Shown here one piece after another: positions 1 to 64,000 of a DNA stretch of 64,000 nucleotides. A program made the position numbers and the translations under genes. Positions within the stretch are counted from its first letter, which is position 1. Every line of letters starts with the position of its first letter. This DNA is from Acidimicrobiia bacterium (lineage in GTDB: Bacteria > Actinomycetota > Acidimicrobiia > Spongiisociales > ZC4RG35). Under the pieces are notes generated by a model. The model searched no databases. It worked only from the letters and a program-made list of their open reading frames with translations, and was not told the origin of the DNA. Location of the stretch: NCBI GenBank assembly GCA_965216445.1, contig OZ244166.1, forward strand, positions 498,565-562,564. The letters run 5' to 3'.

Positions 1-899
1 GTATGCCGGTCCGGTGAAACGTACTGAACAGTCCCTCCGCCAGGGACTGCGGGTACCGGGTTGGTGAAAAGGTCCTTACGCGCCACAAGGACTCCTGGAG
101 TGCCCGGTCCACCGACCAACTTGTGCGGCGAGATGAAGATGGCGTCCTTGTAGCTACCTGAAACCGATTTTGAACCCATGTCGATTCCGACGTACGGCGC
201 CGCAGCAGCAAAGTCCCAGAAGGAAAGGGCTTCGTATTTGTGGAGGAGGGCGGCTATCGCTCCGGTATCCGACGTGATGCCGGTGACATTGGAAGCGGCC
301 GAGAACGAGCCGATTTTCACCGGTCGCTCGTTGTGCAACTGAAGTTGATGCTCTAGGACATCGAGATCTATGTGCCCATCAGCATCCTCAGCAATTTCTA
401 CAACGTCAGCCACTGTTTCTCGCCATGGCAACTCATTCGAGTGGTGTTCGAACGGTCCAACAAAAACCACCGGACGTTCATTGGCGGGGATCAGTGATTC
501 GAGTTGGTATTGGCTGTTGATCCCTGACGGCAGTCTGAGACCCAGGATCCCGATGAGCCGATCTACCGCGCCGGTGGCGCCACTGCCGGCGAAGATCACG
601 GCGTGCTCATCATGATTGGCCCCCACGGCCTCTCGAATGATCTCCCGGGCATCCTCACGGAAGCGGGTGGTCTGAAGCCCTGTCCCGGAGGTCTCTGTGT
701 GAGTATTGGCGTACATCGGGAGGACTTGTTGTCTGATGTAGTCCTCGACGAAGCTGAGTGACCGGCCCGAAGCCGTGTAGTCGGCATACGTGAGACGCTT
801 GACTCCGAAAGGTGTGGCCACCGCAGTATCTCTGCCGATGATCGAACTCCGGATGGTTGCTACCAGGTCCTCGTTTGTGTTCTCTAGTGTTTCGCTCAT
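1..899 (-). CDS. Aminotransferase class V / cysteine desulfurase-like PLP enzyme (runs off the left edge)
   Basis: Manual translation from ATG 899: MSETLENTNEDLVATIRSSIIGRDTAVATPFGVKRLTYADYTASGRSLSFVEDYI..., later GPFEHHSNELPW, SFSAASNVTG, WDFAAAAPYV and SPHKLVGGPGTPG. Absent from the ORF track because it has no stop in the window. Confidence 0.85.
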   Translation of the reverse strand, partial: MSETLENTNEDLVATIRSSIIGRDTAVATPFGVKRLTYADYTASGRSLSFVEDYIRQQVLPMYANTHTETSGTGLQTTRFREDAREIIREAVGANHDEHAVIFAGSGATGAVDRLIGILGLRLPSGINSQYQLESLIPANERPVVFVGPFEHHSNELPWRETVADVVEIAEDADGHIDLDVLEHQLQLHNERPVKIGSFSAASNVTGITSDTGAIAALLHKYEALSFWDFAAAAPYVGIDMGSKSVSGSYKDAIFISPHKLVGGPGTPGVLVARKDLFTNPVPAVPGGGTVQYVSPDRH

Positions 900-926
900 G
901 TATCGGTTTTCGGTTCACAGGTAAGC

Positions 927-1931
927 ATGCCAGACCACGTCATGGTGTCGGTAGGCGAGGAAGAAGTCAGGATTTCGAGCCCCGATCGGGTGGTCTTCCC
1001 GGACCATGGTTGGACCAAACTCGATGTCGTGAATCACTTTGTGGCCGTCGGCGAAGGGGCAGCGCGTGGCATTCGCGACCGTCCGACCATGCTCAAGCGG
1101 TACATGAAGGGTGTCGACCAGGCTCCGATCTATCACAAGAGAGCTTCCAAGAACACTCCGTTCGATACTGTTCAGATTCGGTTTCCGTCCCAGCGACCGG
1201 GGAGAATGAACGTTCCGAGAACGCCTGCTGACGTTGTTCGTCTTGCCCAACTGGGGTGTTTGGATTTCCACCCGTGGCCGGTAAGAGACAGCGACACCGA
1301 CCACCCCGACGAGTTGCGTTTCGACTTCGACCCGACACCAGGAATCACTTTTGCCGACGTCAAGACTGCTGTTCTCGGAGCGAAGGAACTTCTCGACGAA
1401 ATCGGGTTGGTGGGTTGGCCAAAGACCAGTGGCAGCCGGGGGATCCACGTCTACGTGCGCATCGAGCCAATTTGGGACTTCTTCCAGACTCGCCGAGCCG
1501 TCCTGGCGTTCGCTCGCGAGCTGGAGCGTCGGATGGAGGGCTTGGTCACCACGAAGTGGTGGAAAGAGGAGCGGCACGGTGTATTCATCGATTACAACCA
1601 GAACGCAAGAGACAAATCTGTGTCATCGGCATATGGCGTGCGACCAACCGGCTATGTGTCCGCCCCTCTCACGTGGGACGAGGTGGCGGATGTTGAGATC
1701 GAAGACTTCCCTATGGATCGTTTTGCTGGCGATCGCTACGAGATAGTTGGCGATCTGACCAAAGGGATTGACGAGTCGGCGTGTCAGATCGGGATTCTGA
1801 TGGAATGGGTGGTCAGAGACGAAGAGAATGGTATCGGCGAGGCGCCGTGGCCACCCAACTACCCGAAGATGCCCGGAGAGCCTCCCCGTGTTCAGCCAAG
1901 CAAGCAACGCCGGCCAGACGAGGATTACTAG
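927..1931 (+). CDS. Stand-alone LigD-type primase-polymerase (Prim-PolC/LigD Pol domain)
   Basis: ISSPDRVVFP, LRFDFDP, KTSGSRGIH, FIDYNQNARDK and C-terminal PWPPNYPKMPGEPPRVQPS motifs. Confidence 0.9.
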   Translation: MPDHVMVSVGEEEVRISSPDRVVFPDHGWTKLDVVNHFVAVGEGAARGIRDRPTMLKRYMKGVDQAPIYHKRASKNTPFDTVQIRFPSQRPGRMNVPRTPADVVRLAQLGCLDFHPWPVRDSDTDHPDELRFDFDPTPGITFADVKTAVLGAKELLDEIGLVGWPKTSGSRGIHVYVRIEPIWDFFQTRRAVLAFARELERRMEGLVTTKWWKEERHGVFIDYNQNARDKSVSSAYGVRPTGYVSAPLTWDEVADVEIEDFPMDRFAGDRYEIVGDLTKGIDESACQIGILMEWVVRDEENGIGEAPWPPNYPKMPGEPPRVQPSKQRRPDEDY

Positions 1932-1953
1932 CCCAGTCCGACCGCGGGGTCCG

Positions 1954-2685
1954 CTAGAGGGCGTCCCGTTTCTTGAGGGCCCAGGTCAGGACGGCTAAAC
2001 CCAGGGCAAGAACCACCGCGATCTTGGCAATGCCGCCACCAGCTCCCACAGAAATCGGGCCCAGACCATCGGCAGCTTCAACTCCGAATTCCTGAAAGCT
2101 GCCATAGATCGACATCGAGATTCGCCAGATCGAGAGCTGAGCCAGCCCGGGTATGACAAAAGCCAAGATCGTCTCGCCGACGAGCACATATCCGAGACCA
2201 ATCAGAAGCGATCTGGAGAACAGGTATCCCAGCGGGACGAAGATCGCCGAGTACCCGATCCCAGCTGAAACAAACAGTGTGATCGCGGGACCGGTGATGG
2301 AAGGGCCGGCCCCAACCAAAAGACCGGTGACGACTGTCATCGCCCACGCTGTCACTCCGAGAGTCACGGCGGCAGCAGATCCTGCAGCGATGGATGCCGT
2401 GGCCAGTTTCAGCCGCGAATACGGGCGCATGTAGATGTAGGGAAGAGTTCCGTTGTCTCGTTCTTCTCGCAGGGTTGCGCCGGCGATGACAAGGGCTGCA
2501 ATCGCAAACGTGTACCCCGCCCCGGTGACGATGGCGACATAAGCTTCCTCCAACTCGATGTCCTCGAGACCGCTTGATACGACGATCGGAAAGACCACGG
2601 CTGGCACCGCCGAAAGCGCGGTAAGTCCGATGATCCGGCCCCTCCGCATGAGCCGGCGATAGAGGTGGACAACCAGGGGTATCAC
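1954..2685 (-). CDS. ABC-2 type transporter permease
   Basis: Hydrophobic; EERDNGTLPYIYMRP motif; last gene of an overlapping 4-gene cassette. Confidence 0.8.
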   Translation of the reverse strand: MIPLVVHLYRRLMRRGRIIGLTALSAVPAVVFPIVVSSGLEDIELEEAYVAIVTGAGYTFAIAALVIAGATLREERDNGTLPYIYMRPYSRLKLATASIAAGSAAAVTLGVTAWAMTVVTGLLVGAGPSITGPAITLFVSAGIGYSAIFVPLGYLFSRSLLIGLGYVLVGETILAFVIPGLAQLSIWRISMSIYGSFQEFGVEAADGLGPISVGAGGGIAKIAVVLALGLAVLTWALKKRDAL

Positions 2686-3599
2686 GAGCCCTCCACCAAG
2701 TAGCGAAACACGGACTCCAACGATTCGTCTGTCGGCTCGACTCTGCTGATGCCGTAATCACGACCGACCAGTATGCCCGGTAGTCGCATTGCAAACTCAC
2801 GGGCGTCGGTCACCTGGAGCGTCACCTTGGAGTCTCCAAGCTCAAGTCCGACAACTCCCTCGATCGATAGAAGATCGGAGGCGAGTGGACGTGGCTCCCT
2901 GGTCTCGATGTGCACGAGCCGTGGCTTGTCGCTCATCGCCGCCCTGATTTCGGAGATGTGACCGACAGCTGCCAGCCGCCCATCGACCATCGCGACAACC
3001 TGGTCGGTCATGCGTTCGACCTCGGCAAGGACATGGGAAGAGACGATCACCGTCCGTCCGGAATCGCCAAGCCTTCGGAACAACTCGATGAGCCTTGCTC
3101 GTTGCACTGGGTCCGCTCCATTCAGCGGTTCGTCAAGCAGCAGAACTTCGGGCTCAGAGACCAGGGCGGCAGCAATCTTGGTTCGCTGGCGCATGCCTTT
3201 GGAGAAACCTTCCAGCTTTCGCTCGGCCGAGTCGGACATCTCAACCGTCTCAAGGGCTTCGGTGACTCGACGATCAGGACTCTCGATCCCCGAAAGTCGT
3301 GCGGCCAAGCGCACGAACTCCGATGCGGTTAGGTGACCGTAAACGGCTTCATCCTCGGGGACGAGGGCCACTTTCGAATAGATATTCGGGTTGGCCCTTG
3401 GGTCCGATCCGAGGATGGCTACCGAACCCTGGGAGGCAACCTGAAGTCCGGCAACAACGCGCATCATCGTTGTCTTGCCTGCTCCGTTGGGGCCGAGGAG
3501 GCCAGTCACGCCGGGGGAAAAGTCGATAGAGACTTCTGATACCGCCACTTTGTTCCCAAACCATTTGGACAGCCCGGCGATTTCTACCGTTGGTGTCAT
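2682..3599 (-). CDS. ABC transporter ATP-binding protein
   Basis: GPNGAGKTT, FSKGMRQR, LLLDEP. Start reassigned to ATG 3599 (MTPTVEI), which overlaps the upstream stop. Confidence 0.92.
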   Translation of the reverse strand: MTPTVEIAGLSKWFGNKVAVSEVSIDFSPGVTGLLGPNGAGKTTMMRVVAGLQVASQGSVAILGSDPRANPNIYSKVALVPEDEAVYGHLTASEFVRLAARLSGIESPDRRVTEALETVEMSDSAERKLEGFSKGMRQRTKIAAALVSEPEVLLLDEPLNGADPVQRARLIELFRRLGDSGRTVIVSSHVLAEVERMTDQVVAMVDGRLAAVGHISEIRAAMSDKPRLVHIETREPRPLASDLLSIEGVVGLELGDSKVTLQVTDAREFAMRLPGILVGRDYGISRVEPTDESLESVFRYLVEGS

Positions 3600-4477
3600 G
3601 CCAGGCTCCGATAACGCCGCCGGACCAAAACTGTGGCGATGACAACTGTCACCGCGATCACCGCGACCGAGGTCCACATTCCAAACCCTGCGAGCTCGGC
3701 GGGGTACTCGACGGTATCTCCGAGCAGTTCATCTCGGATGATTCGGGGATGGTGATCCAATGCCAGCAGAGAGACCCATCGGGCACCGGTGAAAGTGGCT
3801 TGGGAGACCTGACCGGCAATAGCGCCGCCGGCGACGAGGATTCCGAGGAAGGACGCGGCTGCGATCCCGGTCCGATTGATCCAAGAAGAGAGAGTGAAGA
3901 TCACGGCGGCATGCAGAGAGACGTAGGCCAAGGTGATCGCCGGGACCTTCCACAGAATGTCGAGATTGTCACCCATGTAGGGAAGGAAACCGTCAGTCGC
4001 GATCAGTCCCAGTCCTAGGTGGAGCACGATCTGGGGCACCAGGTAGATCGCTCCAACGACGGTGGCGAAGGCGCGCAGCTTGGCAGTCAGGTAGCCGTCG
4101 ACAGTGAGCGGCCGGGAGAAATAGACCGATAGGACGCCCTCGGTTCGGTCTGGAATCAAAAGGAGGGGGCCTGAGAAGGCAATGAACAGCAGGGAGATCC
4201 CGGAATAGAAGTCGAAGAGGCCTCCGTAGGTTGGCACGCCCTCCCGGAGGCTCTCCTGAATGTTCCCTATCACCCAGTGGGTCCCGACGATGATCGCAGC
4301 AGCCACCAACGCTACGGCAATCAGCGACCACGGGAAAACCTTGCGTCGGGCTTTGCGTCCCAGTCCAAGTACCCGGCGGACCCCGTCGCGGTACACCGCT
4401 GACCGGGCCCCTGATGGTCCGAGTCGGGGGCCATCGTATTTTCGATAGCCGCGATCAAAAATGACCCGTTCAGTCAT
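3596..4477 (-). CDS. ABC-2 type transporter permease
   Basis: Multiple TM segments; PDRTEGVLSVYFSRPL motif. Confidence 0.82.
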   Translation of the reverse strand: MTERVIFDRGYRKYDGPRLGPSGARSAVYRDGVRRVLGLGRKARRKVFPWSLIAVALVAAAIIVGTHWVIGNIQESLREGVPTYGGLFDFYSGISLLFIAFSGPLLLIPDRTEGVLSVYFSRPLTVDGYLTAKLRAFATVVGAIYLVPQIVLHLGLGLIATDGFLPYMGDNLDILWKVPAITLAYVSLHAAVIFTLSSWINRTGIAAASFLGILVAGGAIAGQVSQATFTGARWVSLLALDHHPRIIRDELLGDTVEYPAELAGFGMWTSVAVIAVTVVIATVLVRRRYRSLA

Positions 4478-5378
4478 CGCGGCTCCCTTCGATGAAGAGA
4501 TCTTCCAGTGAGGCAGAGGACCGTGTTAGTCGAACGAGGCCAGCTCCCTCGGCAGCGACGGCTCTCAGGATTGTGGCTTCAAGCTCTGAATCTCCAGGTC
4601 CAACAACGAGACGCCGGCCGTCGACCCGGCTGGTCAGTCCGTGGGCGACCAACGCTGAAGACACTCGGTCGGCGCCTTCAAGAACCTCGACGAGGACTGT
4701 GCTTTTTTGGTCGAACTGACCCAAGGGTCCTGAACGGAGCAGGTTGCCGCCGTCGAGCATCACGACCCACGAACAGGTCTGTTCGATGTCCGTGAGTACG
4801 TGTGACGACATGATGATGTTGAGTCCCAGTTGACCCAGACGGCTAATGAGGGCAAGCATCTGTTCCCGGCCCTTGGGGTCGAGGCCGGATGCTGGCTCGT
4901 CGAGTAGGACCAGATCGGGATCGTGGACGAGGGCCTGGGCGAGCTTGACCCGTTGTTTCATCCCGGTGGAGAAGTCGCCGAGGAACCGGAAGCGCTCTTC
5001 GGCAAGTCCTACCAGGAAGAGGGTTTCGGAAGCACGCCTCTTCGACTCGCTTTTCGGAAGACCGGCAAGTTGAGCGGTATATGCGACGAATTCGGCAGCT
5101 GTCAGATCGTTTGGAATGCAGTTGCCCTCCGGCATGTACCCAACCTGGCTACGGACGAGAAGAGCATGGTCTTCGCTGTCGTGGCCCAACACCTGGGCGG
5201 TACCGGCGGTTGGATGCAATAGACCGAGCAGAATCCGGAGCAGTGTCGTCTTTCCGGCGCCGTTCGCCCCGACTAGCCCGGTGATCCCGGGAGGTACGGC
5301 GACGTCGAGATCCCGCAGCGCAACTACCTCGCCGTAGTCGTGAGTCAGTTGGGTTACTTCGACGACAGAGTCAGCCAT
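4470..5378 (-). CDS. ABC transporter ATP-binding protein
   Basis: GANGAGKTT, FSTGMKQR, VLLDEP. Confidence 0.92.
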   Translation of the reverse strand: MADSVVEVTQLTHDYGEVVALRDLDVAVPPGITGLVGANGAGKTTLLRILLGLLHPTAGTAQVLGHDSEDHALLVRSQVGYMPEGNCIPNDLTAAEFVAYTAQLAGLPKSESKRRASETLFLVGLAEERFRFLGDFSTGMKQRVKLAQALVHDPDLVLLDEPASGLDPKGREQMLALISRLGQLGLNIIMSSHVLTDIEQTCSWVVMLDGGNLLRSGPLGQFDQKSTVLVEVLEGADRVSSALVAHGLTSRVDGRRLVVGPGDSELEATILRAVAAEGAGLVRLTRSSASLEDLFIEGSRDD

Positions 5379-5538
5379 CTATCGCAGCTCGGTCGGCGTG
5401 GAGGTTGCGGGTGCGTTACACATCGAAGGTCATGTTCGGCGATTGAGCGCACTAAGCCAATCAGGGCTGACCCTGATCGAACCCCGAGATGGCGCGCTCA
5501 AGGAGTCGGGTCCGCGCTCGAGGAGCTTGGGAGTGTCG

Positions 5539-6576
5539 TCACCGTGCCTCCCCTTCGGAGGCCACAACTTCTCTGAAACCAGGACCTTGAGGTAGTTCGA
5601 GCTGTTCGGTGGTGCAGTCGGTCCCTTCCTTGTCTGGCCGCCATCGATGGAAACGTGTCGCGTGACGAAAGCGATTTCCCTCGAGCTGGTCGTAGCTGAC
5701 CTCGACTACGACTCCAGGTTGCACCGGAGTCCACGAAAGGTCTTTGTCGCCAGACCATCGGCTTTGGCCGCCTGGCATCCGCGCTGCCTCTCCGAAACTC
5801 TCCTCTGAAACCAACTCTTGGAAGCGTTCGAATATCTCCACCCTGTCGACATCAGGGAAACCCGAGCAATGTCCGATGAAGTGGAGATCCCCTTCTTCGT
5901 TATAGAGACCAAGGAGGAGCGATCCGATCTTCCCTCCGTCTTTGTGCTCCCGAAAACCACCAACCACCACGTCGATCGTGCGTCGGTGTTTGATCTTGAT
6001 CATTGCCCGTTTGCCCGACTGGTAGACAAGGTCAGTTTTCTTGGCGATGATCCCGTCGCAACCGGCTGACTCGAACTCGTCAAACCAGCCGCGGGCGACT
6101 TCTTGCTCGGACGTCTGCGGCGTTAGATGCCAGGGATGTTGCAACTCTTGGAAGAGCTGCTCGAGCCTCTCCCGGCGGTCAACAAAAGGTAGTTCTCGCA
6201 GGTCTTCGCCTTCGACAGCGAGAAGGTCGAATGCCACCAGTTCGGCCGGTGTCTCCTCTGACAGTCTGGTGATTCGAGACTCGGCCGGGTGGATTCTCTG
6301 TTGAAGAACGTCGAACTGAGTGACGCCATCGATCACAACGACAATTTCGGAGTCGACGACGGTCCCCGGCGGAAGCTGGTCGAGGGCGGTTTGCAGCTCG
6401 GGGAAGTATCTGAGGAGAGGCCGTTCGTTGCGAGAATCGATCCGGTTCTCGGGGCTCGACCAGGAAAGGGAGCGGAATCCGTCCCATTTGGGTTCATACA
6501 AATAGTCACCGCTGGGCCATCGCTCGGAGGTCTTTGCTTCCATGGTCTTCAGGGGCGGTGGGAAGGGATGACTCAC
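5539..6576 (-). CDS. ligC: ATP-dependent DNA ligase, LigC type
   Basis: YEPKWDGFR adenylation motif, AFDLL, DGIIAKK, GSLLLGLY, FRHATRFHRWRPDK. Confidence 0.88.
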   Translation of the reverse strand: MSHPFPPPLKTMEAKTSERWPSGDYLYEPKWDGFRSLSWSSPENRIDSRNERPLLRYFPELQTALDQLPPGTVVDSEIVVVIDGVTQFDVLQQRIHPAESRITRLSEETPAELVAFDLLAVEGEDLRELPFVDRRERLEQLFQELQHPWHLTPQTSEQEVARGWFDEFESAGCDGIIAKKTDLVYQSGKRAMIKIKHRRTIDVVVGGFREHKDGGKIGSLLLGLYNEEGDLHFIGHCSGFPDVDRVEIFERFQELVSEESFGEAARMPGGQSRWSGDKDLSWTPVQPGVVVEVSYDQLEGNRFRHATRFHRWRPDKEGTDCTTEQLELPQGPGFREVVASEGEAR

Positions 6577-6610
6577 GGATTGCAGTGTATGCGCCGATAG
6601 TCTTGAGACG

Positions 6611-7603
6611 ATGAATCAGACCGCCCGTGCCAACCTTCGCATGACTTTCGCCGTTCTGGCCGACGCTTCGAAGCAGTACGGTCGCAACCTCGTAACTCGC
6701 ATGGCAGCGGCCATTTCGTATCGGACCGTCTTTGCCATCGCCCCTCTCCTGGTTGTCGCAGTTTCAATCGCGGGCTTCTTTCTTGGAAGCAACCAGGACG
6801 TTCAGGCCGACATCGTTGCCCAGATCAACGATGTATTCGGAGCAGAGTTGGCGGACTTTGTAGATGGAATACTCGACCAGGCCTTCGAAGCGGCTGCGAC
6901 CGCAGCCGTCGTTGGTATCACCCTGCTCCTGTGGTCATCTTCCACCCTGTTCCTAGAGTTGCAGCGAGCCCTGAACCAGATATTCAGCATTCCAATCCCC
7001 GAAGAGAAGCGGTTGTTCGTCGTAGCGATTCAGCGATTGGTTGGTGTGATCTGGACTGTGGGTTTCGGAATTGCCCTTGCTGCCTTGTTCTTTGTGGGCA
7101 CGGCTGTGCAGGTAGCCGGTGATGCAGTCTCCGACTGGTTGAATCTCGCCCCTTGGGTTGTAAATCTGCTCGGCTATCTGGTGACTTTCGGATTCACTGC
7201 CCTCATGTTTGGACTCGTGTTCCAGACTCTGACGTTTGCCAAAGTGCCATGGCGGCCAATCTGGCTCGGTGCGGTATTCACAGCCATTATCTTCACAATT
7301 GCCGGTCTGGGCACGGGTTTGTACTTCCGACTCGCCGGCCAACCCACTGCGCTCGGCGTCGCCTCCTCGATCGTCGTCCTGCTATTCGTCGCCTATCTCC
7401 TTTCGGCAGTCTTTCTATTCGGTGCTCAGGTCACGGACGCTTATTGGCGGCTTGTCTATCAAAAGGATCAGAACTATCTGCTGTTTTCGTCAGATTCGTC
7501 AGACGATCAGGACCATGAGGACCGCAGCGAAGCCGGCCTTTCCATCGCCGCTCTGGGCACATTTCTCATTGGGCTATTGGTGGGAAGGTCAAGCCGGCGA
7601 TAG
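6611..7603 (+). CDS. YihY/BrkB family membrane protein
   Basis: MAAAISYRTVFAIAPLL, LQRALNQIF, VFLFGAQ patterns. Confidence 0.85.
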   Translation: MNQTARANLRMTFAVLADASKQYGRNLVTRMAAAISYRTVFAIAPLLVVAVSIAGFFLGSNQDVQADIVAQINDVFGAELADFVDGILDQAFEAAATAAVVGITLLLWSSSTLFLELQRALNQIFSIPIPEEKRLFVVAIQRLVGVIWTVGFGIALAALFFVGTAVQVAGDAVSDWLNLAPWVVNLLGYLVTFGFTALMFGLVFQTLTFAKVPWRPIWLGAVFTAIIFTIAGLGTGLYFRLAGQPTALGVASSIVVLLFVAYLLSAVFLFGAQVTDAYWRLVYQKDQNYLLFSSDSSDDQDHEDRSEAGLSIAALGTFLIGLLVGRSSRR

Positions 7604-7647
7604 GGCAGTCTGTCCTTTGGTATTGGATTGCAATATCCTTGCGACCA

Positions 7648-8214
7648 ATGGCCATTGACATCGCTGGGTTTGTCGCCGACTTGAAAGAACACGCCACCGA
7701 GCACGGATTCCACGTGCACGATGAGCGCCACATCGTTGAGACCTATTCACTAAGGCAGTCTTGGGAGGTCGATCTTCACCCTGAAGCCGGATGCGGCGGA
7801 CCGATCGATGTGCATCTCGCCCTCGATGTCGACCCCAAGGTGTTGATCTCCCTCATTGACACAGTTGAGGAAATGGGCCAGGACTTTGAGGAGCCTGAGG
7901 GCGAATACAACCTCGATTTCTACTTCAATTGGGCGGTACCGCCGCTGACACTGCCACCAGATCTGTTGGTTCTGGCGACCGACCTTGCTGGTATTGGTGG
8001 TCTGGACCTTGTGATTGAGGTATCCGCCATTGATTCTTATGGGGCGATGGCAGATGCCCCGGAGAGACGGCTCCACTTGGTGGGGAAGAGCTCGGTGAAT
8101 CTTGTGGAAATCATGATGGGTCGGGAGCAGCTCTGTGAGGTTCTCGACCGGTCCCATGACGTTTCGCAATACTTGCTTGACCGGGTTGATAGCTGGCTTG
8201 ATCCGGCGATCTAA
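7648..8214 (+). CDS. Hypothetical acidic cytoplasmic protein
   Basis: Clean ORF; TATCCT -10 hexamer 8 nt before ATG 7648. Confidence 0.7.
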   Translation: MAIDIAGFVADLKEHATEHGFHVHDERHIVETYSLRQSWEVDLHPEAGCGGPIDVHLALDVDPKVLISLIDTVEEMGQDFEEPEGEYNLDFYFNWAVPPLTLPPDLLVLATDLAGIGGLDLVIEVSAIDSYGAMADAPERRLHLVGKSSVNLVEIMMGREQLCEVLDRSHDVSQYLLDRVDSWLDPAI

Positions 8215-8263
8215 CCCCAACCTCCAGCAGACTCGAATGGGGTTTGCTCAGCAGGCTTGATCC

Positions 8264-8722
8264 TCAGCCGATGAGGCTCACCACTGCCCAAACCCCCGTT
8301 GCGACCGTCGCCAACAAGAGGACGTAGAAGAGGACCCTGGTCAACAGGGATGGTGCCGGTCCCTCAACCACCTCAACCGGGTCGGAGTAGAGATCGTCGT
8401 TATCGGATTCTTCACTCGGCTCCACTGAAGCTGCTGGTTGGTCCTCAACCGTCGCTTCTTTCTCCGCCGGCAGAACGGTCGGCAACCCTTCGAGCTCTGC
8501 CGCCAGTCTTGCGCCGTTATTGGGCACAAAAGCGAGGACTTCGCCTTCGGCATGAAGCGTGAACAACTCGCCTCCCTGCTCAGCGACCAGTTCGTATTCG
8601 CCGGCGGGCCATGCGCCGATCTCAGCGTTTTGGGAGAACAGCTTGAGTTCAGCTGCCCGCAGGATGATCGTCGCTGCGACGTCGTTGCTGCTGAATCTGA
8701 TGACCCCGTGATGTTCGGACAT
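8264..8722 (-). CDS. Hypothetical protein with a C-terminal membrane anchor
   Basis: Acidic linker followed by one hydrophobic helix. Confidence 0.65.
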   Translation of the reverse strand: MSEHHGVIRFSSNDVAATIILRAAELKLFSQNAEIGAWPAGEYELVAEQGGELFTLHAEGEVLAFVPNNGARLAAELEGLPTVLPAEKEATVEDQPAASVEPSEESDNDDLYSDPVEVVEGPAPSLLTRVLFYVLLLATVATGVWAVVSLIG

Positions 8723-8789
8723 GTGCCCCCAGCGGTGAAGCCCTCAATCTAATAGTCGTGCGCTGCGGAATCGGTGGTTCCTACTGTGG

Positions 8790-9287
8790 TCATACCGTTT
8801 GGATCCGACTCATTACGTGGGCGTCGAGGTATTCACCATTTCGGTAGACGTATCTTCTCATTGTTCCCTCGACGGTGAAACCGTGGCTCTCATACAACGA
8901 GATCGCAGTCGTGTTGGTCGTCCAGACAGACAATCCCAGCCTGCTCACCTGGAGCCAATTGTCGGCAAGGTCGATCGCTGCATCCATGAGGGCTCTGCCG
9001 ACTCCCTTGCCACGGAACTCGGGGTGGGTAGCAATCAGATGGATGTCCGCCGCGTGGCTGTGGGCAGGGTTTCCCGGGTATGTCTCAAGCTCGAGGAAAC
9101 CTGCCAACACCCCATCGACATCGGCCGCGAGCCGGATGATTCCTTCGCTCTTCTCCAGCCGCTTGAGTACCTGTTCCAGCGATGGGTAGGGGAGACGCAT
9201 GGTTCCCGCAAGGAGCACAGGATCAGCGAAGATTTCGTGGACTCTCGGCAGGTCATCTTGTTGTAGGTGTCGGATCCTGATTTCGAT
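8790..9287 (-). CDS. GNAT acetyltransferase (YhhY/AaaT-like)
   Basis: HPEFRGKGVGRALM, ADNWLQVSRLGLSV, NTTAISLYESHGF. The reading frame extends 23 codons upstream of GTG 9218 to an ATC codon preceded by GGAG. Confidence 0.85.
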   Translation of the reverse strand: MEIRIRHLQQDDLPRVHEIFADPVLLAGTMRLPYPSLEQVLKRLEKSEGIIRLAADVDGVLAGFLELETYPGNPAHSHAADIHLIATHPEFRGKGVGRALMDAAIDLADNWLQVSRLGLSVWTTNTTAISLYESHGFTVEGTMRRYVYRNGEYLDAHVMSRIQTV

Positions 9288-9377
9288 GGCTGCTCCGATC
9301 GTCGTCGGACGAGGCTACCAAAGGCGGCGGTTGCCGGCGTCCCAGAGCTCGTGCTGCGGGCGCTGAGTTGCGATTTC

Positions 9378-10070
9378 TCAGTAAGGGAGCCCGATCGCCT
9401 CGCACAGGAAACGATTGAATGGCGACGCTTTCTTCAATTCGCGTGCGAAAACGGTTGCGAAGTCGTCGGACGTGACAGCCTTTTGCGTCAAACGCTGGCC
9501 GGCTGTGAACGATTTGCGTCTGATGTCGTCGGCGTAGGGGTGTTCTTGGTCATACTCCTTGGGCACGCGTTTGAGGGCATCTTCGGGATGTCCCAGACTC
9601 CACGAATCAGTGAACGACTTCGAGTGAGCCACCTTCTTCCACTGTGCTGGGTCGTCGTTGATCTTGCGTCGGATGGCATGGGCGACTTTGGTCTCCGGAC
9701 TCCATAGACCGACGCCCGCAAAATTCTCACCAGGCTCGAGGTGTAGATAGAAGCCGGGAGCGTGCACGTCCTTGCCCGCTTCGTGACGGAATTGGATCCC
9801 CACGTTTGTCTTGTAAGGCGTCTTGTCCTTCGAAAACCGGACGTCACGGTAAGGCCTCATCAGAGAACCGCCGACGGTGCGAGTGTCTGTCCGGAAATGC
9901 GGTGAGATCTTCTCCAGGTGAGTTGAGAAGTCGTCGATGAACTCGAGGGCAGGCTCACGTATGGCTTCTATGTAGCGGTCTTTGTTGTCCTCCCACCACG
10001 GCTTGTTGTTGTTTTCCTCCAACTCCTTGAGGAACTTAAACGTGGCCTGTGTGAAGTATTTCTTGCCCAT
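9378..10070 (-). CDS. DUF2461 family protein
   Basis: FLKELEENNNKPWW, RPYRDVRFSKDKTPYKT, PGFYLHLEPG. Confidence 0.88.
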   Translation of the reverse strand: MGKKYFTQATFKFLKELEENNNKPWWEDNKDRYIEAIREPALEFIDDFSTHLEKISPHFRTDTRTVGGSLMRPYRDVRFSKDKTPYKTNVGIQFRHEAGKDVHAPGFYLHLEPGENFAGVGLWSPETKVAHAIRRKINDDPAQWKKVAHSKSFTDSWSLGHPEDALKRVPKEYDQEHPYADDIRRKSFTAGQRLTQKAVTSDDFATVFARELKKASPFNRFLCEAIGLPY

Positions 10071-10213
10071 TCGCAGACTCCTTTCTCAGCAGCAGGTTAT
10101 GGGGCGACTATGACAGATTGTCGAAAGGGATCGTCTGGGATCGACATCTCTTTGTTACCGTCTCCGTCCATGACGATCATCGGGGGAATCTCGGGGCATT
10201 TCAATAGGGCTCG

Positions 10214-11026
10214 ATGTTGACAGGTCGTCGCCCACCCGAATGGCTGGCCAGGGCTTGGGAGCTCGGGGGATTGGCCGGTATGACTCTTGCTCTGAGCGGA
10301 GCCGTCGTTTTCGGTTTGGCCGTCGGGCCGTGGGTGCAGACTTTGTCCGACAGTTTTGAAGTGACGTCCGAGGCGCTTGACGTTGTTGACACCACCATCG
10401 AGATCGTCGACGACGCCCTTGTGGTGTTTTCCGAAACACTGGTCGGTGTTGACGGTGTTTTTGTCCAAACTCAGGCAACGTTGGGGGAAACCAGCCGTGT
10501 CGTCCTGACGACGGCTGGCCTATTGACTGATGATGTCCCCGGTCAGATCGAATCGATCCAGGCTGCGATGGACGGTCTGATCGACACCGCCAATGTCGTC
10601 GACGGCATCTTGGGAGCGTTGTCGTTCGTCGGTGTGGACTACGACCCCGAGGTCCCACTGGACGAGGCTTTGAGCGATGTGAATCAGCAACTTGGCGAAC
10701 TCGGAACATCGTTGTCCGATAGCGCCGCCGACCTCTTTTCAATGACAGTCTCGATCAACCGCCTCAACGAGGAGGTTGCGTTGGTCGGAGAGTCTTTGGT
10801 CGGCCTCGAAGAGCAGATCGACCAGTCCAGGATGCTGATTGCCGAGTACCGAACGACTGCGGGTGAAGCACAGGCAGTGGTCACCGAAGCGGCCGACAGG
10901 CTTTCCTCTCAGGTATGGCTCCTGAGGTTGCTCGGCGTTGCCTTGCTGCTGGCCTTTGTCGTCGGATTCAGCGTCGTTTGGTGGATGGGACGGTTGTATC
11001 GACCGCCCACGGAAACCGCCGCCTGA
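10214..11026 (+). CDS. Hypothetical membrane protein with a long helical/coiled-coil region between two TM helices
   Basis: N- and C-terminal hydrophobic segments flank an acidic heptad-rich region. Confidence 0.7.
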   Translation: MLTGRRPPEWLARAWELGGLAGMTLALSGAVVFGLAVGPWVQTLSDSFEVTSEALDVVDTTIEIVDDALVVFSETLVGVDGVFVQTQATLGETSRVVLTTAGLLTDDVPGQIESIQAAMDGLIDTANVVDGILGALSFVGVDYDPEVPLDEALSDVNQQLGELGTSLSDSAADLFSMTVSINRLNEEVALVGESLVGLEEQIDQSRMLIAEYRTTAGEAQAVVTEAADRLSSQVWLLRLLGVALLLAFVVGFSVVWWMGRLYRPPTETAA

Positions 11027-11030
11027 AGAG

Positions 11031-12362
11031 TCAAACGGGTTTCGGTGTGGGTTCTTCCTCCGACAGTTCCGACCACTTGGCCCGGAATCCATCCCTGATG
11101 ATGGTCCTCATCTTGGAGACGTTTCCCCAGAGAGCCCATACGGCAGCCAGGATGAACGCCAGCGCCACCATTTCTCGGGCAAAAAGCGACGCCGATTCAC
11201 CGATAACGCCGAACTCAGCAAGGAGTGACTCGACAACCTGAGCCAGGAAGAGGCCGAGCATCAGGAGAGCCTCCCGGTTCGACATGGAAAGGCTGGCGAG
11301 GATCGCTACCGCAAACACCGATTGGGACGCGGTGACGAGAAGCTCGACACGCTGGACCTCGTCGAGTGGCAGGCCGTTGAGGCTCCTGGAGAAGATCGCA
11401 AACACGATCGGCAGGGTTCCGACTAGAAGGGTCCACTGGTTCACTTTCGACGAGACGAGGGCGCCCAGCCCCGTTCTGGCGGAGAGACGCCAAGCAAACA
11501 AAGAAGCAACGAGAAGCTCGGGTGCTTCCGAGGCTGTCGGTGCGATCCACTTGATCAAAAGGAACTCGCTGACCCCAATCGACTCGCCCATCGCGATGAT
11601 CGATTCGGCGAAAGGCTCGGCACACAAGAGAATGACCCCAGCTGCAACGACAAACCCTGTGTAGTTGACCATTCGTCGCGTCCGTCTGGGCAAAGAACCT
11701 ATGTAGGCGGATGGCCCGACGAGGTGTGGTTCCTCAGGCGGTGCTCCGCTGAGCCTGACGAGGTACAGGGCGTAGATCGCCACGAGGATCGCGGCGTCCA
11801 CGAGCGTGAGTGACTCCTTGAGGGCGAGCGTCATCCCGTAAACGGTGGCGACAGCCAGGAATGCAATGTCGACGGACTGGCTCCGGGCCAGGTGGATCTC
11901 GTGCTTGGTTGTGCCCTGCGCAATTTCGGGAGTGGCTCGCATCTTCCGGACGCGCCAGGTACCCAAAAGCACCACCAATGGCCATCCCAAGCCAATCAGG
12001 AGCTGGTTTCCACCGGTCATATTGGCCAAAGCAAGGTGGCCGTATTGCTCAGCAGCACCGGTTTCGAGGAATTCGCGCCCAGCGTTGGCTGTGAGCACGA
12101 AGTCGACCGCGTATTCGGGCAGGACAGCGATCAGAGCCAACAAGGCGAGAGCGAGACCGGCGGCTATGTCGAGCTGGACCACTTCGGCGGCCCAGGCCAA
12201 CATGAAGGCCGCCCCGACTATCGCTATGCCGAAGAGAAATGCGCCGAGAATCGGATCGGGATGGGCGCCGCTGAGGCTTATCACAACACCGGGTATCACC
12301 GCCAGGAGTGCCAGGGCGATGTATGCGATTTGGCGGCGAGGTCTTGTAGTCCCTGACTCCAT
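11031..12362 (-). CDS. CaCA family Na+/Ca2+ (or H+) antiporter
   Basis: Alpha-repeat motifs AVLPEYAV...ANMTGGN and ASEAPE...LVSSKVNQ. Confidence 0.85.
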   Translation of the reverse strand: MESGTTRPRRQIAYIALALLAVIPGVVISLSGAHPDPILGAFLFGIAIVGAAFMLAWAAEVVQLDIAAGLALALLALIAVLPEYAVDFVLTANAGREFLETGAAEQYGHLALANMTGGNQLLIGLGWPLVVLLGTWRVRKMRATPEIAQGTTKHEIHLARSQSVDIAFLAVATVYGMTLALKESLTLVDAAILVAIYALYLVRLSGAPPEEPHLVGPSAYIGSLPRRTRRMVNYTGFVVAAGVILLCAEPFAESIIAMGESIGVSEFLLIKWIAPTASEAPELLVASLFAWRLSARTGLGALVSSKVNQWTLLVGTLPIVFAIFSRSLNGLPLDEVQRVELLVTASQSVFAVAILASLSMSNREALLMLGLFLAQVVESLLAEFGVIGESASLFAREMVALAFILAAVWALWGNVSKMRTIIRDGFRAKWSELSEEEPTPKPV

Positions 12363-12405
12363 CAGTCGGCGAGTCTAAGACCTAGCGGGCATCAACGTGA
12401 TTTGG

Positions 12406-13512
12406 TCAGTAGAGCACACGCTTGCAGTTCCAGGCCTGCCAGTAATACTCGCCGAGCTCCTCATACCGATTGGCCAGCCATGCCGCAGACGCGGTGTTGG
12501 CCACGGGATCGAACGGGCTGGCCCCTGGGAATCCGGCGGGGCCGGCTGTGGTCGCCCACGTCGAAGGTATGAACTGGAACAGACCTGATGCACCCGAGTA
12601 GGGGTTGTACGCGTCGGGGTCACCGTTCGACTCACACGAGATGATGTGCAGCGCCTGGTCGACTCTGTCGGCCGGAAAGTACTGGGAGACGAGTCCACGC
12701 CATTGCTCTACTTCGGGAGGCGGTGTCCATGGGTACCCGCCGCCTCCGACAGTGGTTGTCACTTGTGGGGCAGTAGTGGTCGTTGCTCCCGACCCAGGTG
12801 GCGACGTGGTTGTGGTCGTTTGCTTGGCTTCTTCGGCTGCTTTGGCCTCTGCCTCAGCAACGCCATCGAGAGCCTCGCGGTAGGCGGCGTCTGCAGCGTT
12901 CGCAGCCCGCACCGCATCGGCAACAGCGGAGTCGGCTTGCTCGAATAGCTCGGCAAGCCTCTCGACTTCAGCGTCGAATTCGGCTTGTTTGGCGGCGACT
13001 GCTTCTTGACGAGCCGCAAACTCCACCTGGAGTTTCTCGAGATCACGCTTCTTCAGTATCAGGCCGTCTATCTCGGATTGACCCAAACCGATGACATCCT
13101 CCACAACGCGACCGGTGATCATCGCCTCTTCGACTGACTTGGAGTTGACCACTGCCATCGAGGCCGAGGAAAGAGCCGTCATATAGGCGTCAACCGCACG
13201 TAATTCGATGTCGCTTTGGATTCCGGCCATTTGGGCGTCGGCAAAGCCGAGTTGTTCGGCGAGTCGGTCAAGTCCGACGGAGAGCTTTGACAGTTCTTCG
13301 GAAAGCTCGTTGATTCGGGTGATGGTCGCAACGAGCTCTAGTTCGATGGCCGCCCGGTTGGCAACGGCGGTCTCGACCAATCCCTGCGCAACCTCGGCCC
13401 GTTCCGCCTCTTCGTCGGCACTCTGGGCGCGAGCAATCAGGTCGTCGGTGAAAACGATGGAAAGGAGGGTGATGAGAGCCAGAAAAACTGAAAGGGCGCG
13501 TGTAGAACGCAT
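12406..13512 (-). CDS. Secreted coiled-coil protein with a C-terminal lytic transglycosylase (SLT-like) domain
   Basis: Signal peptide, coiled coil, Thr-rich linker, CESNGDPDAYN and GASGLFQFIPSTW. Confidence 0.85.
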   Translation of the reverse strand: MRSTRALSVFLALITLLSIVFTDDLIARAQSADEEAERAEVAQGLVETAVANRAAIELELVATITRINELSEELSKLSVGLDRLAEQLGFADAQMAGIQSDIELRAVDAYMTALSSASMAVVNSKSVEEAMITGRVVEDVIGLGQSEIDGLILKKRDLEKLQVEFAARQEAVAAKQAEFDAEVERLAELFEQADSAVADAVRAANAADAAYREALDGVAEAEAKAAEEAKQTTTTTSPPGSGATTTTAPQVTTTVGGGGYPWTPPPEVEQWRGLVSQYFPADRVDQALHIISCESNGDPDAYNPYSGASGLFQFIPSTWATTAGPAGFPGASPFDPVANTASAAWLANRYEELGEYYWQAWNCKRVLY

Positions 13513-13642
13513 AAGTAGGGTGCCAAGGGTACTCACTTACTCGCCGGAGGAGAACTGGGATCGGGCTCCCAGGAGCTTGTTGGAATGCCAGGCCCTCGGC
13601 CTGCGTTGCGTTCGTCTGACGCCTTCAAGAGGAATTGATCCA

Positions 13643-14038
13643 ATGATCCCCGAAACACATGCAGATCTGGTGGCCTGGGACACCAAGAGTTTTGCTCATC
13701 TCGCCACACTCGGTCCGGACGGCGAACCGCAATCGAGCCCGGTGTGGTTCGAGTGGGACGGAACGCACATCCGTTTCAGTCTCACCACAGGTCGCCAGAA
13801 GTATCGCAATCTGCAGCGGGACAAACGCATTGCAATGTCCATCCTCGATCCGGACAACTCATACCGGTACATCGAGATTCGTGGCGAGCTGGACGAAGTC
13901 GAGCCGGATCCGAACATCGACTTCATTTCCCGGATGGCGAAGAAGTACATCGACAAGGATCGCTACCCCTGGCATCAGGAGGGCGACGAGCGGGTCATCA
14001 TGAAGGTCCGCCCCGTCAAGACCTCAGGAATGGGTTGA
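13643..14038 (+). CDS. PPOX-class F420-dependent oxidoreductase
   Basis: AHLATLGPDGEPQSSPVW, RQKYRNLQRD, YRYIEIRG. Start set to ATG 13643 after AGAGGA. Confidence 0.88.
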   Translation: MIPETHADLVAWDTKSFAHLATLGPDGEPQSSPVWFEWDGTHIRFSLTTGRQKYRNLQRDKRIAMSILDPDNSYRYIEIRGELDEVEPDPNIDFISRMAKKYIDKDRYPWHQEGDERVIMKVRPVKTSGMG

Positions 14039-14090
14039 ATTTACGATCACTTGACGATGGAGAGTGTTGAATAGTTGGTGGAGGTTCTTG

Positions 14091-14729
14091 ATGTTTGGAC
14101 GAAAAAGCAACGAAATACCCGAAATCGATGCAGCACTGCCGGGACGTGAGCAAGCAGTGACCGTCCCGCCCGCCCACTTTGTGAACGGAAACCCACTCGA
14201 GGGTCCTTACGCCGACGGTCTTGAAGTTGCGGTGTTCGGGATGGGCTGTTTTTGGGGGGCGGAGCGGCGGTTCTGGCAACTCCCCGGCGTATACACAACG
14301 TCGGCAGGCTATGCGGGCGGACACACACCCAACCCCACCTACGAGGAAGTCTGCTCCGGGCGAACCGGGCACACTGAAGTGGTCATGGTGGTCTACAACC
14401 CGTCGGAGGTTTCCTTCGACGAGCTTCTCCGTGTGTTCTGGGAGACTCACGATCCCACCCAGGGCATGCGTCAGGGCAACGACCTCGGTACCCAATATCG
14501 CTCTGCGATCTACACGACTACCGACGAACAACTCGACCAGGCGAAACGGTCCCAGGATGTCTATCAGGAGGTTGTCTCGGCCGACGGGTTTGGCGAGATA
14601 ACTACCGAGATTGCCCCTTTGGCTGAGTATTACTTTGCCGAGGACTATCACCAGCAATACCTGGCGAAGAACCCGAACGGTTACGACTGCCACGCCAACA
14701 CCGGGTTGGCATATCCGGGTCTGACCTAA
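14091..14729 (+). CDS. msrA: Peptide-methionine (S)-S-oxide reductase
   Basis: [36 protein letters not shown]. Start at ATG 14091 after GGAGG. Confidence 0.96.
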
Positions 14730-14743
14730 AGACCGAGCGGGGC

Positions 14744-14791
14744 TTTCTGTACGCACAGGCGGCCATATATGGCCGCCTGTTCCTAAGGAAG
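14744..14791 (-). repeat. 48-bp dyad repeat, copy 1
   Basis: Minus strand CTTCC-TTAGGAACAGG-CGGCCATATATGGCCG-CCTGTGCGTAC-AGAAA, 2 bp after the stop of the S41 gene. It contains a perfect 26-bp palindrome at 14755-14780. Confidence 0.85.
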
Positions 14792-14793
14792 CC

Positions 14794-16170
14794 CTAATTC
14801 AGCGAGGAGGCCAGTGCAGTGACTGCTTCGGCGTCCATCTCGGGGGTGAAATCAGCGGGGACATCAGGGGTGACCCCGTCGCCACCAAAGTCATGCCCGC
14901 CTGGTGTGACCCACCGAGCGATGGTCACCTTGAATGCTCCACCGTTGGAGAGCGAGAATTGCTGTTGGACGGTGTTCTTGCCGAATGAGTTCTCACCGGT
15001 CACGGTTGCCCTGCCCCGTTCCTGAAGAACGGCGGAAACTACTTCCGATGCGGAAGCGGAACCGCGATTGACGATAACCACAACAGGTATCTCTTCCGGG
15101 ACCAGAACCTCACCCGTTACCGGGAACGACCTGTCGTTGTCCGGACTCTGAGTTATGACAACGTCGCCGTCGGGTAGAAAGATCGACGTAACTTCAATCG
15201 CGGTGTCGAGGAGGCCGCCGGGGTTATTCCTCAGGTCGAAAACCAACTCGTTGATCCCGGCTTCCAGCAGCTCCTGAATTGCCTCTTCGAGCTGTTCGTC
15301 GGCGTTGTCGCTGAAGATGTTGAGGGCGACATATCCGACATCTCCGAACTGATCGCTCTGAACCACAGGGATCACAACGGCAGCCCTGGTGATAGTCACG
15401 TCAAAGGTGCTGCCGGAGCGTTCTACTTTGAGGAGAACATCGGTGCCCGCTGGACCTCTAACAGTGGCTGTGACTTCGTCGAGTGTCCATCCGAGGATGT
15501 CCTCGCCATCGACCCCGACGATGATGTCTTCGCTCAAGATTCCGGACGCCTCGGCGGGGCTCCCCTCGATAGTAGAGACGATGATCAGCCGGCAGGTCTC
15601 GGAGATCGTGGAGCACTGGGGGCTCCCTTCGGTGATGGTCGAATCCTCCGCCGTCACCAGAGCTCCGATACCTTCGATCTGGCCCTCCTGTTCCTCTTGG
15701 ATGAGATCCACAGCCGCGGGGTCCAGATAGACCGAGTTCGGGTCCAGGGCTTCTGCCATACCGCGAACAATCGCCTCGGCGCCCTCAAAGCTGTCTTCGG
15801 CTTCGTCTGGCAGAACCTCGCACGTGGCGGCGAACGTCGGTGAAGGAAGTGCACAAAGTAAGTCGCTTGTCGCCGTGGAGCCGTCGAGGTTGATCACCGA
15901 AGCGGTAGCCGCTTCGGCCAGGGTCAGGTCGGCGACTTCGTCGACGTAGTTTCGGTTGATGATGTCATAAGCCTCGCAAACGATCGAGACGTCGTCATCA
16001 GCGTCGGCGCAGCCCACGGATTCGACCCGACGACCGTTTTCAGAGACGGATGTGCTGGTCTCCACGACCTGGCTCGTACTGGTTTGGTCCGAGGTCGTCG
16101 AGCTAGCGCTGTCAACGCAGGCGGTCAGCACAAGGGCAAGGGATATCAGAATCGGTGTTGTCTTGTTCAT
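14794..16170 (-). CDS. S41 family (CtpA-like) carboxy-terminal protease, lipoprotein
   Basis: LTAC lipobox, PDZ region, DLRNNPGG, SASASE, SFGKNTVQ. Confidence 0.9.
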   Translation of the reverse strand: MNKTTPILISLALVLTACVDSASSTTSDQTSTSQVVETSTSVSENGRRVESVGCADADDDVSIVCEAYDIINRNYVDEVADLTLAEAATASVINLDGSTATSDLLCALPSPTFAATCEVLPDEAEDSFEGAEAIVRGMAEALDPNSVYLDPAAVDLIQEEQEGQIEGIGALVTAEDSTITEGSPQCSTISETCRLIIVSTIEGSPAEASGILSEDIIVGVDGEDILGWTLDEVTATVRGPAGTDVLLKVERSGSTFDVTITRAAVVIPVVQSDQFGDVGYVALNIFSDNADEQLEEAIQELLEAGINELVFDLRNNPGGLLDTAIEVTSIFLPDGDVVITQSPDNDRSFPVTGEVLVPEEIPVVVIVNRGSASASEVVSAVLQERGRATVTGENSFGKNTVQQQFSLSNGGAFKVTIARWVTPGGHDFGGDGVTPDVPADFTPEMDAEAVTALASSLN

Positions 16171-17540
16171 TAAGAATTCTGGAGGGCGAAGTTCACGAGA
16201 TCTTCCGGGCTGGCATCGGTGGGCAGTTCGACGACACGGTCGGGGACCAGCCCGCCATCCACCACCGACGTGCCGTTCGGCGTTGTCCAGTGGGCAATCG
16301 CGACGTGGAATTCTCCGCCGTTTCTGAGCTCGAATGGTATCTGCACCGCGTTCTTACCGAAGGTAGGTTGTCCGATAATCACCGCACCACGGCGGTCGCG
16401 AAGGGCCCCAGCAAGAATCTCCGCCGCTGAAGCGGTGCCCTCGTTGACGAGTACGAGCAGACGTGGGCTTGTGACCGGCGCTCCGCCTTCGGCGCTATAG
16501 GTGAATTCGCCCTCGGGGCTTTGTGTGTGGAGGATCGGCCCATCGGCGATGAACTGGGATGCGACGTTGACAACTGCGTCGATCAAACCGCCCGGGTTGT
16601 CGCGCAGGTCGATCACGATCGTCCTCGGTCCTGCTGCCATAAGTGCCCCGACGGCCGAGTCGACGATGAAGGGGATGTCGAAAGAGAAGTCGGGGATGCG
16701 CAGGTAGCCAACCCCATCGACCGGTAGCTCAACCTCAGCGGATGGGAATTCCAATTCCGCTCGCGAAACAGTCACGTCGACGGCTGTTCCGTCTCGTTCG
16801 AGGGACAGGACGACATCGCCTGTCTCGTCACCGCTGATTTGGGTTGCGGTTTCGACAAATCCCTGGCCGATGACAGAGTTGCCGTCCACACCTGTGATGA
16901 TGTCGCCTGGCATGAGTCCGGCGGCAGCGCCCGGGTTGCCTTCCAAAACGAAGACAATGCGGAGTTGACATACCTCGGCGATCTGGGTGCATTTCGACCC
17001 AGCTGCGTCGGTGGCATCGAGAAGAATCCCGACACCCGCTACAACACCATCGGACCTGAAACCTGCAGCTGATTCCGGATCGATGTACCACGTGAAAGGA
17101 TCCAGGCCGCGGTCGATCATCGCGGTGACTGCAGCTTCGACGGCTGGCCCCACCGGGAGGAGTTCGTCCTGGACTCGCTGTTTGAGAACGTCACACAGGT
17201 CTGCAAAAGCCGCGTCCGGTATGGCGCAGAAGAACGTTCGCGGTGGATCCTCAGTGTCGGTGCTCTCAAACTCCTGTGCGGCTGTCGATGCAATCGCAGC
17301 AAGCGCAGTTATGTCAACGGGGCCGTCTACATACCATTCATCGAGGAGTTCGATCGTTTCGCAAAGCGTGGAAAACGTGACTGGAGGCGCACCGCATCCT
17401 TGGACCTCCATGGGGAGATCCAAGCTCGTCGACGTCGTCGAGGACACAGGTGGCAGGGTCACCTGCTGCGTCGGGCTGGTGTCAGTTTGCGGGGAACACG
17501 CAGCTGCCACGACGGTGAGTGTCAGCAGAAGACGGCGCAT
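16170..17540 (-). CDS. S41 family (CtpA-like) carboxy-terminal protease, lipoprotein (paralog)
   Basis: AAAC lipobox, DLRDNPGG, TASAAE, TFGKNAVQ. Confidence 0.9.
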   Translation of the reverse strand: MRRLLLTLTVVAAACSPQTDTSPTQQVTLPPVSSTTSTSLDLPMEVQGCGAPPVTFSTLCETIELLDEWYVDGPVDITALAAIASTAAQEFESTDTEDPPRTFFCAIPDAAFADLCDVLKQRVQDELLPVGPAVEAAVTAMIDRGLDPFTWYIDPESAAGFRSDGVVAGVGILLDATDAAGSKCTQIAEVCQLRIVFVLEGNPGAAAGLMPGDIITGVDGNSVIGQGFVETATQISGDETGDVVLSLERDGTAVDVTVSRAELEFPSAEVELPVDGVGYLRIPDFSFDIPFIVDSAVGALMAAGPRTIVIDLRDNPGGLIDAVVNVASQFIADGPILHTQSPEGEFTYSAEGGAPVTSPRLLVLVNEGTASAAEILAGALRDRRGAVIIGQPTFGKNAVQIPFELRNGGEFHVAIAHWTTPNGTSVVDGGLVPDRVVELPTDASPEDLVNFALQNS

Positions 17541-17582
17541 GGTTCATCATTATGCGACGAGCGATTGGTTACCGTCCGTCTT

Positions 17583-18653
17583 GTGAGACTACGAGTACAT
17601 CTCAGAGACCCCGAGGGCGGGTCACAGATTCGAGACATTGTGGATGGCCGATGGATCGAGCCGACAGGAATAGCTGACGAGACCATCGGACAGGATTCTT
17701 ACGCGATACCCGGGCTGATTGACGCTCATGCTCACCTCGCTGCTCCTATTGGCCAAGATTGGAAGACGGATACCTACGAGAATGCCGTGTCAAGGGCACT
17801 CCAGGCCGTCACCAACGGTGTGATGTTTATCTTCGACAAGGGCTGGTCCAACCTTGACACCGTGAGGATTCTCGAAGAGGTGAGCCCGGAGCAACGCCCC
17901 GACATTCAGGCGGCTGGAATCATCAACGCTGTCGAAGAGGGCTACTGGCCCGACTTTGCTCACGAATTGACCGAAGCGACATTCGAATCCGGCATCCGGC
18001 GGTCAATTGAAGAAGGCCGGGGATGGGTGAAGCTCGTCGGCGACTGGCCGCGGCGGGGCCGGGGACCGGTGGCCAATTTCGATGAAGATCAGTTACGTCG
18101 CGCTGTCGAGTTGGCAGAAGCCGCCGGAAGCAGGGTCGCCATCCACACAATGGCCCGCGAAGCACCGTCGATGGCGGTCAGGGCCGGTGTTCATTCAATT
18201 GAACACGGCTTGTTCCTGGACACCGATGACCTGGAGGCGCTGGGGTCGCGATCGGGGATGTGGGTACCGACAATTCTCCGGATGGAGGCCGTCGTCGAAC
18301 AACTCGGGGCGGAGTCGTCGGGTGGCAAGCTCCTGGTAGAAGGGTTGGACAACGTGCGACGTCAAATGGAGTTGGCAGTCGAGGCTGGAGTCCATGTACT
18401 GGCTGGAACCGACGTGACCGTTGGAACTCACGACGTCGCTCTCGAAGCCGAGAAGATGATCGAGTACGGCCTCCCGATAGAACTGGCATATCGGTCGGTC
18501 ACTTCGGCTGGCTATCTCGCCGGAGGCAGGTCCGATGGTTTCGAGGTTGGGGAACCCGCCAATGTTGTTCTGTTGCGTACCAGTCCGCTTGAGGACTTCA
18601 CAACGCTGGCTCATCCAGAACGGGTCATCAGAATGGGGCGCGTGTTGAGATGA
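17583..18653 (+). CDS. Metal-dependent amidohydrolase
   Basis: IPGLIDAHAH, VAIH, SIEHG, LAGTD. Start set to GTG 17583 to avoid overlapping the divergent gene. Confidence 0.85.
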   Translation: MRLRVHLRDPEGGSQIRDIVDGRWIEPTGIADETIGQDSYAIPGLIDAHAHLAAPIGQDWKTDTYENAVSRALQAVTNGVMFIFDKGWSNLDTVRILEEVSPEQRPDIQAAGIINAVEEGYWPDFAHELTEATFESGIRRSIEEGRGWVKLVGDWPRRGRGPVANFDEDQLRRAVELAEAAGSRVAIHTMAREAPSMAVRAGVHSIEHGLFLDTDDLEALGSRSGMWVPTILRMEAVVEQLGAESSGGKLLVEGLDNVRRQMELAVEAGVHVLAGTDVTVGTHDVALEAEKMIEYGLPIELAYRSVTSAGYLAGGRSDGFEVGEPANVVLLRTSPLEDFTTLAHPERVIRMGRVLR

Positions 18654-19225
18654 ATCTGATTCTTGCTTCGGGCTCACCGCGTCGAAAGGAGCTCTTGGAT
18701 TCGCTCGGCCTCAGCTTCGATGTGCACGTCCCCAACGTGGATGAGACCAGGCATCCAGATGAGATGCCTGGTGTTTACGTGGAACGAGTGGCCCGGCTGA
18801 AAGCCTCGTCCGTGGAGGATGCTGATGCCATCGTTCTCGCCGCCGACACCACGGTCGTGTTGGAAGGTCGGATTCTCGGGAAGCCGGGACACCCCGAAGA
18901 GGCGAGGTCGATGTTACGTCGGCTATCGGGGGCAACCCATGAGGTATTCACCGGAGTAGCCGTAAGCCGTCGGGAAGACTGTTACTCCGTAGTGGCGACA
19001 ACCGACGTAACGATGATCGAAATGACAAACGAGGAAATCGCCTCCTACGTGGAATCAGGGGAGCCCATGGACAAAGCCGGTGCGTATGCACTCCAAGGCA
19101 AAGGTGGCATCTATGTCGAGAAGGTCGTCGGATCTCCTTCCAACGTCATCGGACTTCCCATCCATCTCATTCCCCGACTTCTGAGTCGTGTTGGTGTGGA
19201 AATTTCCGATTTCGGGTCTCGTTGA
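18650..19225 (+). CDS. maf: Maf family nucleoside triphosphate pyrophosphatase
   Basis: LILASGSPRRKELL, LAADT, GKP, DKAGAY, NVIGLP. Confidence 0.95.
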   Translation: MNLILASGSPRRKELLDSLGLSFDVHVPNVDETRHPDEMPGVYVERVARLKASSVEDADAIVLAADTTVVLEGRILGKPGHPEEARSMLRRLSGATHEVFTGVAVSRREDCYSVVATTDVTMIEMTNEEIASYVESGEPMDKAGAYALQGKGGIYVEKVVGSPSNVIGLPIHLIPRLLSRVGVEISDFGSR

Positions 19226-19255
19226 TTGGCCACATCCCGACTAGCTTGGAACGTC

Positions 19256-20215
19256 ATGCGCCGACTCATACCTGCTGTTTGCCTGCTTCTCGTTGCTGCC
19301 GCCTGTGGCGGCGACGAAGGCGCGGAAACCACAACATCAGCTTTGGAAACCACTTCCTCCACAACGCCTGAGACGACGACGAGTACGGTCGCAGACACGA
19401 CCACAACAGTCGCTGAGACAACCACGTCGACCGAGGGGACGACAACCACGACTGAACCCCCCGGCAACTGGGCTGCTGAACCTCTCGTTGTCTCCGAGTT
19501 CGGCGCTCTGGGCTGGTGGGACGGCGGTAACTGGGTCCAGGTAGATGAGCTGACCGCCCTTCCGGTTTCGGGAGGAGAGGACTATCAGGTGGCATTCCTG
19601 GGGTTGGAAGCCGGGGTTACCGGTGGCCCTGAGACATTGTTATGCGAGCCGTTGAACAATCCCGGTGTAGAGCTGAGCAACACCGACATCCTCGGAGGTT
19701 TCCCGGGCCCGAGTGGCGTTGCCATCTCCGCTCCTTGGGAACTGGTTCCCCACTTTGTCCAAGATGAAGTCGACGATGGCACCTACTCGGATTTCGCCCG
19801 CCCTCTTCTGGCTTCGCGGGGACTCGACGTTGAGAATCCAGTCATCAAACAGGTCGTCCGGTTCGATATCGAAGGCGATGGTGTGAATGAGGTGATCGCC
19901 GTAGCCGAAGACATCGCTGACGACGGGCTCTTCGCCCAGGTCGGCGACTATTCGCTGGCCTTCCTTCGCAGGGTTGTTGATGGCGAGGTCCAAACCGCCA
20001 TCCTTGGTGATTCGGTTGTGACGCCGCCCGATCCTGGTGTGACCCCATTTGTCCTTTCGTACGCGGTTGCAGCTATTGCTGATCTCAGCGGGGACGGGAA
20101 GATGGAAATCGTCATGAACTCGGTGTATTACGAGGGCGTGGGTTGGGGTGTTTGGGAGTACGTCAACGACGATCTCGGACCGGTGCTTCAGATTCAGAGC
20201 GGCTGCGGGGCCTGA
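19256..20215 (+). CDS. Hypothetical lipoprotein with a Thr-rich linker and FG-GAP-like DxxGDG motifs
   Basis: AAAC lipobox; FDIEGDGVNE and ADLSGDGKME. Confidence 0.75.
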   Translation: MRRLIPAVCLLLVAAACGGDEGAETTTSALETTSSTTPETTTSTVADTTTTVAETTTSTEGTTTTTEPPGNWAAEPLVVSEFGALGWWDGGNWVQVDELTALPVSGGEDYQVAFLGLEAGVTGGPETLLCEPLNNPGVELSNTDILGGFPGPSGVAISAPWELVPHFVQDEVDDGTYSDFARPLLASRGLDVENPVIKQVVRFDIEGDGVNEVIAVAEDIADDGLFAQVGDYSLAFLRRVVDGEVQTAILGDSVVTPPDPGVTPFVLSYAVAAIADLSGDGKMEIVMNSVYYEGVGWGVWEYVNDDLGPVLQIQSGCGA

Positions 20216-20631
20216 TGGAAAATCCGTTCACTGACCGGGTCACGTACGTCGGTCATACGAGAATTGAGCTGACCGAAGCCTCCGTCGATCGCGTTGTCGG
20301 GCAGATCGAGATCGACGACATCCACCATCAGCCTTATGGAGTGGTTCATGGCGGCGTGTACGCCACACTGGTCGAGACACTCGCATCGACAGGTGCCGCC
20401 ATCTGGGCCATGGGCAACGATATGGGTGGAGCCATGGGAGTTTCGAATACAACTGACTTCATCCGGGCAACATCGGAGGGGGTCATCGAAGGTGTCGCCA
20501 CTCCGATTCACCGTGGTCGCAACCAACAGCTGTGGGAGGTGGCGGTCACCCGGAAGTCGGATGGAAAGCTGGCCGCTCACGGTCAGGTCCGTCTCCAGAA
20601 CGTCCGGGATACAGACGCCGTCGCCAAGTAG
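20215..20631 (+). CDS. PaaI family thioesterase
   Basis: HHQPYGVVHGGVYATLVET, PIHRGRNQQLW. Confidence 0.9.
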   Translation: MENPFTDRVTYVGHTRIELTEASVDRVVGQIEIDDIHHQPYGVVHGGVYATLVETLASTGAAIWAMGNDMGGAMGVSNTTDFIRATSEGVIEGVATPIHRGRNQQLWEVAVTRKSDGKLAAHGQVRLQNVRDTDAVAK

Positions 20632-20636
20632 ACAAC

Positions 20637-21761
20637 ATGACCGACAACCTGGCAGCCAACCAATGGAGCCGCCAGCTACTACAACGCGATCGCCCACTTC
20701 GCGTGGTCGAGGTCGTTGAGCTCGCCGGCGGGATCTACAGCACCGCACCGACCAGTTATCTGTCATTTGCAGCGAGAATCCCCGGTTTCGAACGCTCCCA
20801 ACTGGACAAAGCGTTGATGGAAGATCGGTCCCTCGCGAGGCTCGCCACACTGCGCGGGTCAGGCTTTCTGATACCGATCGACAAGGTCGATGTCGTGTTG
20901 GCAGCTGAGGATCGAGTCTCCTGGTATCAACGGCATGCAGACAAGATTGCCGGCCCGAAGAAGACAGAATTGTGGCGAGAACGAATCATGGATCTGCTCG
21001 GAGAAGGCCCGCTTCCGGCGAGGACGATCCGTCGGGAATTGGACGTCACAGGCAGGGAAGCCGAAGCGCTGCGCTACGTACTCTCTGCGATGACCCAAAG
21101 CAGGGACCTCGCGGCAGCCACACAACCCGGGGGATGGCGGAGCAACCAGTACTCGTACGCCTTGTGGTCGCAGTGGTTCCCAGATCATCCGCCGGCATCT
21201 GTCGACCCCGAGGCAGCTCGAGCCGAGGTGGCCAGGTGGTATCTCCATGGCCATGGACCAGGATCGGTCGACCACTTCGCTTGGTGGTCTGGACTGAAGA
21301 AATCCAACGCCCGGTTGGCGTTGGATTCGGTCGGTGTAGTCGGTGAAGCAGGTCAGTACGACCTCCCGACACGTCCGGGGACGGCCGAGCCCTCGGGCCT
21401 TCGACTACTCCCGATCTGGGACACCGCATTGGTCTCGCCAAAGGGACGACGTCGCATGGTCGAGTCGGGCCACGAGAGGTTCGTGTACGACTCGTCCGGA
21501 AATGTCACCTCCACAATTGTGCTTGATGGAGCAGTCGTCGGCGTTTGGGACCGGGGTGGCGACGATGAGTTGCTGGTGGTCAAGGCGGCGGGTTTCGAAC
21601 CTTTGGAAGCCTCATTTCGAGCTGACATTGAGGAGGAGGTGGAGATCCTTGCCAGGTCCGTCGGCGCAAGGGACTGGGAAGTGCAATTCGTCGAAAGGCC
21701 AATCGACCTCACCACAGCGTCTCGGAATCGGTTCATGTCCCCGTTGTCGGAGCCGAGCTAG
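20637..21761 (+). CDS. HTH_42 / AlkZ-YcaQ-like DNA glycosylase family protein
   Basis: YLSFAAR, YLHGHGPGSVDHFAWWSGL, LRLLPIWD, IVLDGAVVGVW. Confidence 0.8.
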   Translation: MTDNLAANQWSRQLLQRDRPLRVVEVVELAGGIYSTAPTSYLSFAARIPGFERSQLDKALMEDRSLARLATLRGSGFLIPIDKVDVVLAAEDRVSWYQRHADKIAGPKKTELWRERIMDLLGEGPLPARTIRRELDVTGREAEALRYVLSAMTQSRDLAAATQPGGWRSNQYSYALWSQWFPDHPPASVDPEAARAEVARWYLHGHGPGSVDHFAWWSGLKKSNARLALDSVGVVGEAGQYDLPTRPGTAEPSGLRLLPIWDTALVSPKGRRRMVESGHERFVYDSSGNVTSTIVLDGAVVGVWDRGGDDELLVVKAAGFEPLEASFRADIEEEVEILARSVGARDWEVQFVERPIDLTTASRNRFMSPLSEPS

Positions 21762-21800
21762 CTGCCCGAAGTTCCGCTGGTGACGTAATCTGGTCTGCTG

Positions 21801-22913
21801 ATGCTTCAGATCGGGAATCTCCAAGTCGACCCTCCGGTGGTTCTGGCACCCATGGCTGGTGTCACCAACGCGCCGTTTCGCCGTCTCTGTCGCGAATACG
21901 GTGCTGGTCTCTATGTATCGGAGATGATCGGGGCTCGAGGTCTGGTGGAGGGCAACGAGAAGACACTGGCGCTGGCTCGTTTCGCTCCGGATGAATCGCC
22001 ACGGTCCATACAGCTCTACGGAACCGACCCGGGTGCATTAGGCGAGGCAGTTTCGTTCCTCGTCTCAGAGATTGGCGTCGATCACATCGACATGAATTTC
22101 GGCTGTCCGATGGGCAAGGTCACGAGGCACGGCGGAGGTGCTGCCCTTCCATGGAAAAGAAGCCTGTTCAGACAGATAGTTCGCTCTGCAGTGGAGAATG
22201 CCGGATCCACCCCGGTGACAGTGAAGTTTCGGAAAGGCATCGATGACGATCACCTCACATTCATCGAGGCCGGTCTCGCCGCTGAGGATGAGGGAGCGGC
22301 GGCAATTGCGCTCCACGCACGTACGGCTCGTCAGCTCTACTCGGGCAAGGCAGATTGGTCAGCGATTCGCACTCTCAAGGAATCCATCCAGTCGGTTCCC
22401 GTTCTGGGGAATGGTGATATCTGGACGGCACAAGATGCTCGGCGAATGATGGATGAGACAGGGTGCGACGGAGTCGTGATCGGGCGGGGCTGTCTGGGTC
22501 GACCCTGGCTTTTCCGCGACCTGTCGAACATGTTCGCTGGTGAAGAGTCCGTTGCGCCCCCGAACCTGGGTGAGGTCGGAGAAGTCATGGTCCACCACGC
22601 GGCGCTGCTCGTTGAGCACTTTGGTGAGCACATGGGGATCAGGCTCTTTAGAAAACACCCGTCTTGGTATCTGAAGGGCTTTCCAGCAGGTCCGCGGTTG
22701 CGCGATCGATTCGCAAAAGTCAACTCGGTCGACGAAGTCCGCGAGTTGGTCGATCAACTCGACCCAACAATCCCATTCCCTGAGGAGGCCAACCACATGG
22801 TTCGCGGCCATTCCCACGGTCCTCGTCCGGTCCGTCTACCCCACAACTTCCTTGCTACCCAAGACACGGAGTCGCTCTCGCGGGACGCTGACCAGGTAGT
22901 AAGCGGCGGCTAG
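21801..22913 (+). CDS. dusB: tRNA-dihydrouridine synthase B
   Basis: LAPMAGVT, IDMNFGCP, VTVKFRKG, GNGDI, GRGCLGRPW. Confidence 0.93.
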   Translation: MLQIGNLQVDPPVVLAPMAGVTNAPFRRLCREYGAGLYVSEMIGARGLVEGNEKTLALARFAPDESPRSIQLYGTDPGALGEAVSFLVSEIGVDHIDMNFGCPMGKVTRHGGGAALPWKRSLFRQIVRSAVENAGSTPVTVKFRKGIDDDHLTFIEAGLAAEDEGAAAIALHARTARQLYSGKADWSAIRTLKESIQSVPVLGNGDIWTAQDARRMMDETGCDGVVIGRGCLGRPWLFRDLSNMFAGEESVAPPNLGEVGEVMVHHAALLVEHFGEHMGIRLFRKHPSWYLKGFPAGPRLRDRFAKVNSVDEVRELVDQLDPTIPFPEEANHMVRGHSHGPRPVRLPHNFLATQDTESLSRDADQVVSGG

Positions 22914-22918
22914 TTCTC

Positions 22919-23037
22919 TTTCCTTAGGATTAGCGGGCCATATATGGCCGGATTCCTGAATAGAACAAAGATGCCCGTGAGTGCCACGGAACCGATACGC
23001 GAAAGCGGCCAGATATGGCCGCATATACCTAAGGAAC
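22919..23037. repeat. Inverted pair of 48-bp dyad repeats (copies 2 and 3) between convergent dusB and hutG
   Basis: Copy 2 is 22919-22966 on plus: TTTCC-TTAGGATTAGC-GGGCCATATATGGCCG-GATTCCTGAAT-AGAAC. Copy 3 is 22990-23037 on minus: GTTCC-TTAGGTATATG-CGGCCATATCTGGCCG-..., with a degenerate distal end; it contains the hutG stop. Confidence 0.85.
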
Positions 23038-23946
23038 GGAAGTTCGGTTCCGCTCAGTGAAGCCGGCCGCGGCGGAGAGAATCAGGTGAGTCATGGTGTC
23101 AAGCGTCAAACCGTTGATGTCAGCCTCAGCATCGACCTCGACGAAGTCCATCGCTGAAACAAGCGGGTGGTTTGCGCACATGCGAACGCCCATGGCGAGG
23201 TCTCGAACCGTCAGCCCACCCGGTCGCGCCCCCGGACACGCCGGCGCGTAAGAGGCGTCAAGCACGTCGATGTCCACATCGACGTAAATCACATCAACCC
23301 TTCCAGCCAAGTGGCTTAGCCCAGCGGCAACTGCGGCCACCATCCCGTCTTTCTCCAGGTCCTCGACAGTCACGACCGTTATCCCGGCGTCGTCGCACCA
23401 GCTCCGATAGGCAGCCGAATTGGCGAAGGAGTGAATTCCGATTTGGACGACGTTCGATCCGGGAAGTTCGTCCTCCTCGATCAGACCGCGGATCGGTGTT
23501 CCATTGGCCGGTCCGAGGTCGAGGGTCCGGACATCGTGGTGGGCATCGAACGTAAGGACGCCCACCCGAGTGATGTCCTCGTGACATGCTCTCACCAGCG
23601 GTCGGGTGATCGCGTTGTCTCCTCCGAGAAACAGCGAAAGTGGAGTCTGCGGGAGCGATCTCGCCTGGCGTTCTACTTCGATAGGCATCTCATGCATGTC
23701 GAGGTCGCTCACGACCCAGTTGCCCTCGTCAAAAACTTTGACGTCAGCGAAGTCAACCCCCCATTCACCGTGGAACGTCGAGAAACGACCAAATCGGTCC
23801 CTCACTCGCAGCGGCGTCAGGTCCGCGCGACTCGGAGACAGGGAAGCGCTGGACGACGGGACCCCCACAACCCTTATGTCTGGTTCGGCAGCCTCCTGGG
23901 CCAGCCACACGTCGGCTCTTGGCCAGAACGGGTCGTTGATCGGCAT
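23029..23946 (-). CDS. hutG: Formimidoylglutamase (arginase/ureohydrolase family)
   Basis: GGDNAIT, DAHHD, NGTP, DVDIDVLD; translationally coupled to hutU. Confidence 0.8.
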   Translation of the reverse strand: MPINDPFWPRADVWLAQEAAEPDIRVVGVPSSSASLSPSRADLTPLRVRDRFGRFSTFHGEWGVDFADVKVFDEGNWVVSDLDMHEMPIEVERQARSLPQTPLSLFLGGDNAITRPLVRACHEDITRVGVLTFDAHHDVRTLDLGPANGTPIRGLIEEDELPGSNVVQIGIHSFANSAAYRSWCDDAGITVVTVEDLEKDGMVAAVAAGLSHLAGRVDVIYVDVDIDVLDASYAPACPGARPGGLTVRDLAMGVRMCANHPLVSAMDFVEVDAEADINGLTLDTMTHLILSAAAGFTERNRTSVP

Positions 23947-25607
23947 CAGATGTCCAACATCGGGATGTCGACCCCACGTTCCTTGGCGACAGTCCGCGCG
24001 ATTTCATACCCGGCGTCGGCATGGCGCATGACGCCTGTGCCGGGGTCGTTCGTGAGAACCCGTTCGACCCTCAGGGCGCCCTGGTCAGTTCCGTCGGCGA
24101 CCACCTGGGCTCCCGAATGTATCGAGTTTCCTATTCCAACGCCTCCACCGTGGTGGACGGCCACCCAGGCTGCGCCCGAGGACACGTTGACCATCGCGTT
24201 GAGGATCGGCCAGTCGGCGACAGCGTCCGACCCGTCCATCATTGCTTCGGTCTCCCTGTACGGCGATGCAACAGACCCCGAGTCGAGATGATCTCGCCCG
24301 ATCACGATCGGAGCACTTACATCTCCGGACGCAACGAGTTCGTTGAACTTCAGCCCCGCCAGGTGACGTTCGCCATAGGAGAGCCAACAGATTCGGGCAG
24401 GCAATCCCTGGTAGTGCACCTTCTCCCCGGCCATCCGGATCCACCGGTGCAGCGGTTCGTTGTCGGGGAACAGTTCGAGCAGGGCGCGATCCGTAGCTGC
24501 GATATCGGCCGGGTCACCACTGAGGGCTACCCATCGGAACGGGCCGGAGCCCTCGGAGAAGAGGTCGCGTATATAAGCCGGGACAAAGCCGGGATATGAG
24601 AATGCGTCTGTGAACCCTGCAGTCTGTGCCTCTCCGCGAAGGTTGTTGCCGTAGTCAAAGACCTCGGCGCCAGCTCCTTGGAATCCCACCATGGCTTCGC
24701 ATTGCGTCGCCATCGATTCACGTGACGCCTTGATGTACGTGTCAGGGTCGTCGTCTCGAAGAGACAACGCCTCGTCGAGGCTGTAGCTACTTGGGATATA
24801 CCCGTAGAGCGGATCATGGGCCGATGTCTGATCGGTGACGATGTCGACATCGAGCCCCATCTTCAGTAACTCGGGAAAGACATCAGCGGCGTTGCCGAGG
24901 AGGCCAATCGAAACTGCCTCTCGGTTTGCTTTTGCTTCCAGGGCCCGCTTGACCGCCTCCCTGGTGTCGGTGTAGCTCTCATCGAGGTACCCCGTCTCGA
25001 GCCTTCTTTCGATTCGGTGTGGGTCGACATCCACGCACAAGGCAACGCCGCCGTTCATGGTTATGGCGAGTGGCTGTGCGCCACCCATTCCTCCCAGCCC
25101 GCCGGTGAGGGTGAGAGTCCCGGCCAGGGTCCCGCCGAACTTCTGGTCGGCGATCGCCACGAATGTCTGATATGTACCTTGGAGGATCCCCTGGGTGCCG
25201 ATGTAGATCCACGATCCGGCCGTCATTTGGCCGTACATCATCAAACCCTTCGTTTCCAGCTCCCAGAACTTGTCGAGCGTGGCCCACTTCGGAACGAGCA
25301 ACGAGTTGGCAATGAGGACCCTTGGCGCCATGTCGTGGGTCCGAAACACACCGACCGGTTTGCCGGATTGGACGAGCAAGGTCTCGTCGTTCTCGAGCCG
25401 TTGCAGCGTGGCGACAATCGCGTGGAGCGATTCGAGATTCCGCGCAGCCTTACCCCTACCGCCGTAGACGATGAGATTCTCGGGGTCTTCGGCAACGTCG
25501 GGGTCGAGGTTGTTGAGGAGACACCGCAGGGCTGCTTCCTGAAGCCACCCTTTGGTGTTGAGGTCGGTCCCGTGGGGTGCGTGCAGGGGGAAAGTGAGAT
25601 CAAGCAT
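23946..25607 (-). CDS. hutU: Urocanate hydratase
   Basis: [49 protein letters not shown]. Confidence 0.97.
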
Positions 25608-25636
25608 CGATGAGGAGCCTAGATACATCCGAATCT

Positions 25637-25684
25637 GTTCTAAACGGAAATCCCGCCACTATTGGCGGTGTATTCCTTGGGAAC
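25637..25684 (-). repeat. 48-bp dyad repeat, copy 4 (variant core)
   Basis: Minus strand GTTCC-CAAGGAATACA-CCGCCAATAGTGGCGG-GATTTCCGTTT-AGAAC. Same geometry, with a compensatory change in the core; 6 bp after the permease stop. Confidence 0.75.
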
Positions 25685-25690
25685 GCGGTT

Positions 25691-26500
25691 TTATTTCCTC
25701 AGGAGGCCGTCGAGTCGTTTGTTGGCGATGAGGCCTCCGACAATGCCCATGGTCAGGAGGAAGGCGACGTGGCCGAGCATCGACCAGTCGAGGACACCGA
25801 GTGCGAACCCTCTGAGCAGTTCGACTCCGTGGTAAAGCGGTGATATCCAGATCAGCTGCTGAAAGGCTTCCGGATACGCCTCGATCGGGAAGAACGTGGC
25901 AGAGAACAGGAACAGCGGCATGGTCACCAGGTTGACCAGGTCGAAGTCCTGCCAGGAGCGCATGTATGTCGTGGCAGCGAGACCGACGGAGCCGAAGGCG
26001 AAACCGATCAGGAATGAGCCTGGGATCGTCAGTATGGCCGTCCATGAGTTGGTCAGCCCCATCGCCACCATCACGACGAGGAACGCGATCGAGTAGAGCA
26101 GCCCTCTCAGCAAGGCCCAACCGATTTCACCAACGGCGATGTCCATGGGCCGCATCGGCGTGGTGAGAATCCCCTCGTAGACATTTCCGAACTTGAGCTT
26201 GAAGAAAATGTTGAATGTGGTTTCGAGGACCGAGCCGTTCATTGCCGAGGCGGCCATCAGCGCCGGTGCGACGAAAGCGGTGTATGAGACCGGGATCCCC
26301 CCGGGCCCCGTGAATTCCGGAACGAGCTGGGCCAACCCAATCCCCAGCGAGAAGAGATAGAAGACAGGTTCGAAGAAACCAGTGAGAATGATCTTCCAGT
26401 ACCGCCGGTACGACAGGTAGTTCCGTTCCCATATCCGCTGGGCCCGGAATGGGCTCATCTTCCCAATTGGGGTCAAACGTGTCGGTGCGGAGACGCTCAC
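25691..26500 (-). CDS. ABC-2 permease (NodJ/DrrB-like)
   Basis: FEPVFYLFSLG, YEGILTTP, PLFLFSATFFP. Confidence 0.88.
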   Translation of the reverse strand: MSVSAPTRLTPIGKMSPFRAQRIWERNYLSYRRYWKIILTGFFEPVFYLFSLGIGLAQLVPEFTGPGGIPVSYTAFVAPALMAASAMNGSVLETTFNIFFKLKFGNVYEGILTTPMRPMDIAVGEIGWALLRGLLYSIAFLVVMVAMGLTNSWTAILTIPGSFLIGFAFGSVGLAATTYMRSWQDFDLVNLVTMPLFLFSATFFPIEAYPEAFQQLIWISPLYHGVELLRGFALGVLDWSMLGHVAFLLTMGIVGGLIANKRLDGLLRK

Positions 26501-27285
26501 TTGCGCAACCTCCGGTCGAGCAACCTCATCGCCAGGAACAGCCCGACAAGCATCATCGTGACGAGATAGGCCACATGGACCCACACCGGGGTGGCCGTCA
26601 CAACTCTGGTGTCCACACCGGGTAGGGCGAACTTCCGCACTAGCTCAACACCGTGAAAGAGCGGAGTGGCGTAGGCGAGGGGTTGGAGAAAACCGGGAAG
26701 TTGGCTGATCGGGAAGAAGGTGCCCGAGAACAGGAAGAGCGGGATGATCCCAAAACGGAAGAGCGTCGACAGGCTGGTGTCGTCCTCACGCGTAACCGTC
26801 CATGCGGTGATCGCCGTAGTGAAGGCTAGGCCCGTCAACACCCCCGGTGGAATCGCCTTTAGGGCTGGACCGAGGTCTATGGCATCGAGCATTGTCGCGA
26901 TGAGAGCAAAAACGAGCAGAACAAACGAGAGACGGACGATCGACCACAGAAACCGGCCCACCACGATGTCGGCCGGGCTTATCGGAGTTGAGATCGCACC
27001 CTCGAAGCTCTTCCGCCATTTGATCCCAGCCATCACTGGGAAGGCCCCGTCGGCAGCTCCGTTTTGCATCGCTGAGGCTGCCATCAATCCGGTGGCGATA
27101 AAGACCAGATAGCTAATCCCGAGGTCGGAGTCACCGGAATCAACGTAAGAACCCAGGCCAAGACCCATCGCGGTCAGGAACAGCAAGGGATTGACGAAGG
27201 AGCTGATCGCGGTGCCTCGCCAGGTCCGTTTGTATCCGAGCAACTCGGATTCGACGACTCTTATCGGGCCTCGCAATGCGGTCAT
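26497..27285 (-). CDS. ABC-2 permease (NodJ/DrrB-like)
   Basis: NPLLFLTAMGLG, PLFLFSGTFFP, PLFHGVEL. Confidence 0.88.
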   Translation of the reverse strand: MTALRGPIRVVESELLGYKRTWRGTAISSFVNPLLFLTAMGLGLGSYVDSGDSDLGISYLVFIATGLMAASAMQNGAADGAFPVMAGIKWRKSFEGAISTPISPADIVVGRFLWSIVRLSFVLLVFALIATMLDAIDLGPALKAIPPGVLTGLAFTTAITAWTVTREDDTSLSTLFRFGIIPLFLFSGTFFPISQLPGFLQPLAYATPLFHGVELVRKFALPGVDTRVVTATPVWVHVAYLVTMMLVGLFLAMRLLDRRLRK

Positions 27286-28211
27286 CAGTCGATCAGTCTC
27301 CGGCCCGTCAGTTTGAGGAACACGTCTTCGAGAGTGGAGCGTCGAACCAGGACTTGCTCGGGGTGAAGGCCGCGACGGTCGACCTCGTGCTGGGTCTCCT
27401 CGGCATCGTCTGTGTAGAGCAAGACACGGTCGGCGAGCACCTCGGAGCGTTGGGCTACTCCGTCAAGTTTCAGGACGTTTTCATCTTGAGTGCCCGCTTC
27501 GAACCGGAGTTCGACGACCTCGCGTGGAGCATGGGTTTCGATGAGGCGGCGTGGCGAGTCCTCGGCCACGATCTTGCCCTGGTCCATGACAACCAGCCGA
27601 TCGCAGAGTTGTTCGGCTTCATCCATGTAGTGGGTGGTGATGATCAGGGTGGCTCCCTGCTGTTTGAGCCGATACAGACGATCCCAAAGCACATGACGAG
27701 CCTGAGGATCGAGCCCGGTGGTCGGTTCATCGAGGATTACCAGGTCTGGATCATTGATCAGTGCCCGAGCAATGGTCAGCCGGCGCTTCATCCCACCGGA
27801 TAGCGACTCCACCTGGTCTTTGCGGCGTTCGGTGAGCTGGGCGAATTCGAGGAGCTCATCGATACGTTCGTTTATCTCTGCGCGACTCATGTCGTGGTAG
27901 CGCCCGTAGATGTAGAGGTTCTCGGCGACCGTCAACTCCAGGTCGAGATTGTCTTCCTGGGGCACGACCCCCAATCGCTGCCGGATGGCGCGGCCTTGCG
28001 TCGTCGGGTCCAACCCAAACACGGTCATCTTCCCTTCGGTGATGGGGCTGACCGTTGTGATCATCTTCATGGTCGATGTCTTGCCCGCTCCGTTGGGGCC
28101 GAGGAATCCGAATGCTTCACCCTTGTGAATGTCGAAGTCGATGGCGTCGACAGCTGTGAAGTCCGCAAACTTCTTGGTGAGGCCGCGTGCCTCTACGAGT
28201 GATTCTGTCAT
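27285..28211 (-). CDS. ABC ATP-binding protein (NodI/DrrA-like)
   Basis: GPNGAGKTS, LSGGMKRR, ILDEPTTGLDP, THYMDEAE. Confidence 0.93.
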   Translation of the reverse strand: MTESLVEARGLTKKFADFTAVDAIDFDIHKGEAFGFLGPNGAGKTSTMKMITTVSPITEGKMTVFGLDPTTQGRAIRQRLGVVPQEDNLDLELTVAENLYIYGRYHDMSRAEINERIDELLEFAQLTERRKDQVESLSGGMKRRLTIARALINDPDLVILDEPTTGLDPQARHVLWDRLYRLKQQGATLIITTHYMDEAEQLCDRLVVMDQGKIVAEDSPRRLIETHAPREVVELRFEAGTQDENVLKLDGVAQRSEVLADRVLLYTDDAEETQHEVDRRGLHPEQVLVRRSTLEDVFLKLTGRRLID

Positions 28212-28278
28212 CGAGTTGGTGAGGTTAACCGGGATGTGTGACGGGAAATCGTCGAATTATCCGCTCGCCGTGCGGGTT

Positions 28279-28767
28279 TCACATCCATCTGACAAGTCGG
28301 TCAGTTTCTTTTCGACCACCGAATCTGGCTGGTGCCGCGTCTGTCGACGGATATCCGAGAGCAACCGCGTAGCGTGCCGTCTGGCCATGTTCCAGATTGA
28401 GGAGATCGGCGATGGCCTCAGGTTTGTGGAGTGTGATTGGACAGCTTGCGACGCCAATTGCCTTGGCTGCGAGCATGATGTTCTGCGCAGCTCGCCCAAT
28501 GTCGAACTCATATCCGTTGGATTCTTGAACGAGAACGATGGCTGCAGTGGCATTGTGTATTGGGTCGGTGAAGCTGCCGCCCCTGGCCAGCTGGTCGAGT
28601 TGTGCCCGATCGGTGAACACCAGGAACGACCAGTTCTGGGTGTTCTTTGAGCTCCCGGTCCATCGTGCCGCCTCGATGATTCGCTCCAGATCCTCCCGAC
28701 TCACCGGTTCGTCGGTGTACTGGCGTATTGCTCTCAGTTTCAGGATGAATTCGTAGGTATCGGTCAT
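28279..28767 (-). CDS. Nitroreductase family protein
   Basis: RAIRQY, EAARWTGSSKNTQNW, DIGRAAQNIMLAA. Confidence 0.88.
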   Translation of the reverse strand: MTDTYEFILKLRAIRQYTDEPVSREDLERIIEAARWTGSSKNTQNWSFLVFTDRAQLDQLARGGSFTDPIHNATAAIVLVQESNGYEFDIGRAAQNIMLAAKAIGVASCPITLHKPEAIADLLNLEHGQTARYAVALGYPSTDAAPARFGGRKETDRLVRWM

Positions 28768-28834
28768 GACGCCAGCCTAAGCCAATTTCGAGGCGACCCG
28801 TCCTGGCCTGGTCCCAAACAGCGCGTCCAGAAAC

Positions 28835-28866
28835 AGAAAAGCCCCGGGCGGGACCGGGGCTCTTCT
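28835..28866 (-). terminator. Intrinsic terminator after the fasciclin gene
   Basis: GCCCCGG/CCGGGGC stem flanked by AGAAAA and TCTTCT. Confidence 0.75.
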
Positions 28867-28882
28867 GCTCTGAGTGGATTTC

Positions 28883-29482
28883 TTAGCTAGCGGGTGGAAG
28901 GAGGACCGCGTCAATCACATGGATTACGCCGTTGCTTGCGAAGATATCCGTTTGGAGGACGTTGGCCTCGTTGACCATGACAGCGTCTCCGTCGATGGTG
29001 ACGAGGACCGTTGCGCCGTTGACTGTCGCCACCTCTTCACCGTCGAGTCCGAGCACCGTCTCAGCCGGTGCCTCGAGCGGAAGAACGTGATAGGTGAGGA
29101 TTGAAGTCAGGGTCTCGGTGTCAGCGAGCAGCTCTTCGGCTGTCAGGTTTAGTGCGGCCAGTGCGGCTTCGAACGCTTCATCAGTGGGTGCGAAGACCGT
29201 AAATGGCCCTTCACCGCTCAGCGTGTCGACCAAACCGGCAGCCTGAACCGCAGCAACGAGGGTGGTGAAGTCTTCTGACGCGGATGCGACATCGACAATT
29301 GTCCCCATCTCGTCCATCTCTTCATCGTCCATGTCCTCGTCTTGCGTGGCTTCGGCCGCAGTGGTGGTGGTCGATTCGAGAGCTTCTGTCGTGGTTGTCT
29401 CGTCAGCTGAATCACTGCCACAAGCGGCGACGACGAGGGCCAGGATGGCCATTAGCGATAGGAGTCGGACTCGGTTTCTCAT
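28883..29482 (-). CDS. Fasciclin-domain lipoprotein (MPT83-like)
   Basis: VAAC lipobox, GPFTVFAPTDEAF, ILTYHV, SNGVIHVIDAVL. Confidence 0.92.
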   Translation of the reverse strand: MRNRVRLLSLMAILALVVAACGSDSADETTTTEALESTTTTAAEATQDEDMDDEEMDEMGTIVDVASASEDFTTLVAAVQAAGLVDTLSGEGPFTVFAPTDEAFEAALAALNLTAEELLADTETLTSILTYHVLPLEAPAETVLGLDGEEVATVNGATVLVTIDGDAVMVNEANVLQTDIFASNGVIHVIDAVLLPPAS

Positions 29483-29524
29483 TGGTTTCCTTTCGGAGTT
29501 GGTTGTTTGGGTTGTTGGTGCTTA

Positions 29525-29551
29525 TTCGGACCAGACATCGAGATCGGATGG
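29525..29551 (-). promoter_or_regulatory. SigK-type ECF promoter of the fasciclin gene
   Basis: Minus strand CCATCC-N16-CCGAA, 42 nt upstream of the ATG; resembles the mycobacterial SigK promoter of mpt70/mpt83. Confidence 0.6.
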
Positions 29552-29591
29552 AGTTGATCCGGTTAGCGGTGGAGTCGGTATCGTCCAGCAG

Positions 29592-31292
29592 GTGTTGGGT
29601 GACGTTTCGCTCGAGGGTCTGAGATGGGGTACGGGACCCCTCAGCTTCAGGGACCCGGCTGATGTCTTCGCTGCGACCGATCTGGCGGACGTCGAACCCG
29701 CACTTCGGGCCGCTCAGGAGTCAGCCATTGGAGGGAACTGGGTCGTCGGGTATGTCAGCTACGACGCGGCCCCGGGATTGGACCCCGGGCTCCGCACGCC
29801 AGGCTCAACCAATCTGCCCCTGGTTTGGTTCGCGGCCTATCCGTCTCCGGCGGAGCGGCAGACGTCATATCGACCAACGAGCGTTGGCCAATGGACTCCA
29901 ACCATGAACCGTGATGAGCACGGATCAGCTGTAGAAGCGATCCGGGAAGCAATCAGGGCCGGAGATACTTATCAGACGAACCTGACGTTTGGCATGGATG
30001 CGAGGCTTGATGGGAACGGAGTAGATCTCTTTCGTCGGATGGTTCGCTCCCAGCGGAACAGCTTTGGGGCAGTCATCGATCTCGGTGCCGAACAGATTGT
30101 GAGCCTGTCACCGGAGTTGTTCTTGAGAGGTCATGGTCGCAAGGTTGCGACCAGGCCCATGAAGGGAACGGCACCCCGAGGTCGATCATCGGCCGAGGAC
30201 AATCTTCGGCGCGACCAGCTCGTGGCGTCAGAAAAGGAACGAGCCGGGAACATCATGATCGTTGACCTGTTGAGAAATGACCTCGGTCGGGTATCGGTGA
30301 CCGGCTCGGTACAGGCCCCTTCCTTGTTCAACCCCGAACGCTATCCAACCGTCTGGCAGTTGACTTCGACTGTTGAGAGTGAACTGCGACCCGACGTCGA
30401 CCTGGTTCAACTGTTTCGGGCCACCTTCCCGTCCGGTTCGGTTACCGGAGCGCCGAAGCGGTCAACCATGAGCATCATTGCTGACCTCGAATCCACTCCG
30501 CGCGGGGTGTACAGCGGCGCGATTGGTTATATCGCCCCAGGCGGATCCGATTATGAGTTCTCAGTTGCTATTCGCACTGGCGTGGTCAGTGACGGAACAA
30601 TCCGTTACCACGTCGGCGGTGGGATCACTTCGGACTCCATCGCAGGATCCGAATACGAAGAGTGCCTGTGGAAGGCGCTCGCTGTGACAGCTGAAAATGC
30701 GGTTCCGGACCTCTTGGAGACGATGCTTTACGAACCGAATTCCGGAATCGAGCTGCTTCCACTTCACCTTGCTCGTCTGGCAGCCTCTGCGGCGTACTGG
30801 GAGATTCCCCTGAACCTCGAGGCCGTTGGTGAGGCGTTGTCGGGCATCGAAGGTGCCCATCGTCAGAAGGTGCGTCTGGTTCTCGACTCGGCTGGGGGAG
30901 TGGCGGTCGAATCGCATAACCTCGAGATTCCAACCCAACCGGTCGAGTTGGGCCTAGCTGCAGTCAGGACAGATCCGTCAGAAAACCTGTGGTATCACAA
31001 GACTGTCGACCGGAGCCATTATCCGAGTAATGAGAACCGTGAGGTTGTATTGGTGAACCTCGACGGAGATGTCACCGAGACGACCATCTCGAACTTGATG
31101 GTTCGACTGGGCGATGATTGGTTCACTCCGCCCGTTTCGTCGGGTTGTCTCCCCGGGATTTTTCGGCAGAAAATGATCAACGACGGACTGGTCGCCGAGC
31201 GCACGGTGAGCCTCGATGAGTTTCGTTCGGCCGACGAGATCGCAGTGACCAATGCTGTCCGTGGTTGGCGTAAGGCCGTCCTCGTTGACTGA
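29592..31292 (+). CDS. pabB: Bifunctional aminodeoxychorismate synthase component I / class IV aminotransferase (PabB-PabC fusion)
   Basis: GDTYQTNLT, SPELF, RPMKGT, MIVDLLRNDLGR, FPSGSVTGAPK, followed by LLETM...HLARL...GCLPGIFR. Start GTG 29592 lies 7 nt after TATCGT. Confidence 0.88.
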   Translation: MLGDVSLEGLRWGTGPLSFRDPADVFAATDLADVEPALRAAQESAIGGNWVVGYVSYDAAPGLDPGLRTPGSTNLPLVWFAAYPSPAERQTSYRPTSVGQWTPTMNRDEHGSAVEAIREAIRAGDTYQTNLTFGMDARLDGNGVDLFRRMVRSQRNSFGAVIDLGAEQIVSLSPELFLRGHGRKVATRPMKGTAPRGRSSAEDNLRRDQLVASEKERAGNIMIVDLLRNDLGRVSVTGSVQAPSLFNPERYPTVWQLTSTVESELRPDVDLVQLFRATFPSGSVTGAPKRSTMSIIADLESTPRGVYSGAIGYIAPGGSDYEFSVAIRTGVVSDGTIRYHVGGGITSDSIAGSEYEECLWKALAVTAENAVPDLLETMLYEPNSGIELLPLHLARLAASAAYWEIPLNLEAVGEALSGIEGAHRQKVRLVLDSAGGVAVESHNLEIPTQPVELGLAAVRTDPSENLWYHKTVDRSHYPSNENREVVLVNLDGDVTETTISNLMVRLGDDWFTPPVSSGCLPGIFRQKMINDGLVAERTVSLDEFRSADEIAVTNAVRGWRKAVLVD

Positions 31293-31357
31293 AACGCTTC
31301 CGTTGACGGCCTCGGTTATCTTGGGGCCGACTGCTTCAGAAACTAGGAGACCAGGCC

Positions 31358-32083
31358 ATGCCCACCCCACATATCAGCGCAGAAAAAGGCGAGTTCGCAC
31401 CTTCGATTCTCCTCCCCGGTGATCCGCTGCGGGCCAAACACATCGCTGACAATTTCCTTGACGATGCGACGCAGGTGAATGCGGTTCGAAACATGTTCGG
31501 ATACACCGGCTCGTATGACGGTGTTCCGGTCTCGGTGATGGGCACCGGTATGGGCATCCCCTCGGCGTCGATCTATGCAACGGAGTTGGTCACCGAATAC
31601 GACGTGGAACGTTTGATCCGTGTCGGTTCTTGTGGCGCGGTGACCACCAAGGTTGACGTACGCGACGTCATCCTGGCGATTGGCGCCTGCACCGACTCCG
31701 GTGTCAATCGGGTGCGCTACGGCGACTACGACTTCGCCGCGACTGCGGACTACTGGCTCCTGAAAGCCGCTGACCAGGCTGCCAAAGCCAAGGGGATCGA
31801 TGTCAAGGTGGGCAATGTGCACTCCGCCGACTTGTTCTATAACCCCGATGCCGAGGCATTCGATCGAATGGAGAACATGGGCGTGCTTGCGGTCGAAATG
31901 GAAGCGGCAGGTTTGTACGGAGTTGCTGCAGAGAAGGGGGCAAGAGCCCTGACCATTTGCACAGTGTCTGACCACATCAGGACCGGCGAGGCGACCTCCT
32001 CAGACGAACGCCAAGAAACCTTCAACGAGATGGTTGAAATCGCCCTCGATGCCATCAGAATCGACGTCAACTCGCCTTCCTAA
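31358..32083 (+). CDS. deoD: Purine-nucleoside phosphorylase DeoD
   Basis: [36 protein letters not shown]. Confidence 0.96.
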
Positions 32084-32123
32084 GGATCAGCCGGCCAGAT
32101 ATGGCCGTTTTTGTGCTCAGAAC
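32076..32123 (+). repeat. 48-bp dyad repeat, copy 5
   Basis: CTTCC-TAAGGATCAGC-CGGCCAGATATGGCCG-TTTTTGTGCTC-AGAAC; contains the deoD TAA stop. Confidence 0.85.
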
Positions 32124-32203
32124 GTCATCAAACCCATCTTTTGATGGATGGCGTGGCGTGGCGATCGTCCGTACATTCGCAGCTCACCGAATAGGAGAGT
32201 TCA

Positions 32204-32512
32204 ATGGGCGAATTGGCGTTGGTTGTGAAGTCGACCGCACAGGATGGAAAACGGGAGCAGATCTTCAACCTCTACAAGGAGTTGCTGGCGCCTCGCGCCG
32301 CAGAGAACACCGATCAGGAAGTGGTGGTTTGGTGCGCCGACCAACACGATCCCAACGTGTTCTATCTCTTCGAGATCTATTCGAACGGAGAGGCAATGGG
32401 TGCAAATGCTTCCGCACCCTGGTTCGCCGAATACATGGGGACTGTAGGCCCGCTTCTTGCGGGTGAGCCCGAAGTTGGCATGGCAACGCCGATGTGGTCG
32501 AAAGGCGTCTGA
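32204..32512 (+). CDS. Antibiotic-biosynthesis-monooxygenase (ABM) fold protein
   Basis: About 100 aa; DPNVFYLFEIY, APWFAEYM. Confidence 0.75.
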   Translation: MGELALVVKSTAQDGKREQIFNLYKELLAPRAAENTDQEVVVWCADQHDPNVFYLFEIYSNGEAMGANASAPWFAEYMGTVGPLLAGEPEVGMATPMWSKGV

Positions 32513-32878
32513 CTAAAGACGGCCGTACCAAGCCGCCGCAACCTCGCCGCGGGATGACAGGTCGGTCTTCTTCAGGATCGAATGAACATGATCCTTCACA
32601 GTTGCCTCTGAGATGAAGAGAGTGTCAGCGATCTGTCGATTCTTGAACCCGGCGGCAACCAACGTGGCAACCTCCTTCTCCCGATCGGTGAGAACGTCGA
32701 ATCTCCGGTCGGGTCGAGGGGTGACATAGACAGTGGTTTCTTCGGTAGTGCGGTCGATGGCCAGGTCGACGTCGCTGTCCGCAAGTTCGACCAAATGGTC
32801 GGCGGGGAGAACGGTTGGGTTCTTCCGCACCGCCTCGAGAAGACGGTTGATTCGTTCACGTAGTTTCGGATCGACCAT
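32513..32878 (-). CDS. Small LuxR-type HTH regulator
   Basis: LTDREKEVATLVAAGFKNRQIADTLFISEATVKDHVHSILKK. Confidence 0.9.
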   Translation of the reverse strand: MVDPKLRERINRLLEAVRKNPTVLPADHLVELADSDVDLAIDRTTEETTVYVTPRPDRRFDVLTDREKEVATLVAAGFKNRQIADTLFISEATVKDHVHSILKKTDLSSRGEVAAAWYGRL

Positions 32879-32907
32879 GGACGACTCAACGTAGCATTGG
32901 AGATCAG

Positions 32908-33267
32908 ATGGAAAGTGTGGTCAATGCCTACTTCGCTGCAATGCGAAAGGGCGCTGAAGCTGAGGACGAGATGATGGCTCTCTTTGCGGAGGGAGCCGTG
33001 TACACCGAGCCCTTTCTTGCCCCTGATGTACCAGCCGTGGGCAAGGATCAGATCCGCGACCGTCTCAAAGCGGGCTGGGCGAATCCACTCCCCGATATGG
33101 AGCTCGATGTCCTGGAGGTGGCGGTAGAAGGGGGTAACGCCCGCTCAGTATGGGAGTGCCGCTCGCCGGCACTACCCGGTCCGGTTCGCGGTGAAGACCA
33201 CTACGAGATTGAAGATGGTCGGATAGTGCGACTTGAAGTCCGCTTTTCTGCGCAGCCCAGCGACTAG
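32908..33267 (+). CDS. SnoaL/NTF2-like protein
   Basis: VNAYFAAM, LFAEGAVYTEP, GEDHYEIEDGRI. Confidence 0.85.
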   Translation: MESVVNAYFAAMRKGAEAEDEMMALFAEGAVYTEPFLAPDVPAVGKDQIRDRLKAGWANPLPDMELDVLEVAVEGGNARSVWECRSPALPGPVRGEDHYEIEDGRIVRLEVRFSAQPSD

Positions 33268-33296
33268 ATGTGAGCTCACGAGCATTAGGATCTGGC

Positions 33297-33734
33297 TTAA
33301 CCCCCGCCCTCCAGCAGTTCTTTGAGTCGGTCGTAGTCGGCGTCGACTGATCGTTGCGCTTTGCCGGCCATGAGGGGCTCGAGGAGCCTCATGAATCCTT
33401 CGGGGCCGCCACCGATCTCGGCGTTGACCGTGCAGGAGTTGGGTCCCGTCGATTCAACCCAACGGTGAACATTGATGGGGAACGTCGACGCGATGGTCTC
33501 GATCCTGATCGATTCGCCGGGTTTGAACTCTGTGACCTTGAACACCGACTTGACGTCTCGCCCCATGAACCTCGCGTGTTGTTCGTAGCTGGACCCAACC
33601 GCAATCGGGGGATCTGTGAGCCATTGGCAAGACACCATCCCGTCTTGCCACTTCGGATTATTCGCCGCGTCAGCGAAGAATTCGAAGACCTGATGAGCAG
33701 GTTGCGCAATATCGCGTGTTGCCGCCAGCCGCAT
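33297..33734 (-). CDS. SRPBCC family protein
   Basis: VFEFFADAANNPKW, C-terminal DYDRLKELLE helix. Confidence 0.85.
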   Translation of the reverse strand: MRLAATRDIAQPAHQVFEFFADAANNPKWQDGMVSCQWLTDPPIAVGSSYEQHARFMGRDVKSVFKVTEFKPGESIRIETIASTFPINVHRWVESTGPNSCTVNAEIGGGPEGFMRLLEPLMAGKAQRSVDADYDRLKELLEGGG

Positions 33735-33763
33735 GTTCGGAGGCTAGCGATCAGATGCTTGGG

Positions 33764-35695
33764 TTAGTCGTTTGTGTCCAACACATAAGCAATCGATATC
33801 CCACCTTCGTAGAACACTGGGCTGGATGGGCACTGGAAGTCTTCAGTGATGGTCCCCTTAACCATGAAGTCGGGCTGTTGGGAAACGATTACCTTCCCAT
33901 CCTCCTCGTACCAGACTTCCCCATTCCGAGGGACGACCTCAATGTCGACCAGGCCGACCCGACTGAGGTAGTAGTCGTTTTCATTCACTTCTGCGGCAAT
34001 GATCGAGGAGACCACAAACGCTTCGACCACTTCGCGAGAAGTTCCGCTGACGTGCGGCAACGCATCGGCACCTTCCATCCCGGTCGCGACGACTACGTCA
34101 GCCGCTGGGCAAGCCGTCCGATAGCGCAGCCACCCGTTCTCGTCTGTGTAGACCGCGAAATCAGGATTGAAATCAAGGGAAGGGTTCATCAACTCGCCGC
34201 ACTCACCATCAGGGGCGGTTCTCATGCCCACTGTCTCCCAAGGGTTCAGCTCGGTTCCGGCCGCCGGTTCCTGCGCACAAACCACATATGACGAAACTGA
34301 CGAGTCGAAGAACGATGGTTCGTACAGAGAATCGTGGAGAACGTTCCGGGCCCGTTCGACTGTCATGCCCACGACGTCGGGCACAACAACCGAGTTCGGG
34401 TCGCGACCGTCGTCGTTGTAGTAGATGTAGGTGAGGCTGGCACCCTCGAAAATGGCGGTGACCTCCCAGCAACCTTTGATGTCTGGATCGATCCCACCGA
34501 TCATGAACACACCGTCTTCGGACGTACTTCCGTTAGTGGCGGGATCTCCGTTGGATAGAACCATCTCACGAGTTGAGTTGAGCAAGATCCAGCGAACCGT
34601 CAGGTCGGGTTGTGGGTTGAGCCCCGGGTCCCTGTAGTTGACACTCCACCACAAGCTCTTCCGTGGTAGGTAGCTGCCGTCCGCGGAGAGCACGGTCCAA
34701 AGCTCATCTTTCCCAAACCAGAGCTGACCGGGATCAGACCTCTCGGCCCGCCAAGGATCGGGCGGGCTAAAGGATTGTGCAGGCACTGTGACGGGGCACT
34801 GTTCCCGGCCGAGGTCGATCACTTGGTCGAATTCGATTGCCGTCAGCCCGGCCACGTCGTAGGAGACCGAGTCACCAGTCACTCGGTCCCTCTCGACCAG
34901 CGTGATGTCGATTTCGGACTTCCCGATACCTACGTAATCGATTTCGGCGGTCTGCCTGAGGAGAGTGGTGTCGTCGTCGGCGACGTAGACATCGATTGAT
35001 TGGGTGGCTGTTTCAGATTCTTGAAACAGCGAATAGCGTAGAGCATTGATGCCGTTCCACACGGTGACTTCGGGTTCAGTGTCTCGGAAGGTTTCGCCGA
35101 AAGTCTCATCGGGGGGCGCAAGGAAGAACAACGGGATGACCGACCCGTATCTCGGCTCCGTGAAACCTGTCAGCAGAATCAACTCATCTGATCCGGTGCC
35201 TTCGCATCGGACAATGCGGAACTGGGTATTGTCGGGGTAGCTAGCGGGATCGTTGACCCAGCTTCGAACCGGTCGCCACGGGTCGCCCTCGATGATCGTC
35301 CGTTCCGTCGATCCATCGGGAAAAGTCGCCACCATCAATGTCAAGGCGTCCCGGTTTGGGCCCCAGATCTCGATCGTTGCATCGTCGAACCCACCGTTGT
35401 CCACGATCGTCCCGCCTTCACACACCGGGTTCGCTGTCGCCGAGTACTCCAGTTTGACGTAATCGATCAGGCCTTCGTCCGGAGCGGCCAGGTCGGAACC
35501 TCCCTCGCGTGTGAGGCCGAGCGCACCCACCACCACCATCACCAGCAGCGATACGCCGACAGCGACCATCCACGGTTTGAAGGTCAGCGAAGTCGTGGGC
35601 GTAGCCTGATGCAACTCCAGATCAGAGAAGGTCGGAGCCTCCGGCGTTTCGGAGGTCAGCCGGCGGAACACTTCCTTGAAGCGCTCCTCACTCAT
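33764..35695 (-). CDS. Putative membrane anti-sigma factor with a large extracytoplasmic region including a PASTA domain
   Basis: Short N-terminal helix, one TM, VVVPDVVGMTVERARNVL...AQEPAAGT; ATGA overlap with the ECF sigma gene. Confidence 0.65.
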   Translation of the reverse strand: MSEERFKEVFRRLTSETPEAPTFSDLELHQATPTTSLTFKPWMVAVGVSLLVMVVVGALGLTREGGSDLAAPDEGLIDYVKLEYSATANPVCEGGTIVDNGGFDDATIEIWGPNRDALTLMVATFPDGSTERTIIEGDPWRPVRSWVNDPASYPDNTQFRIVRCEGTGSDELILLTGFTEPRYGSVIPLFFLAPPDETFGETFRDTEPEVTVWNGINALRYSLFQESETATQSIDVYVADDDTTLLRQTAEIDYVGIGKSEIDITLVERDRVTGDSVSYDVAGLTAIEFDQVIDLGREQCPVTVPAQSFSPPDPWRAERSDPGQLWFGKDELWTVLSADGSYLPRKSLWWSVNYRDPGLNPQPDLTVRWILLNSTREMVLSNGDPATNGSTSEDGVFMIGGIDPDIKGCWEVTAIFEGASLTYIYYNDDGRDPNSVVVPDVVGMTVERARNVLHDSLYEPSFFDSSVSSYVVCAQEPAAGTELNPWETVGMRTAPDGECGELMNPSLDFNPDFAVYTDENGWLRYRTACPAADVVVATGMEGADALPHVSGTSREVVEAFVVSSIIAAEVNENDYYLSRVGLVDIEVVPRNGEVWYEEDGKVIVSQQPDFMVKGTITEDFQCPSSPVFYEGGISIAYVLDTND

Positions 35696-36159
35696 GTGCC
35701 GTCACCGCCAAGGGCCTCCTCCAACTTCCTTCTGGCGAGGTAGAGGTAGCGACGTACGGTGCCGGCGCGAACCCCCATCAGCTCGGCAGCCTCCGAAGGC
35801 GTGTATTCGAGAAAGAAGACCAGAAAGGCTGCCGCCCGCTGTTGTGTGGGCAGTTCCATGACGAGGGCATCGAGGTTTCCGACCTCGAGTTCGGGAACAC
35901 CTACATCGGGCACCCGGGCCATCGGATAAGTTTGACGACGGGCACGCTGTCGTTTGAATCCCATCGATTCGTTGAGCACAGCCTTCATCAAGTAGGGCCG
36001 TGGATTCTCGAGCCCCACCAGACCACCCGACCGATTGAGTGCGCGGGTGACGACAGTCGAAACAATGTCGTGTGCGTTGTCTGGTCCTACTAGGGCTGTG
36101 GCGTATCTCATGAGTTCAGGAGCGATCTCCTCGTACACCTCCCGATCGTTCACACCCAT
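35692..36159 (-). CDS. ECF RNA polymerase sigma factor
   Basis: LMRYATALVG, AHDIVS, PYLMKAVLN, LPTQQRAA, EAAELMGVRAGTVRRYLYLARRKL. Confidence 0.9.
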   Translation of the reverse strand: MGVNDREVYEEIAPELMRYATALVGPDNAHDIVSTVVTRALNRSGGLVGLENPRPYLMKAVLNESMGFKRQRARRQTYPMARVPDVGVPELEVGNLDALVMELPTQQRAAAFLVFFLEYTPSEAAELMGVRAGTVRRYLYLARRKLEEALGGDGT

Positions 36160-36188
36160 ATCACGCTCCACAACCCCTCAGCGTTGCA

Positions 36189-36497
36189 TCAGATTCCCTC
36201 CACCAGGTACTGAATCCTGGTTACAGAACCTTTCACGGCTTGGATCTGGTTCCCGATCAGTTCGAGATGAGCGGGATGATCGAGATACGAACGCCAATCC
36301 GATTCCGACTCAAAGTCGGCAACCAAACCCAGATCGGGGTTGGAGTCACCAAGGCCTAGATCAAGGCCAACCTCGTAACGGAGAATTCCCGGCACCCTAT
36401 CCGGCATGGTCCGCAAGCCGGCCACGGCGGCTTCGATCTGCTCAGTTTTCGCGGTTTCGTTGAAGTTCATCAACATGATGTGTCGGAAAGTGCTCAT
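36189..36497 (-). CDS. Dabb family (stress-responsive A/B barrel) protein
   Basis: FRHIMLMNF, LVADFES, YLDHPAH. Confidence 0.88.
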   Translation of the reverse strand: MSTFRHIMLMNFNETAKTEQIEAAVAGLRTMPDRVPGILRYEVGLDLGLGDSNPDLGLVADFESESDWRSYLDHPAHLELIGNQIQAVKGSVTRIQYLVEGI

Positions 36498-37435
36498 GGT
36501 GCGGAGTCAACCACGCCCTGGCTGGGGAGTTGGCGTCTTCTACCCAGGCTGGTCTGGGCGAGGAGAATTCCGACCGACACCAGGAGTATGCCGGCCGCTT
36601 CCGGGAGTCCGATTGCTTCTCCGAGAAACACCCAAGCGAAGACTGCAATCTGAATCAGCATCGTGTTGTTGATTGCGGCAGACTCGAGCGCGGTCAGATG
36701 TTGGAGCGACCGGTTCCACAGTGTGAACGCCCATGCGGTGTTCACAACCGCAAGCCAAATGATGATCAGCCAGGCTGGGGAGGATATGTTTGGCGTGCCT
36801 TCGAACGCGAGCCCTGTGCCAATGAGGAATATGGCTCCTACCGCCATGCTCATTGCAGTCACAACGAGTGGAGATGTCGATTTCTGACGGTTCACGTTTC
36901 GTCCGAGTAGCGCACCCACGACGTTTGCTCCGAGTCCGATCAACGCTGCTGTCATTCCGGCCGCTGTCGCCCCAAGGTCGCCGGCGAAATAGAGCCAAGC
37001 TCCGGCGACGACGAGAACTGTGCCGACTAGTTGTGTTGTCGATGATTTCTCCTTGAGAGACCAACCCCCGAGAAGCGCTACGAAGAGCGGGGTCATCGAC
37101 AGAACGAGACTCGTCGTGGCCGCGGGCTGGTTGTCGATGGCGATGAACTGGGCACCCTGGGTGACCGCGTAGAAGACGATTCCAAGAAGGACGATCTGGG
37201 CAACATCTCCGGTTTTTAGCGATCTAGCGCTTGCCCTCGACTCGGTCCCGGCGATCACCCAACCGATCAGGATCAGCGCAGCAAGCCCGTAGCGCAAGGC
37301 GGCAAAGGTCAGTGGTTCGAGGTGCTCATCGTCGAGTCCGATCCGGATCAGGACCCATGACGAACTCCACAAGAAGGTGACGAATAGTGCTTGCAGCACC
37401 GCTCGTGAGTGGTCTCGGCTGGTAGGTGTGGACAT
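36494..37435 (-). CDS. EamA/DMT family transporter
   Basis: ALFVTFLWSSSW, PLTFAALRY, VNTAWAFTLWN, AWVFLGE. Start at ATG 37435 after AAGGAGG. Confidence 0.9.
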   Translation of the reverse strand: MSTPTSRDHSRAVLQALFVTFLWSSSWVLIRIGLDDEHLEPLTFAALRYGLAALILIGWVIAGTESRASARSLKTGDVAQIVLLGIVFYAVTQGAQFIAIDNQPAATTSLVLSMTPLFVALLGGWSLKEKSSTTQLVGTVLVVAGAWLYFAGDLGATAAGMTAALIGLGANVVGALLGRNVNRQKSTSPLVVTAMSMAVGAIFLIGTGLAFEGTPNISSPAWLIIIWLAVVNTAWAFTLWNRSLQHLTALESAAINNTMLIQIAVFAWVFLGEAIGLPEAAGILLVSVGILLAQTSLGRRRQLPSQGVVDSAP

Positions 37436-37466
37436 GTGGCCTCCTTGTCGGCACGCGTTTGACCGT

Positions 37467-37586
37467 GCCGACCTATCCCCTCGAGGCTTTTGTCCAGTGA
37501 GGTGCGAGCCCTTTTGGGCCTTCTGTGGCGCTCGGACCTGACCCCCGCACCAGCGGGGCGGAACCCTAGCCACCCTTCAGTCGACT
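37467..37586 (-). ncRNA. ykkC-family riboswitch, subtype-2-like variant
   Basis: Minus strand GTGGCTAGGGTTCCG-[CCCCGC TGGT GCGGGG]-GTCAGGTCCGAGCGCCACAG-[GGCCC AAAA GGGCT]-CGCACCTCACTGGACAAAAGCCTCGAGGGGATAGG. Confidence 0.8.
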
Positions 37587-37686
37587 CCAGCAGCGTAGCG
37601 ATCGGGATCTGCCTTTTCTGGAAATCGGTGGCCGGGAGCCAAACCGTTGTGTAAGGTACGTAACGTAAATAGCCCGCTACGAGTTC

Positions 37687-38385
37687 ATGATGAGTCTCAC
37701 TTCCTCCAAAGTTGATCGGTCGATCGTTCGCAAGGCACTCGGGGACGGTCTCCCTCTGTTCATTCCGGGAATTCCGTTCGCTTTGGTCATGGGGCTTGCG
37801 ATTACAGAGTCGGGGATCAACTCCTTGATTGGATGGTCGAGCTCCCCGATCATCTTCGGTGGTGCTGCACAGCTAACGCTGATCTCGCTGCTCGGCACCG
37901 GAACAGCTGTTGCGGCATCCGTTGTGGCTGCCCTTGTCGTCAATGCCAGACATCTCATGTATTCAGCTGCGATGGTCCCGATCTTCCAGAGACAGCCACG
38001 ATGGTTCCGCTGGGTGGGGCCGTACTTCTTGCTCGACCAGGTTTTTGCCCTATCGATCCTCCGCAGCGACGACGAACCCCGAGCGTTCCGTACCTACTAC
38101 CTCTCGGTTGGGATCTTCTTCCTAGCTGGCTGGATCTTCTTCACGGGACTGGGGTTGGTCGTCGGTCCGGTGATCCCGGAAGCCTGGAATCTGGGATTTG
38201 CCGTCCCCGTGATGTTTCTTGGTCTGGTCGTCATGTCTATCGACCGCTACCCGAAAGCCGTGGCTGCTTTTGTCGGTGCAGGGACCACCTATGTCTTTGC
38301 CGCTTTGCCCAATCGATCCAGCCTGTTGGTCGGAGCGCTCGTGGGGATCATCGCTGGTGTCATCGCAGAGAGGGTCAATCAATGA
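37687..38385 (+). CDS. azlC: AzlC family branched-chain amino acid permease
   Basis: IFGGAAQL, VNARHLMYS, LLDQVFA, GFAVPVMFL. Confidence 0.9.
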   Translation: MMSLTSSKVDRSIVRKALGDGLPLFIPGIPFALVMGLAITESGINSLIGWSSSPIIFGGAAQLTLISLLGTGTAVAASVVAALVVNARHLMYSAAMVPIFQRQPRWFRWVGPYFLLDQVFALSILRSDDEPRAFRTYYLSVGIFFLAGWIFFTGLGLVVGPVIPEAWNLGFAVPVMFLGLVVMSIDRYPKAVAAFVGAGTTYVFAALPNRSSLLVGALVGIIAGVIAERVNQ

Positions 38386-38690
38386 CTGCATTCCTTGCGA
38401 TCGTCATTGTCGGCATTGGGACCTACCTGAGCCGTGCGATCTTCATACTTGCTCTTGCGGATCGCACGATTCCTCCCCGCGTAGCCAGCGCGCTGCAATA
38501 TGTCGGCCCCGCAGTCCTATCCGCCTTAGTGGTTGCGCTGATGATCGATGGAGACGGGAACGTCGCCGCCGGGATGCCGGAGATTGGTGGATTGGCTGCT
38601 GCCGGCCTTGTGGCGTGGAAGACACGCAACTTGATCTACACCCTGGTCTTGGGGATGACCGTGTTTTGGCTACTCCAACTCTGGTTCTAG
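38382..38690 (+). CDS. azlD: AzlD domain protein
   Basis: GIGTYLSR, LQYVGPAVLSALV; overlaps the azlC stop. Confidence 0.88.
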   Translation: MTAFLAIVIVGIGTYLSRAIFILALADRTIPPRVASALQYVGPAVLSALVVALMIDGDGNVAAGMPEIGGLAAAGLVAWKTRNLIYTLVLGMTVFWLLQLWF

Positions 38691-38710
38691 AACGCCTTGT
38701 CCACCAATGA

Positions 38711-38737
38711 GGAAGACCCCCGAGTTGGGGGTCTTCC
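38711..38737. terminator. Hairpin between convergent azlD and the NCS2 permease gene
   Basis: GGAAGACCCCC-GAGTT-GGGGGTCTTCC. Confidence 0.7.
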
Positions 38738-38765
38738 ACTTCCTCCGCCCGCTTATCGGCTGATA

Positions 38766-40163
38766 TCAGCCGAATATCTTGTCGATGAAGCCTGCCTGGT
38801 TCATCACGATGAGTATTGAAAGCACCCACATCACAGGGTGAACATCCCGCACCTTGCCGGAAACAGCCATGATCAGGGTGTGGGCGAGAATCCCCAGACT
38901 GATCCCGAACGTGATCGAGTACGTGAAGGGCATTCCGACGATCGCCAGGAAAGCGGGGATCGCCTTGCGGTAGTCCGACCAGTCGACTTTGGCCGCTCCC
39001 GTCATCATCATCGCTCCGATGATCACCAGTGCCGATGACGTTGCCACAGTTGGGATGGCCTGGGCGAGTGGGGAAAGGAACATGGCCAGTAGGAACATCG
39101 CGGCGACAGTGAGCGATGTCAGGCCGGTCTTTCCACCTTCCTCAACACCTGCGGCGGATTCAATGTACGTCGTCGTGCTTGACGTACCCAGAGCCGCACC
39201 CACCGAAGTAGCAATACCATCGGTGGCGAAGGCTGCTCTCGGTGCCTCGATGTTTCCTTCTTTGGTGAGCATTCCCGCTTTTTCCGACAACCCAATGAGG
39301 GTTCCGGCTGTGTCGAAGAAGTCGACAAACAGGAATGTGAACACGACGCTCACGACGCCCAGCCCAAGGGCGGCACCGATGTCCATGGCAAAGATCAGGT
39401 CACCGGGTGAGGTGAACCCAAAGATCGACCCTCCGAAGCCGGCAAATGGCTCGAGTCCCTCTCCTCCGTAGTTGTAGGCGTTGAGGTCGAAGATGATGGC
39501 AACGACCGTCATCGCCAGGATTCCGATGAGGATGGCGCCCTTGACCTTGTGGACCAGGAGGACTCCAGTGAGGACGACACCGCCTAGGGCTACCCATGGA
39601 AGCCAGTTGGTGAAGTCACCGACGGTGACGAAGGTCGCTGCACTGTCCTGAATCCAGCCTGCTCCGACAAAGCCGATGATGGCGAGAAAGGCACCGATTC
39701 CGGCTGTGATCGCATGCTTGAGATGTAACGGGATCGCATTGAGGATCAGCTCTCGCAATCCGGTGAGTGCGATCAACGCAAACAGGATTCCCGAGATGAA
39801 CACCGCACCTAGGGCCGTCTGCCAGGGGATTCCAAGCGTGAGCACCACTGTGAAGGTGAAATATGCGTTGAGCCCCATGCCGGGTGCAAGAGCGAAAGGC
39901 AGTTTCGCCCACAAAGCCATGATCAACGTTCCGGCCGCTGCGGCCAGAGCCGTGACCGTCAAGAGCTGGGGAAACGCACCTTCGAAGTCGATGGCGTTCG
40001 ACAGGATCGCCGGGTTCACGAAAACGATGTAGGCCATCGCCAGGAACGTTGTGATCCCTGCTCTGATCTCCGTACCGACGGTGCTGCCCCGTTCGGTGAT
40101 CATGAAATAGCGATCGAGGCCGCTTGAGCCCTGTGCTTTCGGTGGCGATTCGGTGGTCGCCAT
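38766..40163 (-). CDS. NCS2/AzgA family purine permease
   Basis: TEIRAGITTFLAMAYI, APGMGLNAYF, DFFDTAGT, TTYIESAAGV. Confidence 0.93.
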   Translation of the reverse strand: MATTESPPKAQGSSGLDRYFMITERGSTVGTEIRAGITTFLAMAYIVFVNPAILSNAIDFEGAFPQLLTVTALAAAAGTLIMALWAKLPFALAPGMGLNAYFTFTVVLTLGIPWQTALGAVFISGILFALIALTGLRELILNAIPLHLKHAITAGIGAFLAIIGFVGAGWIQDSAATFVTVGDFTNWLPWVALGGVVLTGVLLVHKVKGAILIGILAMTVVAIIFDLNAYNYGGEGLEPFAGFGGSIFGFTSPGDLIFAMDIGAALGLGVVSVVFTFLFVDFFDTAGTLIGLSEKAGMLTKEGNIEAPRAAFATDGIATSVGAALGTSSTTTYIESAAGVEEGGKTGLTSLTVAAMFLLAMFLSPLAQAIPTVATSSALVIIGAMMMTGAAKVDWSDYRKAIPAFLAIVGMPFTYSITFGISLGILAHTLIMAVSGKVRDVHPVMWVLSILIVMNQAGFIDKIFG

Positions 40164-40255
40164 ATTCGCTTCCTCCCTTTAGGTGGCGGCCCGAAGGTAG
40201 CTCGTCGGGCCGTGCGATGTCGCCGAGATCGGAGGTTTTGTGCCTTGTTTGCTGG

Positions 40256-40981
40256 CTAGTCGGCGACTGCCCAGTCTGCGGGCAGTTTGATCTCAGTGTG
40301 TCGTGCTGCGGCTTTTTGCTGACCGTCGATCGTGTAGAGGGCTGCGTCGGTCATCAGCTTGCGTCCCTCCACTTCGAGCAGGCGCGCTGTGATCACGTGC
40401 TTCCGACCCGCCTCGATAGGTGAGTCAATTGTCAGGGTCATCAAACCAAGAGCGGGGAAGTAGTGATCCTTCGACCGATGAGATGTGATTGCAGCCCAAG
40501 CTCCAGGACAGTCAAGTGCGCCCCAGATGATGACGTCGGGAATCGCACCATCAGGGTTCGCCAGCGTCTGGTTGGGGATCCAAGTCGCTGCGACCAGATC
40601 TGTCCCTTCGATGGGCCCCGGGAAGATGCGAAGACCATCGTTCGGAAGACGATTTGGTCCGCATACAAAGCAGCTTGGCGCACCGTGAAAGTTGAAGCCT
40701 TCGTACTTTTGTTCGGCCTCCTTTGCCTCTTCCCAACTCACCGGCGGTGGTCCCTCGGGTTTAGGAGTGGCTGGGTAGGCCGTCATCACGACTTGGTCGT
40801 TGTGCACAGCCTGCATCTGGCCACGGTCCTCGACGACACCGAGTGGGGTGTCTAGTGGCGGTGGTGCGTCGAGACGGACTTCGGTTATTCCTGGCAAGTA
40901 CTGGGCGAGAGAACCGGCGGCGATGCCTCCGTTGCCCGACTCATCAGGGCCGTTGAAACGAGACTCGATTACGAATTCCAG
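40256..40981 (-). CDS. Double-hotdog-fold thioesterase-like protein
   Basis: RFNGPDESGNGG, PPPLDTPL, CFVCGP, WGALDCPG. The probable start is CTG 40981 after GGAG; the 522-aa track ORF is over-extended. Confidence 0.75.
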   Translation of the reverse strand: MEFVIESRFNGPDESGNGGIAAGSLAQYLPGITEVRLDAPPPLDTPLGVVEDRGQMQAVHNDQVVMTAYPATPKPEGPPPVSWEEAKEAEQKYEGFNFHGAPSCFVCGPNRLPNDGLRIFPGPIEGTDLVAATWIPNQTLANPDGAIPDVIIWGALDCPGAWAAITSHRSKDHYFPALGLMTLTIDSPIEAGRKHVITARLLEVEGRKLMTDAALYTIDGQQKAAARHTEIKLPADWAVAD

Positions 40982-41049
40982 TTTGAAAGCTCCCGTTTGG
41001 CTGTGGCCAGAGAGTAGTTGGGAGCGGTGGGCCGGCAGGGGCGGCGGTC

Positions 41050-41215
41050 CTAAATAGCCCGCATCCGATTGCTCCTGCTGTTGTGTTTCGACTTCGGCGA
41101 GGCCCAATGCTCCCAAGACTGGTGGGATGTAGTTGCTTACCCGCCCTCGCAAACCCTTCTTGAGTCCGTACCAGCGCCCGATCGGATTGTGTTTCGATCT
41201 CGCCCATGCCTTGCC
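41050..41215 (-). pseudogene. Frameshifted C-terminal remnant of a DUF6855-like gene
   Basis: AWARSKHNPIGRWYGLKKGLRGRVSNYIPPVLGALGLAEVE, then +1 frame HNSRSNRMRAI-stop; no N-terminal half or start codon. Confidence 0.6.
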
Positions 41216-41281
41216 GCGGTCATGCTTGCTCCAGATCGGTAACCTTTTTGTTACAGTAGCAGCCAGGTCGAAAGGACATAT

Positions 41282-41701
41282 GTGACCAAGTATTCGATTA
41301 CTCGAAAGATCAATGCCACACCCGAAAGGATCTGGGGCCTCTTGACCGACGCATCTGCTTATCCGGAATGGAATCCTGCGGTCCTGAAGATCGAGGGCAA
41401 AATCGCGGAAGGTGAGAAGATTGCACTCACCTCGATCGTCAACCCGAAACGGGAGTTCAAGCTGAACGTCGCCGATGTTGACGCACCCCATTCCATGGTC
41501 TGGTGGGATGGCATGCCCCTCGGTCTGTTCAAGGGTGTTCGAACCTTCCGGCTCACTCCACAAGAAGACGGAACCACTGAGTTCTTCATGGAAGAGGTCT
41601 ATTCGGGGCTGATGGCACCATTGATCACCAAGTCCATTCCTGACATGACGGAATCCTTCGAGATGTATGCCAATGGTCTCGAGGCCGCCGTCAAGGCTTG
41701 A
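41282..41701 (+). CDS. SRPBCC domain protein
   Basis: INATPERIWGLLTDASAYPEWNP, EEVYSGLM. Confidence 0.85.
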   Translation: MTKYSITRKINATPERIWGLLTDASAYPEWNPAVLKIEGKIAEGEKIALTSIVNPKREFKLNVADVDAPHSMVWWDGMPLGLFKGVRTFRLTPQEDGTTEFFMEEVYSGLMAPLITKSIPDMTESFEMYANGLEAAVKA

Positions 41702-42024
41702 TGCCTGCGCAGCCCCTGGATCACGACCCTTTCGACGCGCTCGGCGATCCCAATCGGCGGGCGATAATCGGCAGTCTCGTTGAGGAGGACATGTCAGTCG
41801 GCGAGATCGCCGAGCAGCTGCCAATCAGCCGGCCAGCTGTCTCCCGTCATCTCCGTTTGCTCAAGGAGGCGGGGCTCGTCACGGACAGGCCGGAGGGGAC
41901 AAAAAGGGTCTACAGCCTCCACTATGAGGGCGTTGTGGCGATTCAGGAGTACATGAGCGAGGTCTGGGGCGACGTGGCCAACCGGTTCAGGATTGCTTCG
42001 GAGAACACGCGAGAATCGGGTTGA
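41698..42024 (+). CDS. ArsR/SmtB family regulator
   Basis: FDALGDPNRRAII, ISRPAVSRHLRLLKEAGLV. Confidence 0.92.
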   Translation: MMPAQPLDHDPFDALGDPNRRAIIGSLVEEDMSVGEIAEQLPISRPAVSRHLRLLKEAGLVTDRPEGTKRVYSLHYEGVVAIQEYMSEVWGDVANRFRIASENTRESG

Positions 42025-42464
42025 TGGACCCAATCGTCGTCGAGTTCGAGGTCGAGTGCACCAGCGAGCACGCTTTCAAGATGTGGACCGAGAAGGCTGC
42101 CTTGTGGTGGCCACGGTCCCACACGATGAGCGAGGACCCCGGTCTGACTGTGACATTCGAACCAAAGGTCGGAGGACGGATATATGAGGTCGGTTCGGAC
42201 GGAACTGAACACGAGTGGGGCGAGGTAACTGTTTGGGATCCACCGGTGCGCATCGAATACCTCTGGCATCTGTTCTTTGATCGGTCCCAGGCAACCCAAC
42301 TCTCCGTGACCTTCGATGACGTGAGTAGCGGAACCACGGTTCGGTTGGTTCAGACCGGTTTCGATCGATTGCCCGAAAACATTGCTTTGACCCGGCGGAA
42401 TCGCACCGAAGGTGCGTGGGGTGAGGTCACTGGTTTCTATTGTGACGCCCTAGCCGCCGAATGA
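42021..42464 (+). CDS. SRPBCC/AHSA1-like protein
   Basis: FEPKVGGRIYE, WGEVTVWDPP, TTVRLVQTG. Confidence 0.85.
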   Translation: MMDPIVVEFEVECTSEHAFKMWTEKAALWWPRSHTMSEDPGLTVTFEPKVGGRIYEVGSDGTEHEWGEVTVWDPPVRIEYLWHLFFDRSQATQLSVTFDDVSSGTTVRLVQTGFDRLPENIALTRRNRTEGAWGEVTGFYCDALAAE

Positions 42465-42892
42465 CAGACGCTGTTGGCTCCAAGGAGAATCGCTATCCAC
42501 CGTCGCTGCTATTCGAGCGGCTTCGAGCGCTCAAGCTAAATCCGGATCACCATGCCGTCTTCGGCAGTGGTCCGTTGGCAATTCGTGGGCTCATGGATGA
42601 AGTCGGCGATCTAGACATCTTGACCCGCGGCCCCGCCTGGGACCAGGTTAGAGCCATAGGTGAAGTGGTCATGTATGGCGACGATGTGACAATCGATTTG
42701 GGCAACGGCCTGACTTTCGGGCGTTCGTGGGCCTACGGCGATTTCGACATCGATAAGTTGATCGATGAGGCGGAGACGATCCGCGGAATCCGATGTGTCC
42801 AGCTCTCCGCCGTGGTTGAGTTCAAGAGAATTGCCCGTCGCCCCAAGGATCTTCAACACCTCGAGCTGCTCGAGCAGAGGGGCCTGATCTAG
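42461..42892 (+). CDS. Hypothetical protein with a nucleotidyltransferase-like motif
   Basis: AVFGSGPL...GDLDIL and C-terminal RPKD. Confidence 0.6.
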   Translation: MTDAVGSKENRYPPSLLFERLRALKLNPDHHAVFGSGPLAIRGLMDEVGDLDILTRGPAWDQVRAIGEVVMYGDDVTIDLGNGLTFGRSWAYGDFDIDKLIDEAETIRGIRCVQLSAVVEFKRIARRPKDLQHLELLEQRGLI

Positions 42893-42962
42893 CCAATCGA
42901 TTCCATCCGACGCCCACTCTCCGCGTTTGGTAATTTCCAGTTAGGAACGCAGGAGGAGCCCA

Positions 42963-45269
42963 ATGAGAACTCGTCGCGGTGCGCTGCTGGTGGCGGCGGC
43001 CATGATTGCAGCACTACTACCCGTGACCGCAGCATCGGGCCGGGTCGACAACCCCGGACATCAGTCATACTCGATCGACGTATTGTCCAGCCCGGCCGAG
43101 CTAGTAAGCGGGGGGACTGCCCGTCTCGAGATCACCGCCCCTCCGGGGGCCCTCGGCAGGTTGGTCGTTACCTTGAATGGCGACCCGGTGACTGGCGAGT
43201 TTGAGGCGACATCGGCGCGCACCGTCGAAGGCGTTGTCCAAGGACTCGTGGAAGGCGACAATCTGGTCGAGGTATTCAAGAGTGACAACGCGAGCAAGGC
43301 CTCGGCGTCCGTTGAACTGACCAACCATCCGATCAGCGGTCCGATGTTCTCCGGACCTCAACAGCAGCCGTTCCTCTGCTCCACTGATGGGGATAGGGCC
43401 GGAGCAGAGCTCGGGCCCGCCGTCGACGAAAACTGTTCCACCGAGACGGTCGTTTCGTTCAAGTATCGGACAACGGCCGGCTCCTGGGCCGCCTATGACC
43501 CAGCAGGCGAGCCGCCAACAGACATGGCCACCACGACAACCATGGATGGCGAGACAGTCGACTACATCATCCGCTGGGAACGAGGAACGATCAACCGGTT
43601 CATCTACTCCATTGCCATGCTGTCGCCCAATACCCAGGATGTGGACTCTCCGGACCTGTCGACGTGGAACGACCGCCTGATCTACTACTTCCAGGGCGGG
43701 GTCGGCATCGGCCACTACCAAGGTGACCCGTCGCGGAGCCGGATGCTCTACGACCACGGCTTGGGACTCGGGTATGCCGTTGCATACTCCACCGGCACCA
43801 AGACGGGCGAGCACTATAACCTTCAGGTCGGCGGCGAAACCGCAATCATGGTCAAAGATCGGTTCGTCACCGAATATGGCGATCCGTTCTATACCGTCGG
43901 CGTAGGTGGCTCCGGTGGGGCGATCCAGCAATATGTTTACGGGCAGAACCACAAAGGTTTGATCGACGCAGGGATTCCCCAGTACTCGTATCCGGACATG
44001 TTGACCCAGACCATTCACGTTGGAGACTGTGAGCTGCTCGAGCGTTGGATCGACTTCCAGTTGTTCGCCGAAGGCAATCTCAAATGGGCCGACTGGACGG
44101 CACGCACCCATCTTGAAGGCATGAATGCGATCAACGGCTTCGAGAACGACTTTTTGCCGGTGATGCCACCGGGATACCCGGAGGGTTCGTCGGAGTGCAT
44201 CAACGGGTGGCGGGGCCTTTCGCCTTTGGCTCTGAACCCCCACTTTGGGACCGCTCCAGGGATCAGCCCTGAAGACCAAGTGTCAACAGAATGGACTCAT
44301 TACGCCGACGCCGTGAACATCTACGGAGTCGCTGCCGACGGGTTTGCCGCCAGCACCTGGGACAACGTGGGTGTGCAATACGGTCTGGAGGCGTTGAGGT
44401 CCGGATTCCTGACCCCCGACGAGTTCATCGACCTGAACGCCAACGCCGGCTCGTGGAAGAACGAGCCGGACATGGTCCAGGAAGGCTGCCCGTTCATCAG
44501 CGCACTCTGCCCCGATCCGGCTGACCTCGCCGGGGTCAACCCGATACCCGACATTTGGCCCAACCTGCTCGACCCGTGGAGTATGCGGAACATGGCACTG
44601 TCGCCCGACGGTGGGATTACTCCAGCTCCCCGGAAGACTGCCGACCCCGGTGCCATCGCCAACGCCTACAACGGTGGGCATGTCAACGTCGGGGACATCG
44701 ACATTCCGATGATCGACTGGCGCAACTATCTGGAAAGAGAGCTGGACATGCACAACTCGCATCAGTCCTTTGCCTCAAGGCAGCGGATGATCGACTTCGA
44801 CGGTGATGCTTCGAATCAGGTCATTTGGTTCACGGACGGGAATGATGCAGGGGACGAGTTCGATCAGACTCCGCTTGCGTTCGAGATCATTGATCAGTGG
44901 ATGCTCAACATCGCGGCCAACCCACGTGCCGGTGTTGCGGCCAACAAGCCTGATGCCGCGGTTGACTCGTGCTTCGACTCGGAGGGCAACCTCATCTACG
45001 CAGGAGCCGATGCATGGGCCGGAATCCTCGATGACGGGCCTTTGGGGCCATGCGCAGCGGAATTCGAGATCTACTCGAACTCTCGGATCGTTGCCGGCGG
45101 TCCGATCTCTGGCGATGTATTCAAGTGTCACCTCCAGAGTCTGGAATCTGCTCAGAGGGCAGGCCTGTATGGCGATGTCCGGTTCACTTCGGACCAGATC
45201 GCACAACTGCGCAGCATCTTCCCGACCGGAGTGTGCGACTACCGGCGAGGTGACGCCCAGCAACCGTAG
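42963..45269 (+). CDS. Large secreted alpha/beta-hydrolase-like protein (DUF6351/tannase-like)
   Basis: Signal peptide, LSSPAELVSGG, ERGTINRFIY, GVGGSGGAIQQ, C-terminal IFPTGVCDY. Confidence 0.75.
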   Translation: MRTRRGALLVAAAMIAALLPVTAASGRVDNPGHQSYSIDVLSSPAELVSGGTARLEITAPPGALGRLVVTLNGDPVTGEFEATSARTVEGVVQGLVEGDNLVEVFKSDNASKASASVELTNHPISGPMFSGPQQQPFLCSTDGDRAGAELGPAVDENCSTETVVSFKYRTTAGSWAAYDPAGEPPTDMATTTTMDGETVDYIIRWERGTINRFIYSIAMLSPNTQDVDSPDLSTWNDRLIYYFQGGVGIGHYQGDPSRSRMLYDHGLGLGYAVAYSTGTKTGEHYNLQVGGETAIMVKDRFVTEYGDPFYTVGVGGSGGAIQQYVYGQNHKGLIDAGIPQYSYPDMLTQTIHVGDCELLERWIDFQLFAEGNLKWADWTARTHLEGMNAINGFENDFLPVMPPGYPEGSSECINGWRGLSPLALNPHFGTAPGISPEDQVSTEWTHYADAVNIYGVAADGFAASTWDNVGVQYGLEALRSGFLTPDEFIDLNANAGSWKNEPDMVQEGCPFISALCPDPADLAGVNPIPDIWPNLLDPWSMRNMALSPDGGITPAPRKTADPGAIANAYNGGHVNVGDIDIPMIDWRNYLERELDMHNSHQSFASRQRMIDFDGDASNQVIWFTDGNDAGDEFDQTPLAFEIIDQWMLNIAANPRAGVAANKPDAAVDSCFDSEGNLIYAGADAWAGILDDGPLGPCAAEFEIYSNSRIVAGGPISGDVFKCHLQSLESAQRAGLYGDVRFTSDQIAQLRSIFPTGVCDYRRGDAQQP

Positions 45270-45282
45270 AGGTCTCGAGCCA

Positions 45283-45330
45283 AGCCACCACCTCCGGAAC
45301 GGCGCCCCCTCGCCTCCGGAGGTGGTGGTT
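45283..45330 (+). terminator. Long hairpin (16-bp stem) downstream of the secreted hydrolase gene
   Basis: AGCCACCACCTCCGGA...TCCGGAGGTGGTGGTT. Confidence 0.55.
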
Positions 45331-45346
45331 ACCCTGTCAGGTTCCA

Positions 45347-46312
45347 ATGCAAGCAACTGTCTACGACCGGTACGGGCCACCGGAGGTTCTTGAGCTCGCC
45401 GAAGTCGACAAACCCGTCGCCACTGGCGATCGAATCCTGATCAAGCTGCGGGCGGCGTCATTGAATCGGTCCGACTGGGAAGCGCTCACCGGGACTCCTC
45501 TGTACGCCAGGATGGGCGGTCTCCGCGCACCGGGAACTCCGATACTCGGATCTGACATTGCCGGGACCGTGGAAGCTGTTGGTGAAGATGTGACCAGATT
45601 CAAACCGGGCGACGACGTGTTTGGCGACGTTCTCTACTTCGGTTCCCGAGGCTTCGCCGAATACGTGGCCGTCCGAGAGAAGGCCACCTTGACTATCAAG
45701 CCCCCGACCTTGAGTTTTGAGGAGGCTGCTGCACTGCCTCAGGCTGGTGTGATCGCGCTGCAGGCATTTCGGGGCCGAGGCAAGGTCAGCAAAGGTCAGG
45801 ATGTGCTCATCAATGGAGCAGGTGGTGGTGGTGGATCGTTTGCGATTCAAATCGCAAAGGCCCAGGGCGCACGAGTCACCGGTGTCGATACGGCCGAGAA
45901 GTTCGATTTCATGCGGTCGGTCGGAGCCGACCGGACGATCGACTACAGAACCGAAGACTTCACGAAGAGCGGCAGATACGACGTGATTCTCGATCTGGTC
46001 GCCCACCGATCGTTGTTTGCGATCAGAAGAGCGTTGAAACAGGGCGGAAGGTATCTCCTCGTTGGTGGATCGATGTGGAGGTTGTTTCAAACGGCAGTTG
46101 TCGGCTGGCCCCTCTCGAAGTTGGGGAGTCGGTACTCAGGCGTTCTCGGCGTGAAGCCGAATCGGGAGGATCTAGAACATCTGGCGGATCTGGTGGTGAA
46201 AGATGGGCTGAAAGTTCATATCGACCGGACCTACACCCTGGATCAAGTTCCCGCGGCTTTGGACGACCTCGGTGCCGGTCGATCCCGAGGAAAACTTGTT
46301 ATCACGATCTAG
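45347..46312 (+). CDS. NAD(P)-dependent MDR oxidoreductase (alcohol dehydrogenase/quinone reductase-like)
   Basis: YGPPEVL, LGSDIAG, INGAGGGGG, GKLVI. Confidence 0.9.
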   Translation: MQATVYDRYGPPEVLELAEVDKPVATGDRILIKLRAASLNRSDWEALTGTPLYARMGGLRAPGTPILGSDIAGTVEAVGEDVTRFKPGDDVFGDVLYFGSRGFAEYVAVREKATLTIKPPTLSFEEAAALPQAGVIALQAFRGRGKVSKGQDVLINGAGGGGGSFAIQIAKAQGARVTGVDTAEKFDFMRSVGADRTIDYRTEDFTKSGRYDVILDLVAHRSLFAIRRALKQGGRYLLVGGSMWRLFQTAVVGWPLSKLGSRYSGVLGVKPNREDLEHLADLVVKDGLKVHIDRTYTLDQVPAALDDLGAGRSRGKLVITI

Positions 46313-46318
46313 GCAAGA

Positions 46319-46351
46319 AAAAGGGGGGCAACCATCGGCCGCCCCCCTTTT
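46319..46351. terminator. Bidirectional intrinsic terminator
   Basis: AAAAGGGGGGC...GCCCCCCTTTT between convergent genes. Confidence 0.8.
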
Positions 46352-46367
46352 CTGGTCTTTGCCGCTG

Positions 46368-49749
<3,382 letters not shown>

Positions 49750-49817
49750 TGATAGTGCCTCCTCTGCACTTCGGTTCCGTCCCGGTCGAACCGAACCATC
49801 CAAATTTCCTGCTCCAA

Positions 49818-49864
49818 CCACTACATGTTGTGGTCTGTGGGGAAGTAACCACGACATCTAGTGT
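49818..49864. promoter_or_regulatory. Tandem NrdR boxes
   Basis: CCACTACATGTTGTGG (49818-49833) and CCACGACATCTAGTGT (49849-49864), 31 bp apart, upstream of nrdJ. Confidence 0.85.
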
Positions 49865-49910
49865 GAGCTTCAACACTGTAATTACACGAATGTGATTGGT
49901 CAAGAACCAG

Positions 49911-49919
49911 TTATCCACA
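49911..49919 (+). promoter_or_regulatory. Perfect DnaA box upstream of nrdJ
   Basis: TTATCCACA. Confidence 0.55.
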
Positions 49920-50126
49920 GGTCTGAACGGGTGCGAAACCGGTGACAAAACAACCGACTTCGAGGGGAAGAAGACGTCAGATCAGGGACGTTGGGGAAGT
50001 GTTGGAGACTGTATAGGTGGCTACCTAGCTGGGCGAGTTTTTGACCTTTCGAATTTTCGCGACCTCGAATTCTCGGCATCGGTTTCGGTCACGAAGCGTC
50101 AGTTGCTGGTTGCCTAGACTTCTTCG

Positions 50127-50798
50127 GTGACCGCGATTGGCTCACTCAACGAAAAACCCCTCCACGCCTCGCTGAAGGACTGGTATTCCCGTGAGGGCGA
50201 TCGTGTTGAGGCACCTGTCGAGGGTTTTGTCGTCGACATAATCCGAGGCGACTTGCTGATCGAGATTCAGACAAGAGGCTTCTCGGCAATGAGACGGAAG
50301 TTCGATCGGTTGCTGGACACACATCCGATCCGACTCGTTCACCCGGTTCCTGCAACCAAGTGGATCGTGAAGCTCGACGACGAAGGAAATCCCGTCTCGA
50401 GGAATCGGTCTCCAAAGCGCGGCGTCGGTCTCGATGTCTGCGCCGAACTGGTTTCGTTTCCCTCACTGCTGAGTCATCCGAATTTCTCAATCGAGGTTCT
50501 GATGACTGAAGAGGAAGAGGTTTGGGCTGCTTCGTCGAAGGGTTGGCGTCGGCGGGGGTATGTGGTTGACCATCGACGTTTACTCGACGTGCGAGAGACC
50601 GTCCGCCTAGATGGCCCCGGCGATTTAGGGCATCAGCTTCCGGATGATCTGCCAGACATCTTCAACACCGCTGATATCGCCGGTGGTCTGGGTCGGTCAC
50701 GCCATGCCGCCCAGGAAGTCGCCTACTGTTTGCGATTGTCCGGCGCGGCCGCGGTCGTCGGCCGGGACAAATCGGGGATTCGCTACCGCCTTACCTAG
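50127..50798 (+). CDS. Hypothetical protein, PD-(D/E)XK-like nuclease fold with a C-terminal winged helix
   Basis: NEKPLHASLK, VDIIRGDLLIEIQT, FNTADIAGGLG...YCLRLSG. Confidence 0.65.
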   Translation: MTAIGSLNEKPLHASLKDWYSREGDRVEAPVEGFVVDIIRGDLLIEIQTRGFSAMRRKFDRLLDTHPIRLVHPVPATKWIVKLDDEGNPVSRNRSPKRGVGLDVCAELVSFPSLLSHPNFSIEVLMTEEEEVWAASSKGWRRRGYVVDHRRLLDVRETVRLDGPGDLGHQLPDDLPDIFNTADIAGGLGRSRHAAQEVAYCLRLSGAAAVVGRDKSGIRYRLT

Positions 50799-50807
50799 CG
50801 AAAGCTA

Positions 50808-51452
50808 TTACCGAGCTTTGTGGAACTCCTGCTGGGGTTTATCCAGGGGCCAAATCTTGAACGACAGTTGCACAATGGGTCCAATGAATAGTGCAAAAGC
50901 AATCGTTCCAACCCCGAAGGTGCCTCCAAGAAGCCAACCGATGGCCAGCACTGCGATTTCGATCACGGTCCTGGTCAACCGGATCGAGGGGCCGTACTTG
51001 GCGATACCGGTCATGAGCCCGTCCCGTGGTCCCGGTCCCAGGTTTGCGGCGATGTAGAGACCGGAGGCAAGGCCGATGATCACAATTCCGGCGACCAGCA
51101 ACGCCACCCGCCAAACCATCGCCTCAGGTGACGGAACGACGAGAGCGAAACCGTCGATAGCCACCCCGATGATCAACATGTTGAGCAAGGTCCCCAGTCC
51201 GTAAGGCTCTTTGATCGGGATCCACAGCAGCAGGACGATCGCGGAGATGATTATCGACCAAATCCCAACCGTTAAGCCGAAACGCTCTGCCAAGCCTTGA
51301 TGAAGCACATCCCATGGGGGGAGTCCAAGCTCTGACTGCAGCATCAGGGCAATCCCGAATCCGAAAGCTGTGAGCCCGATGACTAACTGGGTGATCCGTG
51401 CGGCCAGATTTGGGCCGGAGGTGGGTATCAACAGTTGCTGTTTGGTGGTCAT
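50808..51452 (-). CDS. YczE/YitT family membrane protein
   Basis: LGLPPWDVLHQG, LGPGPRDGLM, GGTFGVGT. Confidence 0.88.
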   Translation of the reverse strand: MTTKQQLLIPTSGPNLAARITQLVIGLTAFGFGIALMLQSELGLPPWDVLHQGLAERFGLTVGIWSIIISAIVLLLWIPIKEPYGLGTLLNMLIIGVAIDGFALVVPSPEAMVWRVALLVAGIVIIGLASGLYIAANLGPGPRDGLMTGIAKYGPSIRLTRTVIEIAVLAIGWLLGGTFGVGTIAFALFIGPIVQLSFKIWPLDKPQQEFHKAR

Positions 51453-51538
51453 GGATGAAGTCGGTTCGTAAGGGGCTAACTTGTCAACACCACTTTCACA
51501 GGGTCACGTGGCAATAGCAAGAGGTTTTGTCTCGTTCA

Positions 51539-51586
51539 GTTCTTTTCTCGATTCCGGCCATATATGGCCGGGTATACCTAAGGAAA
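51539..51586 (-). repeat. 48-bp dyad repeat, copy 6
   Basis: Minus strand TTTCC-TTAGGTATACC-CGGCCATATATGGCCG-GAATCGAGAAA-AGAAC, in the divergent yczE/lutA intergenic region. Confidence 0.85.
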
Positions 51587-51611
51587 GCGTTTCAAGTCGT
51601 ATCGTTAGGCC

Positions 51612-52358
51612 ATGGCAAAGTCGACGGTGCAGCTCATGGTCACATGTCTTGTCGACGCATTGGCACCCGAGGTCGGCAAAGCAACACTCAGCGTGCTCGA
51701 GGAGGCCGGTTGCGAGGTCGAGTTTCCTGCGGGCCAGACCTGCTGTGGACAGCCTGCGTACAACGTCGGATTGATGGCCGATGCCAGGAAGATGGCCATC
51801 CACACGCTGGAGGTGTTCGAAGGCACCACCGGTCCGATTGTTGCCCCATCGGGGTCGTGTACCGCCATGGTTGCCAACCATTATCCAGAGATCCTCGAGG
51901 GGACCGAACACGAGGAGGCAGCCAAGAAGGTTTCCTCACGGATCCGCGAGCTTTCCCAGTTCCTCGTTGATGATCTGGAGAAGGCCGACTCGATCGATGC
52001 TTGGTGTGCCGGCTGTTCGATTGCTGTCCACAGGTCATGTCACGGCCTCCGCGGGCTTGGAGTGTCCGGGCAGGTCGACAAGTTGGTGGAAACAGTCGCC
52101 GGCGTCGAAATCGTCCCACTGGACGGAGCCGAGGAATGCTGTGGTTTCGGCGGGTTGTTCAGTGTTGAAATGCCTGAGGTTTCCGCGGCGATCATGGACA
52201 CAAAACTCGACCGGGTCGAGGCCTCGGGTGCCGATGTCCTGGTCGGCGGAGACATCTCCTGTTTGCTTCACATGGAGGGTGGTTTGCGACGTCGAAACTC
52301 GCCAGTGTCGGTTCGACACTTTGTTGAGCTGATAGCTAGAGAAGATGATGAGACTTAA
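51612..52358 (+). CDS. lutA: Lactate utilization protein A (CCG-domain Fe-S protein)
   Basis: TCLVD, QTCCGQP, SGSC, SCH, ECCGFGG, SCLLH. Confidence 0.9.
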   Translation: MAKSTVQLMVTCLVDALAPEVGKATLSVLEEAGCEVEFPAGQTCCGQPAYNVGLMADARKMAIHTLEVFEGTTGPIVAPSGSCTAMVANHYPEILEGTEHEEAAKKVSSRIRELSQFLVDDLEKADSIDAWCAGCSIAVHRSCHGLRGLGVSGQVDKLVETVAGVEIVPLDGAEECCGFGGLFSVEMPEVSAAIMDTKLDRVEASGADVLVGGDISCLLHMEGGLRRRNSPVSVRHFVELIAREDDET

Positions 52359-53184
52359 AGGACTGCGGACAGCCGCGCATGCGGTGAAGGACCTTGAGCA
52401 GGCCAAGCTGTGGTACGCCCAACTCCTGGGAGTCGATCCCTATTTCGACGAGCCCTTCTATGTCGGTTTCGACATTGGCGGGTACGAGTTCGGGCTCGCA
52501 CCGGGAGACGCAGGTGTTGGCGGTTCGGTGTTCTACTGGGCCACAGAAGATCCGCAGCAATTTGTCGCCAAGGCAGTGTCATTGGGCGCCGTCGGCAGGG
52601 AGCCCGTCAGAGATGTTGGCGACGGGATCCAGCTCGGTACGTTTATCGATCCGTTTGGCAACGAATTCGGCGTAATCAGAAACCCTCACTTCGCACCGCA
52701 CCTGGTTGCCGCACAATCCGAGGACATAGCCGACGCCATTATCGAGTGCTCGGTCGTAGTCAGTCTTGACTCCAAATCGGCTTGGGACATGTGGGCTACG
52801 GAAGAAGGGCTGGCGAGTTGGTGGACCGAACACGCGGTTGTCGATCTTCGACCCGGAGGGAAGTACGAAATCCACTTCTTGCCAGATGAAGCGCCGGGCG
52901 ACAAGGGGGGCGACTGGTGTCGCGTCCTCAGTTTCCTCCCCGGACGGATGTTGTCATTCACTTGGAACGCCCCACCGACCCTGAAGACCAGGCCCGAACA
53001 CACGTGGGTGGTACTGACATTCGAAGCCGTCGACGAGGGGTGCCGGGTCAACCTGAGCCATCTTGGGTGGCCTGGCGCCGGTTTGGCTGACACCGACTCG
53101 GATTGGCCAGCGACATTCGAATACTTCACAACAGCCTGGCAATACGTGATGGATCTGTTCCAGGGAAGGTTCTCCGGTCAATGA
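52345..53184 (+). CDS. VOC/glyoxalase-SRPBCC fusion protein
   Basis: N-terminal PYFDEPFYVGF...DPFGNEFG; C-terminal DLRPGGKYE, LSFTWNAPP. Confidence 0.82.
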   Translation: MMRLKGLRTAAHAVKDLEQAKLWYAQLLGVDPYFDEPFYVGFDIGGYEFGLAPGDAGVGGSVFYWATEDPQQFVAKAVSLGAVGREPVRDVGDGIQLGTFIDPFGNEFGVIRNPHFAPHLVAAQSEDIADAIIECSVVVSLDSKSAWDMWATEEGLASWWTEHAVVDLRPGGKYEIHFLPDEAPGDKGGDWCRVLSFLPGRMLSFTWNAPPTLKTRPEHTWVVLTFEAVDEGCRVNLSHLGWPGAGLADTDSDWPATFEYFTTAWQYVMDLFQGRFSGQ

Positions 53185-54584
53185 CTTCTCAGCCTGTGAC
53201 ATTCTTGGGAAGGGCGAGGAACCTGGTGGGAACACCGGAGGCCGACGCCGTCAATCACGGCGTTCGCACCCTGGCCGCAAAACGCGACCGGGCTGCACAG
53301 GAGTTCGACGGTTGGGAACAAATGCGCGATCGGGTGAGGGCGATCCGACTCCACTCCCTCAATAATCTCGACCGGCTTCTGGGGCGTTTTGCCGATCAGC
53401 TGACGGAGGTCGGTGGGTTTGTCCACTTCGCCAACGACGCGGATGAAGCAAACCGAATCGTTGCCCAGATTCTTCGTGACACCGGCTCACGACGGGTGGT
53501 CAAGTCGAAGTCGATGGTGACTGAAGAGATCGAACTCAACGAATACCTGGATCAGCGAGGGTTCTCCGTCGTGGAGACCGACTTGGGTGAGTTCATCGCT
53601 CAGCTAGCCGGTGAAACTCCGAGTCACATCATTGCCCCGGTTCTGCACAAGACCAGGTTCGATATCGGAGCCTTGTTCTCCGAACATCTCGGGGTGCAGG
53701 AGACATCTGACCCGACAGAACTCAATCAGATAGCCCGCAACCACCTCCGTGAGATCTTCCTCGGTGCCGATGCCGGGATAAGCGGTGTCAACATGGCGAT
53801 CGCTGACACCGGTTCGATCGTCACCGTGACCAACGAGGGCAACGGCCGTTTGTGCACCACCGCGCCCAGGGTTCACATCGCCGTGATGGGCATGGAACGC
53901 ATCGTCCCCAACTGGGAGGACGCCGCCGCGACGCTGGAAGTTCTGGCACGGTCGGCTACGGGGCAGCGCTTGTCGGTATACACAAACGTCGTGACCGGAC
54001 CGAAGCGAGCCGAAGATCCCGACGGGCCCGAGCAGGTCCATGTTGTCATAGTCGACAACGGACGCAGCGAGATCCTTGGTGGGGAAACGGCGGAGATCCT
54101 CGCCTGTATCCGTTGTGGGGCTTGCCTGAACATCTGTCCGGTCTTTCGCGAAGTCGGTGGACACGCTTATGGGACCGTCTACTCGGGACCTGTCGGCTCC
54201 GTGGTGACTCCGGGTCTCCACGGTCTCAACCCTTGGTGGGAGTTGCCCTACGCGTCCACGCTTTGCGGTGCGTGCGAGGAGGTTTGCCCGGTTCGGATTC
54301 AGATCCCGTCAATGCTGGTCAAACTGCGTGAACGAGCCGCATCCGAGGAGATGCTTCCAGGCTGGCTGGAAAGAGGGATGTCGCGATATTCCAAGGCGGC
54401 ATCCGAGCCGAAACGATGGGCCAACGCCAAGAAGTGGGCCTATCGCCTGACTGCGCCCTTCTCGTCACGTGGCTGGATACGAAGGATTCCGGGGCCGGGC
54501 CGGGGCTGGACCGCGTACCGCGACCTGAGAAGACCCGCCAAAGAATCGTTCGCTGATTGGTACCGGAGTCGCAATGGAACGTAA
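53181..54584 (+). CDS. lutB: Lactate utilization protein B
   Basis: KSKSMVTEE, ETDLGE, NEGNGR, CIRCGACLNICP, STLCGACEEVCP. Confidence 0.93.
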   Translation: MTSQPVTFLGRARNLVGTPEADAVNHGVRTLAAKRDRAAQEFDGWEQMRDRVRAIRLHSLNNLDRLLGRFADQLTEVGGFVHFANDADEANRIVAQILRDTGSRRVVKSKSMVTEEIELNEYLDQRGFSVVETDLGEFIAQLAGETPSHIIAPVLHKTRFDIGALFSEHLGVQETSDPTELNQIARNHLREIFLGADAGISGVNMAIADTGSIVTVTNEGNGRLCTTAPRVHIAVMGMERIVPNWEDAAATLEVLARSATGQRLSVYTNVVTGPKRAEDPDGPEQVHVVIVDNGRSEILGGETAEILACIRCGACLNICPVFREVGGHAYGTVYSGPVGSVVTPGLHGLNPWWELPYASTLCGACEEVCPVRIQIPSMLVKLRERAASEEMLPGWLERGMSRYSKAASEPKRWANAKKWAYRLTAPFSSRGWIRRIPGPGRGWTAYRDLRRPAKESFADWYRSRNGT

Positions 54585-55224
54585 TGCATTCTTGGCGCGT
54601 GTCGCCGCTGCCATTGACACGGCGGAGATTCCTCCTTCTGGAGATGTCCCGTTGGCTCTTGTGGACCGAGAGGCCATCGATCTGGTCGAGGTGTTCAGAA
54701 CGAGAGCGCAATCGGTGAACACTGTGGTCCACGGTCCGGTCAGTCGTCACAGTGCCCCACGGGCGATCGTTGGGATAGCCGCTGGCCACAACATCACCTC
54801 CTTCGCGACCTGGGACGATCTACCCGCTCCAGGAGTCAGTGCAGCCTTGGCTGCTGAGGGTTGGGATCGAATCGAAGGAGATAGTGGTTCGGTCGAGGAG
54901 TTCCGGTCAACGCCGTACGGTCAGGTTGACATGGGGATTACCGGGGCATCCTTCGCCCTGGCCGAGAGTGGCAGTATCGTTCTCCGACATCACTCGGGTC
55001 GCAGCCGTCTCCTCAGTGTCTTACCCGACATTCATGTCGCGCTGGTCCGTGTCGAAACGATCCATCCCACTTTGGCTCACTGGGCTCAAGAGTTCCCGGA
55101 TGCCTTAGATGGGACGGCAAACTTGGTTATCGTGACCGGGCCGAGCCGGACGGGCGATATCGAGCAACAGCTCAATCTGGGGGTCCACGGACCGAGACAT
55201 ATGCATGTGGTACTGATTAGATGA
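54574..55224 (+). CDS. lutC: Lactate utilization protein C (LUD domain)
   Basis: ALAESGSI, TGPSRTGDIEQ, GVHGP. Confidence 0.9.
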   Translation: MERNAFLARVAAAIDTAEIPPSGDVPLALVDREAIDLVEVFRTRAQSVNTVVHGPVSRHSAPRAIVGIAAGHNITSFATWDDLPAPGVSAALAAEGWDRIEGDSGSVEEFRSTPYGQVDMGITGASFALAESGSIVLRHHSGRSRLLSVLPDIHVALVRVETIHPTLAHWAQEFPDALDGTANLVIVTGPSRTGDIEQQLNLGVHGPRHMHVVLIR

Positions 55225-56195
55225 CCGGGTTACGACCGCCTCCGTCTGAGGACACACCGTCGCGCCAAGTCGGCCGGATCCTTTTCCTGTTGGTTCTGGT
55301 GTCGATTTTTGCCGTCGTGATTTGGGCGGCCGTCACCAACCAACAGGTCCCTCTCGTCGAGGATGTGCCGCTCTCCGCAGTCGAACTCGGTGACGAGGTG
55401 ATCGCCGACGGTATTCAATTCCATGTCGACGACCAGGGTCGGGGAGACACAACAGTCGTCCTTCTTCACGACGTTGACATAGCTGGAATGGAGGCCCTTC
55501 GACCGCTGGCAGAGGCCTTGCAAGAAGAGACTCGCACGCTCTTGATCGACTTGCCGGGTTTTGGGCTGTCGACCCGACTCCCTTCTGAGGGGCCGCCACA
55601 CACGGTCAGCTCAATGGCCGAACGGGTAATCGAAGTGCTCAGCCAGCGTGTCACTGATGAAGAAGTGATCCTCGTTGGAGTCGGGCTGGGGGGGAAGGTT
55701 GCTGCAGAGATTGCCGCCACCGATCCTGACCTGGCCGTTGGTCTGGTGATGATCGACGTCGATTTCTATTCGGGCGGCGGCTGGCTGCAGACTTTCGAGA
55801 GGATGCCGTTCATTGGGAACGCGGTCACGTATGCGTTTGAGGTGTCGGGCTCGTTCAGTGACGACGCGGGGCAACCGTATTGCGAGCAGGGTGGTTGGTG
55901 TGCCACCGAGGAGTACCGGCAGGCACGCGGGGTGGCTTCGCAGATTTCGTTTACGACCGAGTCGTTGAATGCCTTCCGCAACACCCCAGAGGCAGCCAAT
56001 GTCCCGTCCCGACTGGTCGATGTCACTGTTCCAGCGATCTACGTGTGGAGCGAGAATGGACCTGTCGGTGAGGGCTCGATCGAAAGGATCGTTGATGCGT
56101 TGAGCGGCCTCGTGATAAGGCAGATGGATGTCTTTCAGGCCCATCTCGAGACAACCGCTCAGGTCGCCGACATAGTTCTCGAACTCAAGAACTAG
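55221..56195 (+). CDS. Membrane-anchored alpha/beta hydrolase fold protein lacking the nucleophile Ser
   Basis: N-terminal TM, IDLPGFGLS, elbow reads LVGVGLGG. Confidence 0.75.
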   Translation: MTGLRPPPSEDTPSRQVGRILFLLVLVSIFAVVIWAAVTNQQVPLVEDVPLSAVELGDEVIADGIQFHVDDQGRGDTTVVLLHDVDIAGMEALRPLAEALQEETRTLLIDLPGFGLSTRLPSEGPPHTVSSMAERVIEVLSQRVTDEEVILVGVGLGGKVAAEIAATDPDLAVGLVMIDVDFYSGGGWLQTFERMPFIGNAVTYAFEVSGSFSDDAGQPYCEQGGWCATEEYRQARGVASQISFTTESLNAFRNTPEAANVPSRLVDVTVPAIYVWSENGPVGEGSIERIVDALSGLVIRQMDVFQAHLETTAQVADIVLELKN

Positions 56196-57199
56196 ACGCA
56201 GGAAAACGCCACTCGGTGGACAACGTTGTTGGCGTAGCCGTTGCCGTTCCAGCGGGGGCTCAGAGGCTGGGTATTGCCTGCCGAATCCCGCGCTCGAACT
56301 ATCACCTCGTGGTCTCCCTTGGCCAGGTCGATGGTGGCCTTCCAGGAGGTGGCCGAAGTGTGGCCGGGACGTGGTTCGAGAACCGACGGAGACCAGGTCA
56401 CTCCCTCGTCCAGGGAAAGGTCGACCGCCGTGATCGTTCCGGTGCCGGTCCAAGCAGCACCCGCGATCGTGACCGCACCAGAACGGACGGTTTCTCCAGT
56501 TTCAGGCGTGGCCACAATGGAACGGACCTGGATGGCTCCGACTGGAGCCCCCTCCGGCATCTCGTCGTCTCCGAAGTAGCGGTATTTGTTGACGAAGTAC
56601 CCGTCGAAGGGTTTCGTCGTACCAACGATGGATCGAAGCCACTTCACCGACTTCATCGCGTATTGGCCGGGAACAACCAGTCGCACCGGGCCTCCGTGGT
56701 CTTTGGGCAACGGTTCACCGGCCATCGTGTCGGCCAGGATCGCCCTATCCCAAAACTCTCGACCCAGGGAGAACTGATAATTGACCGTTCCTTCGGGTTC
56801 GACGTAGCCGCTATCGGACCCGGTGAAAACCAACTCCTCGATTGCATCTGGAATCTCCCCGACGGCCCCGAGAAGTGGGACACCTTCGAATGTCACGGGC
56901 GATGCGCCACCGAGATCCCATGGTGTACCGGGAGGGACTGGGTCCATGAAGATCCGGCCATTGCCCGCGCACTCCAGGACCATTTCCACCTCGGTGCGGG
57001 GTAGATCCTTCAGGTCAGCAACGTCGAGACGGCGGTCCGTTTCTCCTATCTCAATCTCGACGTGCCGATCTACGGACGATGGCAGGGGAAAGTTGTTGCG
57101 CATGTAGACCAGGGACGTGTCCAGGCTTTCGCCGTCGAGCACCCGCAATGGCGTTCCAGCGTTTGGTGGATCGGTGGTGATTACGTCGAGTCGGTTCAT
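56192..57199 (-). CDS. Sulfite oxidase family molybdopterin enzyme
   Basis: YMRNN, LECAGNGR, DHGGPVRLVVPG, SVKWL, WNGNGYANN. Confidence 0.9.
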   Translation of the reverse strand: MNRLDVITTDPPNAGTPLRVLDGESLDTSLVYMRNNFPLPSSVDRHVEIEIGETDRRLDVADLKDLPRTEVEMVLECAGNGRIFMDPVPPGTPWDLGGASPVTFEGVPLLGAVGEIPDAIEELVFTGSDSGYVEPEGTVNYQFSLGREFWDRAILADTMAGEPLPKDHGGPVRLVVPGQYAMKSVKWLRSIVGTTKPFDGYFVNKYRYFGDDEMPEGAPVGAIQVRSIVATPETGETVRSGAVTIAGAAWTGTGTITAVDLSLDEGVTWSPSVLEPRPGHTSATSWKATIDLAKGDHEVIVRARDSAGNTQPLSPRWNGNGYANNVVHRVAFSCV

Positions 57200-58164
57200 G
57201 GCACCAGCAGCACCTTCCCGGTGGTTTTCCGCCCCTCGAGCGCACGATGTGCGGCTGCTGCATCCTTGAGGTCGTAGGTCGCTCCGATGTTGACTCGGAC
57301 TGCGCCGGTTTCTATCCAGCCGAACAGGTCTGTACATCTATCCGCCAACTCGGCCCTCGTGGCAATGTGATGCCCAAGGGACGGTCTGGTCAAGAACAGC
57401 GAGCCCTTGGCAGAGAGGAGCAGGGGCGAAATCTCCGGAACTGGTCCCGAAGCATTGCCGAATGTGACCATCACGCCTCTGGGTCTGAGTACGTCGAGAC
57501 TGCCCATGAAGGTGGCAGCTCCAACTCCGTCGTAAACCACGTCAACCGAGTTTGGGCCGAGGAGTTGGTTCACTGCTGTTGGAAAGTCCTCATCGGTGTA
57601 GATAACGACATGGTCTGCTCCTGCGGCTTTGCTTATCTCTGCTTTTGCGGCGTTGCCGACCGTCGTCACCACCGTCGCTCCAGAGTGTTTGGCAATCTGG
57701 GTGAGGAGCTGACCGACGCCCCCGGCACCGGCATGTATCAGGCACGTTGCTTCGGGCCCGAGGGTGTAGGTCGAAGTCGCCAGGTAGTGGGCCGTCAAAC
57801 CCTGAAGGAGAGCGGCGGCGGCGACATCGGTCCCGATGCCCTTGGGAAGTAGTACGAGACGATCGGACTCGACGGAGATCAGTTCCGCATAGCTGCCCAG
57901 TGTGTTGGGCCAGCCAACTCGGTCGCCAGGTTGGAAGCGCTCCACACCGTCGCCGACAGCCTTAACGGTTCCTGCGCCCTCCGAACCCGGCACAAACGGC
58001 AACGGCAATTGGTAGAGGCCGGAGCGATGGTAAGTGTCGATGAAATTGAGTCCCGAAGCTTCTACCTCGATCAGCACGTGGCCCGATTCGACCTCGGGGT
58101 CGGGGACATCGACATAGACCAACTTTTCGGGGCCACCCACTTCAGAAACAACGATGGCCTTCAT
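57196..58164 (-). CDS. qor: NADPH:quinone oxidoreductase
   Basis: GLNFIDTYHRSGLY, LQGLTAHYL, HAGAGGVG, FGNASG, TTGKVLL. Confidence 0.92.
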   Translation of the reverse strand: MKAIVVSEVGGPEKLVYVDVPDPEVESGHVLIEVEASGLNFIDTYHRSGLYQLPLPFVPGSEGAGTVKAVGDGVERFQPGDRVGWPNTLGSYAELISVESDRLVLLPKGIGTDVAAAALLQGLTAHYLATSTYTLGPEATCLIHAGAGGVGQLLTQIAKHSGATVVTTVGNAAKAEISKAAGADHVVIYTDEDFPTAVNQLLGPNSVDVVYDGVGAATFMGSLDVLRPRGVMVTFGNASGPVPEISPLLLSAKGSLFLTRPSLGHHIATRAELADRCTDLFGWIETGAVRVNIGATYDLKDAAAAHRALEGRKTTGKVLLVP

Positions 58165-58577
58165 TTCTCCACCGTCCAACCGCGCAGTCTCATTTCATCA
58201 GCGAGCACGTCATCGGGGATGTGGCCAAGATCGAACTGTGGTCTTTCCTCGCCCAGGCAGCGGACTACGGGATCCCGCAACGTTCGGGCCCACGCCTTGC
58301 CTTTGGCCTCTGCCTCCACGGAGAGGGTTCCATCGGGGTTCACGGTATAGACGACCGCGGCTATCTGAGGGTTGGCCCTTGAACCTCGTTCGCCGTATAC
58401 GAGGAGTGTGGCCCCGGCAGGCACATCCTGGATTCCACCAGTGGCGACAAACGGACCCTCATAAGCCCAACCGGTCGCCTTGCTCGTGTCGACCGACTCG
58501 ATGATCTTCGCCCAGTTCTTGTGGCGCTCGTCGCCGACCTGAGGTATCTCCGCAGCAACTAAAACTTCATCACGCAT
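58161..58577 (-). CDS. Hypothetical protein
   Basis: Clean ORF, leaderless-type TAGCCT-N6-ATG, ATGA-coupled to qor. Confidence 0.7.
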   Translation of the reverse strand: MRDEVLVAAEIPQVGDERHKNWAKIIESVDTSKATGWAYEGPFVATGGIQDVPAGATLLVYGERGSRANPQIAAVVYTVNPDGTLSVEAEAKGKAWARTLRDPVVRCLGEERPQFDLGHIPDDVLADEMRLRGWTVEK

Positions 58578-58643
58578 GGGACGAGGCTAGGCAATTCTGG
58601 ACAAGAGTCGCATATGAGACTCCTGATTGCTTACGATTGCTCC

Positions 58644-59642
58644 ATGGCCAAGCTCCGTCTGTTCGCAAACCTCCGAGAAATCGCCGGTGAGAACCAGGTC
58701 GAGATCGACGCGGACACGGTCGGCGGTGTGGTTTCCACAGCAGTTGAACGCTACGGGTCTGAGTTTGGGCGGGTGGCAGAGACCGCTCGGGTCTGGATCA
58801 ATGGCGACCCGGCGAACGCCGAGACTCCGGTATCGAATAACGACGAGGTTGTCCTGCTTCCCCCCGTCTCGGGTGGGTCCCAGCCTGCGTCAGCCCTTGC
58901 CCCAACCGACTTTGTCGGGTTCCTACCTTTGGTGCTCGGTCTGGTTGGAATTCTGGCGAATCTTCAAGGTCAGGCCATTTGGGGAGCGTTTTTGGTTGTG
59001 GCGGCGGCTGTGTGGGCAGTCGATCTCAACTCCGTCTTTGAAGCCCGCGGCCGCACGTTCGGGGCGATGCCGGTTGCCGTTTCCACTGCCGGCGCTGTGC
59101 TGGCAGCTCACACTCTCGGTTCGACTGGGTACGGTCTCGCCGTTGCGATTGCGGTGATCGTGAGCCTCGGTTGGGCGGTCGCCTTTCGACCCTATCGGGA
59201 GGTCGACACTTTCAGTCCGATGTTGCTCACATCGCTCATCGCGGGACTAGCTGGGGCTTCGATGGTGCTATCACGCTCGGCATTCAGCCCCTCCGAGAGT
59301 GCCGTGGACGTCTTCCTCGTTGCGGTTATTGCCGCAGTCGCCCTCGGTGCCATCGCAATACGGATGCCGCAGATGCCTCTCCTGGATCCGTTCACAGTGA
59401 CAGCGTTGGGAGCCGTGATCGCGGCAACTGCAGTTGCAGCCTTGTGGGACCTCGACATTGTTGGGTACCTACTTGTGGGATTGGGTGTGGCCGTAGCCTT
59501 GATTGCAGGTCGCGGGTTGAGTGCGATGTTACGTCTCGGCACTGTCAGTCTCACTGAGATCCCGCCGGGGTTTGTCGCTTCGCTGGACGGGGTCATGCTG
59601 GCGGCGGCGATCTACTATCCGCTCCTTCGCATCATTCTGTGA
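58644..59642 (+). CDS. MoaD/ThiS ubiquitin-like domain fused to a polytopic CdsA-like membrane domain
   Basis: KLRLFANLREIAG...DEVVLLPPVSGG followed in frame by about 8 hydrophobic segments ending ASLDGVMLAAAIYY. Confidence 0.75.
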   Translation: MAKLRLFANLREIAGENQVEIDADTVGGVVSTAVERYGSEFGRVAETARVWINGDPANAETPVSNNDEVVLLPPVSGGSQPASALAPTDFVGFLPLVLGLVGILANLQGQAIWGAFLVVAAAVWAVDLNSVFEARGRTFGAMPVAVSTAGAVLAAHTLGSTGYGLAVAIAVIVSLGWAVAFRPYREVDTFSPMLLTSLIAGLAGASMVLSRSAFSPSESAVDVFLVAVIAAVALGAIAIRMPQMPLLDPFTVTALGAVIAATAVAALWDLDIVGYLLVGLGVAVALIAGRGLSAMLRLGTVSLTEIPPGFVASLDGVMLAAAIYYPLLRIIL

Positions 59643-59688
59643 TCCAAGCCCACCCAGGTCGACCCACCACCCCAGCGAATCTCTTGCC

Positions 59689-60045
59689 ATGATCACCGCG
59701 ATCTGGGTTGCTCTCGGCGGGGCGGTTGGCTCTCTGGGACGGTTCGCAATCTCGGAAGGAATGAACGGCAGGTTCCACCCTTGGGGAACAGTTCTCGTCA
59801 ACGTCGTGGGCAGCCTCGCCCTCGGATTTCTCGTGGGTCGCTGGGGCTTCGACGACCCGTCGGCACAGAGATTGGGTATCACTGTTGGTCTCCTCGGCGG
59901 TTTCACAACCTTCTCGACCTTTTCAGTTGACGCAATAAGGATCTGGGAGAACGGCCAGGGAATGGCGGCGTTTGTGATGGTTGCGGGAACCGTTCTGGTC
60001 GGCATCGGTGCGGCCACCATTGGGGTTTTGGTTGGAAGAGCCTGA
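59689..60045 (+). CDS. crcB: Fluoride channel FluC/CrcB
   Basis: GGAVGSLGRF, PWGTVLVNVVGS, GLLGGFTTFSTF. Confidence 0.93.
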   Translation: MITAIWVALGGAVGSLGRFAISEGMNGRFHPWGTVLVNVVGSLALGFLVGRWGFDDPSAQRLGITVGLLGGFTTFSTFSVDAIRIWENGQGMAAFVMVAGTVLVGIGAATIGVLVGRA

Positions 60046-60117
60046 GGAGTTGGACTGTGAGCACCGACTCCGCTCGCTGGACAACTACAACAACCGTGCG
60101 ACACCCGTTACCATCTA

Positions 60118-61215
60118 GTGCGCATGGCAGTTGAGAAATCACCCTTGCGCGTTCCGCTGGTCGTCCTGGCCGCAATCCTGATCGCCGGACTTTTCCCGCA
60201 GAGCACCCAAGCAGTCACCAAATCCCAGGTCGATGCAGCGTGCGCCAACTCGCGTGCGCAGTTGGATGAGTATCGTGCTGCCCAGAGAGACTTCGAAGAA
60301 GCTGCCCTCGAGTTTGAGGCAGCACTGCTCGATGTCGCCCGCGTCGAGGACAAACAAGACAGGGTTTCCGGTTCGGTTGAATCTCAAAGCGCAGAACTGG
60401 ACGACATGCAATCCAAGTTCGAGGAGCAGGCCGTCGAGTTGTATATGAGAGGTGGGTTTTCCAACCCGGGAATAATCCTCTCGGCATCGTCCGTCGACGA
60501 GTTCATGACCACATCCCAGTTCTTGACCTCGGTTGCAACAGGTGGGCAGTCGTCAATCGATGAGTATCTTGCCGCCCGAGGCGAGCTGAACCGCTTTCAA
60601 GATGACCTCGCTGCAACCAGAGTCGAGTTGAAAGCTGCCGAAGACGCTGCGCTGGCCATCCGAGATGAGCAGGAGTCCGCGATGATTCGCGAGCAGGACG
60701 CCTACGCCAAGCTGAGTGGTGAGTGCAAGAGCTTGCAGGTGAAATACGACCAGGAACAAGCTGAGATCAAAGCTCGAGCCGCCCAGCGGGCTTCTGGCTC
60801 GGTTCAAGTTGGATCCTTCATATGTCCTTTCACGCCGGGTCGGACTTCGTTCATCGACTCTTGGGGATTCCCGAGATCTGGGGGACGCACCCACAAGGGG
60901 ACAGACATGTTTGCTGCTTGGAACGAACCCATGTACGCAGTTGCGGCCGGAAAGGTGAGTGTCGGAAACAGCGGATTGGGCGGGAAGACGATCTGGTTGA
61001 CCGCCAATAACGGTGTCGCCTACTACTACGCCCACCTTGCCAGTTTCAACGTCTCCAACGGTCAGAGCGTGAGCCAGGGTCAGACCATCGGGTTCAACGG
61101 TGACTCGGGGAACGCCAAGGGAGGCGCCCCCCATCTCCACTTCGAGATCCATCCCGGGGGACGGGGCTCCGCTGCCGTCAATCCTTATCCAACACTCGCC
61201 AAAGCTTGCAAGTAA
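60118..61215 (+). CDS. Secreted coiled-coil M23 family peptidoglycan endopeptidase
   Basis: HKGTD, YYYAHL, PHLHFE. Confidence 0.9.
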   Translation: MRMAVEKSPLRVPLVVLAAILIAGLFPQSTQAVTKSQVDAACANSRAQLDEYRAAQRDFEEAALEFEAALLDVARVEDKQDRVSGSVESQSAELDDMQSKFEEQAVELYMRGGFSNPGIILSASSVDEFMTTSQFLTSVATGGQSSIDEYLAARGELNRFQDDLAATRVELKAAEDAALAIRDEQESAMIREQDAYAKLSGECKSLQVKYDQEQAEIKARAAQRASGSVQVGSFICPFTPGRTSFIDSWGFPRSGGRTHKGTDMFAAWNEPMYAVAAGKVSVGNSGLGGKTIWLTANNGVAYYYAHLASFNVSNGQSVSQGQTIGFNGDSGNAKGGAPHLHFEIHPGGRGSAAVNPYPTLAKACK

Positions 61216-61225
61216 CCTGGCTGCT

Positions 61226-61756
61226 GTGAGTGATAGTCGTCGACGCATAGACCGGGTCCTTCAGCCCGAATTCGTATCAGATCTGGCAGACCTCGAGTTG
61301 AGCCAACTACGAGAACGCCGCGATACCACCGAAGACGTTGAGAGCCAGGTGTCCTACTACCGACGGCTGCTTCATGGTCGAATGGATCTCCTCGATTTCG
61401 AGCTGAGCCGTCGCAAAGGTGAAGAAGAGCGGACGTTGTTGGAAGCCCTCCCCGAAATCCTTGCCAAAGGAATGATCCTCGGGAACGAACCGACGCTGCG
61501 GTACATCGAGGTAATGCCGCCCCTCCCAAAGTCGACCGGACGTCGATTGATCGACAAGATCATGGATGACGGTGTGCTTACTCAGTTGAGCGAGCTCACC
61601 GAAGAGGAGATTGCCTCAGCCCTCGAAGAACTCCGCGACTTCGAGAGGCAGCTCTCCGCACAGAGGAAGCAGCTGCACTTGGTGATCGACAAGATCCAGG
61701 AGGAGATCGTCGACCGCTTCAGAAGCCAGCACGGCACACCCACAGCCGCCGGCTAA
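61226..61756 (+). CDS. rsiG: RsiG/AmfC family c-di-GMP-binding anti-sigma factor
   Basis: RRRIDRVL plus twin E-x3-S-x2-R-x3-(Q/H)-x3-D motifs (ESQVSYYRRLLHGRMD, ERQLSAQRKQLHLVID). Confidence 0.8.
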   Translation: MSDSRRRIDRVLQPEFVSDLADLELSQLRERRDTTEDVESQVSYYRRLLHGRMDLLDFELSRRKGEEERTLLEALPEILAKGMILGNEPTLRYIEVMPPLPKSTGRRLIDKIMDDGVLTQLSELTEEEIASALEELRDFERQLSAQRKQLHLVIDKIQEEIVDRFRSQHGTPTAAG

Positions 61757-61759
61757 GCG

Positions 61760-62707
61760 GTGCTCGCGGCGCGAATCCGATCCGGATTGCCGGAGACATT
61801 CCATGACGGGACCGTTGCTGTGGTCGATGCCCACGGCAACCTCAGAGCTCACTACGGCAACCTGGACCAACCCTTCTTCCTCAGGTCGTCGGCAAAGCCG
61901 TTTCAGGCCTATGTTGCCCAGCTTGCTGGGGCGAAGCTGAATAGACGGCAGTTGGCTATGGCAGCCTCATCCCATGACGGGGAGCCGGTTCACGTCGCTC
62001 TTGTCGGCGCCATGCTCGGCGAGGCCGGACTGGATGAGTCCTCGCTCGGTTGTCCCGTGTCGTGGCCGCTCAAGGCATCGGCACGTGATCGGCTTCTGGG
62101 TTCTGGTGAGACGGGGCCGCGTCGTATCTGGCACAACTGTTCGGGCAAACATGCGTCGTGGCTTCGAGCGTGCCTTGCCTCAGGCTGGCCTACCGAGACC
62201 TACCTCGACCCGTCGCACCCGCTGCAACAAGAGATCCAAGAATTTGTAACTGAGCTGGGGGAGTATCCGGTGGAGCCCGTAGGTGTCGACGGCTGCGGAG
62301 CTCCGGTCCTGAGGACAACCGCCCGGGCGATGGCGCTGATGTTCTCTCGGTTGGCAACCGATCCCAAACTCCACGAAGTGGCGAATTCGATGCACACATA
62401 TCCTGCTTTGGTTTCAGGAACCGACAATGGGGATGCTTCAATCGCCACGGCCCTCAACGCTGTAGCCAAACGCGGAGCAGACGGCTGCATTGGTGTTGCG
62501 GTGGATGGGCACCTGGGAGTCGCCGTCAAATGCTGGGATGGAAGTGATGTCGTAGCGGCGCAGGCCGCCGTAGCCGCGCTGGAGGATACGGGTCTCTTGA
62601 CCTCGGCCCAGAGGTCGTCATTGCGACCTGTCGCTGAGCCGATGGTATTGGGCGGCGGCGAGCCGGTGGGTGTCCTCGAGTCACGTCTCGAGTTGTCCTT
62701 TCAATGA
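61760..62707 (+). CDS. L-asparaginase II (Rhizobium AnsA-type) family protein
   Basis: RSSAKPFQA, SSHDGE, HNCSGKH, VDGCGAP. Confidence 0.88.
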   Translation: MLAARIRSGLPETFHDGTVAVVDAHGNLRAHYGNLDQPFFLRSSAKPFQAYVAQLAGAKLNRRQLAMAASSHDGEPVHVALVGAMLGEAGLDESSLGCPVSWPLKASARDRLLGSGETGPRRIWHNCSGKHASWLRACLASGWPTETYLDPSHPLQQEIQEFVTELGEYPVEPVGVDGCGAPVLRTTARAMALMFSRLATDPKLHEVANSMHTYPALVSGTDNGDASIATALNAVAKRGADGCIGVAVDGHLGVAVKCWDGSDVVAAQAAVAALEDTGLLTSAQRSSLRPVAEPMVLGGGEPVGVLESRLELSFQ

Positions 62708-63141
62708 TGACCGGTCCCGATTTGAGGGAAGTGCTGACGAGGCAAATCGACACCTGGCTGGCCGATCCCGACTCGGCGGTGGAGTATGCCGAAGAGCTCG
62801 ACGGACGTTGGGCAGTGCGGATTCGGCAAGAAACCCGGGATGCCACAACCGTTTGGTTCACGCCGGGTGAGCGAAGTCTTAGGTATGAGGCGTATGTGCT
62901 TCCAGTCCCTCCCGGTGCTACCGACGTCTTCCGTGAAGTCCTCGTTCGCAACGGCAGATCGTGGAGGGCATTCTTCGCCCTCGATGACGAGGGTGGGTTG
63001 GTCCTTCGGGGAAGGATGGCCAGGCATTGGGTGACTCCCGACGAGCTCGAATTGGTTCTCGGTGAGATCTACGAAATGGTCGAAGTCGCTTTTCGATCGT
63101 TGGTCAGGTCAGCGTTCGAGACTCGCGAAAATTCGGGTTAG
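62704..63141 (+). CDS. YbjN-like domain protein
   Basis: GERSLRYEAYV, FFALDDEGGLVLRGR, ELELVLG. Confidence 0.65.
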   Translation: MMTGPDLREVLTRQIDTWLADPDSAVEYAEELDGRWAVRIRQETRDATTVWFTPGERSLRYEAYVLPVPPGATDVFREVLVRNGRSWRAFFALDDEGGLVLRGRMARHWVTPDELELVLGEIYEMVEVAFRSLVRSAFETRENSG

Positions 63142-63160
63142 ATACTTGTAAACACAGCCA

Positions 63161-63201
63161 TGTGGACAAACCCTGTGGAAAACCCCTGTTTCTGTGAATA
63201 A
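63161..63201 (-). promoter_or_regulatory. Cluster of three DnaA-box-like sites
   Basis: TGTGGACAA (63161), TGTGGAAAA (63174) and TGTGAATAA (63193), all in the same orientation. Confidence 0.5.
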
Positions 63202-63281
63202 GCCGGGTGTCGCCTGCCAGAATTACGGACTTGGACCCACTTTGCGATACTTAACGATAGAAAACAATTGCCACGACACCA

Positions 63282-63310
63282 TTGAACTCAACTTGACCGA
63301 TCCCTACATT
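63282..63310 (+). promoter_or_regulatory. Sigma-A-like promoter
   Basis: TTGAAC-N17-TACATT immediately upstream of a long hairpin. Confidence 0.55.
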
Positions 63311-63315
63311 CCCCA

Positions 63316-63397
63316 ATAACGCCCGAGAGGCAAGCCAGAGAAAGATCCGTTCGGGGAAGTGCGGAGACGGCTTTGGAGGGTCACTCGGGCGTTTCTC
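63316..63397 (+). ncRNA. Candidate structured small RNA
   Basis: AACGCCCGAG/CTCGGGCGTT, GGC/GTC, CCAGAG/CTTTGG and TCCGT/GCGGA stacked stems with purine-rich internal loops. Confidence 0.55.
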
Positions 63398-63502
63398 ATG
63401 GCAGGTGGTACCTCGTCTTCGGCGTCAAGCGCTGATCAGATATGAATACGATGTGTTTGCGCCGATCCTGGAGATTCAGGTGATTTGGTCAGGACTCTTG
63501 CG

Positions 63503-64000
63503 GTGACTCTGCGAGTCTTTGGAATAGCGTCGGGATTCTTGTTGCTGGTCTCGGCCTGTTGGACCTCTGGTGGCTCGGATCTCATGTGTTTGAACAAAGA
63601 CATTGTGGTTCCCGCTGAGGTGATGGATCGGCCCCCTCTCAACAGGAGCGAGTTTGCCCGAATAGGTCTTGGTGCTGCCGTATTGGATCTATATCAAGAA
63701 GGTGGCCTGTTCGAAGAAACCCCTGAACTGCTGGAAGAGGCAAACGGGTTTGCCGTTGTTGATGACAGCCTTGCCCTGTTCTTCAGCGATGAAGAGGCCT
63801 TTGCTGCCATAGAGATGAACGAGACGGGGGGAGCCTATGAACTGGTGAGGGTCTCCTCATGCACCTTGGTGCGTGCTACCGCACACGAAGACTCGGTGGT
63901 ATCGACATTTGAGGTCATCGGTGACCCTTCGGAATCTGACTCCACCTTCCAAATCAGGTCTGTGCACGAGAAATGCGACAACCGGTCTGATAATCCGGGA
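63503..64000 (+). CDS. Hypothetical lipoprotein (runs off the right edge)
   Basis: Manual translation MTLRVFGIASGFLLLVSAC-WTSGGSDLMC...; open to the window end. Confidence 0.6.
   Translation, partial: MTLRVFGIASGFLLLVSACWTSGGSDLMCLNKDIVVPAEVMDRPPLNRSEFARIGLGAAVLDLYQEGGLFEETPELLEEANGFAVVDDSLALFFSDEEAFAAIEMNETGGAYELVRVSSCTLVRATAHEDSVVSTFEVIGDPSESDSTFQIRSVHEKCDNRSDNPG

Follow-up and report, generated by a model that had tools for sequence, protein, structure and literature searches.

A family of fixed-geometry palindromic repeats docked at stop codons in an Acidimicrobiia genome, with a bracketed AbiEi-DUF559 nuclease as putative partner

Six copies of the element at the locus

The window analyzed here is a stretch of 64,000 nucleotides from the genome of an uncultured member of the Acidimicrobiia (G000; 2.62 Mb, 94.9% complete). 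It carries six copies of a 48-bp dyad element, all of which lie and read as initially annotated. Copy 1 (14744 to 14791, minus strand) has its TTCC end at 14791, 3 nt from the stop codon (14794 to 14796) of an S41 peptidase gene, and its distal end 14 nt from the msrA stop; its perfect stem, of 11 bp, is the longest. Copies 2 (22919 to 22966, plus strand) and 3 (22990 to 23037, minus strand) are the left and right arms of a REPIN-like inverted doublet with an unstranded 23-bp spacer (22967 to 22989). The TTCC end of copy 2 lies 6 nt past the stop of a Dus (dusB) gene. The distal box of copy 3 is degenerate (..ATCGGTT), as had been noticed earlier, and the TAG in the CCTTAGG of this copy is the stop of an arginase-family (hutG-like) gene. 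Copy 4 (25637 to 25684, minus strand), of the minor flavor CCGCCA-ATAG-TGGCGG, lies 7 nt from the stop of an ABC-2 permease gene, with a urocanase start 8 nt away on its other side. In copy 5 (32076 to 32123, plus strand), the TAA of CCTAAGG (32081 to 32083) is the stop of a PNP_UDP_1 (deoD-like) gene. Copy 6 (51539 to 51586, minus strand) is the exception: no stop codon adjoins it, and it lies between divergent gene starts, 26 nt upstream of the start of a CCG-domain gene. The neighboring genes were identified with Pfam, which agreed with the earlier assignments (S41, dusB, hutG, ABC permease, and deoD). Five of the six copies are thus at stops, as had been claimed, and copies 3 and 5 contain them.

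Size and geometry of the family

A profile search (E < 1e-3) found 37 copies in G000, 31 of them beyond the window, which represents 2.4% of the genome and carries 6 of the 37. The strict pattern TTCCYWAGG-N8-GCCA-N4-TGGC gave 30 matches in G000 and none when read backwards as a control. The element is 47 nt long and consists of three modules in a fixed register, 35 of the 37 copies being without an indel relative to the profile; the constancy of the spacers first described for the window therefore extends to the whole genome. The first module is a 7-bp palindrome resembling a restriction site, of the form CC-X-W-X'-GG (TTCC-TWA-GG in G000). The second is a central dyad on CA-NATN-TG (CGGCCA-N4-TGGCCG in G000), in which a G+C hairpin of 6 bp is possible. 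The third is the distal AGAA(C) box, a vestige of a mirror copy of the first module. Conservation ends about 8 nt before TTCC on one side and at AGAA on the other. The CCGCCA/TGGCGG core of copy 4 is present, as annotated, but it is not the one-off compensatory change that it was taken for; it belongs to a subfamily of about ten copies in G000 with the loop ATAG.

Three inverted doublets with spacers of 21 to 23 bp occur in G000, and two of them, that of copies 2 and 3 and one at G000:C1:2558754-2558872, match each other over 119 bp, spacer included, with 82% identity. By crude ORF calls, 35 of the 37 copies lie outside genes, and the other two lie in the 5' parts of calls, the starts of which are possibly overextended. 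Copies pointing with the leading replication strand (23 of 36) are not in excess over genes. Rfam gave no match at the gathering score in the window and none at E ≤ 1 for positions 22850 to 23100. Integron attC sites have the consensus RYYYAAC...GTTRRRY; this reading was rejected, as the ends of the element are GTTC...GAAC and its neighbors are syntenic housekeeping genes.

Short copies, inverted ends (TTC...GAA), and inverted doublets would also be found in ordinary MITEs that depend on a conventional transposase gene at another place in the genome. No target-site duplication was found, however: any tested combination of boundary and k-mer, even a 3-mer, was shared by at most 4 of 35 copies. 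The transposase search, which covered the Y1 family (RAYT; PF01797), gave no hit in G000 but did so in control genomes, in keeping with the initial remark that no RAYT partner was to be seen, and the only gene flanked by inverted copies encodes a nuclease (see below). We consider conventional MITEs highly improbable. None of the six data sets listed for the organism is of RNA; five contain at least part of the stretch, and only the four runs of one sample contain most of it. Contigs from this sample, the only one with the organism, compared over window positions 13600 to 33500, include none that skips an element; they break only inside copy 2, which says nothing about mobility. Metagenome contigs scanned with the G000 flavor gave two chance matches only, without similarity to G000.

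Docking at stop codons and the RNA hairpin

The TTCC end usually faces the gene. When ORFs of at least 100 codons are considered, 25 of the 37 copies have an ORF end −8 to +20 nt from the TTCC end, and 10 have one that close to the AGAA end; docking is confined to the proximal (TTCC) end in 19 copies and to the distal end in 4. Among the 16 copies in tandem intergenic regions, 14 are oriented with the genes. The orientation specificity proposed from the window consequently holds genome-wide, and it recurs in a second genome, G006, with docking of 16 of 24 copies at the TTCC end versus 5 of 24 at the other. In seven or eight copies, the stop codon is part of the element; copy 6 and about seven further copies lie away from gene ends. 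A sigma-70, ECF, or sigma-54 promoter, considered by eye only, was rejected on account of the 3'-end position of the copies.

The core hairpin forms in the RNA folds of all six window copies, with z-scores of −0.5 to −5.6, and in the main G000 flavor it is followed by a run of three to five T, which sister flavors lack. Copies may, to judge from these sequences, also serve as mRNA 3'-end or terminator hairpins. The earlier statement that the element is not an ordinary terminator is therefore too strong for G000, in which the hairpin, the gene orientation, and the T run of the main flavor would be compatible with a 3'-end role. Liang, Rudd, and Deutscher are said to have found in 2015 that REPs of E. 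coli lower translation of the upstream gene when they lie no more than about 15 nt from a stop. The likeness lies in a hairpin repeat a few nucleotides behind a stop; the Acidimicrobiia element differs in docking by one specific end and in supplying the stop in some copies.

Docking and orientation relative to stop codons, the hairpin in all six folds, and the T run would equally be expected if the copies were cis-acting 3'-end signals (terminators or mRNA-stabilizing hairpins) maintained by selection at each site separately. The protein encoded by the bracketed gene would then be only an autoregulated AbiEi-like DNA binder whose operator has the same sequence, with no role in spreading or homogenizing the copies. 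The missing T run of sister flavors and the copies away from gene ends count against this explanation.

Genome-specific flavors and turnover

The initial annotation had proposed a scan of related genomes. The strict G000 pattern had no match in 40 of them; the frame is nevertheless genus-wide, with a separate flavor in each genome. Same-genus genomes with no more than 67 to 78% identity in DNA have the frame in common, and each has its own core and palindrome, even at orthologous sites. TTCCYWAGG-N33-AGAA matched 30 times in G000, 15 in G001, 17 in G005, 24 in G006, 8 in G007, and 6 in G010. TTCCGWCGG-N33-AGAA matched 20 times in G002, 18 in G008, and 20 in G012; the ten further genomes searched for it, G000 among them, had 0 to 1 matches each.

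Comparison of filled and empty orthologous loci, also proposed earlier, was informative at two window sites. The permease/urocanase site (copy 4) is filled in 10 of 11 same-genus genomes, including G000, each with its own flavor. At the msrA/S41 site (copy 1), G003 has no copy, and G009 has one in the opposite orientation. Copies at different sites of the same genome have a mean identity of 0.73 (27 pairs), versus 0.56 for the same site in different genomes (126 pairs). The core of the G000 permease/urocanase copy still resembles those of G002, G008, and G012 (identity up to 0.76), and rewriting is therefore only partial. Core arms in sister genomes are often noncomplementary (e.g., CGTCTCA...TGATAGC), so that the hairpin is not strictly maintained.

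These observations bear on selection for 3'-end signals in both directions. Orthologous sites remain filled across the genus, as it would predict. About 40 sites, however, share a genome-specific primary sequence, including the loop and non-pairing arms, which differs between species at the same site, and selection acting independently on each site does not explain this.

A nuclease gene between inverted copies

The suggestion at the outset had been to look for copies on both sides of a nuclease, transposase, or recombinase gene, and this led to one gene, G000:C1:2287671-2288597, outside the window. It is the sole gene between an inverted pair of family copies in G000, and its neighbors encode a luciferase-like monooxygenase and Cpn60 (groEL). 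In its product, a winged-helix DNA-binding module of the AbiEi type is joined to an endonuclease of the Vsr/EDxHD type (DUF559). Pfam AbiEi_4, AbiEi_1, and DUF559 all scored above their cutoffs (DUF559, 27.7 bits versus 20.6), and PADLOC reported AbiEi (E = 2.7e-29). An AlphaFold2 model (pLDDT, 85.6) matched AbiEi (6y8q), Rv2827c (1zel), I-Bth0305I (3r3p), Vsr (1cw0), and also 3hrl. Across 23 homologues, residues D241, E252, D254, H259, D268, and R269 do not vary. A type IV AbiE toxin-antitoxin system was rejected, as AbiEii (DUF1814; PF08843) had no hits in the G000 genome (94.9% complete) and hence none adjoining the nuclease gene.

The nuclease gene is a single gene with vertical inheritance in most of the genus. 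In each of the 11 same-genus orthologue loci, copies in the flavor of the respective genome bracket the gene, beside groEL. Among loci from other genera and orders, 17 of 19 have a flanking inverted repeat. Under the criterion of a score of ≥30 between upstream and reverse-complemented downstream sequence, 68 of 76 Acidimicrobiia species loci are bracketed, versus 0 of 76 in a complement-only control; the architecture is thus class-wide. Both halves of the 7-bp palindrome change together among the 68 brackets (T.A in 30, C.G in 12, and G.C in 6). A second family exists in G000, where both paralogues of the nuclease are bracketed by a different repeat, which also has a few dispersed copies.

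The cassette is not universal in the genus: on intact contigs of G004 and G007, the nuclease gene is absent from the groEL-side locus, where G004 retains a decayed, solitary remnant. Strict copies number 2 in G004 and 8 in G007, versus 6 to 30 in the eight genomes with the gene and a countable flavor, a comparison of few, related genomes and of incomplete MAGs. As G007 retains 8 good copies, any dependence of the copies on this gene would have to be loose or slow.

AbiEi proteins are described as autoregulatory, binding to inverted repeats in the promoter of the gene that encodes them (PMC7319586), as the explanation by 3'-end signals and a repressor would have it. The invariant nuclease residues argue against this part of it and would indicate an active enzyme rather than a plain repressor. 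Taking all of its points together, we regard site-by-site selection of 3'-end signals as unlikely.

The copies could instead be nonmobile chromosomal binding sites for the winged-helix nuclease or for another dimeric protein (acting on the DNA itself, as roadblocks, domain boundaries, or hot spots of repair and recombination), with flavors tracking a drift in specificity. The fixed 47-bp geometry with nested dyads and the independent variation of half-sites in sister genomes are consistent with this, and a symmetric reader predicts the concerted change of both palindrome halves in the brackets. That 20 to 40 sites should follow a drifting protein is implausible, however, without a copying process; the msrA/S41 site, empty in one genome, has an independent insertion in the opposite orientation in another, and placement at 3' ends is unsuited to operators. 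Static binding sites therefore appear quite improbable.

Comparison with known systems

REP-RAYT is the textbook case of one dedicated enzyme that maintains a population of short repeats in a bacterial genome, and to our knowledge it is known almost only from Proteobacteria. REPs carry a 5' GTAG/CGTC tag, which the present repeats lack. The latter also differ in being three-module units of fixed length, in having a winged-helix Vsr/DUF559 nuclease rather than a Y1 HUH (IS200/IS605-related) transposase as the putative partner, and in their host, an actinomycetotal class, the Acidimicrobiia. Several likenesses to the REPs and REPINs described by Nunvar et al. 2010 (PMC2817692) and Bertels and Rainey 2011 (PMC3116915) stand against these differences: short, species-specific extragenic palindromes; inverted doublets with a short spacer; one cognate gene (there the RAYT) between two inverted copies; concerted change of gene and repeats; and no target-site duplication. 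REPs are fewer where the RAYT is missing, and the few related genomes above may show the same tendency. REP copy numbers are >100, compared to 37 here.

The nuclease in turn combines two known modules. Its N-terminal 180 residues match AbiEi antitoxins and Rv2827c (PDB 6y8q and 1zel) in sequence and fold, but it has a fused nuclease domain and no AbiEii toxin. Its C-terminal domain has the fold of the EDxHD enzymes I-Bth0305I and Vsr (PDB 3r3p, 1cw0, and 1vsr; TM, 0.73 to 0.75 on the target's length), and the E-x-D...H...D set is invariant in its homologues. The CC-X-W-X'-GG module of the repeat resembles the short palindrome, of the CCWGG type, that Vsr reads. Unlike these enzymes, the nuclease has an AbiEi-like N-terminal module and is associated with no intron or intein, and it would target genomic repeats by the dozen instead of one homing site. 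Among open-access papers and bioRxiv preprints, we found no description of such an arrangement of repeats with an AbiEi/DUF559 nuclease, no link between DUF559 and repetitive extragenic palindromic repeats, no REPIN or RAYT report for Actinobacteria, and none on stop-codon palindromic repeats in Acidimicrobiia.

Proposed mechanism and significance

The initial annotation offered a REP-like element or a protein-bound site placed in one orientation at gene ends, and this is supported. The best explanation, which we hold to be somewhat probable, is that the copies form a REP/REPIN-like noncoding repeat family with the winged-helix Vsr/DUF559 nuclease as its putative partner. We propose the following. 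(i) The nuclease would bind the elements and nick or cut within or beside them. (ii) The lesions would be repaired from other copies by gene conversion, and an element would occasionally be copied to a new site; in this way the family would persist and each genome would come to have its own flavor, orthologous sites included. (iii) Copies would survive, and may be useful, directly behind stops with the TTCC end towards the gene, where the transcribed hairpin could form an mRNA 3'-end stem and the TAA or TAG inside the palindrome could stand in for a lost stop codon. Counted against this explanation are the small family, far below classical REP families in size, and the contigs of the four runs, among which no presence/absence polymorphism of elements was seen, as well as the copies retained in G007, the noncomplementary core arms of sister genomes, the spread of the folding z-scores, and the partial rewriting described above.

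A more far-reaching proposal can be put forward tentatively, and we rate it as possible but doubtful. Across the Acidimicrobiia, the nuclease would curate its own fixed-geometry palindromic repeats by nick-induced gene conversion, in effect homing without an intron, and would write a genome-specific signal behind the stops of dozens of genes. A partnership of repeats and enzyme like that of REP-RAYT would then have been invented twice, with independent mechanisms.

The genomic logic of REP-RAYT (species-specific palindromes, doublets, and one bracketed gene) appears here with an unrelated enzyme, in an uncultured class of actinobacteria, and with a strict three-module geometry and end-specific attachment to stop codons as unusual features. 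If the nuclease acts on the repeats, this would constitute a new route for repeat spread and homogenization, and the enzyme would have a long natural recognition site (about 47 bp). An influence of such repeats on mRNA 3' ends would then become testable, and a function would be suggested for the AbiEi-DUF559 proteins, which are very common and uncharacterized in Actinomycetota.

Repeat Family in the Host Genome

The host genome (G000; 2.62 Mb, two contigs, 58.7% G+C) carries a dispersed family of 47-nt palindromic repeats with fixed geometry, to which all six 48-bp copies of the initial annotation belong (copies 1 to 6; window positions 14744-14791, 22919-22966, 22990-23037, 25637-25684, 32076-32123, and 51539-51586); their sequences were exactly as first given. 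Written with the TTCC (proximal) end first and the AGAA (distal) end last, the pattern TTCCYWAGG-N8-GCCA-N4-TGGC has 30 exact sites in G000 and none among 40 related genomes, and its backwards-read version gave no matches. A profile built on the 30 sites detected 37 copies in G000 (E < 1e-3), 35 of which have no indel relative to the profile. The window, which spans positions 498565-562564 of contig C1 (G000:C1), makes up 2.4% of the genome but holds 6 of the 37 copies, against ∼0.9 expected by genome share, with five clustered inside 18 kb (window 13600-33500). As expected for an undescribed element, Rfam returned no match to the window at gathering score and none to the doublet surroundings at an E value of ≤1.

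By column counts of the 30 exact copies, the consensus reads, in consecutive segments, (a/t-rich)CCGC-N, TTCC-T-W-A-GG, AAYA-NN, CGGCCA-[T/A/G]AT[A/G]-TGGCCG, and N-TTTYGCGT-NN-AGAA(M), with conservation extending from ∼8 nt 5′ of TTCC to AGAA at the other end. Three modules can be distinguished. The proximal palindrome (7 bp, CCTWAGG), often lengthened to GTTCCTWAGGAAC, includes TAA or TAG. The central dyad, invariant in position (pairing i with 45-i), comes in a major flavor (GGCCA-N4-TGGCC) and a minor flavor (CGCCA-ATAG-TGGCG; ∼10 copies). The core change noted earlier in copy 4 is real, but it marks a subfamily, copy 4 being of the minor flavor, and is not a one-off compensatory change. 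The distal box, AGAA(C), is the mirror image of TTC at the proximal end; other lineages have the proximal palindrome repeated in full, as a mirror copy, in the distal arm, e.g., GAACCTGAGG...CCTCAGGTTC, and the outer dyad of G000 is therefore a vestige of such a copy.

The inner arms are mostly noncomplementary, as originally described, with the exception of a subset whose GGAATCC/GGATTCC distal arms pair with AGGAA of the proximal module. The core hairpin forms in the folds of all six window copies (z-scores against shuffles, −0.5 to −5.6). That the copies are purely DNA-level binding sites, close to an alternative raised in the initial annotation, is in our view improbable. Three inverted doublets with spacers of 21 to 23 bp occur in G000, and the window doublet (22919-23037) is 82% identical to that at C1:2558754-2558872 (C1, a G000 contig) over 119 bp, including the spacer. 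No target-site duplication was detectable at element copies, and we hold out very little prospect that these are a classical MITE.

Docking at Stop Codons

Copies dock at stop codons by one specific end. With crude gene calls derived from ORFs (2,551 in all, spanning 90% of the genome), 27 of the 37 copies had their TTCC end facing a stop codon, in most cases at −8 to +12 nt. A second count, independent of greedy gene choice (ORFs of at least 100 codons, −8 to +20 nt), placed an ORF end at the TTCC end of 25/37 copies, compared to 10/37 for the AGAA end; 19 copies were docked proximally only and 4 distally only (one-sided sign test, ∼0.001 by hand calculation). The same asymmetry is seen in the same-genus relative G006 (TTCC end, 16/24 copies; distal end, 5/24; ORFs of at least 70 codons, −9 to +40 nt). 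Orientation follows the genes in 14 of the 16 copies in tandem intergenic regions, and leading-strand orientation (23/36 copies) is not above the strand bias of genes. Seven or eight copies, copies 3 and 5 among them, contain the stop codon within the element, and in each of these CCTWAGG supplies it, as TAA or TAG. Pfam agrees with the gene names in the initial annotation; copy 6, which sits between divergent gene starts, is an exception to stop docking.

In the main rival reading, the copies would be selected 3′-end RNA signals and the protein encoded between inverted copies an autoregulator only. This accounts for the docking but leaves unexplained the genome-wide sequence identity outside paired bases, and we consider it unlikely.

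Bracketed Nuclease Gene

A search for a nuclease gene between copies, suggested in the initial annotation, was successful: the single gene-enclosing inverted pair in G000 holds a predicted nuclease ORF of 308 aa outside the window (C1:2287671-2288597), with the AGAA ends facing inward and the ORF stop overlapping the downstream copy. The upstream gene, on the + strand, encodes a luciferase-like monooxygenase whose stop is the element's TAA, and the downstream neighbor was confirmed as Cpn60. Pfam domains AbiEi_4 (residues 12 to 59), AbiEi_1 (residues 80 to 173), and DUF559 (residues 240 to 305) score above cutoff and REase_MTES_1575 below it, PADLOC AbiEi models match residues 10 to 183 at 2.7e-29, and NCBIfam gave no match to the protein. 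The AlphaFold2 model (pLDDT 85.6) matches AbiEi (6y8q; E 1e-6) and Rv2827c (1zel; E 1e-3, 228 columns), while its C-terminal domain resembles the homing endonuclease I-Bth0305I (3r3p; TM 0.73 to 0.75 on the target's length), with further matches to Vsr (1cw0 and 1vsr) and NGO0050 (3hrl). The catalytic motif is intact, D241, E252, D254, H259, D268, and R269 being invariant in 23 homologues. The closest relatives of one G000 protein are almost all labeled Acidimicrobiia MAGs. No AbiEii was found in G000 (94.9% complete).

G000 contains a second enzyme-repeat pair. Two nuclease paralogues (26 to 31% identity; C1:992331-993209 and C1:1585120-1585989), also of the AbiEi-DUF559 type, sit between copies of another repeat, ∼50 nt long and with a few dispersed copies besides, aaCCGTTCTGTGA(A/G)G..GG....CC..ACC(C/T)TCAC, located outside the window at G000:C1 353003, 689114/689164, 992250, 993254/993304, 1584962, 1585084, 1586080, and 2312280; the genome thus seems to hold two such pairs. 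There is also a third repeat, longer and composite, which contains GGGAACGCTTCGCGTTCCTTAGGAGTTTGGCTTCGCCAACCTCC and has CGCGTTCCTTAGGA in common with the 47-nt element (G000:C1 270200-271250 [L179], 1976200-1977200 [L180], 248598, 261452, 679103, and 2194302). It is partly tandem (period 132, 1.8 copies, 99% match), occupies long intergenic regions, and has no Rfam match at an E value of ≤0.1.

Conservation of the Bracket and Presence or Absence of the Cassette

The bracket around this single wHTH-nuclease gene is conserved. Nuclease orthologues (47 to 56% identity) occur in 10 of 12 same-genus genomes, and at all 11 loci, that of G000 included, inverted copies of the genome's own flavor bracket the gene; all relatives are MAGs (75 to 100% completeness), and kinship makes such cross-genome counts nonindependent. 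The downstream flank of the same-genus loci has a common hairpin and, at loci with enough flanking sequence, a common groEL 3′ end. In other genera, families, and orders, an inverted repeat (9 bp or longer) flanks the gene at 17/19 loci; a genome flagged as unpublished (G027) supplied one of the 19 and one alignment row (L046), and none of the conclusions depends on that genome by itself. Among the best 80 loci on one-genome-per-species contigs, 76 had enough flank, and the upstream flank scored at least 30 against the reverse-complemented downstream flank in 68 of them, compared to 0/76 for a complement-only control (maximum, 27). The proximal palindrome of these 68 brackets follows CC-X-N-X′-GG, with X.X′ being T.A in 30, C.G in 12, and G.C in 6, while 20 fall outside the strict form, many of them CCTAATG variants. 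At three loci (L038 in G012, L040 in G008, and L043 in G002), one in-frame TGA occurs at the second matched nuclease residue (W*VGESENRV...), most likely upstream of the real start.

The cassette is present in some species and absent from others. On intact contigs, the groEL-side locus lacks the nuclease gene in G004, where a decayed solo remnant remains, and in G007, where the interval from the upstream stop codon to the groEL-side hairpin is empty. Strict copies number 2 in G004 and 8 in G007, compared to 6 to 30 in the eight genomes with the gene and a countable flavor, a comparison of few and related genomes.

Genome-Specific Flavors at Common Sites

Same-genus genomes share only 67 to 78% DNA identity with the window, with synteny preserved, and have their own flavors of the element at common sites. 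TTCCYWAGG-N33-AGAA occurs 15 times in G001, 17 in G005, 24 in G006, 8 in G007, and 6 in G010 (elsewhere, 0 to 2; controls, 0 to 1), with cores of the CGTMTCA-NATN-TGAKACG type, and TTCCGWCGG-N33-AGAA occurs 20 times in G002, 18 in G008, and 20 in G012, with GTGCCA/CGGCCA-NATN-TGGCAC cores. Element length, register, and the center CA-NATN-TG are common to these flavors; each genome has stem letters of its own and its own middle in the 7-bp palindrome.

The ABC-permease/urocanase junction (site of copy 4) is occupied in 10/11 genomes, each with its own flavor, and has no element in G003. Across three orthologous sites, mean identity was 0.73 between different sites within a genome (27 pairs) and 0.56 at the same site across genomes (126 pairs). 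Homogenization within genomes is incomplete; the G000 copy at the permease/urocanase site retains an ATAG-loop core, as in G002, G008, and G012 (identity up to 0.76). Site occupancy turns over as well. G003 has no element in the msrA/S41 region, where its two genes abut; the G009 copy in this region docks on msrA and has the orientation opposite to that in G000. The G011 msrA/S41 intergenic region (L156) has a GGAACCCTGGGTTT palindrome, of the proximal-module kind of other orders, and more than one flavor may coexist in a genome.

Only G000 and G009 have an element at the deoD site, among nine genomes with sequence there. At this site (copy 5), the deoD orthologues of G004 (L146), G007 (L147), and G001 (L149) have 3′ ends reading TTCCTAAGG, CTCCTGAGG, or GTTCTTGAGG, followed by a different long hairpin, TTGCACAGTGCAAAGGG...CCCTGGTGCACTGTGCA. 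The G010 orthologue terminates, without an element, in ...CGCTCCTAAGAAC, which resembles fused proximal and distal ends and may be a footprint, a target site, or a coincidence.

Relation to REP/REPIN-RAYT and Proposed Mechanism

The nearest known system is REP/REPIN-RAYT. As described by Nunvar et al. (2010; PMC2817692) and Bertels and Rainey (2011; PMC3116915), a RAYT gene invariably lies between two REPs in inverted orientation, gene and repeats coevolve, the abundance of REPs follows the rayt gene, and the replicative unit is a doublet. The flanking, coevolution, and doublet features have counterparts here, and copy abundance may likewise follow the nuclease gene. The defining enzyme is different: as the initial annotation had noted for the window, no Y1/RAYT transposase was found in G000 at 94.9% completeness, and the system would therefore be REP-RAYT-like in its working but lies outside that family. 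Open-access papers and bioRxiv preprints yielded no link between dispersed repeats and proteins of the DUF559 or AbiEi-nuclease type, nor any account of a REP-like system from Actinobacteria.

We lean, by no great distance, toward a repeat family maintained by the bracketed nuclease. The predicted enzyme would recognize the element and nick or cut it, with the AbiEi module reading the dyads and the Vsr-like domain acting on the 7-bp palindrome or the center, or close by. Repair with other copies as the template would homogenize the family and, now and then, place a copy at a new site. Copies would persist behind stop codons because they are harmless there, because they bring their own stop codon, and because they possibly provide a protective or terminating hairpin at the mRNA 3′ end.
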